From assembly GCF_004010195.1 (NCBI RefSeq), contig NC_057710.1, positions 132,341,254 to 132,405,253 on the forward strand: a stretch of 64,000 nt of DNA. Reading direction: 5' to 3'. Of this stretch, positions 1 to 64,000 are shown piece by piece; position 1 is the stretch's first letter, and every line of letters begins with the position of its first letter. The notes beneath the pieces are model-generated. The model worked only from the letters and a program-made list of their open reading frames with translations, made no database searches and was not told where the DNA came from. The position numbers and the translations under genes were made by a program. Origin of the DNA: Chiloscyllium plagiosum (lineage: Eukaryota).

Positions 1-166
1 GAGGAAGTGGTGGAGGCTGGTACAATTGCAACATTTAAAAGGCATTTGGATGGGTATATGAATAGGAAGGGCTTGGAGGGATATGGGCCAGATGCTGGCA
101 GGTGGGACTAGATTGGGTTGGGATACCGAAGGGTCTGTTTCCATCCTGTACATCTCTATGACTCTA
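1..166 (+). mobile_element. CR1 (HER1-like) LINE 3' end
   Basis: Encodes EEVVEAGTIATFKRHLDGYMNRKGLEGYGP, matching the copy at 11433-11888; ends in ctctatgactcta tail. Confidence 0.9.
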
Positions 167-169
167 TTA

Positions 170-690
170 TATAGTAATGACTTGATGAAGGAGGTGAATT
201 TCTGGATGACACAAATATCGGTCTAAAATTTGCAGGAAGCAGAGGGTGATGGTTAAACAGCGTTTTCATGACTGGGTGTCTGCGTGCAGTCTATATCGCA
301 GGGTTTGGTGCTGGGCCCCTTGCTGTTTGCTGTGTACATCATTCATCTATTCATGAATGTAAGAGGTAAGATCAGTAAATTCACAGATGGTATGAAAATT
401 AGTGGCATGTTAAATAGTGAGGAAGGAAGTCATACACTACTGGATAATATAGGTAAACTGGTCAGATGGACTGAACAGTGGCAAATGGATTTTAATGCTG
501 AAAAGTGTGAACTGATGCATTTTGGAAGGAATAACAAGGCAAGGAATTACACACTGAATGGCAGCAATTTAGAAAGTACAGAAAGTTAGATGGACCTTGG
601 TGTGCTCTGGTCACTCTGCTATAAGAAGGGTGTGATTGCACTCAAGAAGGCGCAGAGGAGAGACACCAGGATGTTGCCTGGGCTGGTGCC
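170..690 (+). mobile_element. Degraded CR1 ORF2 RT fragment
   Basis: ORF 284-589 QGLVLGPLLF..ISKFTDG..WQMDFNAEKCELMHFGR (CR1 RT motifs). Confidence 0.85.
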
Positions 691-707
691 CTTCAAATTT
701 CAATTCC

Positions 708-930
708 TGCCCCATGTCTGCGTGGATTTCCTCCGAGTGCACTGACTTCCTCCTACAGTCCAAAAATGTGCAAGTCAGGTGAATTGGCCAGGCTAAGTTG
801 CCCATAGTGCTAAATGCATTATTCAGGGTAAGTGTAGGGGAATAGGTCTGGGTGGGTTACTCTTTAGAGGGTTGGTGTGGACTTGTTGGGCCAAATGGCC
901 TGTTTCCACACTGTAGGGAATCTAATCTCA
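708..930 (+). mobile_element. HE1-type V-SINE, 5' truncated
   Basis: V-domain gtctgcgtggatttcctcc...cagtccaaaaatgtgc and CR1-like tail ...acactgtagggaatctaatct; matches full copy at 63667-63996. Confidence 0.85.
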
Positions 931-1049
931 TCAGATACAATCTCAATTTTTAGGACATTAACCCTTTACCTGACTTTTCTTGTCAGCAAGTGCTAAAGAG
1001 TTACAGAGCTTTATAGCAAAGTGAAAGACTTTAGCCCACTATATAGTGC

Positions 1050-1320
1050 TTGGTCTGGAGTCATGTATGCCATGGCATTTCAAGTGTCCATCCAAATGCT
1101 TCTCAAATTTTGTAATGGTTCCTGTTTCTGCCATCCTTCAGGCAGTGAGTTCCAGACACCCAGCACCCTCTCCATGAAAAACATTTCACTCAAATTGCCT
1201 TGAAAACTCCTGCCCCTTACATCAAATCCATGTCCCCATTGCTGATTGACCTCTCCACTATGGGGAATAGTTTCTGCCTCTCCAGCCTGTCTATGCCCCT
1301 CATTATTTTGTACACCTTAA
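1050..1320 (-). mobile_element. Old CR1 3' fragment
   Basis: Minus strand resembles CR1 C-terminus (FFTxRVxGVWNSLPE); near-identical copy at 6271-6475. Confidence 0.7.
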
Positions 1321-2590
1321 TATCAAGGGAGACTAGAAAGGCTCAGGTTGTTTTCCTTAGAGCAGAGAAGGCTGAGAGGGTAATCTGACTGAGGTATACA
1401 AAATAATGAAGGACACAGATGAAGCAGATAGGGAGAAACCTTTAGTAGAGGGGTCAATAACCTCTACAGTTTTAAGGTAAGGATGAGTGGGTTTAGAAGT
1501 GATTTGAGGAGAAAGAGTTTCGCGTGAGGGTGCTGGGTATCTGGAACTCAGCCTAAAAGTGTGATAGAGATGGGAACCCTCAAGATATTTAAGAACTATT
1601 TAGATAAACACTTGGAATGCTTTACAATACAAGGCTAAAGCCAAGTGCTGGAAAATGGGTTTAGAACGAAGAATGCTTGATGAATGGTATAAATCTGATG
1701 GACCTAAGGGCTTCTTTCCATGCTGTAAAAATTACATGACCTTAAATGGAAAGGTAATTGGGGTATATAACCCAAAAAGCCTACAGAAAAATACAGACAG
1801 GTTAAGCGAGTGGGCAAATAACTTGGCAGATGGAATATAATGTGGCAAAATGTGAGGTTATAGAATAGAGTTTTAGATAATCTATAAGATGAGAGGAGCT
1901 GAATATTAGTAAATAAATAATGTCTATAGAGAATAAAAACAAACATAAATAACATACAAGTTCAATGGGTAATTGGGGAGGCAAATGCAATATAGGACTT
2001 CATACCAAAGGGACCAGAATATAAAAATAGGGATTTCTTGCTAAATCTAGACAGACTACAGTTGGAATGCTGTGAACAGTTTTCATCCTCTTATCTAGCG
2101 AAAGATATCCTGGCATTGAAGGCAGTCTCAAGAAGGTTGACTAGGCCTGGTCCTACTATGGAGCAATTTTCTTTTTAAGAGAGATTGAGTAGGTTGGGCT
2201 TACACTCTATGGGGTTTAGCAGAATGAGAGATGACCTTATTTAAACAAATCCAATTCCTAGGGGTCTTAACAAGGTAGATATTTTCTCTTGTGTGAGTTT
2301 AAGACTGAAGGACATAATCTCAGAATAAGGGGTTGCCTAAATAAGACAGAGATAAGGAGGATTTTCTTCTCTCTGAATGTACTGAACCTATGGAATTCCT
2401 TATTACTGAGGGCCATAGAGATTAGTTATTAAGTGTATCCAAGGCTAAGAATTTACATCTGTAAGTGAATCGAGGATTATTGGGAAAGTGGACTTGAGGA
2501 TTATCAGGTTAGCCCAGATCTAATTGATTGGCAAAGCAGACCTGATGGGCTGAATGGCCACGTGCTGCTCCTACATCTTATGGTCTTTGG
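1321..2590 (+). mobile_element. Two degraded CR1 3' fragments (about 1321-1740 and 1765-2590)
   Basis: LFSLEQRRLRG/EVYKIM-like coding remnants and CR1 3' UTR tails. Confidence 0.7.
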
Positions 2591-2784
2591 TGTGTGTGTG
2601 TGATATCTTGGACTGGCACAGACTCCGTAAAGCTCAAGGAACTCTACCCTATAAAAGCTAGTTCCTCTCCCCCATCCACAACAGCTGCAAAGGCCTTAGA
2701 CTTCCACAGCCTTAGCCACTGTATTAGAGTGGCAAAGAAGTAATGGTGCCCTTTTGTAGCCATCCACTGGCTATTGAATTTCTA

Positions 2785-2942
2785 GGGAACAGGAGAATCG
2801 ACGTTTCGGGCATAAGCCCTGAAGAAGGGCTTATGCCCGAAACGTCGATTCTTCTGTTCCCTGGATGCTGCCTGACCTGCTGCGCTTTTCCAGCAACACA
2901 TTTCCAGCTCTGATCTCCAGCATCTGCAGACCTCACTTTCTC
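2785..2942 (+). mobile_element. Short fold-back PLE terminal repeat (pLTR family A) with TSD
   Basis: 37-bp inverted arms 2784-2820/2826-2862; same sequence as 3' end of PLE at 6170-6270; ctattgaatttcta duplicated at 2771-2784 and 2943-2956. Confidence 0.85.
2819..2846 (+). ncRNA. Minimal type I hammerhead ribozyme core, family A
   Basis: CTGAAGA-A-GGGC(TTAT)GCCC-GAAA-CGTC: conserved core, 4-bp stem II, palindromic ACGT stem III, GUC site; stem I weak. Confidence 0.7.
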
Positions 2943-4880
2943 CTATTGAATTTCTAAATAGGCTCAAAATCAATCAGTTTGCTTATTGCCTTGCCCATTC
3001 AACACAATATTGGAAACATGTTAGGACAGTTGGCAGACAGAACATCATTTCTACAGGCTATCCCACAATCAAATACACCAGCGCGCAGAGGTAGGGGGTA
3101 AAATTCATTATTTGAATAGAAGATGGCAAACAGGAGAAAATGCTTGCAAGTAAAAGTTCTTTCTCAAGTCACAGGGAATAGAGAGTAGTGGGGGGATGTG
3201 GGTGCAAAGAAAGTAGATGAAGTCAAGGCTACGATGGTGAGAAAAGAAACTGCTGTCTTGTTAAGGGAGCACATTAGCTTTGATTTTACTGGGGAGTGGG
3301 AATTCTAAGCAAATAGGCAGCAAACACATCAAACTTAGTGATGGGGAAGGCCCATTGATCTGAAATGCAGGTCCTCATTCAAGTAAAGATCTTCAGAATC
3401 CCACCCAATACCCATTTCGATTGATTATTTACTCGTTTCCTAAACAGCTGCCAACAGGATGGACATATGAGATCATGTTTTAAACTCAAACAGTCATCAG
3501 TTTTAATGGGGAATATATTATTAATAAATTTAAGGCAAGTGTCAAATAATGTCTTACTGTTTATATCCATTAAATATGAAATAGAGAAACTCTGGGTTTA
3601 TTTCAAGAAACAATTACAGAAAGTTCTTGTTTTAAGTCTCCCATTTTAAAATGTTTTTTTCACTTTAAGTTTTTTTTTTAATGTTCTCTCTTCTCATTTA
3701 AGGTGTCACTTTAATATTCACTTTAATATCCCTTACTTTCTAGGTGCATCCCATGCCATTGTGACACACAGGTTGTCACACTATTGGTGAGTGCTCTGAG
3801 AATTGGTGCCATTGGGTCTGTGCCCTGCAGTTGAAGATCATTCAATTTTAAGCAATTTTCTCCGCAGGTACGAAAGTAATTATAATTCTAATCTTTGTTT
3901 TTTTTTTCAAGTCTTCTGCTGTTTGTACCTGTACTAGTAGAAGAACTGCTGTAGACCTAGTTTTCTGTGTTGTACTCTGTAGTACTTGTACAGGTATAAT
4001 GGTTGAGAAGTTTGTATTGCGCTGTAAGTTTCCTTAAAAACTTCTCTGCAAGCAAGACATCTTTTGAGTTTTACAAGTTATTTCAGCTGGCATTTACTGC
4101 AAAGAACATGTGTCACACAGGGCAAAAATCATCCTCAGGAACCTAATTCTAGCTTTAACATTGATTCCCATAGGAAATCGCACTTCACAAAGTCATTTTG
4201 CTAAAGTCGCTATTTTTAGGAATGCAGCCCTATCTTTACATGCAGCTGCCCAGTTCTGGAAATACCAGCTCATTTACATTGGTGCAGACTTTGAGACCAA
4301 TGGTGAAGCAAGAGCAACTGCCACTGGCAAAGTGTTTGTGTAGACTTGCACTAATCTGACATCTACATGCCACCCACAAGGACATCTTACATGTATGTAA
4401 AGGAACACAAAGGCTCCTCAATAATCAGATTGCTGAATTCTTACAAATGTGCAGTATCCAAACCAGGAAGAACAGAATAGAAGACATAAATTAAATTTAC
4501 ATAAACTACAGGAAGAAAAAATATGATAAATGCAATAAGATTAAAGGAGAAAAAAATAAACAGGCTGATCACTAAGTTTCTTCTGAGGGAATGAGACTCC
4601 ACATTTTTAAAGTTTATCTTTCAGAACCAGTGAAGTTTTTTGGCAATAATTATCACTTGTCACATTGTTAAAATCTCTGTTGTTGCTCAATACACAAGCC
4701 TTAACTTTTTTTTGCTTCTGTGCAAAATTAGTGGAGAGGTAGCCTGGCTCATGCTGCATTAATCCATTGCCTATTCTATCAGGGAATATTGCAACAGCAC
4801 ACCCTGTGCTGAAGTGGGATAACTCTAGAAACAATTTCCAGGTTTGCATATTTAACTACTTGTGTAAAAGTATCAAAAAA

Positions 4881-6270
4881 TGACCATGGACATCCAGTCC
4901 CTGTACACCTCCATCCCCCATCATGAAGGACTCAAAGCCCTCCGCTTCTTCCTTTCCTGCCGTACCAACCAGTACCCTTCCACTGACACCCTCCTTCGAC
5001 TGACTGAACTAGTCCTCACCCTCAACAACTTCTCTTTCCAATCCTCCCACTTCCTCCAAACCAAAGGAGTAGCCATGGGCACCCGCATGGGCCCCAGCTA
5101 TGCCTGCCTCTTCGTAGGATATGTGGAACAATCCATCTTCCGCAACTACACTGGCCCCACCCCCCACCATTTCCTCCGCTACATCGATGACTGTACCGGC
5201 GCCGCCTCGTGCTCCCACGAGGAAGTTGAACAGTTCATCCACTTCACCAACACCTTCAAATTCACCTGGATAGTCTCAGATTCCTCCCTCCCCTTCCTCA
5301 ACCTTTCTATTTCTATCTCAGGCGACCGAAACAACACGGACATCTACTACAAACCGACCGACTCCCACACCTACCTGGACTACACCTCCTCCCATCCTGC
5401 CCCCTGCAAAAACGCCATCCCATTCTCCCAATTCCTTCGACTCCACCACATCTGCTCCCAGGAGGACCAGTTCAAAATACGCACAACACAGACGGCCTCC
5501 TTCTTCAAGGACCGCAATTTCCCCCCCAACNNNNNNNNNNNNNNNNNNNNNNNNNNNNNNNNNNNNNNNNNNNNNNNNNNNNNNNNNNNNNNNNNNNNNN
5601 NNNNNNNNNNNNNNNNNNNNNNNNNNNNNNNNNNNNNNNNNNNNNNNNNNNNNNNNNNNNNNNNNNNNNNNNNNNNNNNNNNNNNNNNNNNNNNNNNNNN
5701 NNNNNNNNNNNNNNNNNNNNNNNNNNNNNNNNNNNNNNNNNNNNNNNNNNNNNNNNNNAGAGAACACCTCTGGGACATCCGGACCAACCAACCCAACCCA
5801 ACCACCCCGTGGCCCCACACTTCAACTCCTCCTCCCACTCCACCAAGGATATGCAGGTCCTTGGACTCCTTCATCACTAGACCATAGCAACATGACGGTT
5901 GGAGGAGGAGCGCCTAGGAACCCTCCAACCACAAGGGATGAACTCAGATTTCTCCAGTTTCCTCATTTCCCCTCCCCCCACCTTGTCTCAGTCAAATCCC
6001 TCAAACTCAGCACCGCCTTCCTAACCTGCAATCTTCTTCCTGACCTGTCCGGCCCCACCCCCACTCCTGCCTATCACCCTCATCTTGACCTTCCACCTAT
6101 CGCATTTCCAACGCCCCTCCCCCAAGTCCCTCCTCCCTACCTTTTATCTTAGGCTGCTGGACACACTTTCCTCATTCCTAAAGAAGGGCTCATGCCCGAA
6201 ACATCGATTCTCCTGCTCCTTGGATGCTGCCTGACCTGCTGCGCTTTTACAGCAACACATTTTCAGCTCT
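4881..6270 (+). mobile_element. Penelope-like element (Neptune-like), 5' truncated: RT, GIY-YIG C-terminal remnant, pLTR
   Basis: ORF 4880-5887 MDIQSLYTSIPH, KGVAMGTRMGPSYA, FLRYIDD, YYKPTDSHTYL; REHL after the gap; pLTR with decayed hammerhead at about 6178-6205. Confidence 0.92.
5531..5758. other. Assembly gap (228 N)
   Basis: Run of N. Confidence 1.
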
Positions 6271-6480
6271 GGTTCCTGTTTCTGCCATCCTTCAGGCAGT
6301 GAGTTCCAGACACCCTGCACCATCTGCGTGAAAAACATTTCACTCAAATTGCCTTGAAAACTCCTGCCCCTTACGTCAAATCCATGTCCCCATTGATGAT
6401 TGATCCCTCCACTATGGGGAATAGTTTCTGCCTCTCCAGCCTGTCTATGCCCCTCATTATTCTGTACGCCTTAATGAGAT
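6271..6480 (-). mobile_element. CR1 3' fragment, near-duplicate of 1118-1320
   Basis: Direct alignment by eye, few mismatches over about 200 bp. Confidence 0.8.
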
Positions 6481-6639
6481 ACCTCCTCCTCTTTGCCATT
6501 TACCCATTTTTGTGCCATCTGTAAACTTTCTGAGTGTGATGTGGAGGTGCCAGTGTTGGACTGGGGTGGACAAGAGCACTTGGATAAGTGTGAATTATCA
6601 GGGAGTGAGAGTGAGGAATGACGTAGGGTAGTTATGTCG

Positions 6640-7080
6640 AAATTACCAAATTGGGGTTTTTGAGGGATTCAGAAGTGTCTATATGGATTTTCAGAAGTAA
6701 TTTGATGAGGTTCTTTACGTGGGAGTATTAACAAAAATAAATTACATGCAGTTGCTGACAGCTATAAGACATGAGAATCTAATTGCTTATGAGGAAAGAA
6801 GAAAATTATCTGAATGGTAAGAAACAAAAGATGCTCCCCAGGGAGGGAGCCTTGGCTTTTCACCACATATATCACTGACACGGAGGAAGGGAAAGAGTGT
6901 GCTAAATACACATCTCCAATGGCTTTAGGTTAAGAACACATTAGCTTTGGAAATAGCAGCAGGAAAATGCAAAGGGATGTAGGTAAAGCAAGTGAGTAAA
7001 ACTATGGCAGATAATTCTTAAGTGAACAAGTACACAATCATCATGTTGAATTTGAGAAAGACAGGTCACAATATTTTCTT
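6640..7080 (+). mobile_element. Highly degraded CR1 RT fragment
   Basis: tatatggattttcagaag...tttgat (YMDFQKAFD-like) and PQGS-like remnant. Confidence 0.5.
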
Positions 7081-7377
7081 AATTGTGAGAGACTGAGTAC
7101 TGAGTTCAAGTCTGGCATCACCGCCTGATCAACTCACACTTGTCAGGTGCTCAGTCACTCTATCCCTGATTCCAATAAGCTGTTTATAAGTAATATTAGA
7201 CTGATGGGTTTGTAGCTTTCTGGTTTAATTTTGCTAGCTTCCTACGTAATGGAGTGATGTTGTAATTTTCCAATTTAACTGCAGTTACTGAATCAAGAAA
7301 ATCTTGGAGTTCTTAATTGTGAGAGAGTAAGTACTGAGTTCAAGTCTAGGCAATGCAAACTTCCAAAAACATCGGTA

Positions 7378-7480
7378 GAATTAGAATTAGAATTAGGTTT
7401 ATTGTCACATGTATTCAAGTACAGGGATACATGAGTACAAAGTGTACAAAGTCACTATTTCTGGCAACATCTTAGGCACT
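7378..7480 (-). mobile_element. Rex1-type 3' tail fragment, same tail as 33185-33290
   Basis: Minus strand ...gtacttgaatacatgtgacaataaacc followed by (taattc)n. Confidence 0.6.
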
Positions 7481-7840
7481 CTCCCCGTATCCCATAATTC
7501 CTTGCGAGATTAAGAATTTATCAATCTCTGCCTTGAAGACATTTAACGCCTTAGCCTCCACTGCACTCTGTGGCAATGAATTTCACTGGCCCACCATTCT
7601 CTGGCTGAAGAAATGTCTCCTCATTTCCGTTTTGAATTGACCCCCTCTAATTCTAAGGCTGTGCCCATGGGTCCTAGTATTCCCTCCTGACGGAAACAAA
7701 TTCCCAGCATCCACCCTTTCTAATCCATGCATTATCTTGTAAATTTATATTAGATCTCCCTTCAACCTTCTAAACTCTAATGAATACAAGGATCCTCAGC
7801 CATTCATCATATGTTGGGCCTACCATTCCAGGGATCATTC
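7481..7840 (-). mobile_element. CR1 ORF2 C-terminal fragment
   Basis: Minus strand SLEFRRLKGDL...RRHFFSQRMV..WNSLPQ-like. Confidence 0.8.
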
Positions 7841-7844
7841 ACTG

Positions 7845-8200
7845 GTTTCCTGAAGAAGGACTTATGCCTGAAACGTCGATTCTCCTGTTCCTTGGATGCT
7901 GCCTGACCTGCTGCGCTTTTCCAGCAACACATTTTCAGCTCGTATCTTCCTTCCCACCTATCAACTCCACCCTCCTCCCTGACCTATCACCTTCATCCCC
8001 ACCTCCATTCACCCATTGCACTCTTTGGTATCTTCTCTCACCCTCCTCTCTGACCTATCACCTCCATCCCCACCCCCATTCACCTATTGTACTCTATGCT
8101 ACTTTCTCCCCCCTGCTCCTCAGATGCTGCCTGACCTGCTGTGCATTTCCAGAATTCAGACTCGGGTTTCCAGCATCTGCAGTCCTCGTTTTTACTTTTT
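7845..8200 (+). mobile_element. Two stacked PLE pLTR fragments (family A)
   Basis: cctgaagaagg..gaaacgtcgattctcctg and gatgctgcctgacctgctg motifs shared with 6170-6270 and 34361-34670. Confidence 0.8.
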
Positions 8201-8367
8201 ACAAAGTTACAAATCACACAACACCAGGTTATATAGTCCAACAGATTTATTTGGAAGCACTAGCTTTTGGAGCTCCACAACCACCTGATGAAGCAGCCGC
8301 GCTCTGAAAGCTAGTGGTTCCAAATCAACCTGTTAGACTATAACCTGGTGTTGTGTGATTTTTAACA
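8201..8367. mobile_element. Fold-back PLE pLTR family B with hammerhead core at 8285-8313
   Basis: Inverted arms of about 65 bp; aaccac-CTGATGA...GAAAGCTA-gtggtt gives a 6-bp stem I; stem II decayed. Confidence 0.75.
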
Positions 8368-8799
8368 ATATTTTGTGGAGTGAAACTTCCCAAATTATTT
8401 TGGTGCATGGAAACCTGACATGATTACATTGATTTCTAATTTTTACTGGGGCACATCTTCTGGTGAGCAGAAGATCATCCAAAGAGCAGTCAGATTTGGA
8501 ATTTAGTTAGTGCTTAATCCAACATTGTGGTTTTACCAGCCAATGCAAAGGCGAGTGCAAAGCTGAGTGCAGCTGATTGACATCTGAAACTGGAAAACTT
8601 TGAAAAGTGAAACTATTTAGTTGTGGCCCTGACTAAGTGGGAGGCTTATAGTCACAGGCCTTCTGAGAGAATGCATTCCTTGCTTTGAAGGTTATTTTAA
8701 AATGCCTTTTTGAGAAGGCATTTCACTCTTCTTAGAGTTAATTTAATAAGTTACTTTATGCTATCGATTTAATTTGAAAACAATAAATATCTGAAGATA

Positions 8800-9998
8800 T
8801 CTTATAGGAATAATATTTTGCATGGATAGAGGAATAGCTAACCAATAGAAGACAGAGAGAGTTGGGATAAAGGGATCATTTTCAGGATGGCAACAGGCAA
8901 TTAGTAGAACACCACAGGGGTTAGTGCTGAGGCCACCATTGTTGACAACGTATATTAATGATTTGAATGAGAAAGTGAATTTGCTATCACTGAGTTTGTG
9001 AATACCATATTAATAGGTGGAAAGACAAGTGGTGAGCTAACACAGAGTCAGCAGAGAGATATAGACAAATTTTGGTAGCTGGGATATAATAATGGAAAAT
9101 GTGAGGTAATGTACTTGGGCAGGAAGAATAGAGGAGCTGAAGATTATTTAAATGGGGAAAGACTGTGGAAAACTACAGCACGGAAGGGTTTGGAGATCGT
9201 TTTACACAAATCACAAAAAATACTAACATACAAGTTCAACCAGAAAGAAGTAATAAGGAAGGCAAATGAAATGTTGATTCTTATTTCGAAAAGAATGGAG
9301 TATATTAGGGATGTCTTGTTAAAATTATGCAAGGCACTAGTAGACCATACCTGGAGTACAGTGAACAGCTTTGGGCCCCTTATTTAATGAAAGATATGTT
9401 GATATTGGAGACAGAGCCGAGAGTGGGGTACTGGAAAAACACAACAGGTCAGGCAGCATCCGATCTCCAGCATCTGCAGTCCTCACTTTTTCCTAGTTGA
9501 TATTGGAGGCAGTCCAAAGAAAGTTCACCAGATTGATTCTGAGTATGCGGGGATGTTCTGATGAGGAGGAGTTGAGAAGGTTGGGCTTGTATTCATTGTA
9601 GTTCAGAAGAAAGAGAGGCAACCTTATTGAAACATGTAACATTCTTACGGAGCTTAAGAGGTTGGAGACTAAGAGGTTGCTTCCCCTTATGGGAGAGTCT
9701 AGGACCAAAGGGTATAAACTCAGAGTAAGTGATCAGCCTTTTAAAACAGAGATGAGGGAACTTTTCTTTAAAATGGTAGTGAATCTCTGACATTCTTTAC
9801 TTCAAAGGGTTGTCAAGGCTGGGTAGTTCGATATATTTAAGGCTGACACAGTCAGATTTTAAATAATTAAAGGGACTCAAGGGTTATGGAGTAAAGGCAG
9901 CATAGTGAAGTTGGGAATGATTAGATCAGCCATGATCTGTTTTAAGGGCAGAGCAGACTCCATGAGCTGCTTTTACGTCTTCCAGTTTATGGTCTTAT
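8800..9998 (+). mobile_element. Degraded CR1 RT and 3' end
   Basis: PQGxVL, YINDL, LVRPYLEY, SLxFRRxRG-like remnants and 3' tail. Confidence 0.8.
9415..9495. mobile_element. Tiny PLE pLTR insertion (two opposed pieces) with 17-bp TSD
   Basis: gttgatattggag(a/g)cag at 9398-9414 and 9496-9512. Confidence 0.75.
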
Positions 9999-11351
9999 AT
10001 CATGTTTTTGATGTTGGAGGATACACTTGGAAACAAATACCTTGTGTGAGAATGAAGAACTTGCCCGAGGCATGAGTCAGCATGTAATTTTAGAACCAGA
10101 GTTTTCTCAGCAGCTGCATTTGCCCAGATCAGTATAAAGAAACTTCATTTTTGTTTGCAAATGGATGCATTAGTCCAAGTGAAATCAGCCACCTCTTGCA
10201 AAGCTCTGGTAAAAAGACAGAATGACAGAACTTTATTTCTGGTGTTAGTCACTGCTATAAGTGAGGAAACTATGTTACAGACTCTTTGTGATCTCTAAAC
10301 CAAACTCAAATAGTTCAAACAAAATCACTCCACAAGGTAAAGAAGGTTTGATGCAAGCAGTCAGTTTCTTGGCTTTTGCCGTAAAATTGAATTTTTGAAA
10401 TTACTTAGATAACATTTTTATCTTGCTTTACCATTCATTTTAAAAGAATAAATGAATAGTTTGATTTTAATTTGACTCTGCTTGTGCACTAGTACTTGCC
10501 AACACTGACATACACCGAAATGAGAATGATGATCACACAAGGCAGCAAGTTTAAATGATTGTTATGTCCTTTCCTCATTATCATAACTATCACTCCCAAT
10601 AAATCTGACTAAAAAGAAATAAAGACAGACTGTGAACTAGAAAAGAAAGTTCAGTTTCTGTTTACTTACATTTAAGATTAAGAATAAACAAAATAGAGAA
10701 CTCCCCTTGGCTTTTTTAAAAAATATGCCATTTTTGATGAAACATGCATAAAATATATAGTATAATTTAGGAATTTGGACTTAACATACACAAATAGGTG
10801 GATTTTGGTCAGTTCTGTGATTTTGTTTAAGTTTAGAAAGTCAATTTGGAACAGTGATTTAAATACATCAGTTCAAAGAAGACATATGACTTTAGTCAAG
10901 ATTCTTGCAGACCTCTGTCGTGGTAATGGACCAAATGTTTATATTGGTGGTTTAAAATAGGCAGAGTAAAACATTAAGGCAATTAGTTCTGTTTTGTTTT
11001 CAGAATAGAAGGATCAAAGTTGGTTTAGAAGTTTCTGGAGATCAGTTCAAAAGCTCAAATAGTTACCCCAAGTAGTCATTTCAGTTAAAGTTTTCTTTTT
11101 ATTCTGCAAAGCTGGGAAAGCTTGTTTGGAAATCTTCAAGTTTTTAGATCTAAGAACGCTTAGGTCCTCAAAATTGTGAAAGGTTCATGCCATCAGACTT
11201 TGAAAGGAATCATAAAACTCTCTACAGTTCAAGAGAGTGTCATTTAAATAAATGCTTAAAAAGCCCTGATAGGAGTGATATTTCTCTGGGACTTTAGTCC
11301 CTATAACAGCTAGTGTTAGAAATTTGGTTAAAACTTTGTTTTGCTATTTGT

Positions 11352-12088
11352 CATAGAGTCATAGAGATGTACATCATGGAAACAGACCCTTTGGTCCAAC
11401 TCGTCCCTGCCGACCAGATATCCCAAACCAATCTAGTCCCACCTGCCAGCACCCGGCCCATATCCCTCCAAACCCTTCCTATTCATATACCCATCCAAAT
11501 GCCTCTTAAGTGTTGCAATTGTACCAGCCTCCACCACTTCCTCTGGCAGTTCATTCCATACACGTACCACACTCTGCGGGAAAAAGTTGCTCCTTAGGTC
11601 TCTTGTATATCTTTCCCCTCTTACCCTAAACTTATGCCCTCTAGTTCTGGATTCCCCGACCCCAGGGAAAAGACTTTGTCTATCTACCCTATCCATGCCC
11701 CTCATAATTTTGTAAACCTCTATAAGGTCACCCCTCAGCCTCCGACGCTCCAGGGAAAACAGCCCCAGCCTGTTCAGCCTCTCCCTATAGCTCAAATCCT
11801 CCAACCCTGGCAACATCCTTGTAAATCTTTTCTGAACCCTTTCAAGTTTCACAACATCTTTCCGATAGGAAGGAGACCAGAATTGCACACAATATTACAA
11901 TAGTGGCCTAACCAATGTCCTATACAGGACCTCCCAACTCCTGTACTCAATACTCTGACCAATAAAGGAAAGCATACCAAAGGCCTTCTTCACTATCCCA
12001 TCTACCTGCCACACCACTTTCAAGGAACTATGAACCTGCACTCCAAGGTCTCTTTTTTCAGCAACACTCCCTAGGACCTTACCAATAA
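11352..12088 (-). mobile_element. Young CR1 (HER1-like) 3' end
   Basis: ORF 11433-11888 QFWSPSYRKDVVKLERVQKRFTRML...LERRRLRGDLIEVYKIM; ctctatgac tail. Confidence 0.95.
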
Positions 12089-12091
12089 GAT

Positions 12092-12598
12092 TAGATCAGA
12101 ATGATGCTGGAAAAGCACAGCAGGTCAGGCAGAATCCGAGAGCAGGAAAATCGATGTTTTGGGCAAAAGCCTTTCATCAGGAATTAAGGCAGGGAGCATC
12201 CAGGGTGGAGAGATAAATGAATGAGGAAACTGATGAAGTCCACATTGATGCCCTGGGGTTGAACTGCTCCGAGGCGGAAGATGAGGCATTCTTCCTCCAG
12301 GCATCGTGTGGTGAGGGAGCGGTGGTGGAGGAGGCCCAGGACCTGCATGTCCTCGGCAGTGTGGGAGGGGGGAGTTGAAATGTTGGGCCACGAGACTGTG
12401 GGGTTGATTGGTGCAGGTGTCCCGGAGATATTCCCTGAAGCGCTCTGTGAGAAAGCGTCCAGTCTCCCCAATATAGAGGAGACCACATCGGGAGCAACGG
12501 ATACAATAAATGACATTGGTGGATGTGCACATGAAACTTTGATGGATGTGGAAGACTCCTTTGGGGCCTTGGATGGTAGTGAGGGAGGAGGTGTGGGG
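12092..12598 (-). mobile_element. PLE GIY-YIG endonuclease fragment plus pLTR
   Basis: ORF 12125-12532 CTSTNVIYCIRCSRCGLLYIGETGR..ERFREYL; decayed hammerhead at about 12151-12180. Confidence 0.9.
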
Positions 12599-14190
12599 AG
12601 GAGCTATTTGGGGGTCTATAATACAATCCCAATAAGGTGATCATCCCTTTCATATTTCTCAGTTCCATCCAAATAACTTCCCTGGATGTATTTCCAGGAA
12701 TATCCTCCCTCAACATAGCTGGAATACTATCCTAATCCAAAAATGCCACTCCCCCTTCTCTCTTACTCCCTTTCTATCCTTCCTGTAGTATTTGTATCCT
12801 GGAACATTAAGCTGCTAGTCCTGCCCATCTCTGAGCCATGTTTCTGTAATGGCTATGATTTCCCTGCCAGTATATTAGTCCCTTCCAATTTAGGTGCAAT
12901 CCGTCCTTCTTGTACAGGTCACTTCTTCCCAAAAAGAGTTTCCAATGATCCAAAAATGTGAATCCTTCTCCCATACACCAGCTCCTCAGCCATGCATTCA
13001 TCTGCTCTATCCTCCTATTCCTGCCCTTACTCGCTCATAACACTAGGAGTAATCCAGATATTACTGCTCTTAAGGACTTCCTTTTTAAATTTCTGCCTAA
13101 CTCTCTGTAATCTCCCTTCAGAATCTCATCCTTTTCCCTTCCTATGTTGTTGGTTCCAATGTGGACAATGACCTCTTGCTGGCCCCTCTCACTTGTGAGA
13201 ACATTCTGCACCGTCTCTGAGACATCCTTGATCCTGGCACAAGGGAAGCAACACACCATTCTGCTTTTTCGCTGCTGGCCACCAAAACGTCTGTCTGTAC
13301 CTCTGACTACAGAATCCCCTAACACAATTGATCTCTTGGAAGCCGATGTACCCCTTGATGCATTAGAGCCAGTTTCAATACCAGAAACTTGGCTGTTCAT
13401 GCTACACTCCCCTGAGAATCCATCACCCCCTACATTTTCCAAAACAGCATACTTGTTTGAAATGGGTATATCCACAAAAGACTCCTGCACTAGCTGCCTA
13501 CCTCTCTTACCCTTCCTGGAATTAACCCATCTATGTAACTGTATCTGAGACTTTCCCTCTTCCTATAACTGCCATCCAACACTTACTGTTGCTGTTGCAA
13601 ATTCCTCATTGCTTCTATCTGTCTCTCCAACCGATTCACTCGATCTGATAAGATTCGCATCCAACAGCACTTATGGCAGATAAAATCCGCAGTAACCCTT
13701 GAACTCTCTTTAAACTCCCACATCTGACAAGAAGTACATATCACTGCAAAGGCCATTTTTGCTCCTTCACAATCGACACACCCTGAAAATAACACCGTCT
13801 TATTCCTCTACGAAATACTGCCCCAGATTAAATTAATAGTTTTGGCTCGTATTTTAAGCTTAATCAAGAGACATATCTCCAAAAACATATAATCAAGAAA
13901 GAACCCACTCTGCTCACTATTGCAGCCTTTCTGTTGGATACACTTAAAACAACGATTAACTTATTTGATTCTGTGCTGTGAACTTCACCCAAACAGGTTC
14001 CTCCAAGATTAGTTGTGAAATTCACTGTTTGTTAATTTTCCCAGATGAACTCTGATGTCCAGCGATGCATGAATTCAACAGCAAAACCAGTAACTGTGCA
14101 GGCTCTCTCTCTCTCCTGCACTGACCTCATCATGTGCTTCCTTTATCTATTCTTCTTCTTTTTAAAACTGCTGTTGTTTTGACTTTTTTT
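12599..14190 (-). mobile_element. CR1 5' half: 5' UTR, ORF1 (Cys-rich finger + SGNH esterase), start of APE endonuclease
   Basis: ICTSCQMWE..FICHKC; IVLGDSVVRG..VIVHIGTNNI (SGNH blocks); EVIWMELRN..GLYYRPPNS. Confidence 0.9.
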
Positions 14191-14219
14191 TGATCTTTGT
14201 AAATTTTCTTCAAATATCT

Positions 14220-14435
14220 AGTCAGTTCTTCTATAACGCAATAGTTGAATTCTTGTGCAACCCCATGTTATACAATAATACCGCTTTAGAAACAGCACTA
14301 AAAGTGTTATGATGTAATCACATTACAGCTAACACACACTTTAAAAGTTTGTGCTTTAGAAACAGTGTCCCCAATTTGTCAATCGCGTTGCAGCTCATTT
14401 ATGTTGCCAAAACATGCATTATAGCAGAACGACCT
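14220..14435. mobile_element. MITE-like DNA transposon, possibly Tc1/mariner-pogo type
   Basis: Imperfect terminal inverted repeats agtcagttcttctataacgc / gcattatagcagaacgacct; TA near both ends. Confidence 0.5.
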
Positions 14436-14909
14436 AAATATTGTCTCTTACTGAAGAGCATCCACAGTACTATGTGAATATATATCATCACACTAACCAA
14501 CTGAATGCAAATAAACATTTGATCTTTCAAGACATGTTTCTTTCTGGAATTTTAACTGTCCAGTAGCACCATCAGCTGGGATCATAATGTGTTCATATAT
14601 TATATTTTGTATGAGAATTGCAACTTCAGTTACCACTCAAAGGTTATCAAATTTAACTCTTAGGAAAACTAAACTGTTTGGGCATTAACTATTTACCAAC
14701 CATATTAATGACTTGGATAAAGTCACGAAATGCATATTAGCTAAATTTGCTGAAGAATCAAAATAGGTAGAAAAGCAATTGGCGAGGAGGACACAGAGTC
14801 TGCAAAATCATAAAAATAGCTGAATTGCAGGCTAAATTATGTAGGAAAAAAGGTGAGTTTGTTCACTTTAGTAACAAGTTTTCACACAAGTATATTATAA
14901 TGCATGCAT

Positions 14910-15215
14910 TACTATCTAGGTCAGCACTTAATTTCCCAGAGGTCAGGTATAAGCCAACACATTGCCGTGGATCTGAGTCACGTGTAGGCCAGACCCAGAT
15001 AAAGATGGCAGATTTCATTCCCCAAAGGACAGTTGTGAACCAGACTTTTTAAAATCACAATCAATAGTAATCACATGGTTGCTATTAGGTTAGCTTCTTA
15101 TTCTAGTTTTCTACTGAATTAAAATTGAGCCCCACCATTGGCCATGCTGTCAGAATATTAACCTGGGATTCTGAATTACCAACCCAGAAACATTGCAACT
15201 ACGTCACTGTCTCCC
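14910..15215 (-). mobile_element. Second SINE family, probably tRNA-derived
   Basis: Reverse complement aligns with 23375-23625 (ctgccatc..tctggcc..catgtgac.cagatccac..caat). Confidence 0.65.
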
Positions 15216-15309
15216 CAACAGTGTGAAGCTACAAAGATCTTTGGTATAGAGGGATTTGGGTATCTCAGTGCATGAGTTATAAAAGACAAGCAAGTCTAGT
15301 AAATGATCA

Positions 15310-16595
15310 GGGAGGCTAGTGGATGTAGTTTATGTGGATTTTTAGAAATCTTTCAACAACGTCCCACATAACAGAATAATGTACATGGGATTGGGGGATA
15401 TTGTAATGAGGTGGATAGAACATTGGTTAGCAGGCAGAAACAAAAAGTAGGAATATTTTTTTTCTGAATAGCAGGCAATGACTAGTGGGGTACCACAGGA
15501 ATTGATAATTGGACCCCTAGCAATTCACAATCTATATTAATGATTTAGATGATAGAACTAAATGTGATATCTCAAAATTTGCAGATTTGAAAAAGTTGGG
15601 TGGAAAGGGTGAGATGCAGAGATGTTCCAGTGTGATTTGAAGAGGCTGAGTGCCAGGCAAATATATGGCAGATGTGGTATAAATTGACAAGTGTGAATTA
15701 TCCACTTTTGTAGCTAAAATGGGAAGGCAGGTTATTATTTGAATGGCTATAAAGTGAGAAAGGGAAATGTTCAACAAGACCTATGCACCACTCACTGAAA
15801 GTAAGCACTCAGGTGTAGTAGACAATAAAGATGGCAAAAAAAGACTTTCATAATGAGAGGACTCAAGTACAGATACAAGGATAATGTCCAGCAATTTTAC
15901 AGGGTGTTGGTGAGGCTGCACCTGGAATATTGTGTGAAGTTTTGGTTTCCTTATCTGATGAAGGATGTTCTTACTATAACGGGTGTACAGTAAATATTTA
16001 ATAAATTGATTCCCGGGATGGCAGGACTGACCTATGAGGAAGGATTGAGTCAGTTAGGATTGTATTCACTGGAGTTTAGAAGAATAGGGGGTATTTCATA
16101 GAAATCTATAAAATTCTAAGAGGACTAGACAGGTTAGATACAGGCAGGATGTTCTTGTATGCCTTGTATGCCTCACTCTGTCTATGCACCCTATGTTCTA
16201 TATGTCCCTGTTTGCTATGATCTGCTTGTATTACTTGCAAAACAAAGTTTTTCACTGTACTTAGGTGCATGTGACTACAATAAATCAAATCAAATCACAA
16301 TCTTGGGGGAGTCTAGAACTAGAGGTCATATATTAATGATAAGGAGTAAATCTTTTAGGTCTTAGATGAGGAGAAGTATTTTCACCCAGAGAATGGTGAG
16401 CCTGTGGAATTCACTACCACAAAGCATGGTTGAGGCTAAAACATTATGTCTTTTCAGGAAGGAGTTAGACATAGCTGTTGTGGAAAAAGGGATCAAGGGA
16501 AACGGGGGAGGGTGGGGTTAGGGTATTGAGCTTGATGATCAGCCATCACCATGCTGCAGCCTCAAGGGGTCAAATGGCCTCTATATTTCTATGAT
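15310..16595 (+). mobile_element. Degraded CR1 RT and 3' end
   Basis: VDVVYVDF, GVPQE, YINDLD, SKFAD, LVRLHLEYCV remnants. Confidence 0.85.
16158..16298 (+). mobile_element. Rex1-type LINE 3' UTR nested in CR1
   Basis: aaacaaagtttttcactgtacttagg..catgtgac..aataaatcaaatcaaatca. Confidence 0.65.
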
Positions 16596-16599
16596 TGAG

Positions 16600-18490
16600 A
16601 AAGCAAAGAGAATGTTGGCTCTTACTTCAAGGGGATTGGAATATAAATGTTGCAAAATGTTGCTACAGCTGTACAGGGCCTTAGTCAGACTACATCTGTG
16701 TACTGTTTAGGTCTCCTTCCTTAAGGAGGGATATAATTCTACTGGAAGCAGTTCAGAGAAGGTTCATTTGGCTGATTCCTGTAATGAGGTGCTAGTTTTA
16801 TGAGGAAGGGATGGGCACTTTAGAGTTCTGCAATAAATAAAATGATTTTATTGAAATATACGAGTTATCAGGTTCTTTAGAATATATTCTAGTATTTTCT
16901 CTTCCACTGATGTCAGGTTTACATCTGGGTTGCTCTCTCTCTCTCCTTTATTAAATAATGGGATTACATTTTCAACCTTCCAATCTGCAGGAACTCTTCC
17001 AGAGTCTACACAATTTTGAAAGATGACCACCAACACATAGTCATCTCTTTCAACATTCTGCGAAACAGAACATCAGGTCCTGGGATTTGTCAACTTCCAG
17101 TTCTTTTAATTTGTTTAATACTATTGAAAATCAATGAAATTTTCTCTTTGCCTCCCTATTATCTATTAATGTACAGAGTTATTTTAAAATTGTTAATTTG
17201 ACTTCTGATATTCACAGTAGAATTTTGCATTGGCAGCTTAAGAGTACCACAGCAGGTAGGAATCTGTACAAAACACTGGTTAGACTTCAGCTGGGGTAGT
17301 GTATACAATAGTGGGCAATGCTCTTCAGGATTACTCTTTAGGAGATATGTGCACAAACTGGAGGTATTGCAGAGGACATTTATGAGAATGGTTCCAGGAA
17401 TGAGAAACACTATGAAGGTGGATTGGAGAAGTTTTTTTTAAGTAGTTCACAGCACTGGGGCTGTTTTCCTTGGAGAGGCAGAGGCCAAGAGGAGATTTGA
17501 TCAAAATTTTCAAAACCATAAAAGATCTGTAAAGAGTAGACAAGGACAAACATTTCCCAGCTATGAGAGAACAGGTACGAGAGGGCACAGCTCTAAAGTG
17601 ATTCGCAAAATAAGTACAAGTGATGTAAGAAGGAAGCTTTCTCAGACAGTGAGTGGTTTGGATCTGGAACGAATTGTCTGGAAATATGGTGAAGGAAGAT
17701 TCAATCAAAGCAATTAGATGATTATTTAAATAAAAATAACATATTGGTAAAAATAAAATAAAAATAAAGTGCTAGATTAGAGGGAAATAGCAAGGGAATA
17801 GCACCAACTCATAAAGCTTAATTGGAAACTGGGTGCAAATCCAAAGGGTTCAATTTCCTTCTTCTGCACCATAACATTTGTGTGATTCTGTTTCTATGAT
17901 TCTGTGGCAGGCTCCATGAATTATGAGTTGAAATAATATTGGACAAGCGAGTGGCACAATGTCGACAGGAACTGAATATGTTGAGACAAACAAAGTGTAA
18001 TCTATAGATCCAAGCAATCTCAAAAGGGGCTGTTAATTAAATTAAATTAGGACAAAATGCATGAAAAGAGATTCTGGGTTTTTGTTAATTATTTATCACA
18101 ATGATGATCATCAGAAGTGAGTAAAGCAAACAAGATATTGGCAAATGGAGTACAGTCAATATTGATAAAATAGTGAGGCGATCTTACCAATTTTTAACTG
18201 ATCGTTCTAACCACACTCAGAAAATGTTTTACTGTTCTAAACCCCACAATATAGAAAGCTTATTGCAGGTATTGAAAGGTTAGAGGAGAAAGTAATCAGA
18301 AAGATCGAGAAAATGGATGCACTGTGTTAATAAAAATGATTATATCAATTCCACCCAATGTCAGTGGTAAATGCCAAGCTGAGAGGTGATCTAACTGCTG
18401 ATTTTACGATTCTATAATGGCTAAATAATGTAGATCATGTCAAGCTGTTTTACTTTGCTTATATCAGTAGAATCAGCGGACACAATCTTA
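16600..18490. mobile_element. Mosaic of old CR1 fragments in both orientations
   Basis: Minus ORF 16848-17036 VPADWKVENVIPLFNKG; plus remnants LFSLERQRPRGDLIKIFK near 17460 and a further decayed piece near 18100-18490. Confidence 0.6.
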
Positions 18491-18496
18491 TAATTA

Positions 18497-18800
18497 CTTA
18501 GAATCCCTATAGTGTTGAAACAGGTCCAAGTCCACACTGACCCTCCGAAGAGTAACTCACCCAGACTCATTCCCTTATTTCTCTACATTTCCCTTGATTA
18601 ATGCACCTAATAATACAGGCAATCTATCTAACCTGAACATCTTTGGATTGTGGGAGGAAATCGGAGCATCTAGAGGAAACCCACGCAGACACAGGGAGAA
18701 TGTGCCAACACCACATCAACAGTCACCCAAGGGCAGAATCGAACCTGGGTCCCTGGTGCTGTGAGGCTGCAGTGCTAACCACTGAGCCACCGTGCTGCCC
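18497..18800 (-). mobile_element. HE1-type V-SINE, near full length
   Basis: tRNA-like head gggcagcacggtggctcagtggttagc (A box), ggttcgattc (B box), V domain. Confidence 0.9.
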
Positions 18801-18997
18801 TATCTGTGCTGAAAGTAACATGACTTTAAAATGAATCATGAAAAATGGGCAGAATTTGCTACCAATATAGTGGGAGGAGGAATTTTCTTTAACATGCCTA
18901 CCTCAATGGCAGTATGAGTGCAAAAGAAGGGCTTAAAGTCTTCAAAACATGTTTGACAGGTAGTACCTAGGGGATAATCCCTCTCTTCTTGAGGTAC

Positions 18998-19616
18998 TGT
19001 TATGGACCAGACCAACCCTGTCAAAATATATTACGAAGATAGTCTAGACCCAAATCTGTTCTTATTTTAAAGGTAAGTGTAAGATGTTGCATTCCAGGTG
19101 TGATTTGACTGTTCAAATGACCAGATTTGAAGCAAAACACACTTTATTCATACCTAATAATTAAAATACAACAAAGGAAATAAAAAAGAATTGGCTTAGC
19201 TATAACCCTATTGAGATGCTTAATCAAATAATAGATACAATGTCTATTGCTAATTAACTTCCGATATAGTAACCTGCCATAAAAAGCCCCTAGATAAAGG
19301 CAAATTCTGAAAAACAGATTGCCTCACATGCAAATCCAACAGCAGGAAGTCAATTCCCAGCTTTTAGTTGTAACCAAGAGATGAAGAAATAACTTCCACA
19401 CCTTCAAGACCCCAGCAGCAACTGCTATGGAAACGAAAAATCCTGGTTCTGTGGAAGTTTTACCCCACTGTTTCTTTTGATTCAACTTATGATAAAAAAC
19501 CCAAGACCTCACAAACTGTTTACACTAATGGCTCTGTGTAGACTGCTAGGTGCCTCAGCCTCTCTTCAAAAACTATCAGGACAAAATACATCTTTTAACG
19601 CCATAGTATCATCACA
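18998..19616 (-). mobile_element. Solo LTR, probably Gypsy
   Basis: TG...CA termini; flanks ggtac/ggcac (5 bp, one mismatch); termini match those of 27275-28184 in reverse. Confidence 0.65.
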
Positions 19617-19639
19617 GGCACCCAGCATCAGGCACTTCA

Positions 19640-20030
19640 ATTCACTCCATGTGATTTCAAAAACAGCCGAACACATTGGATGCAGTGAAGACTATTGGTC
19701 TTGACAACATCACAGTTGCAATGCTGAAGACGTCTGCTGCTGAGTGAGCCCCTTCTCCAGCCAAGCTGTTCCAATACAACACCTGACACCATTAAAAATA
19801 TTGCTCATGTGTGTCCCATCCACAAACGCCAGAATAAATTCAACTGACAAATTATTGATCCATCAGCATCCTCTTGGTCATCAGCAATGAATGTATTGTC
19901 ATTGGCAATTGCATTTGACTGAAGTATCAAAGTACTGCAACAAAACTATGGTCAATGGTGATCAAGAGGAAAATTCTTAACTGACTGCAGGCATGTGTAG
20001 ATATTCTTTCATTTCAGCCCCAAGACATTA
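19640..20030 (+). mobile_element. Degraded RT fragment of a second CR1-superfamily LINE
   Basis: LKTxAxE..PLAKLFQY, IAxVCPIHK-like remnants; related to 23630-24770. Confidence 0.55.
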
Positions 20031-20139
20031 ATGTGAGAGCTCCAAGTCTGAAGTTGGGTAACCTGTGGCAAGTGATTCATCCCATAATTCTCCAAACCTT
20101 ATCAACCATCTACATGTCATGGGGAAGGAGCTTGTTGGG

Positions 20140-20240
20140 AAGAGAACAGAAATTGCTGTTAATCTCAGCAGGTCTGGAAGTACCTGTGGGAAGAAAACAG
20201 AACTAACATTTCGAGTTCTGTGACTCTTCATCAGAACTAA
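20140..20240 (-). mobile_element. PLE pLTR family C with hammerhead-like core
   Basis: Minus strand gtt-CTGATGA-AGAGTCACAGAACTC-GAAA-TGTT. Confidence 0.65.
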
Positions 20241-20249
20241 ATTTGATGG

Positions 20250-20878
20250 AATGCAGTTTTTGAGCAAAGTACAACACACACTCCCACACTCACACATGCA
20301 TTCTCTCACAGACTTAGACCCCTTTACACTCTCTCTCACACACACACACACATATACACTTTCTCTCACAGACACTCACAAACCCCCACCCCAGACACAC
20401 ACACACACAAAAACCCACATGTACACATATGTTTGTTGGGTGAATTTGTACTTGTAGAGTTACATTGTACTTTGATCAAAAACTTAATGAATCCATGCAA
20501 GACTCTGTTAACTCATTTTTTAGATTAGAATCTGTCTAAACATTATGGCACAGACAACAGAACACAGGGGGCTAATGCCTTCAACATCTTATCTGGGCTG
20601 ACACCAATTGTTACGATTAACCTGAGAATGTAACTTTTAAAAAAGGTTTTGTGATTTATATATGAAAGAAATGAAACTACCATGGTCATTCTAACAGATG
20701 AGAGACTTCACAAACAATCAAGGTATTTTTCAATGTATAACTTCAGTTACATCACACTGTAAACCTTTGCTATAAATTCTGTCTTACAATTGTGTACTCC
20801 ACAACCACCTGAAGAAGGAGCAGTGCTCCGAAAACTAGTGCTTCCAATTAAACCTGTTGGACTATAACCTGGTGTTTA
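20250..20878 (+). mobile_element. PLE 3' UTR with (CA)n tract plus pLTR family B
   Basis: Aligns with 52975-53647; cac-CTGAAGA-A-GGAGC(AGT)GCTCC-GAAA-ACTA-gtg at 20806-20840. Confidence 0.8.
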
Positions 20879-21814
20879 CCTTTACCACAGATATTTGCAG
20901 TGGTTCAAAAAGATACCTCATCACAACCTTCCTCAAGTCTCTTAGCAACAGGCAATAAACATATGCCCTATCTGTGTAATGAAGGATTTTATCTCACAGA
21001 CAGCCCTAAGACCATGAAGCAGAGGTCCTTTATTCCACTGGCATGAAGTCTTTACAATCATAAAGAGAAATTAAGGATAAACTAAGGAAACAAGGGTAGT
21101 TACAAGGAATCAAGTGTGTGGTTTGTGTTTGGGTAAGCACCTCCTTTAGCTGGCTCTCCCTTTGCTCATCAGACCTCGCCCATAAAGGACAATCTTCTTC
21201 CAGCTAGTATCTTCTCAACTGCTCCTCACTCAGTGACCTCCTTCACTGTCACTACCTGCTTCTGGGGGCCACATTGTACCCAAGACATACACATCCAATA
21301 ATGCATAACTTGCATTTATTTAGTGGCTTCCCCTATGCACTTCACAGGAACATTTCTGATTAGAATTTGATGCAGGCAACACTGACGATGGTAGATGACC
21401 AAAAGCATAGTCCAAAAGTTTCCAGTAGCATTTTAAATGAAAGAAGTAAGACGGGAGGTATGGGTAGGGATTTGCAGGATTTAGGGTCGTGACCACAATG
21501 TTCCAATTAAACCTGTTAGACTATGACCTGGTGTTGCATGATTTTTAACTTTGTACACCCAAGTCCAACATCAGCATCTCCAATTTAAGTAAAGCAACAT
21601 CCTGACTTTATATTATCTTCCTTCATAAGCTCTTGGTCAAAATTATGGAACTCCTGAACTAACAGCACTCTAGCAGTCGAGTGCTTGCATTCAAAGCTGC
21701 TGGGAAGGCTAGAATTGGAGGCTCACAGATATGTCAATGTGTGCTGGGATGGAGGAAATTATAGAGTGAGGGAGAGGTGATGAAAAAAATGTAGAAGAAT
21801 GACGTGATCATCTG

Positions 21815-23178
21815 GAATTGTCAGTCTTACATCTGTGGTCAGCAAAGTTTTGGAAAGAATTCTGAGGGATAGGATCCATGACTATTTGGAAAAGCATAGT
21901 GTGATTAAAGGCAGTCAGCATGGCTTTGTGAGGGGCAGGTCAAGCCTCACACATCTTATTGAGTTCTTTGAGGAGGTAACAAGTCAGGTTGACGAAGGTT
22001 GAGCAGTGGATGTGGTGTATATGGACTTAGCAAGGCATTTGATAGGGTTCCCCATGATAGGGTCGTTCATAAAGTCAGGAAGTATGGGATACGGGGTGAT
22101 TTGGCTATCTTGATTCAGAATTGGCTGGCCGACAGAAGGCAGAGAATGGTCGTAGATGGAAAGTATTCTGCCTGGAGGTCAGTGTTGAGTGGGGTCCCGC
22201 AGGGCTCTGTTCTTGGGCCTCTGCTCTTTGTAGTTTTTATAAATGACTTTGATGAGGAGATTGAGGGGTGAATTAGTAAATTTGCAGATGACACAAAGGT
22301 TGGAGGTGTTGTCGATAGTATCGAGGGCTACTGCAGGCTGCAAGGCGACATAGACAGGATGCAGGGCTGGGCTGAGAAATGGCAGATGGAGTTCAATCTG
22401 GACAAATGTGAAGTGATGCATTTTGGAAGGTCGAACTCAAATGCTGAATATAGGATTAAAGACAGGATTCTTGGCAGTGTGGAGGAACAGAGGGATCTGG
22501 ATGTTCAAGTATACAGATCCCTCAAAGTTGTCACCCAAGTGGATAGGGTTGTTAAGAAAGCATATGGTGTTTTGGCTTTCATTAACAGGAGGATTGAGTT
22601 TAAGAGCTGCGAGGTTTTGCTGCAGCTCTACAAGTCCCTGGTGAGACCACACTTGGAATATTGTGTCCAATTTTGGTCACCCTACTTTGGAAAGATACAG
22701 AGGCTTTGAAGAGGGTGCAAAGAAGGTTTACCAGGATGCTGACTGGACTGGAGTGCTCGCCTTATGAAGAAAGGTTGAGTAAGCTCGGACTTTTCTCTCT
22801 GGAGAGAAGGAGCAAGAGAGGTGACCTGATCGAGGTGTACAAAATAATGCATGGAATAGATAGAGTCAATAGCCAGAGACTTTTCCCCAGGGCAAGATTG
22901 ACTGGAATGAGGAGTCATAGATATAAGATATTAGGAGAAAGATAAAGAGAAAATGTAAGAGGTAGGTTCTTTATGCAGAGAGAAGGAATGTGTTGCCAGT
23001 TGTGGTGGTGGAAGCAGAGTCATTCAGGACTTTTAAGCGACTGCTGGACATGCACATGGACAGCAGCGAGTTGAGGGGTGCATAGGTTAAGTTATTATAT
23101 TTTACATTAGGATTAAACCTCAGCACATCGTGGGCCAAAGGGCCTGTTCTGTGCTGTATTTTTCTATGTTCTATGTTT
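21815..23178 (+). mobile_element. Young 5'-truncated CR1 with RT domain (stops and frameshifts)
   Basis: [56 protein letters not shown]; ttctatg tail. Confidence 0.95.
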
Positions 23179-23374
23179 TAATATCTATGATAAATCAGCT
23201 ACAAAAAGAGAACTAAAGAGAGAGAGAGAGAGAAGTATTGAATTTAAAAGAAAAAGCGAGAGAAAACTTTGTTATTGTCAGTCCCTTGAACTGAGGATGA
23301 TGTCTGCAGGCTTCATGATTTGCATGCCCTCAAGTGAATCTGGCCAATTCTGCAGCCACAGGTTTGTTGTTGAA

Positions 23375-23625
23375 TTGGTATTCAGAGATCCTGATAATGC
23401 TTTGCAAACACGGGTTGAGATCCCAGCATGGCAGAAGGATGAATTTGAGACTCAAAAAACTCTGGAACTAAAATTTTCAGGTTGACCATTGTTAATTTGT
23501 GTAACAACCTAACTGGTCACTAATGCCCCTCAACGGAAAGAATGCTGCCATCCTTACCTGATCTGGCCGACATGTGACCCCAGATCCACAGCAATATGGT
23601 TGACTCTGAACTACTCCTTGGCAAA
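23375..23625 (+). mobile_element. Second SINE family copy
   Basis: B-box-like gggttgagatccca; aligns with 14910-15215. Confidence 0.6.
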
Positions 23626-23629
23626 GCCG

Positions 23630-24770
23630 AGCAAGTCTTCCTCCATGACATCTAAGGGTGAGTGCCAAAAATGGAAGAGCTATCTCACAGATCAGTCAAG
23701 CAACAGACTGACACAGTCATCCTCATGTAAGCATATTTTACAGGCAATGTCCCAGACACCATCACCATCCCTGGAAATTACTGTCAGACCACGGGTAGCA
23801 TCACAGTAGTATATAATTGGTAAGAAATTGTCCTGGGAATCCTAAATATGAAGTGACATGTCATCAAGTCAAACATGATCAAGGAAACTGCCTGCTGATT
23901 ATAAAAGTTGCCCAGGTATGTCCCGTCGATGAAACATCAGAGAAGTCTAACCCTGGCCAATTATTTCCCCTTCAGCTACTACTGATCATCAATAAAGTGA
24001 TGGAAGAGTTCATCAATAGTACTATCAAGCAGGAGTTGATTAGATTCCCTACAGTGTGGACACAGGCCCTTCGGCCCAACCAGTCCACACCAACCCTCCA
24101 AAGAGTAACCCACTCAGACCTATTTCCCTCCAACTAATGCACCGAACACCATGGCATGGCCAATTCTCCTGACTCACACATCTTTGGACTGTGGGAGGAA
24201 ACCAGAGCACACGGAGGAAACCTACGCAGACATGGGGAGAATGTGCAAACTCCACACAGTCACCCGAGGCAGGAATCGAACCTGGGACCCTGGTGCTGTG
24301 AGGCCACTGAGCCATCATGTTGCTTAGCAATAATCTGCTCTCTGACACTCAAGTTAGGTTCTGCAGGGGCCACTCAGCTCCTGAACACGTTCAGATTTAC
24401 TTCAATCAGGAGCAAAAGAGCTTCATTCTAGAAGTGAAGTGAAAATGATTGCTCTGGATATAAAGCTGCATTTGACCAAGAGTGGCGTCAAGCAAACCTG
24501 GTAAAACTGCAGTCAATGAGAATCAGGGAGAGGTGCACCTTTTCATTTTGAAGTTATATCTGGCACATAGGAAGATGATTGTGGTTATTAGTGGTCAGTC
24601 ATCTCAGCTCCAGGACATCTCTTCAGGGTAGTGTCCAAGGTCCAACCGTCTTCAGCTGCTTTATCAATGACTTTCCCTCCATCATAAGGTCAGAAGTCAG
24701 ATGCTCGCTGATGATTGTACAATGTTCAACTCACCATTCACAACTTCTCAGATACGGAAACAGTCAATCA
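23630..24770 (+). mobile_element. Degraded second-family LINE (endonuclease and RT remnants), interrupted by an HE1 SINE
   Basis: IAQVCPV, ALDIKAAFD, QGSVQGPTVFSCFINDFPSIIRSEV. Confidence 0.7.
24038..24320 (-). mobile_element. HE1-type V-SINE
   Basis: Aligns with 63667-63996. Confidence 0.9.
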
Positions 24771-25019
24771 TGGAGTGTACTGCAAAGCCCTGTCAGATCA
24801 ATCCAGGCTTCAGAACCTCACTGTAAGCACGCCATTCATATGGTCTATGATGGTGAATGATGAAATGGTTTGATCTTGCATCAATAACATCCTTGAGCTG
24901 GTGAGCTGCCACATGAAGAAACCATTTTGATTTTGTAGTTGAGAATTGGCATCTTCTTGTTTCTCTCCGGTACCTGGAAGAATAGCAACCTGCTATAAAT
25001 GAGACAAGGTTAACAAAAT

Positions 25020-25560
25020 CAATCAAGTTCTGTCATACCAAATGATTAAGAGTGACAACTCCTCATGCTGAATAAAGAGGATGGTAGCAGTATAAAGGCC
25101 TAGAAAGTTAAGAGTATGCATAGATTTAAAGAATTTCAACAAAGGTTTTGAAGAGATTTCACTACCCCATGCCAACCATTTAAGAAGTTTTGCCACAGCT
25201 TGTAAAAGCAAAGGGTCTTTATGACACATGGTTTGATGGACAGTTACTGGTAAGTGAAGCTGGATGCCATTTGGGAGATAGAGATGACTCCACATGCACT
25301 TTAGAATTTATACTGTTCCAGGAGAGTATCAATGCAAGAGAGTCAGTAATCTTCTTGGATTGAAGCTATCGTAGATGATCTGTTAGTCTATTAATGTGGA
25401 ACCACATTTGAAGAAGTCATTGCAGAATACCATCAGATCTAGTGGAATTGCTAAAGAAAGAGTGAGAGAGAGAGCACCAGATGTACCTGAAGTTGAACAA
25501 GAAAAAGATATAATCTAAAGTGCCTGAAGTCATGTAGATATGTTATTATATGACAATGTT
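25020..25560 (+). mobile_element. Gypsy RT relic
   Basis: RKLRVCIDLKNFNK, FHYPMPT, IEAIVDDLLVY motifs. Confidence 0.75.
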
Positions 25561-27274
25561 AATTCTTGAAAGTAGAGCCCTGGTCGTTTACTAGTGAAAT
25601 TCTTATTTAGCTAATGGAATGTTATAGGGAAATCAGACATTTTTCCTCAATGGTAAGAATTGCATTTTATTTTCATTGTCACATATTCTCCCCAGTTACT
25701 TGCTATTTGCATGTTGTTCAGACCTTAGGGAAAATCAATCCTTGGGTTTGAAATAGTGATTAGATTTTCTGTGTTGAGTGTAGCTTGTAGCTATTGCATA
25801 AACATTGAATCTTCATGCCATTTTTATACTGAGTTGCCTTTTTTTTGTGAAGGTACTCAAACAGCAATCTTTGAATCTTGGGCTTGCCTGCATGACTGCT
25901 CCTCACCCAAAGTTGTTGTACAATTTGCATGCAAATAATGGTGACTAACTTTAGCTTCACTGTTGCTGTGACATTAACTTTTTACCTATCCAGTTTAAAG
26001 TGGATTGCAGTCATATGATGAAACAAACTAATCAATTAAAAATAGCTTTGATTATTTGGAACATTACCATGTTGTCTAAATGTCACAAAATGTCAAAATG
26101 TTGCAAAATATTACCTTTAGACATTGAGCAAATGCAGCCGTAACTTGTTTTTTTTTCTCTTTAACCCATATCAAATTGCATCAGAATTACTTCCAAGTAC
26201 AAAACTCTTTTTATTCCCACAGCAATTTTCCACATTCTCACAGGAATTCTCAATCCCCCTGTACTCACAGGCCTGCTGGCAGTTTGTTACAGTGATCCTG
26301 TTTCTCAGTGATAAATTGCAATGCACCTGTTTCTCCCAACATCTTTCTAAATCTCCTCTTTCACTCACCATGACATCCCTATTATTCACAGGGAGGTTTT
26401 GTGGTAGTTCTTTCCTCTGAACAAATCCTATTAAGAATCATTGTGGTTCAGGCAATCATAATTTGACCTCTTAGGAACAAAGATTTATTGTGAATCACTG
26501 AAACGTGCTTGCTTCTTTTCCTAAGGTAACATGATCCTTGGCACTGTTTACATTTACTAGATTAATTCATTGTCCATTTGCATTGCTTGCTTGTTACACT
26601 GAATCTAACATATTGCTCATGCTGCTACCAACAACTCACTTCAGTAGCTTTGTTTTCCATGATCCTTTGAAATCCATTGGTGGTTTCACAACCAGCCTCT
26701 TTCTAAGCATCATTGAACCACCAAAACATTGTAGTTCTAAAAGCATGACTCACCATTTCTATGTTACATACTTGACCCAATGTTAACAATGAAAATGTTT
26801 ACAAACTTTGTGTCAATTATCTTAATTAGAAAGATGTTTATGACATCTATAAAGTACCTTAAGATAGGTAATGGGGCGTGTAAAAAGATATTAGGATAGA
26901 TTATGAAAGGTTTGGTCAAAGAATTAGATCTTAAGAAGTGTTATAAACAAAGAAAGCATGCTACAGATGCAGAGAGGTCTACAAAGGGAATTCCGAAGCT
27001 TAGGACTAAGCAACTGAAAACATGGTCCCCAATGATGGATTGACTAAAATTGGGAATGCACAAGAGGTCAGAATTAGAGGGATGTGAAAAACTTAAAGGG
27101 TGCATCCAATAATGTGTTTAATGGCTATCGATCTAAAATGGAAGAAACTTACAGCAGTGGCCACATGACTATGGCAAATCACAAGTGTACAGTATTCTTA
27201 CAAATGCATTTCTTCAGACATTTCCCTCACATAAAAAGTTGTAGCAAAATTACCCAACAGAGATGGTTAACAAA

Positions 27275-28184
27275 TGTGATGATAATGCTCCTTTAACAAG
27301 GTTATGCTATTCTTGATTGTTTTTCAGGAGGTCGTAAAAACATAGGTCCAAAATGTCTGGGGTGATCTACTTGAGGAAACTTTTAAGTTAAAAAAAACTC
27401 TTGTCCAATGAAAGGGGAGTGGTCAGTTCTCCCAGCTCAGCTTACTCTGGTTTGGTTTTTAGCAGTCTGGCTGTTCAGAGCAAGCAGTTTGTCAGTTTAG
27501 AGGCTGCTGGTCAAAGAAATGATTTGGAGATGTCGGTGTTGGTCTAGGGTGGACAAAGTTACAAATCACACAACACCACATTTTGGTCCAACAGATTTAT
27601 TTGGAAGCATTAGCTTTCGAAGCGCTGCTCCTTCATCAGGTGGCTGTGGAGAGTAAGATCGTAAGACAGAATTTATAGCAAATCTGTCTTACAATCTTAT
27701 ACTCCACAGCCACCTAATGAAGGAGCAGCGTTCCAAAAGCTAGTGCTTCCAAATAAACCTGTTGGACGATAACTTGGTGTTGTGTAATTTTTAACCTTGT
27801 CAAAAAAAAAACTACATGGAAAAAGACATTCTATCTAAATCTCTCTACCATCTCTCTCTCTCCTGTAAGACCTCATGTTTGACTTTACCTTTTTTGAGAA
27901 GGAGTGTTTATGGGGATTGTTGCAGAAATTTGGAACAGCATTATTAGTTGGGATAATCTGTTGGCTTTTTGGATAGATTAAGTTATTCTATATCTTGTTT
28001 TCTTTTGTTTGTGTTTCATTTGGCAATCTTGCAAATAAATTCTGTATTGTTTAAAAAATAAGTGGTTGTGCCAGCTGCATCCCTCCTGGAATATCCACTC
28101 TACACCTGCTTAAAACAACTGGCAAAGTTAGGGTCAGGCCTACTTTCTTGATAAGTTTTGAGGGATCTGGCCTGGTCCCTAACA
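27275..28184 (+). mobile_element. Solo LTR containing a PLE palindrome
   Basis: tgtgatgata...ggtccctaaca termini, caaa on both sides, aataaa near 28035. Confidence 0.6.
27525..27801. mobile_element. Fold-back PLE pLTR family B with two opposed hammerhead cores
   Basis: Arms of about 120 bp; minus core 27611-27639 CTGATGA-A-GGAGC(AGC)GCTTC-GAAA-GCTA; plus core decayed. Confidence 0.8.
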
Positions 28185-28199
28185 CAAAGAAAATGATCG

Positions 28200-29600
28200 T
28201 TTATGAACAATATTATGTCTACAATCCAGTCAGTGTCACTTTTGCCTGTCTCTGCATTTGCATTTCCTCCATAATCTCCAAAGTGTTCAAATCTTTTAAT
28301 GGCATGCTTGCAGGTTGGTTTCAATGATTTGTCTACTTTCTACTCATTCTTGTGGTGTTGTTCCCTTTCTAGAGGTTGTCATTCCAATGGTAAATGCTTG
28401 ATCAGAGCAAGATTCTTTTAGATTCAATTCTTCCAGAGCATGCTGAGCTGTTATTGCTCGTTGTTTAATTTATTTGAAAGTCTTTTCTTGTTCTGCTCTA
28501 CAATATCTCTGCATATGCTTAGCAGTGAACTTGCATAAACATTCACATTCCCATGACGAATTAGGCAATTAGTAATACAATCCAACAAATGATTGCACTG
28601 TTTTCCCATCTGTTGGTTACTGTACTTCTATTATAACCCTTACCTTGTCAGGACCGAAGTGAAGCTGTTTTACTGTCAGTACATAATCAATGTCCATGAC
28701 TTCAGGCATTTCTAACTGCATCTTTTTCTTGTTCAACCTATGGTTGTTTCTTTAGCAGTTGCACTGGATCTGATCATATTTTTTTTCTTTATTCATTTAT
28801 AGGATGGGAGTTGCTGGCTGGGCCAGCATTTATTGCCCGTCCCTAGTTGCCCCTGAGAAGGTGGTGGTGAGTTGCCTTCCTGAACCACTGCAGTCCACCT
28901 GGTTGACCCACAATGCCAATAGGATGGGAATGCCAGAATTTTGACCCAGTGACAGTGAAGGAATGGCGATATATTTCCAAGTCAGGATAGTGAGTGGAAC
29001 TTGAAGGTGGTGGTGTTCTCTTGTATCTGCTGCCCTTGTCCTTCTAGATGGAAGTTAGCGTGGGTTTGGAAGGTACTATCTGAGGATCTTTGGTGAGTTT
29101 CTGCAATGCATATTGTAGATAGTAGACACTACTGTGACTGAGCATTGGGGGTGAAGGGAGTGAAAGAAGGCTGTGATAGCTTTTGCTATCATGTCTCCAC
29201 ATCTATAGACTAACAGATCATCCACGATGGTTTCAGTTCAGAAAACTACTGACTATCTCATATTGCCTGCAATGATATTTTTCTGGAGTAGTGGAAATCC
29301 TAATCAGCCTGTGGAGTATCTATATCTCGCAAATGGCATCCAGTTGTTATAAAATTGCTGCTTTCATCCAGCTTCACTGTACAGTAACCATCCTTCAAAT
29401 TGCATATCATAAAAACCCTCTGTCTTTACAAGCTGTGGCAAAATCTTTTAAATGGTTGGAATGGGTCGTGAAATGTCTTCAAAACTTTAGTCAAAATTAT
29501 TTGAATCTGCATACTCTCAATCTTCCATGCTTTTACACTGCTACCATCTTCCAGTGAGAGGTTCTGTCACACTTAGTCATTTAATACCATAGAACTTGAA
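28200..29600 (-). mobile_element. Gypsy RT/RNase H relic interrupted by a LINE 3' end
   Basis: Minus strand TIVDDLLVY, GYCTVKLDES; homologous to 25020-25560. Confidence 0.7.
28780..29165 (-). mobile_element. 3' end of second-family LINE
   Basis: Minus strand ...ggcaactcaccaccaccttctcaggggcaactagggacgggcaataaatgctgg...aatgaataaag tail. Confidence 0.7.
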
Positions 29601-29619
29601 TATTAGTGAAAAAAATACT

Positions 29620-30230
29620 TTAGTGACGACTTTAATCTTGCACTTGTGAGGATAATTAGCAAGAAATACCAAAGTAAAGGGAAAACAGCATTTATTCTGT
29701 ATGAGAGGAGAGTGGTATTGGTTAGTGAGTGGACTTTGATTGTTCAATGGGTTACCATGGTGAATGCACCAATTGCCAATTATGATGACTGACAGTTAAC
29801 TGCCAAGCTTTGTTTAACTTTTAAACAAAGCAAGGTGACTCTGATTGATCAAGGCATTGCTCTGAGAAGTAATTCAAGCAATTGACTATTGCTTATTTGT
29901 GTTGAAACATATATTGCATTTATACATTTCCTTTCTGTCTGCAGAACATAGGGCTCCATGTATTCATTTCTGTGGCTTCCAGTACACATGACTGTGCCAC
30001 ACTACGAGCATGGCTGACAATCCTAAATTGGTTGCCAGCATAATTCTTCAAGCACTCAGGATTTTGCAGTAAAATAGTGTCCAATGTTGGAAACCCATCT
30101 CATGTTGGACATGTATTATGAGTTTTGCAACCATATGTTGCTTTGGAATGATCAACATCTTGCTTCCTGTGAACAACCCAAGGTATACCCTGTTTGACAC
30201 AATCTGTCAGTCTATGGGACATCCAGCCTA
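29620..30230 (-). mobile_element. PLE (Penelope/Poseidon-like) GIY-YIG C-terminus and 3' UTR
   Basis: Minus strand KNYAGNQFRIVSHARSVAQSCVLEAT...PMFCRQK. Confidence 0.65.
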
Positions 30231-30249
30231 AATATCTGGCAACACACCA

Positions 30250-30830
30250 CACTGATATTCATATTCCACAAGACGTATTTGTGTGATGGGCAGAATTTTT
30301 TTTGGCTTAATGGCAGTATCCTGTTTGTAGCAAACAAAACTCATGAAACAAACCTGTACTTTTGCATATTCCTGATACATTGATGATACATTTGCTATAT
30401 AAGTATCTTCAGCTGCATATAGAATTTCCTCAGATGTCTTAACAGACTCCATCCTGCTCTCAAATTCACCTTTAAAAGGAACAATCAAATGAAGCTTCCT
30501 TTTCTCAATGTCCTACTTGAGAAATCAGCCACTGTGTACTGCAAATCTATCTTCATTTGCCAATACATCAATTAGGATACCAACAATTCCACATGCTACA
30601 ACATGGAAGAATTGACAACTTCATAATGAGGACCAAGCCATTTGACGCTGAGATAAGGTGCATAAAAGGCAACCACAATGGCTACATGGTCAGATCATTT
30701 CTCACAAAATCATGAACAGATCTAAGACTTGTGGTCCTGAGAAAAGCCCAGTCTACCTCAAATTACCCTTGAATGGCAAAGTATCTTAGAAGTTTGAGCA
30801 ACAGATGAAGCTAGCTATTTCACTCTGCTT
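30250..30830 (+). mobile_element. PLE (Penelope/Poseidon-like) RT relic
   Basis: YIDDTFAI, LNRLHPALKFTF, LPFLNVLLEK, TVYCKS remnants. Confidence 0.7.
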
Positions 30831-32374
30831 GATCTCCCCGGTACTATAGCAGAAATCCAATTACTCCTCATGCGTTTTGTAATGGGTCACTTTTATTTAC
30901 AGCAATGGCACAAAATTAATGAATTTCCCCAAAGTATTTGACGAACCAGCACTGAGATTAAAACCCACTTCACACCTGAAAAAAGTTCTATATATAAAAT
31001 AAAATTGACATCAGCTTATCTCCAAATGACCATGCATTATTAGTGATTGATGAATGAAAGGGATTACAAGAAATGACAAAGACAGGTTTGCCACAAGGGA
31101 AATATACTCTTGATAGTTGGTTTATTAGTTCCATCAACACAATAGAAAGCAATTGGGTACTTGAACTCACAGAAAAATCTTTAACAGCTAATTCTTAAAT
31201 GGAGTACTATGCACTTTTCAATCATACAATGGCAGCTTTATTAACAATTTAACTCTTAAACTGGTATTTCAGTAAAGGAGAACATAGCATTACTCACTTT
31301 GGTCAATAATAGGTCAACATGGTTTTACTGCAGCATAAAGTTTATTCTTCATAGCTGAGCTCCACAAATTGGTTCAAGTGAAGGGAAGTGGTGACAAAGT
31401 TAATGCCCCCATTGAACAAAAGAGTTAAGGTCAGTAGAGGTCATACATTAACCTTTTAACAAAGACAGCTTTTAATGTAGCAACTTACTCCCAATTATCC
31501 AATACTTATTCAATGTTATGCTATATGCACCATTCTGAATGCCATGTCTCTTTCAATCATAGAATAAGAGTACTGTTTCAGGTTTGACAGGAGTTTTCTC
31601 CTGGCACAAGGCCTCCATTACCAATAGTGTGGAAATGAGAAAATAGTTAATTCATTGTCAGTTAAAGCTTAGGAAGCATAAAGGTTTTGTTTCAGCAGTT
31701 GACCACCTAATAGCAAAAGGGACAAAAAAAACTAGATGAGTAATTTTATTTTTGCACCTTTAATGTGTCATTCTGTGGTGTTCTAATAGAATCTGTAATA
31801 ACAGAAACAAAATATCAGTGTACTATAGTCTATAACGCTGACAATTTTCACTAAGCTGTTAACAAAGCAAAATTACATTAAGGCCAATGCAAACTAATTA
31901 TTGTGATATAGAAATTGATTACAAAGTTGTGCCATATATTTGTGTGCACTCACTGACCCTCAGTAATTGCTAAAACAACATCTTTAGTTCCATTGAAAAT
32001 CAAGGAAAAATTCAACAGCCTCATGTGAAATGAGTCCCATGTCTAGTTTTGCTGGAAACTTGTACAAGAGTAAGGATGCACATCCTGGGGTCCACATTTT
32101 GCTGGATGGAAGTATCTCACCTTGCTTCCTAATCCTTCTGCTCAAAATGTTTTTGTCCTCAGAATTCTAAGAGGCAGAATGTAAAATTGGATTAAGAAGA
32201 ATACAAAGAGACCGAAAGGGAAATAAGAAAAACACTTACAAAATAATTTTTAGCTTGTGAAAATGTCCACAACTATTTCCTATCAGTCACAGAGGCTTTG
32301 CAGACTTAATTGTAAATTTCTGGGCTGCAGAAATTGTGGTATTGCATGAACTGTTGTAATAAAAAGAAAAAAAA

Positions 32375-32445
32375 CACTTGCATTCGTGTGGAAACTTTCA
32401 CAATCACAGATGTCCCAAAGCACTTTGCTGTCAATGGAGTACATA
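32375..32445 (-). mobile_element. Possible Deu/AmnSINE-like or L2-type 3' tail
   Basis: cttgcatt...gatgtcccaaagcactttg...caatggagtac resembles the reverse complement of the DeuSINE tail as recalled. Confidence 0.35.
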
Positions 32446-32489
32446 AGTCTCCATATTTAACCGTGAATGCGTTAGACACAGATCAGAGC

Positions 32490-32975
32490 TCGTTCACCAA
32501 ATAGATTCATGGGTTATGAAGATTATCTTATGAGGGAAGTTCAACACTCTGGAGCTGTATCCATTGGAATTTGGGAGAATGCGAGGTGAACTTATTGTGA
32601 CATATAAGATCCTGAGAGGAATTGACGGAGTGGATGCTGAGAGTCTGTCTACTCTTGTGGGAGACAGTAGAACCAGGGAGACCATTTAAAAATCAGAGGC
32701 TCCCATTTAAGACTGAGATGAGGATCTTCTTTTCTCTCAAACCATCATGTATCATTGGAACTACTGAGCATAGAGCAATGAATGCAGGGTAATCAAATAC
32801 TTTTGAAGGAGAGGCAAATAGGTTCATGACTAACAAGCACAACATGAAGATGCAAAAGTAGACAAGGATGTAGAGTTGTGGTCACAATCAGATCTGCCTC
32901 AACATTGCTGAACAGCGGAGCAAGCTAGGTGGTCCAAATGAGTTCTATTCCACAGATTTGTATATATGTTTGTAT
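32490..32975 (+). mobile_element. Degraded CR1 3' end
   Basis: LYPLEFGRMRGELIVTYKILRGIDGVD. Confidence 0.8.
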
Positions 32976-33184
32976 ACTGTGATGAGTTTAATTCACAATC
33001 AATGTGCAAATGCACCAGTTACAACAAACTCCTGGCAAACCTGTCTCACTAGACTAACAATGGAGCCACATACATTAATGTCAACTGGTGCAGATGTGCA
33101 ATTCACAGAATATCTCTTCCATGCCACAAGTTTCTAGATACCTTGTATATTTATAACAGCAATCATGTTAACCTCATTATTTTT

Positions 33185-33420
33185 TAGATTTAGATTGAGA
33201 TTTTATTGTCATATGTACTCAAACACAGGTTACAACATGTTCAGTGAAAAGTGTACAATGTCACCACACAGATTGCCATCTTATGCGACAAAGTAGCTAG
33301 GTTCAAAATCCTAGTTACAGAAATAGAGAAACAAAGAAATAAGTACAAAAGTTCAGCACTGCAGCCTTCTTGGTCTCAAAGTAGAAAAATTAAAGAAATA
33401 AAGTTAAAATGTCAAACATT
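33185..33420 (-). mobile_element. Rex1-type 3' tail of a putative VNTR-containing non-autonomous retroposon
   Basis: Minus strand ...gtacacttttcactgaac...gagtacatatgacaataaaatctcaatctaaatcta. Confidence 0.6.
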
Positions 33421-33689
33421 ACAGTTCCTTCTTGAGCCATGGGCCTGCAGATGCTCCAAACCAGGTTTCCTCAGGAAGGCTCACTCTCCCCTGAGCTGGA
33501 CACGCTTTCACCCATGCTGGGCTAACACCCATCCAGGCATGCCAGGCTTCGCCACAGCTCATAAGGCTTCGGTTCCAACCACTGCCTCATCACTGACTGC
33601 CATCCAGGCTCACAATGGGCCCCAGCTCCTGCCAAGCTCCATCATCACCACTGCCTCGATGACTCCAGTTTTACGAATGCTTGAGGTCC

Positions 33690-34970
33690 ATGCTGGGTTT
33701 ACTCTACTCCATGATGGGCTTGCTCTAATCCACGGTGGGCTTACTCTCACATGTGCTGGGCCTACTCTCCCCACGCTGGGCCTGCTCTCTCCCACACTGG
33801 GCCTACTCTCCCCTGTGCTGGACCTACTCTCCCCTGTGCTGGACCTACTCTCCCCCGTGCTGGACCTACTCTCCTCCGTGCTGGGCTTACTCTCCTCCAT
33901 GCTAGGCCTACTCTCCCAATGCTAGTCCAACTCTCCCACATGCTGGGCCTATTCTCCCCTGCACTGGGCCTACTCTCCTTCGCACTGGACCTACTCTCCC
34001 CTGTGCAGGGCCTGCTCACCTCCATGCTTGCCCTACTCTTCCCCACGCTGGGCCTACTCTTCACCACACTGGGCCTACTCTCTCCTTTGCTGGGCCTACT
34101 CTACCCCGCCCTTAGCCGACGCTCCCCACTGCTGGGCCTACTCTCCTCCATGCTGGGCCTACTTTCCTCCATGATAGGCTTATCTCACCCGCACAGGGCT
34201 TGCTCTCCTCCACACTGAGCCTACTCTCTCCTTCGCCGGGCCTACTATCCCCCGCGCTGAGCCTACTCTCCCCCATGCTGGGCCTACTCTCCTCCACTCT
34301 GGGCCCACTCTCCCCCATGCTGGGCCTACTCTCCCCCATGCTGGGCCTGCTCTCCTCCAGGTAAAAACGAGTACTGCAGATGCTGGAAACCCAAGTCTGG
34401 ATTAGAGTGGTGCTGGAAAAGCACAGCAGGTCAGGCAGCATCCAAGGAGCAGGAAAATCGACATTTTGGGCAAAAGCCCTTCATCAGAGAGACAGGGAGC
34501 CTGCAGGTTGGAGAGATAAATGAGAGGGGGGTGGGGGTGGGGTGAAAGTAGCATAGAGTACAATGGGTAAATGGGGGTGGGGATGAAGGTAATAGGTCAG
34601 AGAGGAGGGTGAAGTGGATAGGTGGAAAGGAAGATAGGCAGGTAGGACAGGTCATGGGAACAGTGCTGAGCACACTGGGCCTACTCTCCTCCACGATGGG
34701 CTTTCTTCACCCGCACTGGGCTTGATCTCCTCCATGCTGGGCCTACTCTCCCCCGCGCCAGGCCTGCTCTCCCCGGCACTGGCCTGACTCTCCCCCGCAC
34801 TGGTCCTGCTCCACTCCACGTTGGGACTACTCTTTTCCACGCTGGACCTACTCCCCTATTTGCTGGGCCTACTCTCCTCCACTCTGTGTCTACTCTCCCC
34901 CACTCTGGGCCTACTCACCCCCGCACTGAACCTGCTCTCCTCCACACTGGGCCTTTTCTCCCCGCACGGA
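33690..34970. repeat. 21-bp GC-rich minisatellite (ctgggcctactctcccccatg), about 45 units, split by a pLTR
   Basis: Visible tandem unit; explains the LGLLSP/AGPTLP/ESRPS periodic ORFs. Confidence 0.95.
34361..34670 (-). mobile_element. PLE pLTR family A inserted in the minisatellite
   Basis: Minus strand CTGATGA-A-GGGCTTTTGCCC-AAAA-TGTC (G12 lost); aligns with 7940-8200. Confidence 0.85.
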
Positions 34971-35224
34971 GCTCACTCGAGGTCCACAAGGTCTGCCAGC
35001 AATGCCATCTGCGCTCAAGAGATAAGTAAGGAAAATAGAAGATAGAAAAACAAACAAGAGGAAGAATATTGGCAACAATATCTGGGCCCTTATTACCAGT
35101 TCCAATAAATAATGGAATTAGTAAGTTATGTTCATAGTTCTGTTATGCCATAATTTGCTGGAATACTGTACTGCTCTGTCAATTTCCTCTCTGACTCCAA
35201 TGCAAGTGTATTTAGCGTCGATTA

Positions 35225-35725
35225 GCACTGATGTCAATGGTGATCACTGATTACTGTCAATGGTGATCACTGATTGAAGTCAATAATGATTACAGACTGA
35301 ATTCAATGATAATCATAAAATGAAGTCAATTGCGATCACAGAGTGCCATCAATAGCAATCAAAGACTGAAGTCAATAGTGATTACTGATTAAAATCTATG
35401 GCGATCATATTCTAAAGTCAACAGTGATCACAGGCTCAATCATTGGATATCACAGTCAATTGTAATCATAGACTGAAGTCAGCAGTGAGCACTGATTTAA
35501 CTCATTGGTCATCACTGTTTGAAATCTATGGTGATCACAGTCTGAAGTCAATGATGATCACACATTGGCATCAATGGTGATCACGGACTGACGTCAATGG
35601 TGATTACGGACTGAAGCCAATGATGGTTACAGACTGAAGTCAATGCTAATCACAAAATGAAGTCAATGGCGATCACAGAGTGCAGTCAGTTGTGATCATG
35701 GATTGAAGTCAGTGGTGATCACTGG
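35225..35725. repeat. Diverged 23-bp minisatellite (gactgaagtcaatggtgatcaca), about 21 units
   Basis: gtcaat...gatcac recurs at about 22-23 bp spacing. Confidence 0.85.
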
Positions 35726-37726
35726 TTTACTGGATTTCTGGCTGTTTTCACAACACTGTCAGTAAGATTTTAAAATACTGATTGAAGTGGCCTAGCATCA
35801 GCTTGAATAAAGAATGACTTCTCTGGACTAAATTACTTGCTGAAATGCGAATGCTGCCCAGAATGTTAAATGGGTTGATTATTTTGCAAGATCTATTTAA
35901 TAAGTTAAACTTATTTATTTTTAAAACTGTTTAATCTCATTCCTGAAATTCTTGAACTTAAAATACATCAGCTCTTTCACTCATCGGATCAAAGTCTTGT
36001 GTTCATTTCATCCACGTGAAACATTTTTGAATGCATGTTTTTGTTCAATTGAGATAATTTAGATATTTGCCATGTTAATACTTTTATTAATTTCAAATAT
36101 GATAAACAGTCATTTAATTTGACATTTCAAAATCAAACTACATTCAATGTTCATTTTCACCAATTGTTGCAACTTATCTAAACAAAAGTCTAAACTTGAC
36201 TGCTAGTGTTGGGAAATCAAGAAGAAAAGATTGAAATTCAAAGCAATAAGACAATCCAAATGCACTTTTTATTATTTCTCTTGCAACAATCAAATATTTA
36301 TGAAGCACAAAATAATAACAACAACATTTATAATTGATAAATCCAAAAATAAGCATTCTGGTCAAAGATATTTATGCATTAACTGATGATTATTGGAACG
36401 TATAGCAGAAAGCTGCATTTCATATGAAATGTCAAGGCCACTTCATCCTGAAGCAACACTGATAAGCAATTTAATAAGTGTGCAACGTAAAGAAGACAAA
36501 TTTTACTGAAATTCAAATTCTTAATATGAAAGTAGTCTAGTGACAAGAGTATGAACATAGAAAGGCAGCACTCTTTTCAGTAGACAACAGTGTTCAGCGT
36601 CTAGTTGTGTTTTTGTTTCCCATGTGGACCACAGCTATTCATTTATCGAAGGTAACAGGCTGTAAGAAAATGAAAGCCCACATATCAAAGCTACAGAAAC
36701 AAAATAAACCAATGAACCAACAAATCCACAAGAGATTCTACAGCAGGAAAGGAGCAAGCATTCATGACCAAACACTCTCTGTGTAGGTTCCAACAACATG
36801 CACTTGTGGAAAGCTCAAAATACTTCATTAAAACAAAGTTACTATTTAAGAGTCCCATTCAAATTAACCTGGGCTACATTGGTACTGCTGAATGCTCCTT
36901 ACCAACTATTAAAATATGTTTCAACAAAAAAGACAAGGTTTTACTCATAGCTGAGGTTATCCAATGTTTTTCTTTCAAAGTATTACTGATCTTAATAAAA
37001 ATTAAAGCTAACTAACTTCTTTCAAAACTTTTCTCTTTGGTCCGTCAGGATGCACAGAAGTGATTTATTTAAGGAATGATAGAAGTACAATGGCCAGCAA
37101 CAGCACCATTAACAAACAAAAGTCTTCCACAAAGCAGTCACCGATCTACAAGAGGACACCAAATACCATAAGACATAATAACAGAGGGAGGCCATTTGAC
37201 CCATTAAGTCAAATTCACCACTTAATGAGATCGTATTGGATATGATAGTCCTCATTTTCACTTTTCTCAAAACCCTTGATTCTCTTAATGTTTAGAAAAA
37301 CGTCTACCTCAATTTTGAATATAGTTAATGACCCAGCCTTAGCAACCCTCTGTGGTAAAGAATTCCACAGATTTTCTGTCCTTTGAAAGAAAGAAGTCCT
37401 TCACATTTCCATCTTACATGAGAAACTCCTTATTCTGAGATAATGCCTTCTGATTCTCGACTGTCTCACAAGGAAAAACAGCCTCTACACAACCAAGTCC
37501 CTAAGAATCTTATATGTCTCAATAAGATCTCTCATTCTTTAAACTCCAATGAGTAGAGGGCCGATCTACTCAACCATTCCTCATAAGACAGCCCCTCCAT
37601 ACCTGATGAACCTTCTCCGGACTGCCTCCAATGCTAATATATTTTCCTTAGATAAGGAGTCCAGAACTTATACAGTATTCCAGCTGTGCTCTGACTAATG
37701 CCTTGGCATGACTTCCCGAATTATTA

Positions 37727-37947
37727 AGGGGAAAGTGAGGGCTGCAGATGCTGGAGATCAGAGCTGAAAATGTGTTGCTGGAAAAGCGCAGCAGGAAAGG
37801 CAGCATTCAAGGAGCAGGAGAATCGACGTTTCGGGCATGAGCCCTTCTTCAGGAATGAGGAAAGTGTGTCCAGCAGGCTAAGATAAAAGGTAGGGAGGAG
37901 GGACTTGGGGGAGGGGCGTTGGAAATGCGATAGGTGGAAGGAGGTCA
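37727..37947 (-). mobile_element. PLE pLTR family A
   Basis: Reverse complement of 6090-6270. Confidence 0.85.
37825..37852 (-). ncRNA. Minimal hammerhead ribozyme core, family A, intact
   Basis: CTGAAGA-A-GGGC(TCAT)GCCC-GAAA-CGTC on the minus strand. Confidence 0.7.
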
Positions 37948-38869
37948 CCCTCAGCTCCTCTAATCTATCCTTCCTTCCAAAGTTCATAATCTCACATTCT
38001 CCCACTTTATACTCCACCTGCCAAGATTTACCCACATGCTTTACTTGTCTATATCCCTCGGTGGACCCTTGGAACCATCCTTAGTACTTAGCTACTCACA
38101 TATTTTTGTGTCATCTGCTAAATTAACTATAGTACATTCACTTTCCTCATCCAGGTCATTAGTGAATTTAGTAAAAAGTTGTGACCCAGCACTGATCCAT
38201 GTTGCACTCCACCAGTTATATGAAGCTATCCTGAAAATGTTCCCTCTTATCCCAACTCTTTCTCTACAATTAGTTCACCAATCTTCTCACCATGCTACCT
38301 CCAACACAATTATTATCTTATGAAATAACTTAAAGTGTGATACCTCATCAAACGCCTTCTGAAAATCCAAATCCATCTATTACTTTTCCTTCAACTATCC
38401 TGCTTGTTACATTCTCTAAAAATTCTAATAAATCTGTCAGGCATAATTTCACTTTCATGAAGCTATGCTGACTCTGCTTGATCACATTATATATCCCTAA
38501 ATGCTCTGCTTTGCATTCTTAATAATAGATTCTAACATATCCCAGTAACGTATGTTAAGTAACTGACCTATAGTTACCTGCATTTTGCATCTTTAATTAG
38601 ATTGTGTTTTCAATCAAAATGTCACAAAGGTGAAAATTGAACTCAATAGTGAAGCTTAGTTAATTGCATATCAGTTTATTGTGGATGTATTTTCAAACAT
38701 TGGAAAACTTAAACTGTTTCCATATCATTTTGTAATGTGTGCAGGTGGAGAAGAACATGCATTTTTGAATATTTTGTTCATTGACAATGGTATGTAGATC
38801 TCTTTCTTTTATTCATAGCTATAACTGGTGACTGCTTTTGTGGAAGATCTTTGTTCAGTCTGCAACTTC

Positions 38870-39340
38870 ATTCTGAGTTTCCTATGACTTGTCATTTTAA
38901 TTCTAACCTTGCTCCCATTCTGACCTTTCTGTCCATGGCCTGATACAGTATTCTAATGAAGATCAATGCAAGCTCAAGTCACAGTACTTCATCTCTCAAC
39001 ATGGCGTTCTGTGACTTTCTCAATTCAACACTGAGTTCATCCACTTCTGTTCGATGTGTGTGCTTTTATTGACTTAAAGATCTTTATTTATCTCTTCATG
39101 TTGGGATAGACTGCAATACAATTGTTCACACTCATCTGGAGAGAACTTTATTTCTTCATTATATCAACTGCCATTTGGTTTTTGCATCTTAAATTGTTTA
39201 GTTTGTTAATCATTCTTGCTCTCCACCCTGTCACAAACATTCAATTTTCTTCTGCTGCCACCTCCCCTCTTTTAAGGCTTCAAAACTATAACTCTTCTAA
39301 CTTTTTTCCGTTGTTGTTAAATATAAAAATCATTGATGTG
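38870..39340 (+). mobile_element. Old PLE C-terminus and 3' UTR
   Basis: HFNS..SHSDLSVHGL..EDQCKL-like remnant typical of Neptune-like GIY-YIG tails. Confidence 0.55.
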
Positions 39341-39344
39341 GAGC

Positions 39345-40245
39345 ATTAAACAGAAAATAAAGAACTGCAGATGCTGGAAACCTGAAACCAAAACAGAAAA
39401 TCTTCGTGAAACTTGGTAGGTCTGGCAAGAAAGCAGACTTAATGTTTTGAGCCCAGTGACTCATCATCAGAACTGGTAGCAGCTAGGAAGGAGTGGTATT
39501 TCTGCTGAAGCAATTGGGGAGGATGTTGAGGGAGGCGAGCGGATAGGTGAAGATGCAGCCCAGAGAGAGATATGAAAGTCAGAATTGTTGGTATCGACCA
39601 AATAGAAGGGAAGCTGAAGAAGTGATAATGAAAGCTGAGAGAAGGAGAGAATGGGTTGGCTGTGCTGAAAGCAACCCGTGCTACCTCCAACACAATTATT
39701 ACTTTATGAAGTAACTTCATGTGTGGTACCTTATCAAACACCTTCTGAAAATCCAAATCCATCCACTACCTTGCCTTCACCTATCCTGCTTGTTACATTC
39801 TCAGAAACTTCTGATAAATCTGAAAGCAACCCACACGACCAGGGTGTGGGAGTTGATAAACAGCAGGAAAGTTTGGAATCAGGCTCTAAAGTTATTAAAC
39901 TCAATGCTGAATCCCAGAGGCTGTGGGGTCCCCAAGCGGAAAATGAGATGCTGTTTTTTGAGCTTGTGCTATGCCTTGCTGGAACACTGCTGGAGGCCTG
40001 AGACAGAACTGTTGGCCAGGTGGTGGATTGACATGGCAAGCATCTGGAAGTTCAGGATTGTATTTACAGTCAAGACGCCGGTTCTGCAAAGCGGTCTGCA
40101 CTTCACCTTCCCAGTGTCAAGGAGACCACACTATGAGCAGCAAATACATCAAACTTGGTTGAATGAAGTGCAGGTAAATCACTGCTTCACCTGAAAGGAA
40201 TTTCTGAGACCTGGCTAGCGAGGAGGGAGGGGGTAAATTGGCAGC
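39345..40245 (-). mobile_element. Old PLE: GIY-YIG relic (39833-40245) and family C pLTR (39345-39677)
   Basis: Minus strand FQVKQ*FTCTSFNQV*CICCS*CGLL; decayed CTGATGA core near 39465-39471. Confidence 0.7.
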
Positions 40246-40344
40246 TGTCAATGATAGTAAACTTCTTGATTATTTTTGGAGCTGCATTCATCCAGGTAAT
40301 TGGAAAGTACTTAAATCATACTCTTTACCTATGCCGCGGAGATA

Positions 40345-40565
40345 GGGGGAATAATAAACCAGAGAAAGGCTGTCACCTCAGTAGCTCTAACAGCATCTCT
40401 GGAGAGAAAGTCAAGCTAAAATTTCATTTCCAGTGATCCTTCTTCAGAACAAGGGTCACTGAATGTGAAATGTTAACTCTGCTTTCTCTGTGCGGATGTT
40501 GCCAGGCCTGCTGAGTTTCTCAGGCAATTTCTGTTTTTTTTTGTTTCAGATTTCCAGCATTTGTT
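40345..40565. mobile_element. Fold-back PLE pLTR family C
   Basis: cagtgatccttcttcagaac / aagggtcactg inverted centre; tail gccaggcctgctgagtttctc...ttccagcat. Confidence 0.65.
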
Positions 40566-40934
40566 TTATTTTATTATAAAGGCCTGTTTTGTTGAGTTGA
40601 AAAATGCACAATGCCAGTACATGTCCCCTTTCTGCTGTAAACAAATCCTGTTCAACCCTTGAGCTGGCAATCAATCAGACCATGCATTCTGTCCATGACA
40701 GTGTATTTGTCATCCAGCAGGGACACCACCTTCATGAATTTATCTCAGATTTTCTCTTCTCTCCTCAAACATCCTTGATCCATAGGTGCTGCTGACATCA
40801 TTCTTAACTGCATCATTTCAGAGATTGTTGTGCACACTAATCAATCTGTGAATGCTGCATGCATTGTCTCTGACACAGTAGCCAAGCCCTGAATTACCCA
40901 TGTTAGGTCTCAGTCCATATTGAGCTCTACATGT

Positions 40935-41440
40935 TATAGAGTTATACTGCATGGAAACAGACCCTTCGATCCAACCAGTCCATCTAAACATTATCCCAAA
41001 TCTCATCCCACCTGCCTGCTCCTGGTCCATATCCCTCCAAACCTTTCCTATTCATGTACTTATCCAAATGTCTTTTAAACATGATAATTGTACCCACATC
41101 TACTACTTCCATAGGAAATTCATTCCACATGCAAATCACCTTTATGTAAAAAAAAATTGCCCCTCATGTCTTTTTTAAATCTCTCTCCTTTCACTTTAAA
41201 AATGTGCCCTCTACTCTTGAAATCCCCCATCCTGGAGAGAAGACACCTATCACTAATCCCATCTGTACTCCTTATGATTTTATAAACTTGTAACAGATGA
41301 TCTCTCAAACTCCTAGGCTCCAGTAAAAAAAAGTCCCAGTCTATCCAGCCTTTCTTTATAACTCAGGCCTTCCATCTCCTGCAACATTCTGGTAAATCTC
41401 TTCTGAATCCTCTTCAGTTTGATAATATCCTTCCTATAAC
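40935..41440 (-). mobile_element. CR1 3' end
   Basis: Minus ORF 41120-41308 LQVYKIIR..SRGHIFKVKGERFKKDMRGNFF; tail. Confidence 0.85.
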
Positions 41441-42042
41441 TTTTTTATTCCCAGCAATTTGTAGACTTACTTAATCATTCATTCTATCAAGTATGTTCCT
41501 GGTGTGAATCCATCTGTAATGGTATTCCCCAAAGAGAGATTAGCCCTTCCATCATTACATGATCAACAGTTGTGGCTGAACAATCTTGTGGGGGATAGGC
41601 TTCTATCCACCTTGCAAATTGAGCAATAATGAATGAACAATAGCTTTCCCCAACTCTGTGTGAGAGCTCCTGTGAAATTTATTTGTAACTGCTGACATGG
41701 CCTATTGTGTTGTGACTTGTGTGATTTTCAGATTCTGACTGATCTTCCTCAGTTATATTGGCACATAGCAGGCATCACTAACAATGCTTTTTTGCATGAC
41801 TTTTGAAAAGACCCTTAATTTTTTGTTTTGGTGAGCAGTCCCTCCAGGTCTATCTGAAACTGTAAGTCAATGCATTGGCACACCAATTGGCATTTGCAAA
41901 ACCTTAGAACATTGGCTCTTCCATTCCATGCCACCACCAGCAGCTGCCCAACCTTCCCAAGATGGCTTCCCTCCTCTGTAGTGCATTTCTCTGGTATATT
42001 TTCATAAGGTTATGCTGAATGTAATGTGGAGCTAACACTATT

Positions 42043-42090
42043 TGCTCTCACTCTCTCTCTCTCTCTCTTTCTCTCTCCATCTCTCTCTCT
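42043..42090. repeat. (CT)n microsatellite
   Basis: Seen directly. Confidence 0.9.
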
Positions 42091-43919
42091 GTGCCAGATT
42101 CCAACAATGCCTTTTCCTGAACCCTGTTTTCCCATCACTATTTTTCACATCAACTACCAAATCAAACGGACTTAAAAGATCATACAGTTCTCCTTTTCTT
42201 AAACTGCATCCAACATGTGGATACTCTTTACTATTCCGAAGATAGTCCCCAAACTTCTTTTTTTCCAGTCCAAACTTAGTCCATACATACGATTCTCATT
42301 TGACTTCCTTTTCACTATAACCTATCCAAGTCCCAAACTGATATATTCAATTGAATTCACTCTGACAAATGATTCAAAGTTCACAAAGCAAAACATGTTC
42401 CAAGCCCCTAAAAGATATGGACATTGGCAAGAAAGTTGGGAAGATCATGTGTGATGGTCAGTGAGGAGTTTCTCAACATCAAGAGCAAAAGATCCCATTT
42501 CCAAACAAGTGTTGAATGGTGAGACAAGACTTCTACCAGTGAGCAGTGAGAATCCTATTTGCATGTATTAATATCTGGTTATTAGTTAATCTCATCTCAC
42601 CTCACTGCATGTCATGGCACATCTCCAATCCACTTGCAACACAGTTCTTCATTTCCATATGCCACATAGGAGCACCCAGCATGCTTCATTGCAATACTAC
42701 TGCAAGGCTACTTTTCACACAGGGACAGTCACCCACTGGACGTGATTGCATCTCAGGACTGCTCACTTACTCTCATAGCACTGAGTCACTTTGCACCTGC
42801 TTGGATGCTCACAGCAGCTCTGCCTTGCCTTACTGTGCATTTTTGCATTAGTGCTCACAGTGCTTCAACCTCGACATGCCTTTTAGCACAGTCAAATCAA
42901 TGGAGACATCCATCAGTCAGGCAGTGCCAGCACAGTAGGTCAAGGGCAGCTCCAGTCCCAGCAGCTTGGATACAGTTACATGGCCACTTAAGTAGTCAAG
43001 GTAAGCAAGTCCATACTTCTACAGTCCACAAACTGGATCACAATCAACCCTGAGTCCTGGAAAACTATACTGTCCAATTAAATATTCTTACAATCTTTCT
43101 AACAGAAATCAAACATTTTTATTTAATTCTAAACACTAATATCTCCTGCATGTTCATTTGATACACTTAGATTTAATTTCAGTTTTTCAAAAATAAATTG
43201 CTGAATTCCTTTAGACATTGCCCATCTAAAAAAAAATTCCAAGTACAAATAACAGTATTGTTGGGCTAACAGATTTACCTTTTTCAAAATTTTTTTTTCG
43301 AAACTTATTGCTTTCCACAAATGTCTGTGCATTCATTTGCTTGTTTTAAAATTCCTTGTCCTACCTAAGGACTTGATGTTCTTTGCTGGTTGTCTTCCAG
43401 AAAATAAAATAAAGGAAACAAATAAAAGGGCATTGTGTCTCTGTCAGGATCCCAATACGTGATTCAATATATTCGACAACACCTGTTAATAAACTTTTTA
43501 AAAATGAATAACATGCAAAAATACAAAGCTATGTGGAGGTAGACCAAAACAAAATCTTCCTGATTTCACGGGGCAGAGCAAAGCACTTCAAGTTGTCTTA
43601 CCTGACATTTTCTTCACTGACTTCCACTGGAAACTTTGTTTTCTGACTTGTCTCCTGAAAACAACTTTTATGTATTTTATCAGACATTTACCTACCCTGT
43701 GCAGTTTTAGTTTCCTGCCAGCATGGCTTTAACTGATTTGTTCTGCCTGTAGCTTCTAGACAGCATGACCTATTTGCATAGCTTTGGCTCTCCCATCCTG
43801 CCAGCACAGTTCTGCCTGCTCACCCAACACCTCCACTCCTTAGTCTTCCTTCAGATTCTTTAGAACCCTCCCCCACATTATTTCATTATGTCTCCCTGCC
43901 TTACATATGGATGGGTGAT

Positions 43920-44035
43920 GTTCCTGATGAAACGTCGACTCTCCTGCTCCTTGGATGCTGCCTGACCAGCTTTTCTTTTCCAATATCACACTTTTCGACT
44001 CCAACTCTCCAACATCTGTAGTCCTCACGTTCTCC
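43920..44035 (+). mobile_element. PLE pLTR family A with hammerhead stem II deleted
   Basis: cctgatgaaacgtcgactctcctgctcc... Confidence 0.75.
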
Positions 44036-44212
44036 ATATCTATAGGTGGGAACAAAGAACATACTCACCTGAATACAAGTCAGTACTGGGACTAACAAAA
44101 TATTCTTCTGACTATGCCAGATGCTTTTGTGGTTCAACTTGACAAACCACCAGTACACTTGTACAGCTTATGATTGTTCATCAACTGTACACAAGGGGAA
44201 ATTAGATCCCCT

Positions 44213-44310
44213 TCACCACAATCACCTGATGAAGCAGCTGCTCTCTGAAAGCTAGTGCTTCCAAATAAATCTGTTGGACTATAACCTGGTGTTGTGTGAT
44301 TTTTAACTTA
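44213..44310 (+). mobile_element. PLE pLTR family B
   Basis: cac-CTGATGA...GAAAGCTA-gtg followed by ttggactataacctggtgttgtgtg. Confidence 0.75.
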
Positions 44311-44849
44311 TTTCCACAGTACGCATAGCAGACATTACTCATATCCAACCAAGCCCCCCCCCCCCACCCCATTTTGCTGATTGTGCAGTCAATGCTGCAT
44401 TCCTTTTTCTATCACTCACTCCATGACCTGGCTGTTGGTCATCTGGTCTACTGTCCCTATTCTACTTACCTCATTTTCCTTTAATACTTCTAAGTGAAAC
44501 TGTGTATAGCCCTTTCAATTATAGCTTCAATCATTTCATCAGTTCAAGCCTGAATACTGTCCAAGTCTCACAATAAGGCCGCATACACTATTTCGGTTTG
44601 AGGAGCCATGGATGGTCCTGAACACTATGCAACCATCAGTGAGCATTCCCTTTTCCAATCTTGTGGTGAGGAGATGGCCATTGATGAATCAGCTAAAGAT
44701 GGTTTGGCTGTGACTTCTGCAGAGATACCCTGAAGCTGAGATGATGGCCTTCAGCCAGCACAACCTCTTACTATGAACTAAGTATGAGATCATTCAAGGG
44801 GACTATTCCTTAATTCCCACTGACTTCAATTTTGGTAATCCTCCTGGAC

Positions 44850-45375
44850 TGAGAGTGTGGTGTTGGAAAAGCACAGCAGGTCAGGCAGCATCCGAGGAGC
44901 AGGAGAATCGACGTTTCAGGCATAAGCCCTTCAACAGGAATGAGGCTTGTTCCTGATTTTTTAGATTCCCTACAGTGTGGAAACAGGCCACCCTGACCCT
45001 CCGAAGAGCAACCCAACCAGACCCATTCCCCTACATTTATCCCTGACGAATGCACTTAACACTATAGGCAATTTAGCATGGCCAATTCACCTAACCTGTA
45101 CATGTTTAGACTGTGGGAAGAAACCAGAGCACCTGGAGGAAACCCACGCAGACACGGGGAGAGTATGCAAACTCCACACAGATGGTTGCCCGAGGTGGGA
45201 ACTGAACCCGGGTCCCTGGCACTGTGAGGCGGCAGTGCTAACCACTGAGCCACCAAGGGCTTATGACCAAAACATCAATTCTCCTGCTCCTCAGATGCTG
45301 CCTGACCTGATGTGTTTTTCTAGCACCACACTCTCGACTCTGATCTCCAGTACCTGCAGTTCTCACTTTCTCCTT
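44850..45375. mobile_element. Composite: opposed family A pLTR arms enclosing an HE1 SINE (about 44960-45255, minus)
   Basis: atcctcctggac duplicated at 44838-44849 and 45376-45387. Confidence 0.8.
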
Positions 45376-46214
45376 ATCCTCCTGGACGCCGCACTCAATC
45401 AATTGCTGGCTTCATATCCAGGTCAATCACTTTCATTTCACTGTTAGAATCCAGCTGTTTTGTCCATACTGGAACCAAGGCTTAGGAGGACAGTGTGCTG
45501 GGGGATCCAGGGAGTAAAGGAATATGGAAGCAGGGTGGTCACACGAGAGTTTAGGATTATCAGTCAAGTGGATCATGGACAGAAAAATGGACTGCTTAAT
45601 CCAAAAAGGCTGACAGGACAAAAGAGAATTTTTGGATATAAAATGCAGCTAGATTCATTGTTTATATGTAAGCATATGTATTTAATTTATATTCATACCA
45701 ATGTAATATGTATACATATTGATGTGGAAGGGATTTTTTTTTTCTTTCCAGAATTCTGCATCCTATGGGATTGTTAGAACAAGAGTGGGCCTCTTTGTGT
45801 TGAACTGAATTTAAATCACATAAAAATTAAAGCTAAATCTAATACAATAGCTCATGGCTGTTACTGCTTGAAAGACCAGTCAGGTGCCTAGAAGTTTAAT
45901 CCACATTGCTATGTCTGGGGAAAGTTGTTAATTTTCAGTTAAGCAACCTATTTTTCTTCGTAGTAAATGCATTATGCAGGTAATTTAACAAAATTGCATT
46001 TCCAATAGGGGACTGCATCTTCTGGGGTACATAATCAAAATTTTTACAAATACCTCAACAATTTTCTTGTCCATTAATTAGGTCTGTCAACAGTCTCATA
46101 CAGCTTGCTTGACAAAACTACGAATCTTCACAAAGATATCAAGTGGATGTGAATGCCTTACTCCACGCCACTAAACTGAATTAGATGCCAATAAAAAGAT
46201 CATCAACTTTTTCT

Positions 46215-46530
46215 TTAAAGCAAAGAAATGCAGATTCTGGAAATCTGAAACAAAAAATACAAATTGCTGGAGAAACTCAGCAGGTCTGGCAGCACCTGTG
46301 GAGAAAAAGCAGAGTTAATGTTTTGCATCCAGTGACCCTTCTTCAGAACAAGACCAGATATTGCTGGAGAAACTCAGCAGGTCTGGCAACATCTGTGGAC
46401 AGAAAACAGTCAACCTTTTAGGTCCAGAGCCCTTTCTTCAGAATCCTGATTTTAAATAACAGTAACTCTGTTTTGTCTCTACAGATGCTGCCAGACCTGC
46501 CGAGTTTCACCAGCACTTTACATTTTGGAT
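46215..46530. mobile_element. PLE pLTR family C: tandem dimer (minus) plus inverted arm
   Basis: ttgctggagaaactcagcaggtctggca at about 46264 and 46361; each unit ends in ttcttcagaa (reverse complement of ttCTGAAGAA). Confidence 0.75.
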
Positions 46531-47529
46531 CAAGTTTTATTTAGTGCACTTTGACCTTCATTAGCTTTCATGGACTTTCCAGGTAAAAGCAATAAAACCT
46601 CCTGTACAAGTTGGCTGAAAAGGATCAGCTTGTCTATCGAGCCTGTCCTGTGACAACAACATGACAGATCCTCAAATCTCCCTGCTCACCCTCATCACAA
46701 CTACAATTCTATGATTCTAACAACAACACCAGACAAACTCTTGGAAGGCAACCATGAGATTTGTAAAAAAAATGTAGAGAAACCTCTTTCTGAACCACAA
46801 AGGTAATGAAAAATGATTTCCAGGAAATATCAAAAAGAACAAGGTGCATTACCCGAGACCTCAGCTGCCATTCCTACACTTCACCAGTAACTTTCTTTTC
46901 AGAGAATGTGACAAATCTGCCATCACCACATGAGCTGATAACTTATTTTAAATATCAGTGACTCCTATGAAAAGAAAACCTCTTGGAATCTAATTCTATG
47001 TTTAACTACTTATATGTATAACCACATATTCTTTCTAACCTACCTAATTCACATAATCTATTCTTTTGGGCATATAAAGGATGCATTTATCATTGATGCA
47101 GGTTCAATGTTCTATAGCAGGGATGGTTTAAGGGGAAATCCAATAGAATAATTAAAAATTGTCAGATGTTATTATAACGTAGAGAGACATTACTTCCTCT
47201 GTAAGTGGGGTGGTAAACAAAGGTTGTCGATTTTAAATATGTGGTCTAAAGAACTAGAGTGTGCCATGTTCACAAGACATAGAGATTTTTTTTAAAATAC
47301 ACTTTCGTGGCAGAATTTTCAAAAGGACTTTACTAGGCTATACTAGTTTTAAGGTATTTTCCAAATAAACTAAGAATTCATCCATATGACTACCTCTGAC
47401 TAATTTAATTTTTCCAAATCTACATGATGATTAAAGACACCCATGATTAATGTACTATTTTTTTTATATGACTTCATTGTCTCCTGGTTTATTCTCTGTT
47501 TTACAGTATAGTTACTGTTAGCAAGCTAT

Positions 47530-47820
47530 AAATTAAACCCACCAGTGCTTTCTCATCCCACCAATATAGACATTACACCTCCCAATCCAAGATCATTTCT
47601 TGCCATCATACTTATCCTAATTCATACTAACAAAGCCACTTTACCAACCATTCCTCCCTGTCTGTCCTTTTGAAAAATCACATACCCCTGAACAGTTAGC
47701 TCCCAGTTTTAATCTTGTTGTAGCCACATCTCCTTAATGGACATAAGATCATACCCATTAACTCTATTTGTGCCATTAATTAATTAATTCTGTTCCAAAT
47801 ACTATGTGTATTTAAGATCC
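47530..47820 (-). mobile_element. Degraded CR1 endonuclease-region fragment
   Basis: Minus strand YDLMSIKEMWLQ...GYVIFQKDRQGGMVGKVALLV. Confidence 0.6.
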
Positions 47821-48776
47821 ATAAATTTTACCTTTTTAGTATTATTACCCTTTTGACCTTATTTGCTGTTGTTTGGTAGGTTTGATACAGCAGTGTAATT
47901 TCTCTAGATTTGAATTACTGTTGCCACCTTGCCTGAATGTTCAGAATTCAGTATCAATGTCTCCATTTTACAGATAAAGGTTTAACATGCTGCTTGTGGT
48001 CTTCTTGCACTTCATTTCCATGAGCTCTACAGGCCTATGGCCTGCTTCCATACTGTAGGGATTCTATAAATTCTATAAATTGTCATTTTTTCAATCACAC
48101 TTCAGCAGCTGTAGGAGTGCACTAAAATGGCCAAGGATATTCTGAGATGTGAGTGAGCTGTTAATGTTGGAAGGAGGAGGGCAAACAGACAGCAGTTATC
48201 TTTATTGTACTTTTAATAAATTTAAATCTGCCAAGTTTCGGACAAGATATCAAGAATTTCCTTTGAAATATATTAATTGCAAGTTGGTCTCTAGCTGAGT
48301 GAAAGGTGATGAGTTAATATGGGACCCAGTCCCAGATGGGCTCTACATACAATCCCTGCAGAGATATAATGGCACTTCATAAGATTAATGTTTGAAATAA
48401 TTTTAGGATTTTGTTTTTTCTCAAAAAGTCCTTGAATCCAAGTATATATTCAAATGACTTTTTGATACTTTTAGAGCACACAGTACTGTTACAATAGAGG
48501 ATGGAGAAGTGCGCTGGTTTTCTCTATTTTCACCACTCTATTTTCACAGTATGTATTTAAAGGCTTTACACAGATGCAAATATGGTCAATTATAGTTTGT
48601 ACAAAAAAATTAGAATACAAAAAGAAAATCGAGAACCAGTTTTCCTTAATAAACAATAATAATATTGTATCATTATTGCAACAAGACTTATTCAACATAA
48701 ATGCACAGCTCCAAAACAGTTTGGAATAAGAATGCATAAATATTAACCCTTCTAAATTAACACATGCAGAAAATTC

Positions 48777-48932
48777 AGTGGTTAGCACTACTGCCTCACA
48801 GTGCCAGGGACCTGGGTTCTATTCCACCCCTCAGATGACTGTCTCTGTGGGGTTATGTGGTCTGGGATGCTCTTTGGAGGGTAATTGCAGACTTAATGGG
48901 CTGAATGACCTCTTGCTGCCCTGTAGGGATTC
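48777..48932 (+). mobile_element. Internally deleted HE1 SINE
   Basis: cagtggttagcactactgcctcacag..gggttctattcc head joined to ctgtagggattc tail. Confidence 0.7.
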
Positions 48933-49619
48933 CTGTAAATTTGCTGCAATTAGTTTTTCACCCTCCCCCCCCACATTGGTTCTCTCGAAACGGTTTCTAT
49001 AAAAATTGGGAAAGAATGATGGGTGGCTTCTCTCTTTTTAGATTACATCCCAGCTCTGAACAATACTCCCAAAAACTCTTGGCAGCAACAAGCTCTGAAA
49101 TATCACTTCTCAGTAAACTGATTCAAGCAGTTCCAAAGTCTGTAAGGCTTGGGCTCTTTCTTTGGCTGAATTGTCACTTCCAGTAAGTGTGCCTTCTTAA
49201 AAAAAACTGTGAAGTGTCATTCTGGTAAACTTAAATAAAAAGATCCTGGCATCTCCTCTGTCTCAAATGAACCAATTTTCACAATCTTTTCAACATCTGT
49301 CCTCAAATATTACCAATGGAAATTCTTTCATAACAGGATACAGAAGAATCAAATCCTATTTGAAGGACATGCGGCTTTTTTGAATTTTCTCTTTGAGGCT
49401 GTCTTTCTTACCTATTTTCTCTGTTCATCTCACAACCAACAAACAGGGCAAAAATGATTCAGCAAGGGTTAAAATCTAAAATGATCTATAGCCAGAACTG
49501 CAGTGTGCAAAAACAAACTTAGAGTAACGTAAATTTCATTGTTAAATGTGCTACCCAGCTAGAAACAGATCAGGCTGTTAAAGAAGCCAAACCAAAGAGG
49601 CAGATAAATGACACAACAC

Positions 49620-50135
49620 TGGAGTTCAGGCTCAGGTCCTGAGCAGCTCTGTGATGCAGGACTCTTCGCTCTATGTTATGTTCCCTGGGACGCACACCAA
49701 GACAAACATCGACAGTGCGTGGAGGACCATTAATTCACAGAAGACAATCTTTGGTCTGCCCAAAACTTATTGGTCTGGCAGACCAAGGAGTTGACCTTGG
49801 CCAAGTGTTGCAGATTGGCACATTCCAAGATCCAGGTCTACGTGCTGAGGAACATACTAAAGCTGCTGCTAAGACGCAGTAGGGAAAGATCACCATCTAC
49901 AGTCTTTCTGATGAAGTTAAATGGAGTCCATTCAGTCATTGGCACCATACCTGGGTGCCTCAAATTAATGTAAATATAGTCTTGAACAAGCAAGAAATGC
50001 CTTTGTTTTATTTGCTGGATAAAGTCAAACTCCAATGTTTGTTTGTGTCTTAATATGCTACTGTACAGAACAGAACTGCTTAAGTGGCAATGTATGTATA
50101 TAAAGATAGTTTTATGAATCAAGTATGTTTTTGAA
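49620..50135 (+). mobile_element. Tx1-clade LINE 3' end
   Basis: FPGTHTKTNIDSAWRTINS..LWSAQNLLV..KELTLAKCCRLAHSKIQVYVLR. Confidence 0.7.
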
Positions 50136-50574
50136 TTAAAAAGGAGTTCAGGATCAGGTCCAAAATCAGTTGTGAATTGTCTATCAACGCTGAGCTGGAA
50201 GACATGACTCATCTGTAATTTGGTATCAAGCAGTCTGTCAGGATGAATGTGATTGGTGATGAAGAAGCAGATAAAGAGGTGGGATTGGGTTTCACACACA
50301 TACTGTCTATAGAAGCATACACTATGCTACCAGATGTTGTAAGAATAGTCCAGCTGTCACAATCCACTTGGGAATGTATACCAATCTTAAACCCCATTCC
50401 TCCAGGGTTGTTACAAAAGTTAATGATTTAATCAATATACACAAAGCCCCGATTCACCTGAGTGTTGGAATCAAGTGAACAAAAAACACGATCAGATTTC
50501 TGTATCATGATCTACTGGTTATCACAAATAGGTATATTCTCTAGTCTTTCTGCATTTAAATAATATTTGGGTCC

Positions 50575-50905
50575 TCTATTCTTCCTGCTAAAGTGCATAA
50601 TCTCACATTTTCCCACATTATATTCCATCTGCCATGATTTACCCACTCATTTAGCTTGTCTATATCTCTTGGCAGACTCTTTGTGTCATCCCCATCACTT
50701 GCCCTCCCAACTATTTTTGTGTTATCTACCATCTTGGTTATAGTACATTCACTTTCTTCATCCAAGTTATTAATATATATTGCACATAATTGTGGTCCCA
50801 CCACTGATCCCTGTAGCATTCCATTAGTTACAGATTGCTATTCCGAAGATGCACCCTCTTTATCCCAACTCTCTCCTCTGTTAGGGGCCATTCTTCTATC
50901 CATGC
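50575..50905 (-). mobile_element. CR1 RT fragment
   Basis: ORF 50556-50819 LQGSVVGPQLCAIYINNLDE. Confidence 0.85.
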
Positions 50906-51360
50906 TTTCCTTGAGAAGGCATTGATGCAATTACTACTAAACCATTGCAATCTTTGTGGTTTCAGTTGACTCTTCATACTGTTGGGATTCTGGTCCAAGT
51001 GGAGAAATTATATAGATCCAAGTTAGAATCAAAAGGAACTTGGAGGTGGTCATACCTTCTGTTGTCCTGACCTTTCAAGTGACATGGGTTGCAGGTATAG
51101 AAGATACTGTGGAATGAGCATTGGCAAGTTGCTACTGTGATTCTTTTTAATATATGGTACAAATTGCTGGCATTTTACACGATGACATGTAGGAAGTGAA
51201 TGGTTAAGTGTGCAGAGTGCAAATCAAGGAGACTGATTCATTCTGGATGCTTCCACATTCTTGAGTATTGTTAGAGTTGCATGCATTCAGGCAAGTGGAG
51301 AGTATTCATTACACAGCTGATCATGTGCCTCATAAATAGTAAACAAGGATTAAAGAGTCA
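50906..51360 (-). mobile_element. Degraded 3' part of second-family LINE
   Basis: Resembles 28780-29165; EYSPLA*MHA..TILK-like remnant. Confidence 0.5.
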
Positions 51361-51879
51361 GAAAATGAGATGTGAGCCTGAAAATAGATCCTTAAACTTA
51401 AATAAAGTCAATCACGAGGGTACAAAGACAGGGTTGGCTAAAGTCGACTGGGGCAAAAAAATTAAACGACTAAACAGTAGCTTATAATTATTCAGAAAAT
51501 CATATAGCAGAGTGTTGTGGAGGTTACAATGCTAGTTTTGCAACCAAGAAATCATGTGTTCAGCATCCCAACATTACGAGTCACAATGATGAATTTAATA
51601 AATCTGCACATTTTTGAGATGAGACATAGGTGTGGAGACTGTCATTCTGTGAATTCACTAAAGTTGGAGTCAATCTCAGCAAATGAATTCATCCTTTACT
51701 CCTTACTCAACATTAATGCCATTAGATATCACCTAGCAAACCATTTAGTTGTACCAATTTGGAATTTTCTGCAGGCTGATGACACCACCTTCTAATAGCA
51801 ACTAATTTCAGACATGCAATCTACCATTGTCCACAATCTGAGGATAAAAGAAAAAAGGAAATGTCAATCAAAATAATCT

Positions 51880-54130
51880 ATGAAATGTCAAAAGTGTATT
51901 GAGTAGACCTGTGACAAGTGTTGTACTGCTCTTCTACTGCAGTGTGAAGGCTTTTTACAGGCATGAGTAGCCCTGTCTTGAATAAAGTTAAAAATCACAC
52001 AACACCAAGTTGTAGCCCAACAGGTTTATTTAGAAGCACTAGTTTTCAGAGAACTGCTTCTTCATCAGGATCATTGGACACAGAATTTATACCAAAGGAT
52101 TACAGTGTCATGCAACCTGAAATGATATATTTAATAAACCTAGATTCCTGTTATATCTTTCATCTTTTAGAATGGGTTGTAGGTTTTAGTTCATTAATAG
52201 GTAAATCCCAAAACTTCTTTTAAGTCATTCTTGAGACAACTGAAGGTTTTATATAAAGGAAGGTGACATCTCAGCTCAGACAATGCATTAAAGGTGTGAG
52301 GTTAGAATCTGTCTGTACCCCAAACTTGAGTCAGACTGGTTCTATTTCCAAAGTAGGAATTTATAAAATATTACATGCATTGACTGCCTGCAGATTGTGC
52401 GTTTTGACAAAATAGAATGTATCTGCAAATATAATTCTGCAAAAGCAAATTCACCCATTGACTTATATGTGTGTGTGCATGCATGAGAGAGTGAGTGTGG
52501 ATGTATGTATGTGAGTGTGAGTCCGCATGAGAGAGTGGTGTGTTTGCGTGTTTGCATGCTTGATAAAGTGCATGTGTGAGTGTGATAGAGTGTAAGCCTG
52601 TGAGAGAGTGTGTGCGTGGATGTGAGTATAGGGGTTATATGTATGTGTGTATGAGAGAGCGAGCGTGTGAATGAGAGAGGGTCTGCGTGAGTGTGTGTGT
52701 ATGTAAGAGTGTGTGTGTGTGAGAGAGTGTATAGTGAAGTGGGGTCACCTGCAGTGTGACATGAACCTAAGGTCCCGATTGAGGCCATCCTCATTGGTTC
52801 TGAACTTGGCTATCAGCCTCTGCTCAACCACTCTGCATTATTGTGTATCCCGAAGTCCACCTTGGAGGATCGTCACCTGAAGATCCGAGGCCAGACCACT
52901 GAAGTGTTCCCCGACTGGGAGGAAACACCCCTGTCTGGCGATTGTTGCGTGGTGTCCATTCATTCATTGCCAACATACAACCCCCACACTGACTCCCACA
53001 CACACACCCTCTCACAGGCTTATATTCCATCACACTCACACACACATTTTACCAAGCATGCACACTCAAATGCACACATTCACATGCACAAATTCACACT
53101 CTCTCTCTCTTTCTTTCACATGCATTCACACACACATAAAAGTTTATGGATGAATTTGCTTTTGCAGAATTGTAATTGCAGATACATTCTATTTTGCTCA
53201 AAAAGCGTACAATCTGCAGGCAGTCAATCCATGTGACATTTTGTAAATTTCTACTTTGGAAATAGAACCAGGCTGACTCAAGACTGGGTACTGACAGGCT
53301 CTAATCTCACATCTTTAATGCATTGTCTGAGCTGAGATGTCACCTTTTTATAAAACCTTAAGTTATCTTAGTTCTGGGATGCACATATTAATGAAGCAAA
53401 ACCTGCAACCTGTGCTAAAAGATGAAAGGCTTATCAGCGATCTAGGTTTGTTCAATATATCATTTCAGTTACATGACACTGTAATTTTTTGCTGTAAATT
53501 TTGTCTTATTATACCATTCCACCATTCTACCTGATAAAGGAGCAGCGCTCTGAAAGCTTGTGCTTCCAAATAAACATGTTGGACTAGAACCTGGTGTTGT
53601 GTGATTTTTAACTTTGTCCACCCCACTCCAACACTGGCTCCTCCAATCCTGTCTTGAATAGGTAGCCCTTATCCCTGAGAATCTATATCTGAAAGAGCAA
53701 GCGGTGGTCTGGAACAATGCTGGTACCTGAGGATACTGGAGTAGGCAGGAATGATACCTTGATTTTGGTGGCTGCAGCCCATTTGAACAATGAGGGAGTG
53801 GAAAGCTGTGGGAGTCCTGGCCACATACTTGCAATTACCTTGCATTAGGAGTATCCTGTGATGAACCTCCCCACCAGTGTAGGCTACATTATCACCAGTC
53901 CTGTGGATCACCCCTTGATGGGTTGCATCCTGTGAGAGTTCACAAATATCTTTGCTTGCTCCCTACAAAGGTTAGGAGGAATTGAAGTGTGATGCAGAGA
54001 TCAGTGACTGGCTTGCGGGAGAACCTTGGATATCGGGAACACATTCAGCTGTTCATGAAAGGATAGGCTCTTTTCACACAGAAAGTTGTTGACATGCCTC
54101 ACTGTATCCTTCTGCACTCCATGGCTGGTA
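51880..54130 (-). pseudogene. PIF/Harbinger DDE transposase relic (HARBI1-like), split by a PLE
   Basis: Minus strand FHSLIVQMGCSH, QYPQVPALFQ, DKGYL-FKT continuing past the PLE as GLLMPVKSLHTAVEEQYNTCHRST. Confidence 0.65.
51985..53647. mobile_element. PLE family B with inverted structure: minus copy (GIY-YIG tail, 3' UTR, pLTR) and plus copy (3' UTR, pLTR)
   Basis: Minus strand MNGHHATIARQ..PVGEHFSG..ILQGGLRD..EQRLIAKF; arms of about 500 bp; 13-bp TSD cctgtcttgaata at 51972-51984 and 53648-53660. Confidence 0.88.
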
Positions 54131-54756
54131 CTTAGCTCTTACCGATTTGCCCTTACCAGTGTTTAGATTTTCTTCCTTCTGAGATGGTCCTCGGGTGGAT
54201 TAGACCCATTTGCATTGCCCTGTGTCTCCTAGTCCTGCTCCTTCTCCCCCATTGACTATTCATCGCTTTACTGTAGCAGAGCTCATCCCGTGATAGCAAG
54301 TGCCTCTGGTCATCTATGATGCTGGTAGAATGCACCCTTACTTCTCCCTCTCTTCTGTCATTGTTTAGTGATGCCTTCCATAATGTTCTGTCCCTTTCAC
54401 TGCACCTTGACTCCATGGCTGGCTGGCTGGCTGCAAGAGGCAACACAGAACTCTCTTCACCTCACTGTTTCCTTTAACAAGCCAGACCTCTTAAGCCTTG
54501 TTGTTCCATGTGCCATTATAAAATTGGCAAGAACTACAAAATTTAGTTCATTGGCTTTTTAAATACCTTAATTGATATCAGACATCCTCTCATTACTGGT
54601 AGAATCTGGAAAAAACATCAGATTTCTGACGAATAACATGTTATGACTATTTCCCACACTTCCAAAGTACCCTAATAACATATTGGCAAAATTGTGCTCA
54701 CTTGCTCGGGCACTTTGACCATATTCCGGTTATGAAATGTAAGTAATTTGGGCTTG

Positions 54757-56022
54757 CATCTTGTGTCTGGAAAAACATGAGCTAAATCTCACTATACTTT
54801 TGCAAAATGTAATTTTTGCTGTGTTTCACAGAGGGTTTCTCAACCCAGTGAATATTTACCATGCCATCCAAAACTCGTCAATCACCAAACCCGCTCCAAT
54901 GATTTTTCTCCATTCCAACGTTAACCTGATCTCCCTATTACAACCGCCAGAATATATTGGCATCCTTAGTGCTGATGCCACATTGGGTTACCAGCTGTGC
55001 CCCCATCAAACACTTGCAGTCCAAAATTATCTTTTACCATCAATATAGTGAATTACTAGCCACAAACTAGCATCAGACAATTATAAATCAGTGTTGTTCA
55101 TTCAATTTGTGGTGGGCATATTGAACTGGCTATTTAATGGACTTAACTCTGAAGGCAGTTTGGGAGTGGCACTGGTACTGGCATTGGACTGGAATCAGGA
55201 AGTCTGCATTTCAATCATCTGTGCACGTTATTGCCTGAGCAATAAAGAAAGGAGAGAAGGAATTTACAGTTATAAATACAGGATGTGAAATAAACAAAGG
55301 ATGAATTGTGTTTCTTTAACTGATAGACCTGTTCAACAACTAATCCATTTTATATTTTTGGCAAAAGCTTAATGAATTTTATTTATACGTATTCAAGGAC
55401 TTGGTTGGCAGCCTTCCCCTACCACAGCACCAACAAAACACTTTGGCAGGTCACAGAAAACTCTCTTGTGGGCTGCTTGTAGTCCACATACTATGCAATG
55501 GAAGCTTGTTTGTCCTTGGATCTGACCACATCACACTCCCCAAAAACACTTCAGCTTGTTTGCTTTGGTTTCATTCCAATTTCACTGACTTCTATAAGGT
55601 TCTTACCTCAATTATTGCACATTTTTCTCTGAACTGTTGTAGGTATATCATGCTGTATGTGTTTAGCATTTGCAGAATGCTGCTATGCACATATTATAAC
55701 AAAACGCCCATCTTGTGTCAGGAAAAACATGAGCTAAATCTCACTACACTTTTGCAAAATGTAATTTTTGCTGTGTTTCATAGAGGTTTTCTCAACCCAA
55801 TGAATATTTGCCATGCCATCCAAAACTCGTCAATCACCGAACCCACTCCAATGACTTTTCTCCATTCCAACGTTAACCCGATTCTCCCTATTACAATTGC
55901 CAGAATATATTGGCATCCATAGTGCTGGTGCCACATTGGGTCACCAGCTGTGTCCCCATCAAACACTTGCAGTCCAAAATTATCTTGCACCATCAACATA
56001 GTGAATTAGTAGCCACAAACTA
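54757..56022. repeat. Direct duplication of about 313 bp (54757-55069 and 55709-56022) within a possible hAT relic on the minus strand
   Basis: Units align at roughly 90 percent by eye; minus strand LEWRKVIGVGS and PDTRW motifs. Confidence 0.7.
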
Positions 56023-57224
56023 ACATTTCTCAGGGTACATAAAGGCATAGGTGGCTATTCCTTACACATGCTACTGCACATTGCTACCCCAAAGTCAGTT
56101 TGAGTTCACAGGTCCTTAGTTATGTCCCATATTACAAGCTTCTTGAAGTGACTGCTGTGCTTTCCTGAATGCCCAACATAGCTTGGCATCTTATCAGTGA
56201 TGAATGCAGGGCCATCATACACAAGAAAGCCTCAAAACAGAACAAGGTTAACTTTCACAACAAAATTGAACAGAAATAAAACATTCAGAAGCCTCTCAGA
56301 ATCCGGAAAAAACCCAGCAGTTAGATAGCAAGATAACCTAAAAACAGAATAATAATTACATTTTAAAACAGATTTCAGAATGAATAAGGTCATTCATGCT
56401 AAAAAGAAATGAGAACCAAAACTTATTTGCTGCTTTTGTATCACTTGTTGCTACCCATGCCAATGCATCATACACACGGCAGGGTGTGATGAGGTCAGTA
56501 TGTCCAGACATTCCTGTGATTGAAGAAGGGAGAAATGCTAGAAATAAGGATTCCAAGATAAACATTACGCCATTATGATTCCAAACTCTGTGCACTCAAC
56601 ATAATTCTAGTGACGCTATGTGAACACATTTCTTCCTTGGTGATGTTATTGAGCAGCTGGAACTTTGTATTCATACTGAATACAGAATCTGGAGTCAGAA
56701 ATTCTTGTGCTCCACTGTTTCTGTGTTGAATGTGTTAATATCCTCCCTGTCAAGTGTCTCTTGTGCTTTTTCCATTACCCAGCCAGCATTTAGTGTACAT
56801 TTGGGGAAAGATATGGGGAAAGATAGTTGCTGTGCACCAGTGACATCATTTTTTGAAAAAACAGGAAAATATAGCTGAATTGTTATTTCTTATTCAGTAG
56901 TGACAGCAAAAAGAAATTTGTTGAGGCCCGTTTTCAGGAGCAGAAGTCTCGATACACAGTCCATTCACAGACAACCACTCCTATTAAAGTAGGAAACATG
57001 CAGACTTCTTGCTTCTTCCTCTGTTAAATGATTATACTGTTGAGCTGAGTGGGGCCACCCTGCTGACTCAAAAGGAAACCCGACAGTGTGTGTTGATAGA
57101 AGGTGGTGTAACCAGTCTGCTCCTCTTAAAGGAGAACTGCACTCATTGGAGTGAAGCTGCATGCACTGACAGCGGCTGCAATATGGTGCTGTACAAAACA
57201 GATGAAAGACAGTTCCCAGGATCA

Positions 57225-57385
57225 CGAGCACAGCCCTGAAGGTGATGGAGCTCGACAAAAGGAGAAGTCATGGCTGTGTGAAGGACTGGGAGCCTCAAAG
57301 GACAGCCTCTAAGGAAATAGGGATGTCAATGCTTTGAGTTTGATTCCAGAGACTGGCTGCTGGCTGAGAGAAGTTCAAAAGCCTC
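57225..57385 (+). pseudogene. Possible Harbinger Myb/SANT-like ORF relic
   Basis: ALKVM..KRR...VNALSLIPE..EKFK-like remnant; aacccaatgaggagagtgtgctt (PMEERVL-like, frameshifted) near 57880. Confidence 0.35.
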
Positions 57386-57439
57386 ATCTGTGCAGTCAAC
57401 ACTGCATCCCTTCACGACCTCTCCTAACCCTAACCCTAA

Positions 57440-57564
57440 GGAGAAAGTGAGGACTGCAGATGCTGGAGATCAGAGCTGAAAATGTGTTGCTGGAAAAGCG
57501 CAGCAGGTCAGGCAGCATCCAAGGAGCAGGAGAATCAACGTTTCGGGCATGAGCCCTTCGGGCA
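57440..57564 (-). mobile_element. PLE pLTR family A inserted into telomeric (TAACCC)n repeats
   Basis: taaccctaaccctaa at 57425-57439 and 57565-57579. Confidence 0.85.
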
Positions 57565-58794
57565 TAACCCTAACCCTAACCCTAACTAACCTCTCATACC
57601 ACTCAATGCACTACAGTCCCAACAGTCAGCCAGCAACAATTTCGAGCATTCACCACTCAACTCAGATACTCTGTCTCACCCTCATTCATATTCCAATGAT
57701 ACCAACTTCCCAGCCAGCTCCAAGTCCTCCCACGTACCTCCAGCTACTCAGCAATGGCAGATACATAAATCAAACACAATCTGGCACAACCAATGTCATT
57801 CTGCCTCCTTCCTACAGGACAAAGTGGTACACTATAGAAAGAAGTAAAACAGAATACCACAGAAGCGCCTTAATTTCCTAAACCCAATGAGGAGAGTGTG
57901 CTTCATATCATGGGGTTGGCAATGGTAGTGTATATAATGGTGCATAATGGTGCATTTGGCATTACCAGAGCGTTGAGAATGATAGCATGTCCCTCCCTTT
58001 ATGCACGTTTAGACTCAGTCTCATCCATTATCTGTGTGAGAGGCAAGCTGCAGATAGCATGGCCATAAACTCTTTCTTTACATCCACAAATTCCAAACTC
58101 TTCTGATTTGATGCTTTCAGATAGCCAGGAACTGCTAACAGTCCAGCCACAGCAGCCTCACGAGGAAGGGAGAAGGTAATTCCACACCATTGAGGAAGAA
58201 GCTCTGTCACTTAATATGACACCTACTACCAAAACCCCAGGCGATGGCACTGGGCAAACTTTTAAAGCTGGCATGGAGTTAGGTGGTGAGTCACTTGACC
58301 TGAGCAGTATCCCAGAGGAGTTTTTGTATCAGTTCCCTGGAGAAATGTTTCTTTTCAGAGAATTCTTTTCTCAGGGATGAGGAGCTCAGGTAGGTGACTC
58401 ATAGGAGAACAATGATGAATGTGTACTCTGAGATGCTTGGCGAATTGACAGTCCTGCTGGAAATTCAAGAAGCACTGAGGGATTCTGCAACATCATAACA
58501 TGGAGTTTTGGTGAATAACATGGAGCCCATCCTTTTCCAGTATGTACGTGGTAGTCAACTCCATAATGATATTGTCACAGCCGCCTGTGATGCAGCATCT
58601 GATAGCCAATGTCTCAGTTTCCATTCCACCACAGACAAAAGCCTGCCAATGTCCCTGAGCTACAATAGAAGACCAGTTGGAGATCATCAGTTCCACTTAT
58701 GCCACTTTGAACAGCATTTGTCATAATTCTGTTAATTTATTTTCATGAAGTGTTGGTACAGGACGTCAAGGACAAATAATCTGATTTTTTTAAA

Positions 58795-59150
58795 ATTGAT
58801 TTATTATTGTCACATACTCCTTAGTACAGTGAACAGTTTTATTTTGCATGCAGCACAGGCAGGATCATAAAATACTTGGTGCATTAGGATAATAAGACAG
58901 AGTGAAGAATAGAATGTTACAGTTATAGAGAAGATACACAATGAGCGAGATCAACATTTAAATTTAAAATTTGAGAGATCCATTCAGAAATCTGACAACA
59001 GCATGGAAGAAGCTGTTCTTGAATCTGTAGGAATGTGTGTTTAAGCTTTTGTATCTTCTGCCCAATGGAAGAGGTTGGAAGAGATTTTAACTGGGATGGG
59101 AGGGGTCTTTGATGATGTTGGCTGTCTTCCTGAGGCAGCAAGAAGTGAAC
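58795..59150 (-). mobile_element. Rex1/Babar-type LINE 3' end
   Basis: Minus strand CLRKTANIIKDPSHPS*NLFQPLPLGRRYKSL..RFKNSFF and tail ttcactgtac..gtgacaataat. Confidence 0.8.
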
Positions 59151-60029
59151 CTGGACTTGTTGTGATCGTGCATCCATGTCTCCATATCTGTCGGCAGCAG
59201 ATAGGGTTTTATTAGCTGCTCAATCCGAGGAACAGCATCGCTGCACAGTTTATAGCATCACTCACTTCCCCCACCCTTCCACACCCAATAGGAAATTCCA
59301 CAACTTCAGAGTTTGACTCCATGTTGTCAGTTCTCTATTTTCCTTATGTTCCACCCCTCAGCACCAGCACACCTAACCACCCACCCCCCCCACACACACA
59401 AACACACACCCAGTAGGAAAGGTACAGTCTGCTGAGGCAGATCAGAAGCTGCAAGAACACTGCAACACAGATGTTTCCTCAGAAGCATTTGTGAAAATTA
59501 GCAACTGATAAAGACTGAAGTTAATAGGGCTTTTAGAGCAAGGGCAACCCCTCCAAGGGATTAGTTTTGATGTAAGTGTATTAGGGCATTGACCTCTTGG
59601 TTTCAATGGCACACCAGCCTACCATGGAATGGGAGAACAGGCATTGAGCTGATGACTTCTACACAAGGTAGAAAAGGTGTTCAAATGCCAATGAAGACTA
59701 CAATATTACCACCAACTGGGATTTCAACTATTTCAATTAGCTGACACCTCTGTGGAGTAGGCTGTCTGGCTGATTTACCAACAACACCTGGGAAATTTTC
59801 CAGTGGTAAGAATGTGCCATGGAGTTGATGTAATGTTGCTTCCACCTAACCTCTCATCCCCAAACCCCCAGAATGCCAAAGGTTATGGGGGGACAGACAG
59901 GGAAATGAACTACAATCATATCAGTGACAAGCTCAGTGGTTGACAGATTAGACTCAATGAGCCATGAGCTGAAAATGTGTTGCTGGAAAAGCACAGCAGG
60001 TCAGGCAGCATCCAAGGAGCAGGAGAATC

Positions 60030-60057
60030 AACGTTTCGGGCATAAGCCCTTCTTCAG
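60030..60057 (-). ncRNA. Minimal hammerhead core (GUU site)
   Basis: CTGAAGA-A-GGGC(TTAT)GCCC-GAAA-CGTT. Confidence 0.65.
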
Positions 60058-60062
60058 GAATC

Positions 60063-60090
60063 CTGAAGAAGGGCTTATGCCCGAAACGTC
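60063..60090 (+). ncRNA. Minimal hammerhead core (GUC site)
   Basis: CTGAAGA-A-GGGC(TTAT)GCCC-GAAA-CGTC. Confidence 0.7.
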
Positions 60091-61954
60091 AATTCTCCTG
60101 TTCCTTGGATGCTGCCTGACCTGCTGCGCTTTTCCAGCACCACATTTTCAGCTCTGATCTCCAGCATCTGCAGTCCTCACTTTCTCCTCAATGCACCATG
60201 AGGCCAGTTCCTGCTCATGTTTCTTATGGTCATATGACCTAATCTCCATAGGTCAAGGAAGGTCCAGCCTATTTAATCTGTCCATCTCTTCGGAACACAC
60301 CGCACAACTTACTGTGCCTCTTGTTTTTGATCAGATTTTGCAGTTCAGGTTTTGAAGGACATTGAGCTGGTCACCACTAATGGGAGTAGTAACGTTATTG
60401 CAATTTCCACAGTGCTCATGCTTGGGCCAAAATCCAGAAGTTGTTGTATGCACGAATGAGCTCTGGGTAGCATCTGTTGATAGTCTCTTTGTTAAGTAGC
60501 ACAGATATGTAGTTGAACACTAACTTTTATGTTGTTTTGTTTAAATTTGGTAATAATAGCACAGCGGGACTTATACTCTTCAGAACGGCACAAGCTGGAG
60601 TACATATGAACTTTCAGAGGTAAGTGCAGACCTTTTCAATGTTGGTCTTTTTTTTACTGGCCGATATAATCTTTTAGTGTGGCTTATCAGATTTCTTAAA
60701 AGAATATAATTTATTTCACTTTTTTACAGAACTTAAGTAACTTTTTTTTAAATCTATAAATATATATGACTTATTCTATTAACATTTATCTGACTTGAGA
60801 TTTCAATGCAAAGGACTCTTTCACAAGATGAAAGTGACTTTAAGAAATGTTTAAAAATATCCAACTTAACGTTTATCTGACTTCCTTCAAGTTTCAAGAT
60901 AAAAGACTCTTTAGCAAACTTAAAATGACTGTTTAAAGATGTTTTAAAATTCTATCTTTATGAATCATACATTGTAAGACATCTTTGAAATAACAGAGAC
61001 TGTATACTGCAATACATTGAAGATCAAGCCTATGACAAAGAAACTTGTCTGTTCCATTCTGTAGAGCAATTTTATCTGATTTCTGTCATATATAATAGTT
61101 CAAAAAAGAGCCAGTGTCATTCCTGTGAGCCAATGAGGAAGCACTGTTACAAGGTGTTGCTCTACAGGAAGGTTTGACCCAACAGCCCACAGATAGGACT
61201 GTGTTAGAATTGGGTGAAAGGGAGGGTCCCCACATGAATATCACTGGGCCACGCACTGTGGACCACCCAAACAGTCTCAGCTCCATTTGCCAAAATGACT
61301 AGACAACAGCTGGTAATTGATGTATTTGGACATGAGAAGTGACAACACTTCCCTTTCTCCCATAGAATATCAAACCAAAGAATAATGTTGATGTAAAGTC
61401 AAATAAATTTGCTTCAACTTCAAAGACAGATTGCCAGACTTTTGAGGTAATTATTAATGAGGAACATCAACTCTGTTTATTGAAAGACCTTTATGCCATT
61501 TGTGTAAATTAGCATTTTTATAGTACTCTGTAGACCATTGTGATGTCAAAATGGTTAATTTTCATAAAGTTATTTTGACTATTTCAGAATGACTACAGAC
61601 TGAGGTGTAAATGTAACACACTTAAGGTGCAAGAAACCAAGCGCTGGATCTTATGTTAATTTGGCTAAGTCCAAGTTGTGGGTGTGACTTTCGGACGGAT
61701 GTTTCCACTGAAGTACTTAATAAGTTTGCTTGCTATATCTTACCAAACTCACTTCATTAACTACCTATTCCAACTCCAGTAGTCTCCCTCACATCTGGTT
61801 CCAGCCTCATCTTACACTGCTATGTTTGTAGAACAACTCAAAGCTCAATGGATATCCCAGCATCCCTTGGTTTTTCAAAACCCATTGTGTCCTAGGACAA
61901 GCACTGTCAGCTGGAGCTTCCCTGCTTGGTTCCTGACATTTGACCTGGACATTG

Positions 61955-62200
61955 GAAATGGAAGGAAGTGGGCACTTCGCTTTATAAGCGGGGACCTAAA
62001 GATCCTGCTGGAAAGGATAGTGCAAAGGTGTGGATTCCTCTTCCATTATATCCAGCAATGTAGAACATGACAGTACAACATAGCAGCCTGGTCTGAGCTT
62101 ACCAATGAGGTTAAAGCAGTCTCAGCCATCTGGAGGAATGCCCATCACTGTCAGTGGGAACAAAATTGTAGGAAGAATGTCCACTCTGGTAACATAAGTG
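61955..62200 (+). pseudogene. Harbinger Myb/SANT-like ORF relic
   Basis: ALRFISGDLKILLERIVQRCGFLF...AAWSELTNEVKAVSAIWRNAHHC fits the PRFSxxxLExLL..W..VA..V..R..QC pattern. Confidence 0.6.
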
Positions 62201-62514
62201 CAACCAGCTTCTGTCCAATACCTCACACTAACTCTATCTCTGCTATTGCACCCACTTCCTACCAAAGTTTATGCTGTACCACTCTTACTTTTTTGCCTGT
62301 GACACATCATCACCCACCCCAAGCTGCAATGGCCCTCTGTTATCATTCGCTCAGGACACTTCCCATCTGCACCAAAGGTGCCAACCATTTTCATCTCCCA
62401 CAATACTTCCAGGATGAAATCCAGCCTGCTAAAGGGCAGAAAGACTGATATTCAGCTCCTTGCCCTTTATGTGGCCAGCATCCTGACTCTGACAGTCAAA
62501 AGTAAGCACTCAAC

Positions 62515-62960
62515 TATTCCGATGCCACTTTCCAGCACTTAGCCTATAGCCTTGCATGTCTTGTCTTTGCACAGCACATCTAAATGCTTCTTAAATTTCA
62601 TGAGGATTTCTGTCTCTACCATGCTTACAGGCAGCAATTTCCAAATTCTCACCACCTTCTGGGTGAAAATTATTTTCCTCACATCCCCCTAAACATCCTG
62701 CCCCTTATCGTAAACCTATGTACTCTGATCATTGATCACTCCACCAAGGGGGACTATTTCTTCCTGTCTACCCTATTTATGCCCCTCAATTTTATACATC
62801 TCAATCATGTTCACCTTAATATCCTCTGCTCCAAAGATAACAACACTAGTCTATCCAATCTCTCTTCACAGCTAAAGCTCTTCATTCAAGCAACATCCTG
62901 GTAAATCTCCTCTGTTCTCTCTCCAGTACTATTATGTCTTTCTTAAAATGTGGATTCCAG
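62515..62960 (-). mobile_element. Degraded CR1 3' end
   Basis: Minus strand LDRLVLLSLEQRILR..FTQKVVRIWKLL. Confidence 0.75.
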
Positions 62961-63099
62961 ATTTAATGTCGATTCAATGTTCATATTTTTTTTTAATGCC
63001 AGTGACATTATTTTATGTCAAAACCTTTTTCATGATAACAACTAGAACAGGAAACATGGCATTTGGGGACAACAAAAAAGAGATAAACACAACTGGAGC

Positions 63100-63660
63100 C
63101 ATGTTAAGTCACTGACCTCCTCCCCTCTGGAGATCTTCCATCCACAGCTTTATAATCCACCATACACATCCCACTTCCATCTTTATTTCCCAAAATCCAC
63201 AAACAGGACTGCTCAGCAGACCCATTATTTTAGCTGTCCCTGCCACAGTGAACTTATTTCTTCCCGTGATGACACTATTTTTTCTCCCCTTGTTCAGTCT
63301 CTTCCCAGTCTCTTTGTGATTTTTCTGATGCTTAACATCAGTTCCACAGATGGCAGCTTTCCAGCCCTAGCTGCCTCTTTCTCACCATGGATATGCAATC
63401 CCTTGACATGTTCACCCCATCAGGATGGTCTGAAGACCTCCAACGTCTTCCTTGAAAGAAACCCAAAACAGTCTACATCCACCACCACCCTCCTTCATCT
63501 AGCTGTGCTCACTCTCACTTTGAACAATTTCTCCTTGAACTTGTCTCACTTTCTCCAAAGTCAAACATATGGCTGTGAGTACAGGCATGGGTCCCAGTTC
63601 TGCCTGTCTCTTTGTGGGGTATGTTCCTCAGCGGTCCTACTTGAGTCTGCCACAAGTCTT
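63100..63660 (+). mobile_element. Degraded PLE (Neptune-like) RT fragment
   Basis: PKIHKQDC, PSTTTLLHLAVLTLTLNNFS-like, homologous to ORF 4880-5887. Confidence 0.75.
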
Positions 63661-63666
63661 TCTCCA

Positions 63667-63996
63667 ATTAGATTAGATTAGATTAGATTAGATTAGATTA
63701 CTTACAGTGTGGAAACAGGCCCTTCGGCCCAACAAGTCCACACCGACCCGCCGAAGCGCAACCCACCCATACCCCTACATTCTTTAACCTAACACTACAG
63801 GCAATTTAGCATGGCCAATTCACCTGACCTGCACATCTTTGGACTGTGTGAGGAAACCGGAGCACCCGGAGGAAACCCACGCAGACACGGGGAGAATGTG
63901 CAAACTCCACACAGTCAGTCGCCTGAGTCGGGAATTGAACCCGGGTCTCTGGCGCTGTGAGGCAGCAGTGCTAATCACTGTACCACCGTGCCGCCC
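63667..63996 (-). mobile_element. Full-length young HE1-type V-SINE with (TAATC)n tail
   Basis: Head gggcggcacggtggtacagtgattagc, B box ggttcaattcc, CpG-rich V domain, (gatta)n on plus strand. Confidence 0.95.
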
Positions 63997-64000
63997 GTCG

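What the first reader, a model, noticed from the sequence alone, without database searches (positions are those of the whole stretch)
2785..60186. About 20 minimal hammerhead ribozyme cores from three unrelated PLE terminal-repeat families
Seen: three distinct short repeats keep the hammerhead core CUGANGA / stem II / GAAA / UH while stem sequences differ. Family A has GGGC-loop-GCCC, ACGU and a GUC site (intact at 2819+, 37825-, 60030-, 60063+; decayed at about 6178, 7850, 12151, 34460, 43925, 44910, 57540). Family B has cac/gtg stem I, GGAGC-GCUCC, AGCU and a CUA site (8285+, 20809+, 27611-, 27714+, 44226+, 52040-, 53530+). Family C has guu/aac stem I and a GUU site (about 20205, 39440, 40430, 46316, 46410, all decayed). 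Established: Penelope-like elements carry minimal type I hammerheads whose palindromic 4-nt stem III favours cleavage as dimers. Inference: this genome carries roughly one such core per 3 kb here, most in short non-coding units separated from any RT ORF. That suggests a retrozyme-like non-autonomous RNA system.
Basis: partly seen in the sequence, partly recalled or inferred. Interest (0 to 1): 0.7.

Follow-up and report, generated by a model that had tools for sequence, protein, structure and literature searches.

The report
Penelope retrotransposon hammerhead stubs in shark
The tiny self-cutting-RNA motifs scattered through this DNA are real but are the end pieces of three abundant Penelope-type jumping genes, a known kind of debris; most copies begin just before the motif rather than at its predicted cut site, so they were likely copied from uncut RNA and are probably not an independent ribozyme-driven RNA system.

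Summary
All 23 listed sites are copies of minimal type-I hammerhead motifs, about one per 2.8 kb here and one per 4.1 kb in a 1.16 Mb genome sample. Stems covary between families. Most are decayed; only 37852- matches its family majority throughout.

The retrozyme reading is not supported. Each family is the 3' pseudo-LTR / 5' UTR module of an RT + GIY-YIG Penelope-like element, and in this window at least one copy per family still carries an ORF remnant. Families A and C are related. There are no head-to-tail arrays, and short copies share variants with ORF-bearing copies.

Copy 5' ends pile up at -12..+3 relative to the catalytic core, at about ten times the upstream rate, not at the cleavage site (7 of 304). 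3' ends fall at two sites about 35 nt apart. Likely mechanism: internal priming near the RNA start and run-off on uncut RNA, often from both target strands (head-to-head units). The transcription start and cleavage are untested.

Hammerheads in Penelope ends are published (PMC4209133). This scan noted the same stubs and pile-up before, in this genome and others.

The parts
2786..2944 (+). Family A fold-back stub: direct arm with core C3 at 2819, short inverted arm 2786-2820, 14-bp target duplication on both sides
4868..6272 (+). Family A PLE remnant: RT (4868-5527), assembly gap, GIY-YIG end (5759-5991), 3' UTR, hammerhead C3 6178 (G5>A)
7846..7944 (+). Family A solo stub starting at -3; stem II broken
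8197..8373 (+). Family B head-to-head stub; core C3 8285, stem II decayed; inverted arm 8197-8276
12100..12640 (-). Family A (older subfamily) GIY-YIG remnant followed by a decayed hammerhead (C3 about 12180)
20140..20239 (-). Family C stub, core C3 20234, nearly intact, GUU site
20240..20876 (+). Family B 5'-truncated copy with 3' UTR, core C3 20809 (15.2 G>A)
27515..27801 (.). Family B head-to-head pair, cores 27639- and 27714+
   Evidence: the MIR4374 hit is this hairpin, below gathering score
34374..34680 (-). Family A older-subfamily copy, core C3 34487 (G12>A), 5' end about -190
37720..37947 (-). Family A copy, core C3 37852, the only window copy matching the family majority throughout; predicted cleavage after 37825
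39340..40211 (-). Family C copy, core C3 39470 (G12>A), with GIY-YIG remnant 40211-39888 upstream
40369..40575 (.). Family C head-to-head pair joined at the cores
43925..44038 (+). Family A stub with stem II deleted
44216..44313 (+). Family B solo stub starting at about -10; stem II decayed
44845..44945 (-). Family A stub, core C3 44937 (A6>U)
45255..45376 (+).
46220..46530 (.). Family C cluster: two minus-strand copies (cores near 46345 and 46441) and an inverted partial arm
51975..52970 (-). Family B copy, core C3 52068, with the C-terminus of its GIY-YIG ORF about 680-900 nt upstream
53120..53650 (+). Family B 5'-truncated copy, core C3 53531 (G8>A)
57437..57575 (-). Family A stub lacking CUGA, inserted in a short telomere-type repeat with a 17-bp duplication
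59964..60192 (.). Family A head-to-head pair, cores 60057- and 60063+; one arm ends near +90, the other near +130

Best explanation
The motifs are the hammerhead-bearing end modules of three very abundant RT + GIY-YIG Penelope-like elements, left as short, decaying insertions that likely arise when the element's enzyme primes about 90 or 125 nt into its uncut RNA and runs off the RNA's predicted start just before the hammerhead. Shown: link to ORFs in all three families; the module is also the 5' UTR in family B (start codon 119-122 nt after C3); two 3' end points; 5' ends piled at -12..+3; frequent head-to-head arms with target duplications; decay of the catalytic core no slower than its neighbours. 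Inferred from PMC11167929 (lizard PLE in vitro): both target strands are nicked and extended, priming is internal at two sites, and hammerhead cleavage is not needed. Inferred here, untested: the pile-up marks the transcription start (Initiator-like letters at -4 in A and C); head-to-head units come from both target strands copying the same short segment. The hammerhead is likely functional only in the source elements, probably as a dimer or with protein help.
For: A core follows the RT on the same strand in 10 of 10 RT loci (one is the window's own) and 9 of 10 long-ORF loci; the RT query had 67,291 first-look candidates. B core follows the GIY-YIG end in 16 of 20 loci (one is the query's own) and 8 of 8 long loci; 21,572 candidates. 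C: RT and GIY-YIG upstream in L122, GIY-YIG upstream of window 39470. Per-base 5'-end rate, pooled over 304 copies: 0.065 at -12..+3, 0.003-0.006 upstream, 0.010 at +16..+30; 82 of 131 A and 22 of 33 B copies reaching +3 stop there. Contig loose ends of an independent run pile at window 37855-37857 (-3 to -5) and at 37763 and 37727-37731. 3' ends bimodal: A 74 at +80..99 and 97 at +120..139 of 189. Inverted arm next to the 5' end: A 62 of 157, B 22 of 36, C 14 of 55. Target duplications of 14 and 17 bp in 2 of 13 units examined, with a 7-bp exact match in a third. Haplotypes of 87 of 94 short A copies occur in long or ORF copies; identity medians 0.87 vs 0.88, p 0.47. G12 changed in 25 of 137 copies, CpG sites overall 245 of 1096.
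Against: No transcription start was measured: one single-cell poly(A) run showed no pile-up of read ends anywhere, and the library suits this poorly. Of 15 B copies that span core and start codon, 10 continue upstream past the proposed start (-42 to -365) and only 5 begin at -11..+3, so read-through, tandem or circular RNA must also be copied. The Initiator match is weak evidence: short motif, A and C related, B fits only partly. For C only 10 old references were available, so its peak may be partly an alignment effect. No full A or C element with its upstream module was found, so the 5' UTR position is shown for B only. No clear target duplication in 10 of 13 window units. In D. virilis an intron end, not the start, abuts helix I (PMC4209133, PMC2377424).
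Confidence: 0.72

Rival explanations
1. Same PLE origin, but the 5' pile-up comes from the enzyme or from DNA repair, not from the RNA start: the RT stalls or folds back after the hammerhead, or the GIY-YIG nuclease trims new DNA at an ATT just before the core.
For: Over half of the A and B copies at the peak carry an adjacent inverted arm (45 of 82, 15 of 22). Family A has ATT at -4..-2, and the lizard enzyme cut most often at an ATT near its ORF-pLTR junction (PMC11167929). Self-priming was proposed for head-to-head palindromes (PMC3846280).
Against: A structural stall would be expected at the 3' foot of the stems (+20 to +32), where the rate is low. B and C lack ATT there yet peak at the same place. 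The drop upstream of -12 is abrupt.
Confidence: 0.15
2. Solo stubs are SINE-like non-autonomous elements: they keep an internal promoter and the priming sites, are transcribed on their own and are re-copied by the PLE protein.
For: About 90% of sampled copies have no ORF remnant upstream (A 16 of 129 have one, B 4 of 34). Units have preferred ends. Penelope has an internal promoter in the pLTR (PMC2377424), and non-autonomous pLTR elements exist in Chlamydomonas (PMC8557442).
Against: No short-only haplotype with 3 or more copies; same age as long copies. RNA reads come from both orientations, and 93-96% run on into unlike flanks, as read-through would give. In the lizard PLE the minimal template reached 172 nt into the ORF, past the priming sites (PMC11167929), which stubs lack.
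Confidence: 0.08
3. One reading: a retrozyme-like system of short units that self-cleave as dimers, circularise and reinsert.
For: The motif is a real, covarying minimal hammerhead. Animal retrozymes are reported to derive from PLE ends, also in one cartilaginous fish (bioRxiv 10.64898/2026.07.22.740005).
Against: No head-to-tail arrays. Units include the whole uncut core and do not start at C17. Retrozymes as described carry canonical type-I ribozymes in 150-450 bp tandems (PMC7229834). Head-to-head pairs put the two cores on opposite strands, so one transcript holds only one of them.
Confidence: 0.04

Closest known systems
Minimal type-I hammerheads of metazoan PLEs (Cervera and De la Pena 2014, PMC4209133)
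   Same: Same core, extra base after A9, G10.1-C11.1 pair, palindromic 15.2-16.2, several families per genome, mostly single dispersed motifs attributed to truncated PLEs, pairs on opposite strands.
   Different: Density: about 0.8 million core-covering and about 0.26 million strict-descriptor copies by extrapolation, against about 4,000 in coelacanth and 9,000 in Xenopus tropicalis with a different descriptor. The dominant A subfamily has a U-U mismatch in stem I.
EN+ PLE insertion units of the Neptune/Nematis type (PMC8557442, PMC3846280)
   Same: RT + C-terminal GIY-YIG, CX4CxxC linker, 5' truncation, adjacent inverted copy, optional 30-40 bp tail, target duplications.
   Different: Stubs of 95-135 bp dominate and their 5' ends pile at the 5' edge of the hammerhead; I found no such pile-up described in the passages read or in searches.
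Poseidon element of the green anole, in vitro (Frangieh et al. 2024, PMC11167929)
   Same: Two internal priming sites that define a tail, both strands extended, hammerhead just upstream, uncut RNA used as template, no RNA-seq ends at the cut site.
   Different: There the ORF starts inside stem II; in family B it starts about 121 nt after C3. Different clade by the linker motif.
Animal non-LTR retrozymes (PMC7229834; bioRxiv 10.64898/2026.07.22.740005)
   Same: Short non-coding units with a type-I hammerhead, related to PLE ends.
   Different: No tandem arrays, minimal rather than canonical ribozyme, ends not set by cleavage, direct link to ORFs.

Membership tests
Minimal type-I PLE hammerhead | Core CUGANGA / GAAA / UH with one extra base after A9 and a G10.1-C11.1 pair | tested here: met
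   Family majorities; 68 of 137 ungapped A copies keep all 11 core letters
Minimal type-I PLE hammerhead | Stems I and II with compensatory changes | tested here: met
   31 of 36 cells Watson-Crick over 4 families, 0 of 20,000 shuffles; within C stem II pair 2 A-U 17 / G-C 13; within D stem I pair 3 U-A 11 / G-C 7 / C-G 3. Stem II letters were part of the search patterns, stem I letters were not; families are related.
Minimal type-I PLE hammerhead | Palindromic 4-nt stem III | tested here: met
   65 of 84 strict family hits; the rest mostly CpG changes
Minimal type-I PLE hammerhead | Self-cleavage, as a dimer or protein-assisted | not testable with these tools
   Needs an in vitro assay; read laying showed no ends at C17 in one unsuitable library
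EN+ Penelope-like element | Single ORF with RT and C-terminal GIY-YIG upstream of the hammerhead module | tested here: met
   A: L078, RVT_1 E 6e-8, GIY-YIG E 4e-4 just under cut-off. B: RVT_1 E 4e-6 under cut-off in L168, GIY-YIG read by motif only, no Pfam hit in L163/L164. C: tblastn to the A protein.
EN+ Penelope-like element | 5' truncation, adjacent inverted copy, 30-40 bp optional tail | tested here: met
EN+ Penelope-like element | Partial tandem: pLTR module directly upstream of the ORF start | tested here: inconclusive
   Met for B (15 of 30 junction loci retain the core); not found for A or C
Neptune/Nematis clade | CX2-5CxxC linker before GIY-YIG and two Cys between GIY and YIG | tested here: met
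   Seen in A and B translations; definition from PMC8557442 passages
Neptune/Nematis clade | RT phylogeny with reference elements | not tested
   No reference PLE proteins were fetched
Non-LTR retrozyme | Head-to-tail tandem units each with a hammerhead | tested here: not met
   20 of 285 copies have one same-strand neighbour within 600 bp, no array above two
Non-LTR retrozyme | Canonical type-I ribozyme with a helix III | tested here: not met
   All four families are minimal; no Rfam hammerhead hit
Non-LTR retrozyme | Unit boundaries at the cleavage site | tested here: not met
   7 of 304 5' ends within 2 nt of it
Non-LTR retrozyme | Abundant monomeric linear and circular RNA | not testable with these tools
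   Only poly(A) single-cell raw reads and contigs were available

The most novel reading that the evidence does not exclude
The hammerhead sits a few bases after the element's transcription start and acts as a dimer-triggered decapping switch: only uncut RNA is copied, and read-through transcripts of the several hundred thousand still-intact stubs could pair through the 4-nt palindrome with PLE mRNAs and cut them in trans, a copy-number brake built from the element's own debris.
Probability: 0.07. Interest if true: 0.7.

Novelty: new member of a known kind. Interest (0 to 1): 0.3.

Why it matters
The hammerheads and the stub architecture are known. What this genome adds is statistics: with on the order of 0.8 million copies (extrapolated), the ends of insertions map the likely priming sites and the likely RNA start of three Penelope-like elements and show that the uncut hammerhead is what gets copied. 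This agrees in vivo with the one in vitro study and gives exact positions for testing what PLE hammerheads are for, which is still open. It is not a new RNA system.

Tried and rejected
Rfam 15 at E<=10: no hammerhead; the miRNA hits are fold-back insertions below gathering score. Monomer folding of 9 cores: no support beyond stem II, z -0.1 to -2.5, the two strongest being copies altered by inversion. MAFFT cross-family alignment put family B one column out of register, so pairs were counted by motif-anchored script instead. The 'tandem' class (19 copies) was mostly false, from weak similarity of the upstream region to the tail; superseded. The peak at -30 was an artefact of inverted arms in references; removed. 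Candidate full-length A elements L082 and L072 proved to be separate insertions. A splice acceptor 13-25 nt before the core was considered: no 5'-end peak there and no splice joints in raw RNA reads. No RNA holder listed on record; run X22 laid 0 reads. Lunse et al. 2017 is not held; known only through the review PMC6765202. Searches for shark PLE hammerheads in print found nothing relevant. No supplements were read; those of PMC4209133 and of the 2026 preprint may list cartilaginous-fish motifs.
Full report
Setting. The window is G000:C1:132341254-132405253 of a 3.56 Gb assembly. That it is a shark is inference from its repeats and from earlier notes of the scan. Positions are given relative to C3 of the hammerhead core (0); predicted cleavage lies at +28 (A), +29 (B), +30 (C).

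1. Observation. All 23 listed sites are copies of three repeats with the hammerhead core. Profiles find 23 core-covering copies in the window and none on reversed sequence. A strict descriptor finds 7, against 0.04 in simulated windows. In 122 stretches of 10 kb (1.162 Mb of called bases; 20 flank the window, 102 placed at round positions on large contigs, so not a random draw) there are 285 core-covering copies: A 162, B 36, C 58 and a fourth family D 29, absent from the window. The strict descriptor gives 90 hits there, 84 assigned to families by rule. Extrapolated: about 0.8 million and about 0.26 million copies. Family-majority stems pair in 33 of 36 cells, 31 Watson-Crick, with different pairs in different families; 0 of 20,000 shuffles reach that. 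Stem II letters were in the search patterns, stem I letters were free. The stem III palindrome holds in 65 of 84 hits. Most window copies are damaged, including three of the four called intact. Rfam has no matching model.

2. What they are. Family A cores follow an RT on the same strand in 10 of 10 RT loci and 9 of 10 long-ORF loci; L078 has RVT_1 and GIY-YIG in one frame. Upstream of B copies, past a CA microsatellite, lies the C-terminus of a second ORF; 16 of 20 such loci and 8 of 8 long loci have a B core downstream. C copies have RT and GIY-YIG remnants upstream, 38-42% identical to the A protein in L122. In the window 6178+, 12180-, 39470- and 52068- still carry ORF remnants. About 10% of sampled copies do (A 16 of 129, B 4 of 34, C 1 of 49, D 2 of 24). 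A and C share their 3' tail, so they are not unrelated. A and B proteins have the CX4CxxC linker that marks Neptune/Nematis-type PLEs (PMC8557442 passages); no tree was made. In B the same module is the 5' UTR: the start codon lies 119-122 nt after C3 in all 15 of 30 junction loci that retain the core.

3. Ends. 3' ends fall at two places about 35 nt apart (A: 74 at +80..99, 97 at +120..139 of 189; B: 18 and 26 of 49). 5' ends were mapped for 304 of 310 sampled copies. The per-base stopping rate is 0.065 at -12..+3 (133 ends), 0.015 at +4..+15, 0.010 at +16..+30 and 0.003-0.006 upstream of -12. Only 7 ends lie within 2 nt of the cleavage site. The C peak rests on 10 old references and is weaker evidence. 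Contigs of an independent run show loose ends at the same places. An inverted arm adjoins the 5' end in 62 of 157 A, 22 of 36 B and 14 of 55 C copies. Head-to-tail neighbours are rare and never more than two (20 of 285). Two of 13 window units have clear target duplications of 14 and 17 bp, a third a 7-bp exact match.

4. Selection and independence. G12 lies in a CpG and is changed in 25 of 137 A copies, like CpG sites overall (245 of 1096). Non-CpG core positions are not better kept than the tail (130 of 1370, inflated by truncation, against 234 of 4110). The covariation therefore reflects selection on source elements, not on the stubs (inference). Short A copies share haplotypes with long or ORF copies (87 of 94), have no private haplotype with 3 or more copies and are of like age. 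In one single-cell poly(A) run (about 2% read) about 1,900 reads per stretch came from both orientations, 93-96% ran on into unlike flanks, and no place had many read ends. This fits read-through but cannot test starts or cleavage.

5. Mechanism. Established for a lizard PLE in vitro (PMC11167929, parts 1-2 of 4 read): both target strands are cut and extended, priming is internal at two sites that define the tail, and hammerhead mutants insert normally. Inferred here: a transcript that starts just before the hammerhead carries a priming site about 90-130 nt from its own start; priming there runs off the RNA end and gives a 95-135 bp stub with the whole uncut core; priming from both target strands gives head-to-head units. 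A and C have Initiator-like letters with the A at -4; B fits only partly (the Initiator consensus is recalled, not from a call). Against: 10 of 15 B junction copies continue upstream of the proposed start, so longer templates are also used; and in D. virilis the start is well upstream, with an intron ending at helix I (PMC2377424 passages; PMC4209133). Stalling, self-priming or nuclease trimming remain rivals.

6. Known and new. Minimal hammerheads in PLE ends and their dispersal as truncated singles were described in PMC4209133 (parts 1-2 of 4 read); dimer cleavage is summarised in PMC6765202 (passages; the primary paper was not held). Inverted copies and tails: PMC8557442 and PMC3846280 (passages). 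Retrozymes: PMC7229834 (passages) and bioRxiv 10.64898/2026.07.22.740005 (parts 1-3 of 5); their defining tandem layout is not met. PMC6155905: passages only. No supplements were read. Searches showed no paper on shark PLE hammerheads or on the 5' pile-up. The scan itself had noted both in this and other genomes; I had measured the pile-up before that call, and those notes are not independent support.

Verdict. Real motifs, known kind, ordinary origin; the retrozyme reading is not supported. The end statistics are a useful handle on PLE mechanism. Interest 0.3.

Noticed in passing
window 57420-57590: A family A stub sits in a short telomere-type (TTAGGG) repeat with a 17-bp duplication; it was the only copy with such repeats nearby among all sampled and window copies.
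   Followed up: partly
L024:9376-9421, L047:9729-9774, L217:9723-9768, L072:1299-1344: A fourth hammerhead family (D) with a longer stem II and strong within-family covariation in stem I; weak GIY-YIG remnants upstream; it shows no 5' pile-up at the core, on only 3 references.
   Followed up: partly
family A, e.g. window 37819-37858: The dominant A subfamily has a U-U mismatch at the third pair of stem I (118 of 189 copies) while another subfamily has a perfect 4-bp stem; both spread.
   Followed up: partly
window 33690-34960: A degenerate minisatellite of about 21 bp period, interrupted by the family A copy at 34374-34680.
   Followed up: no
window 19549-19622 (-): Weak C/D-box snoRNA-like match (snoZ17 and sn2343, below gathering score, E 0.3-6).
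   Followed up: no
window 63108-63667 (+): Remnant of a further, divergent PLE RT, 32-49% identical to the family A protein.
   Followed up: no
window 272-589, 11433-11894, 13035-13562, 22272-22945: LINE-type (probably CR1) RT and ORF1 fragments; weak RVT_1 and OSK matches.
   Followed up: no
upstream of cores, e.g. window 6135-6153: A pyrimidine tract ending in TAG lies 13-25 nt before the core in A, C and one B subfamily, like a splice acceptor; no spliced reads or copies were seen.
   Followed up: partly
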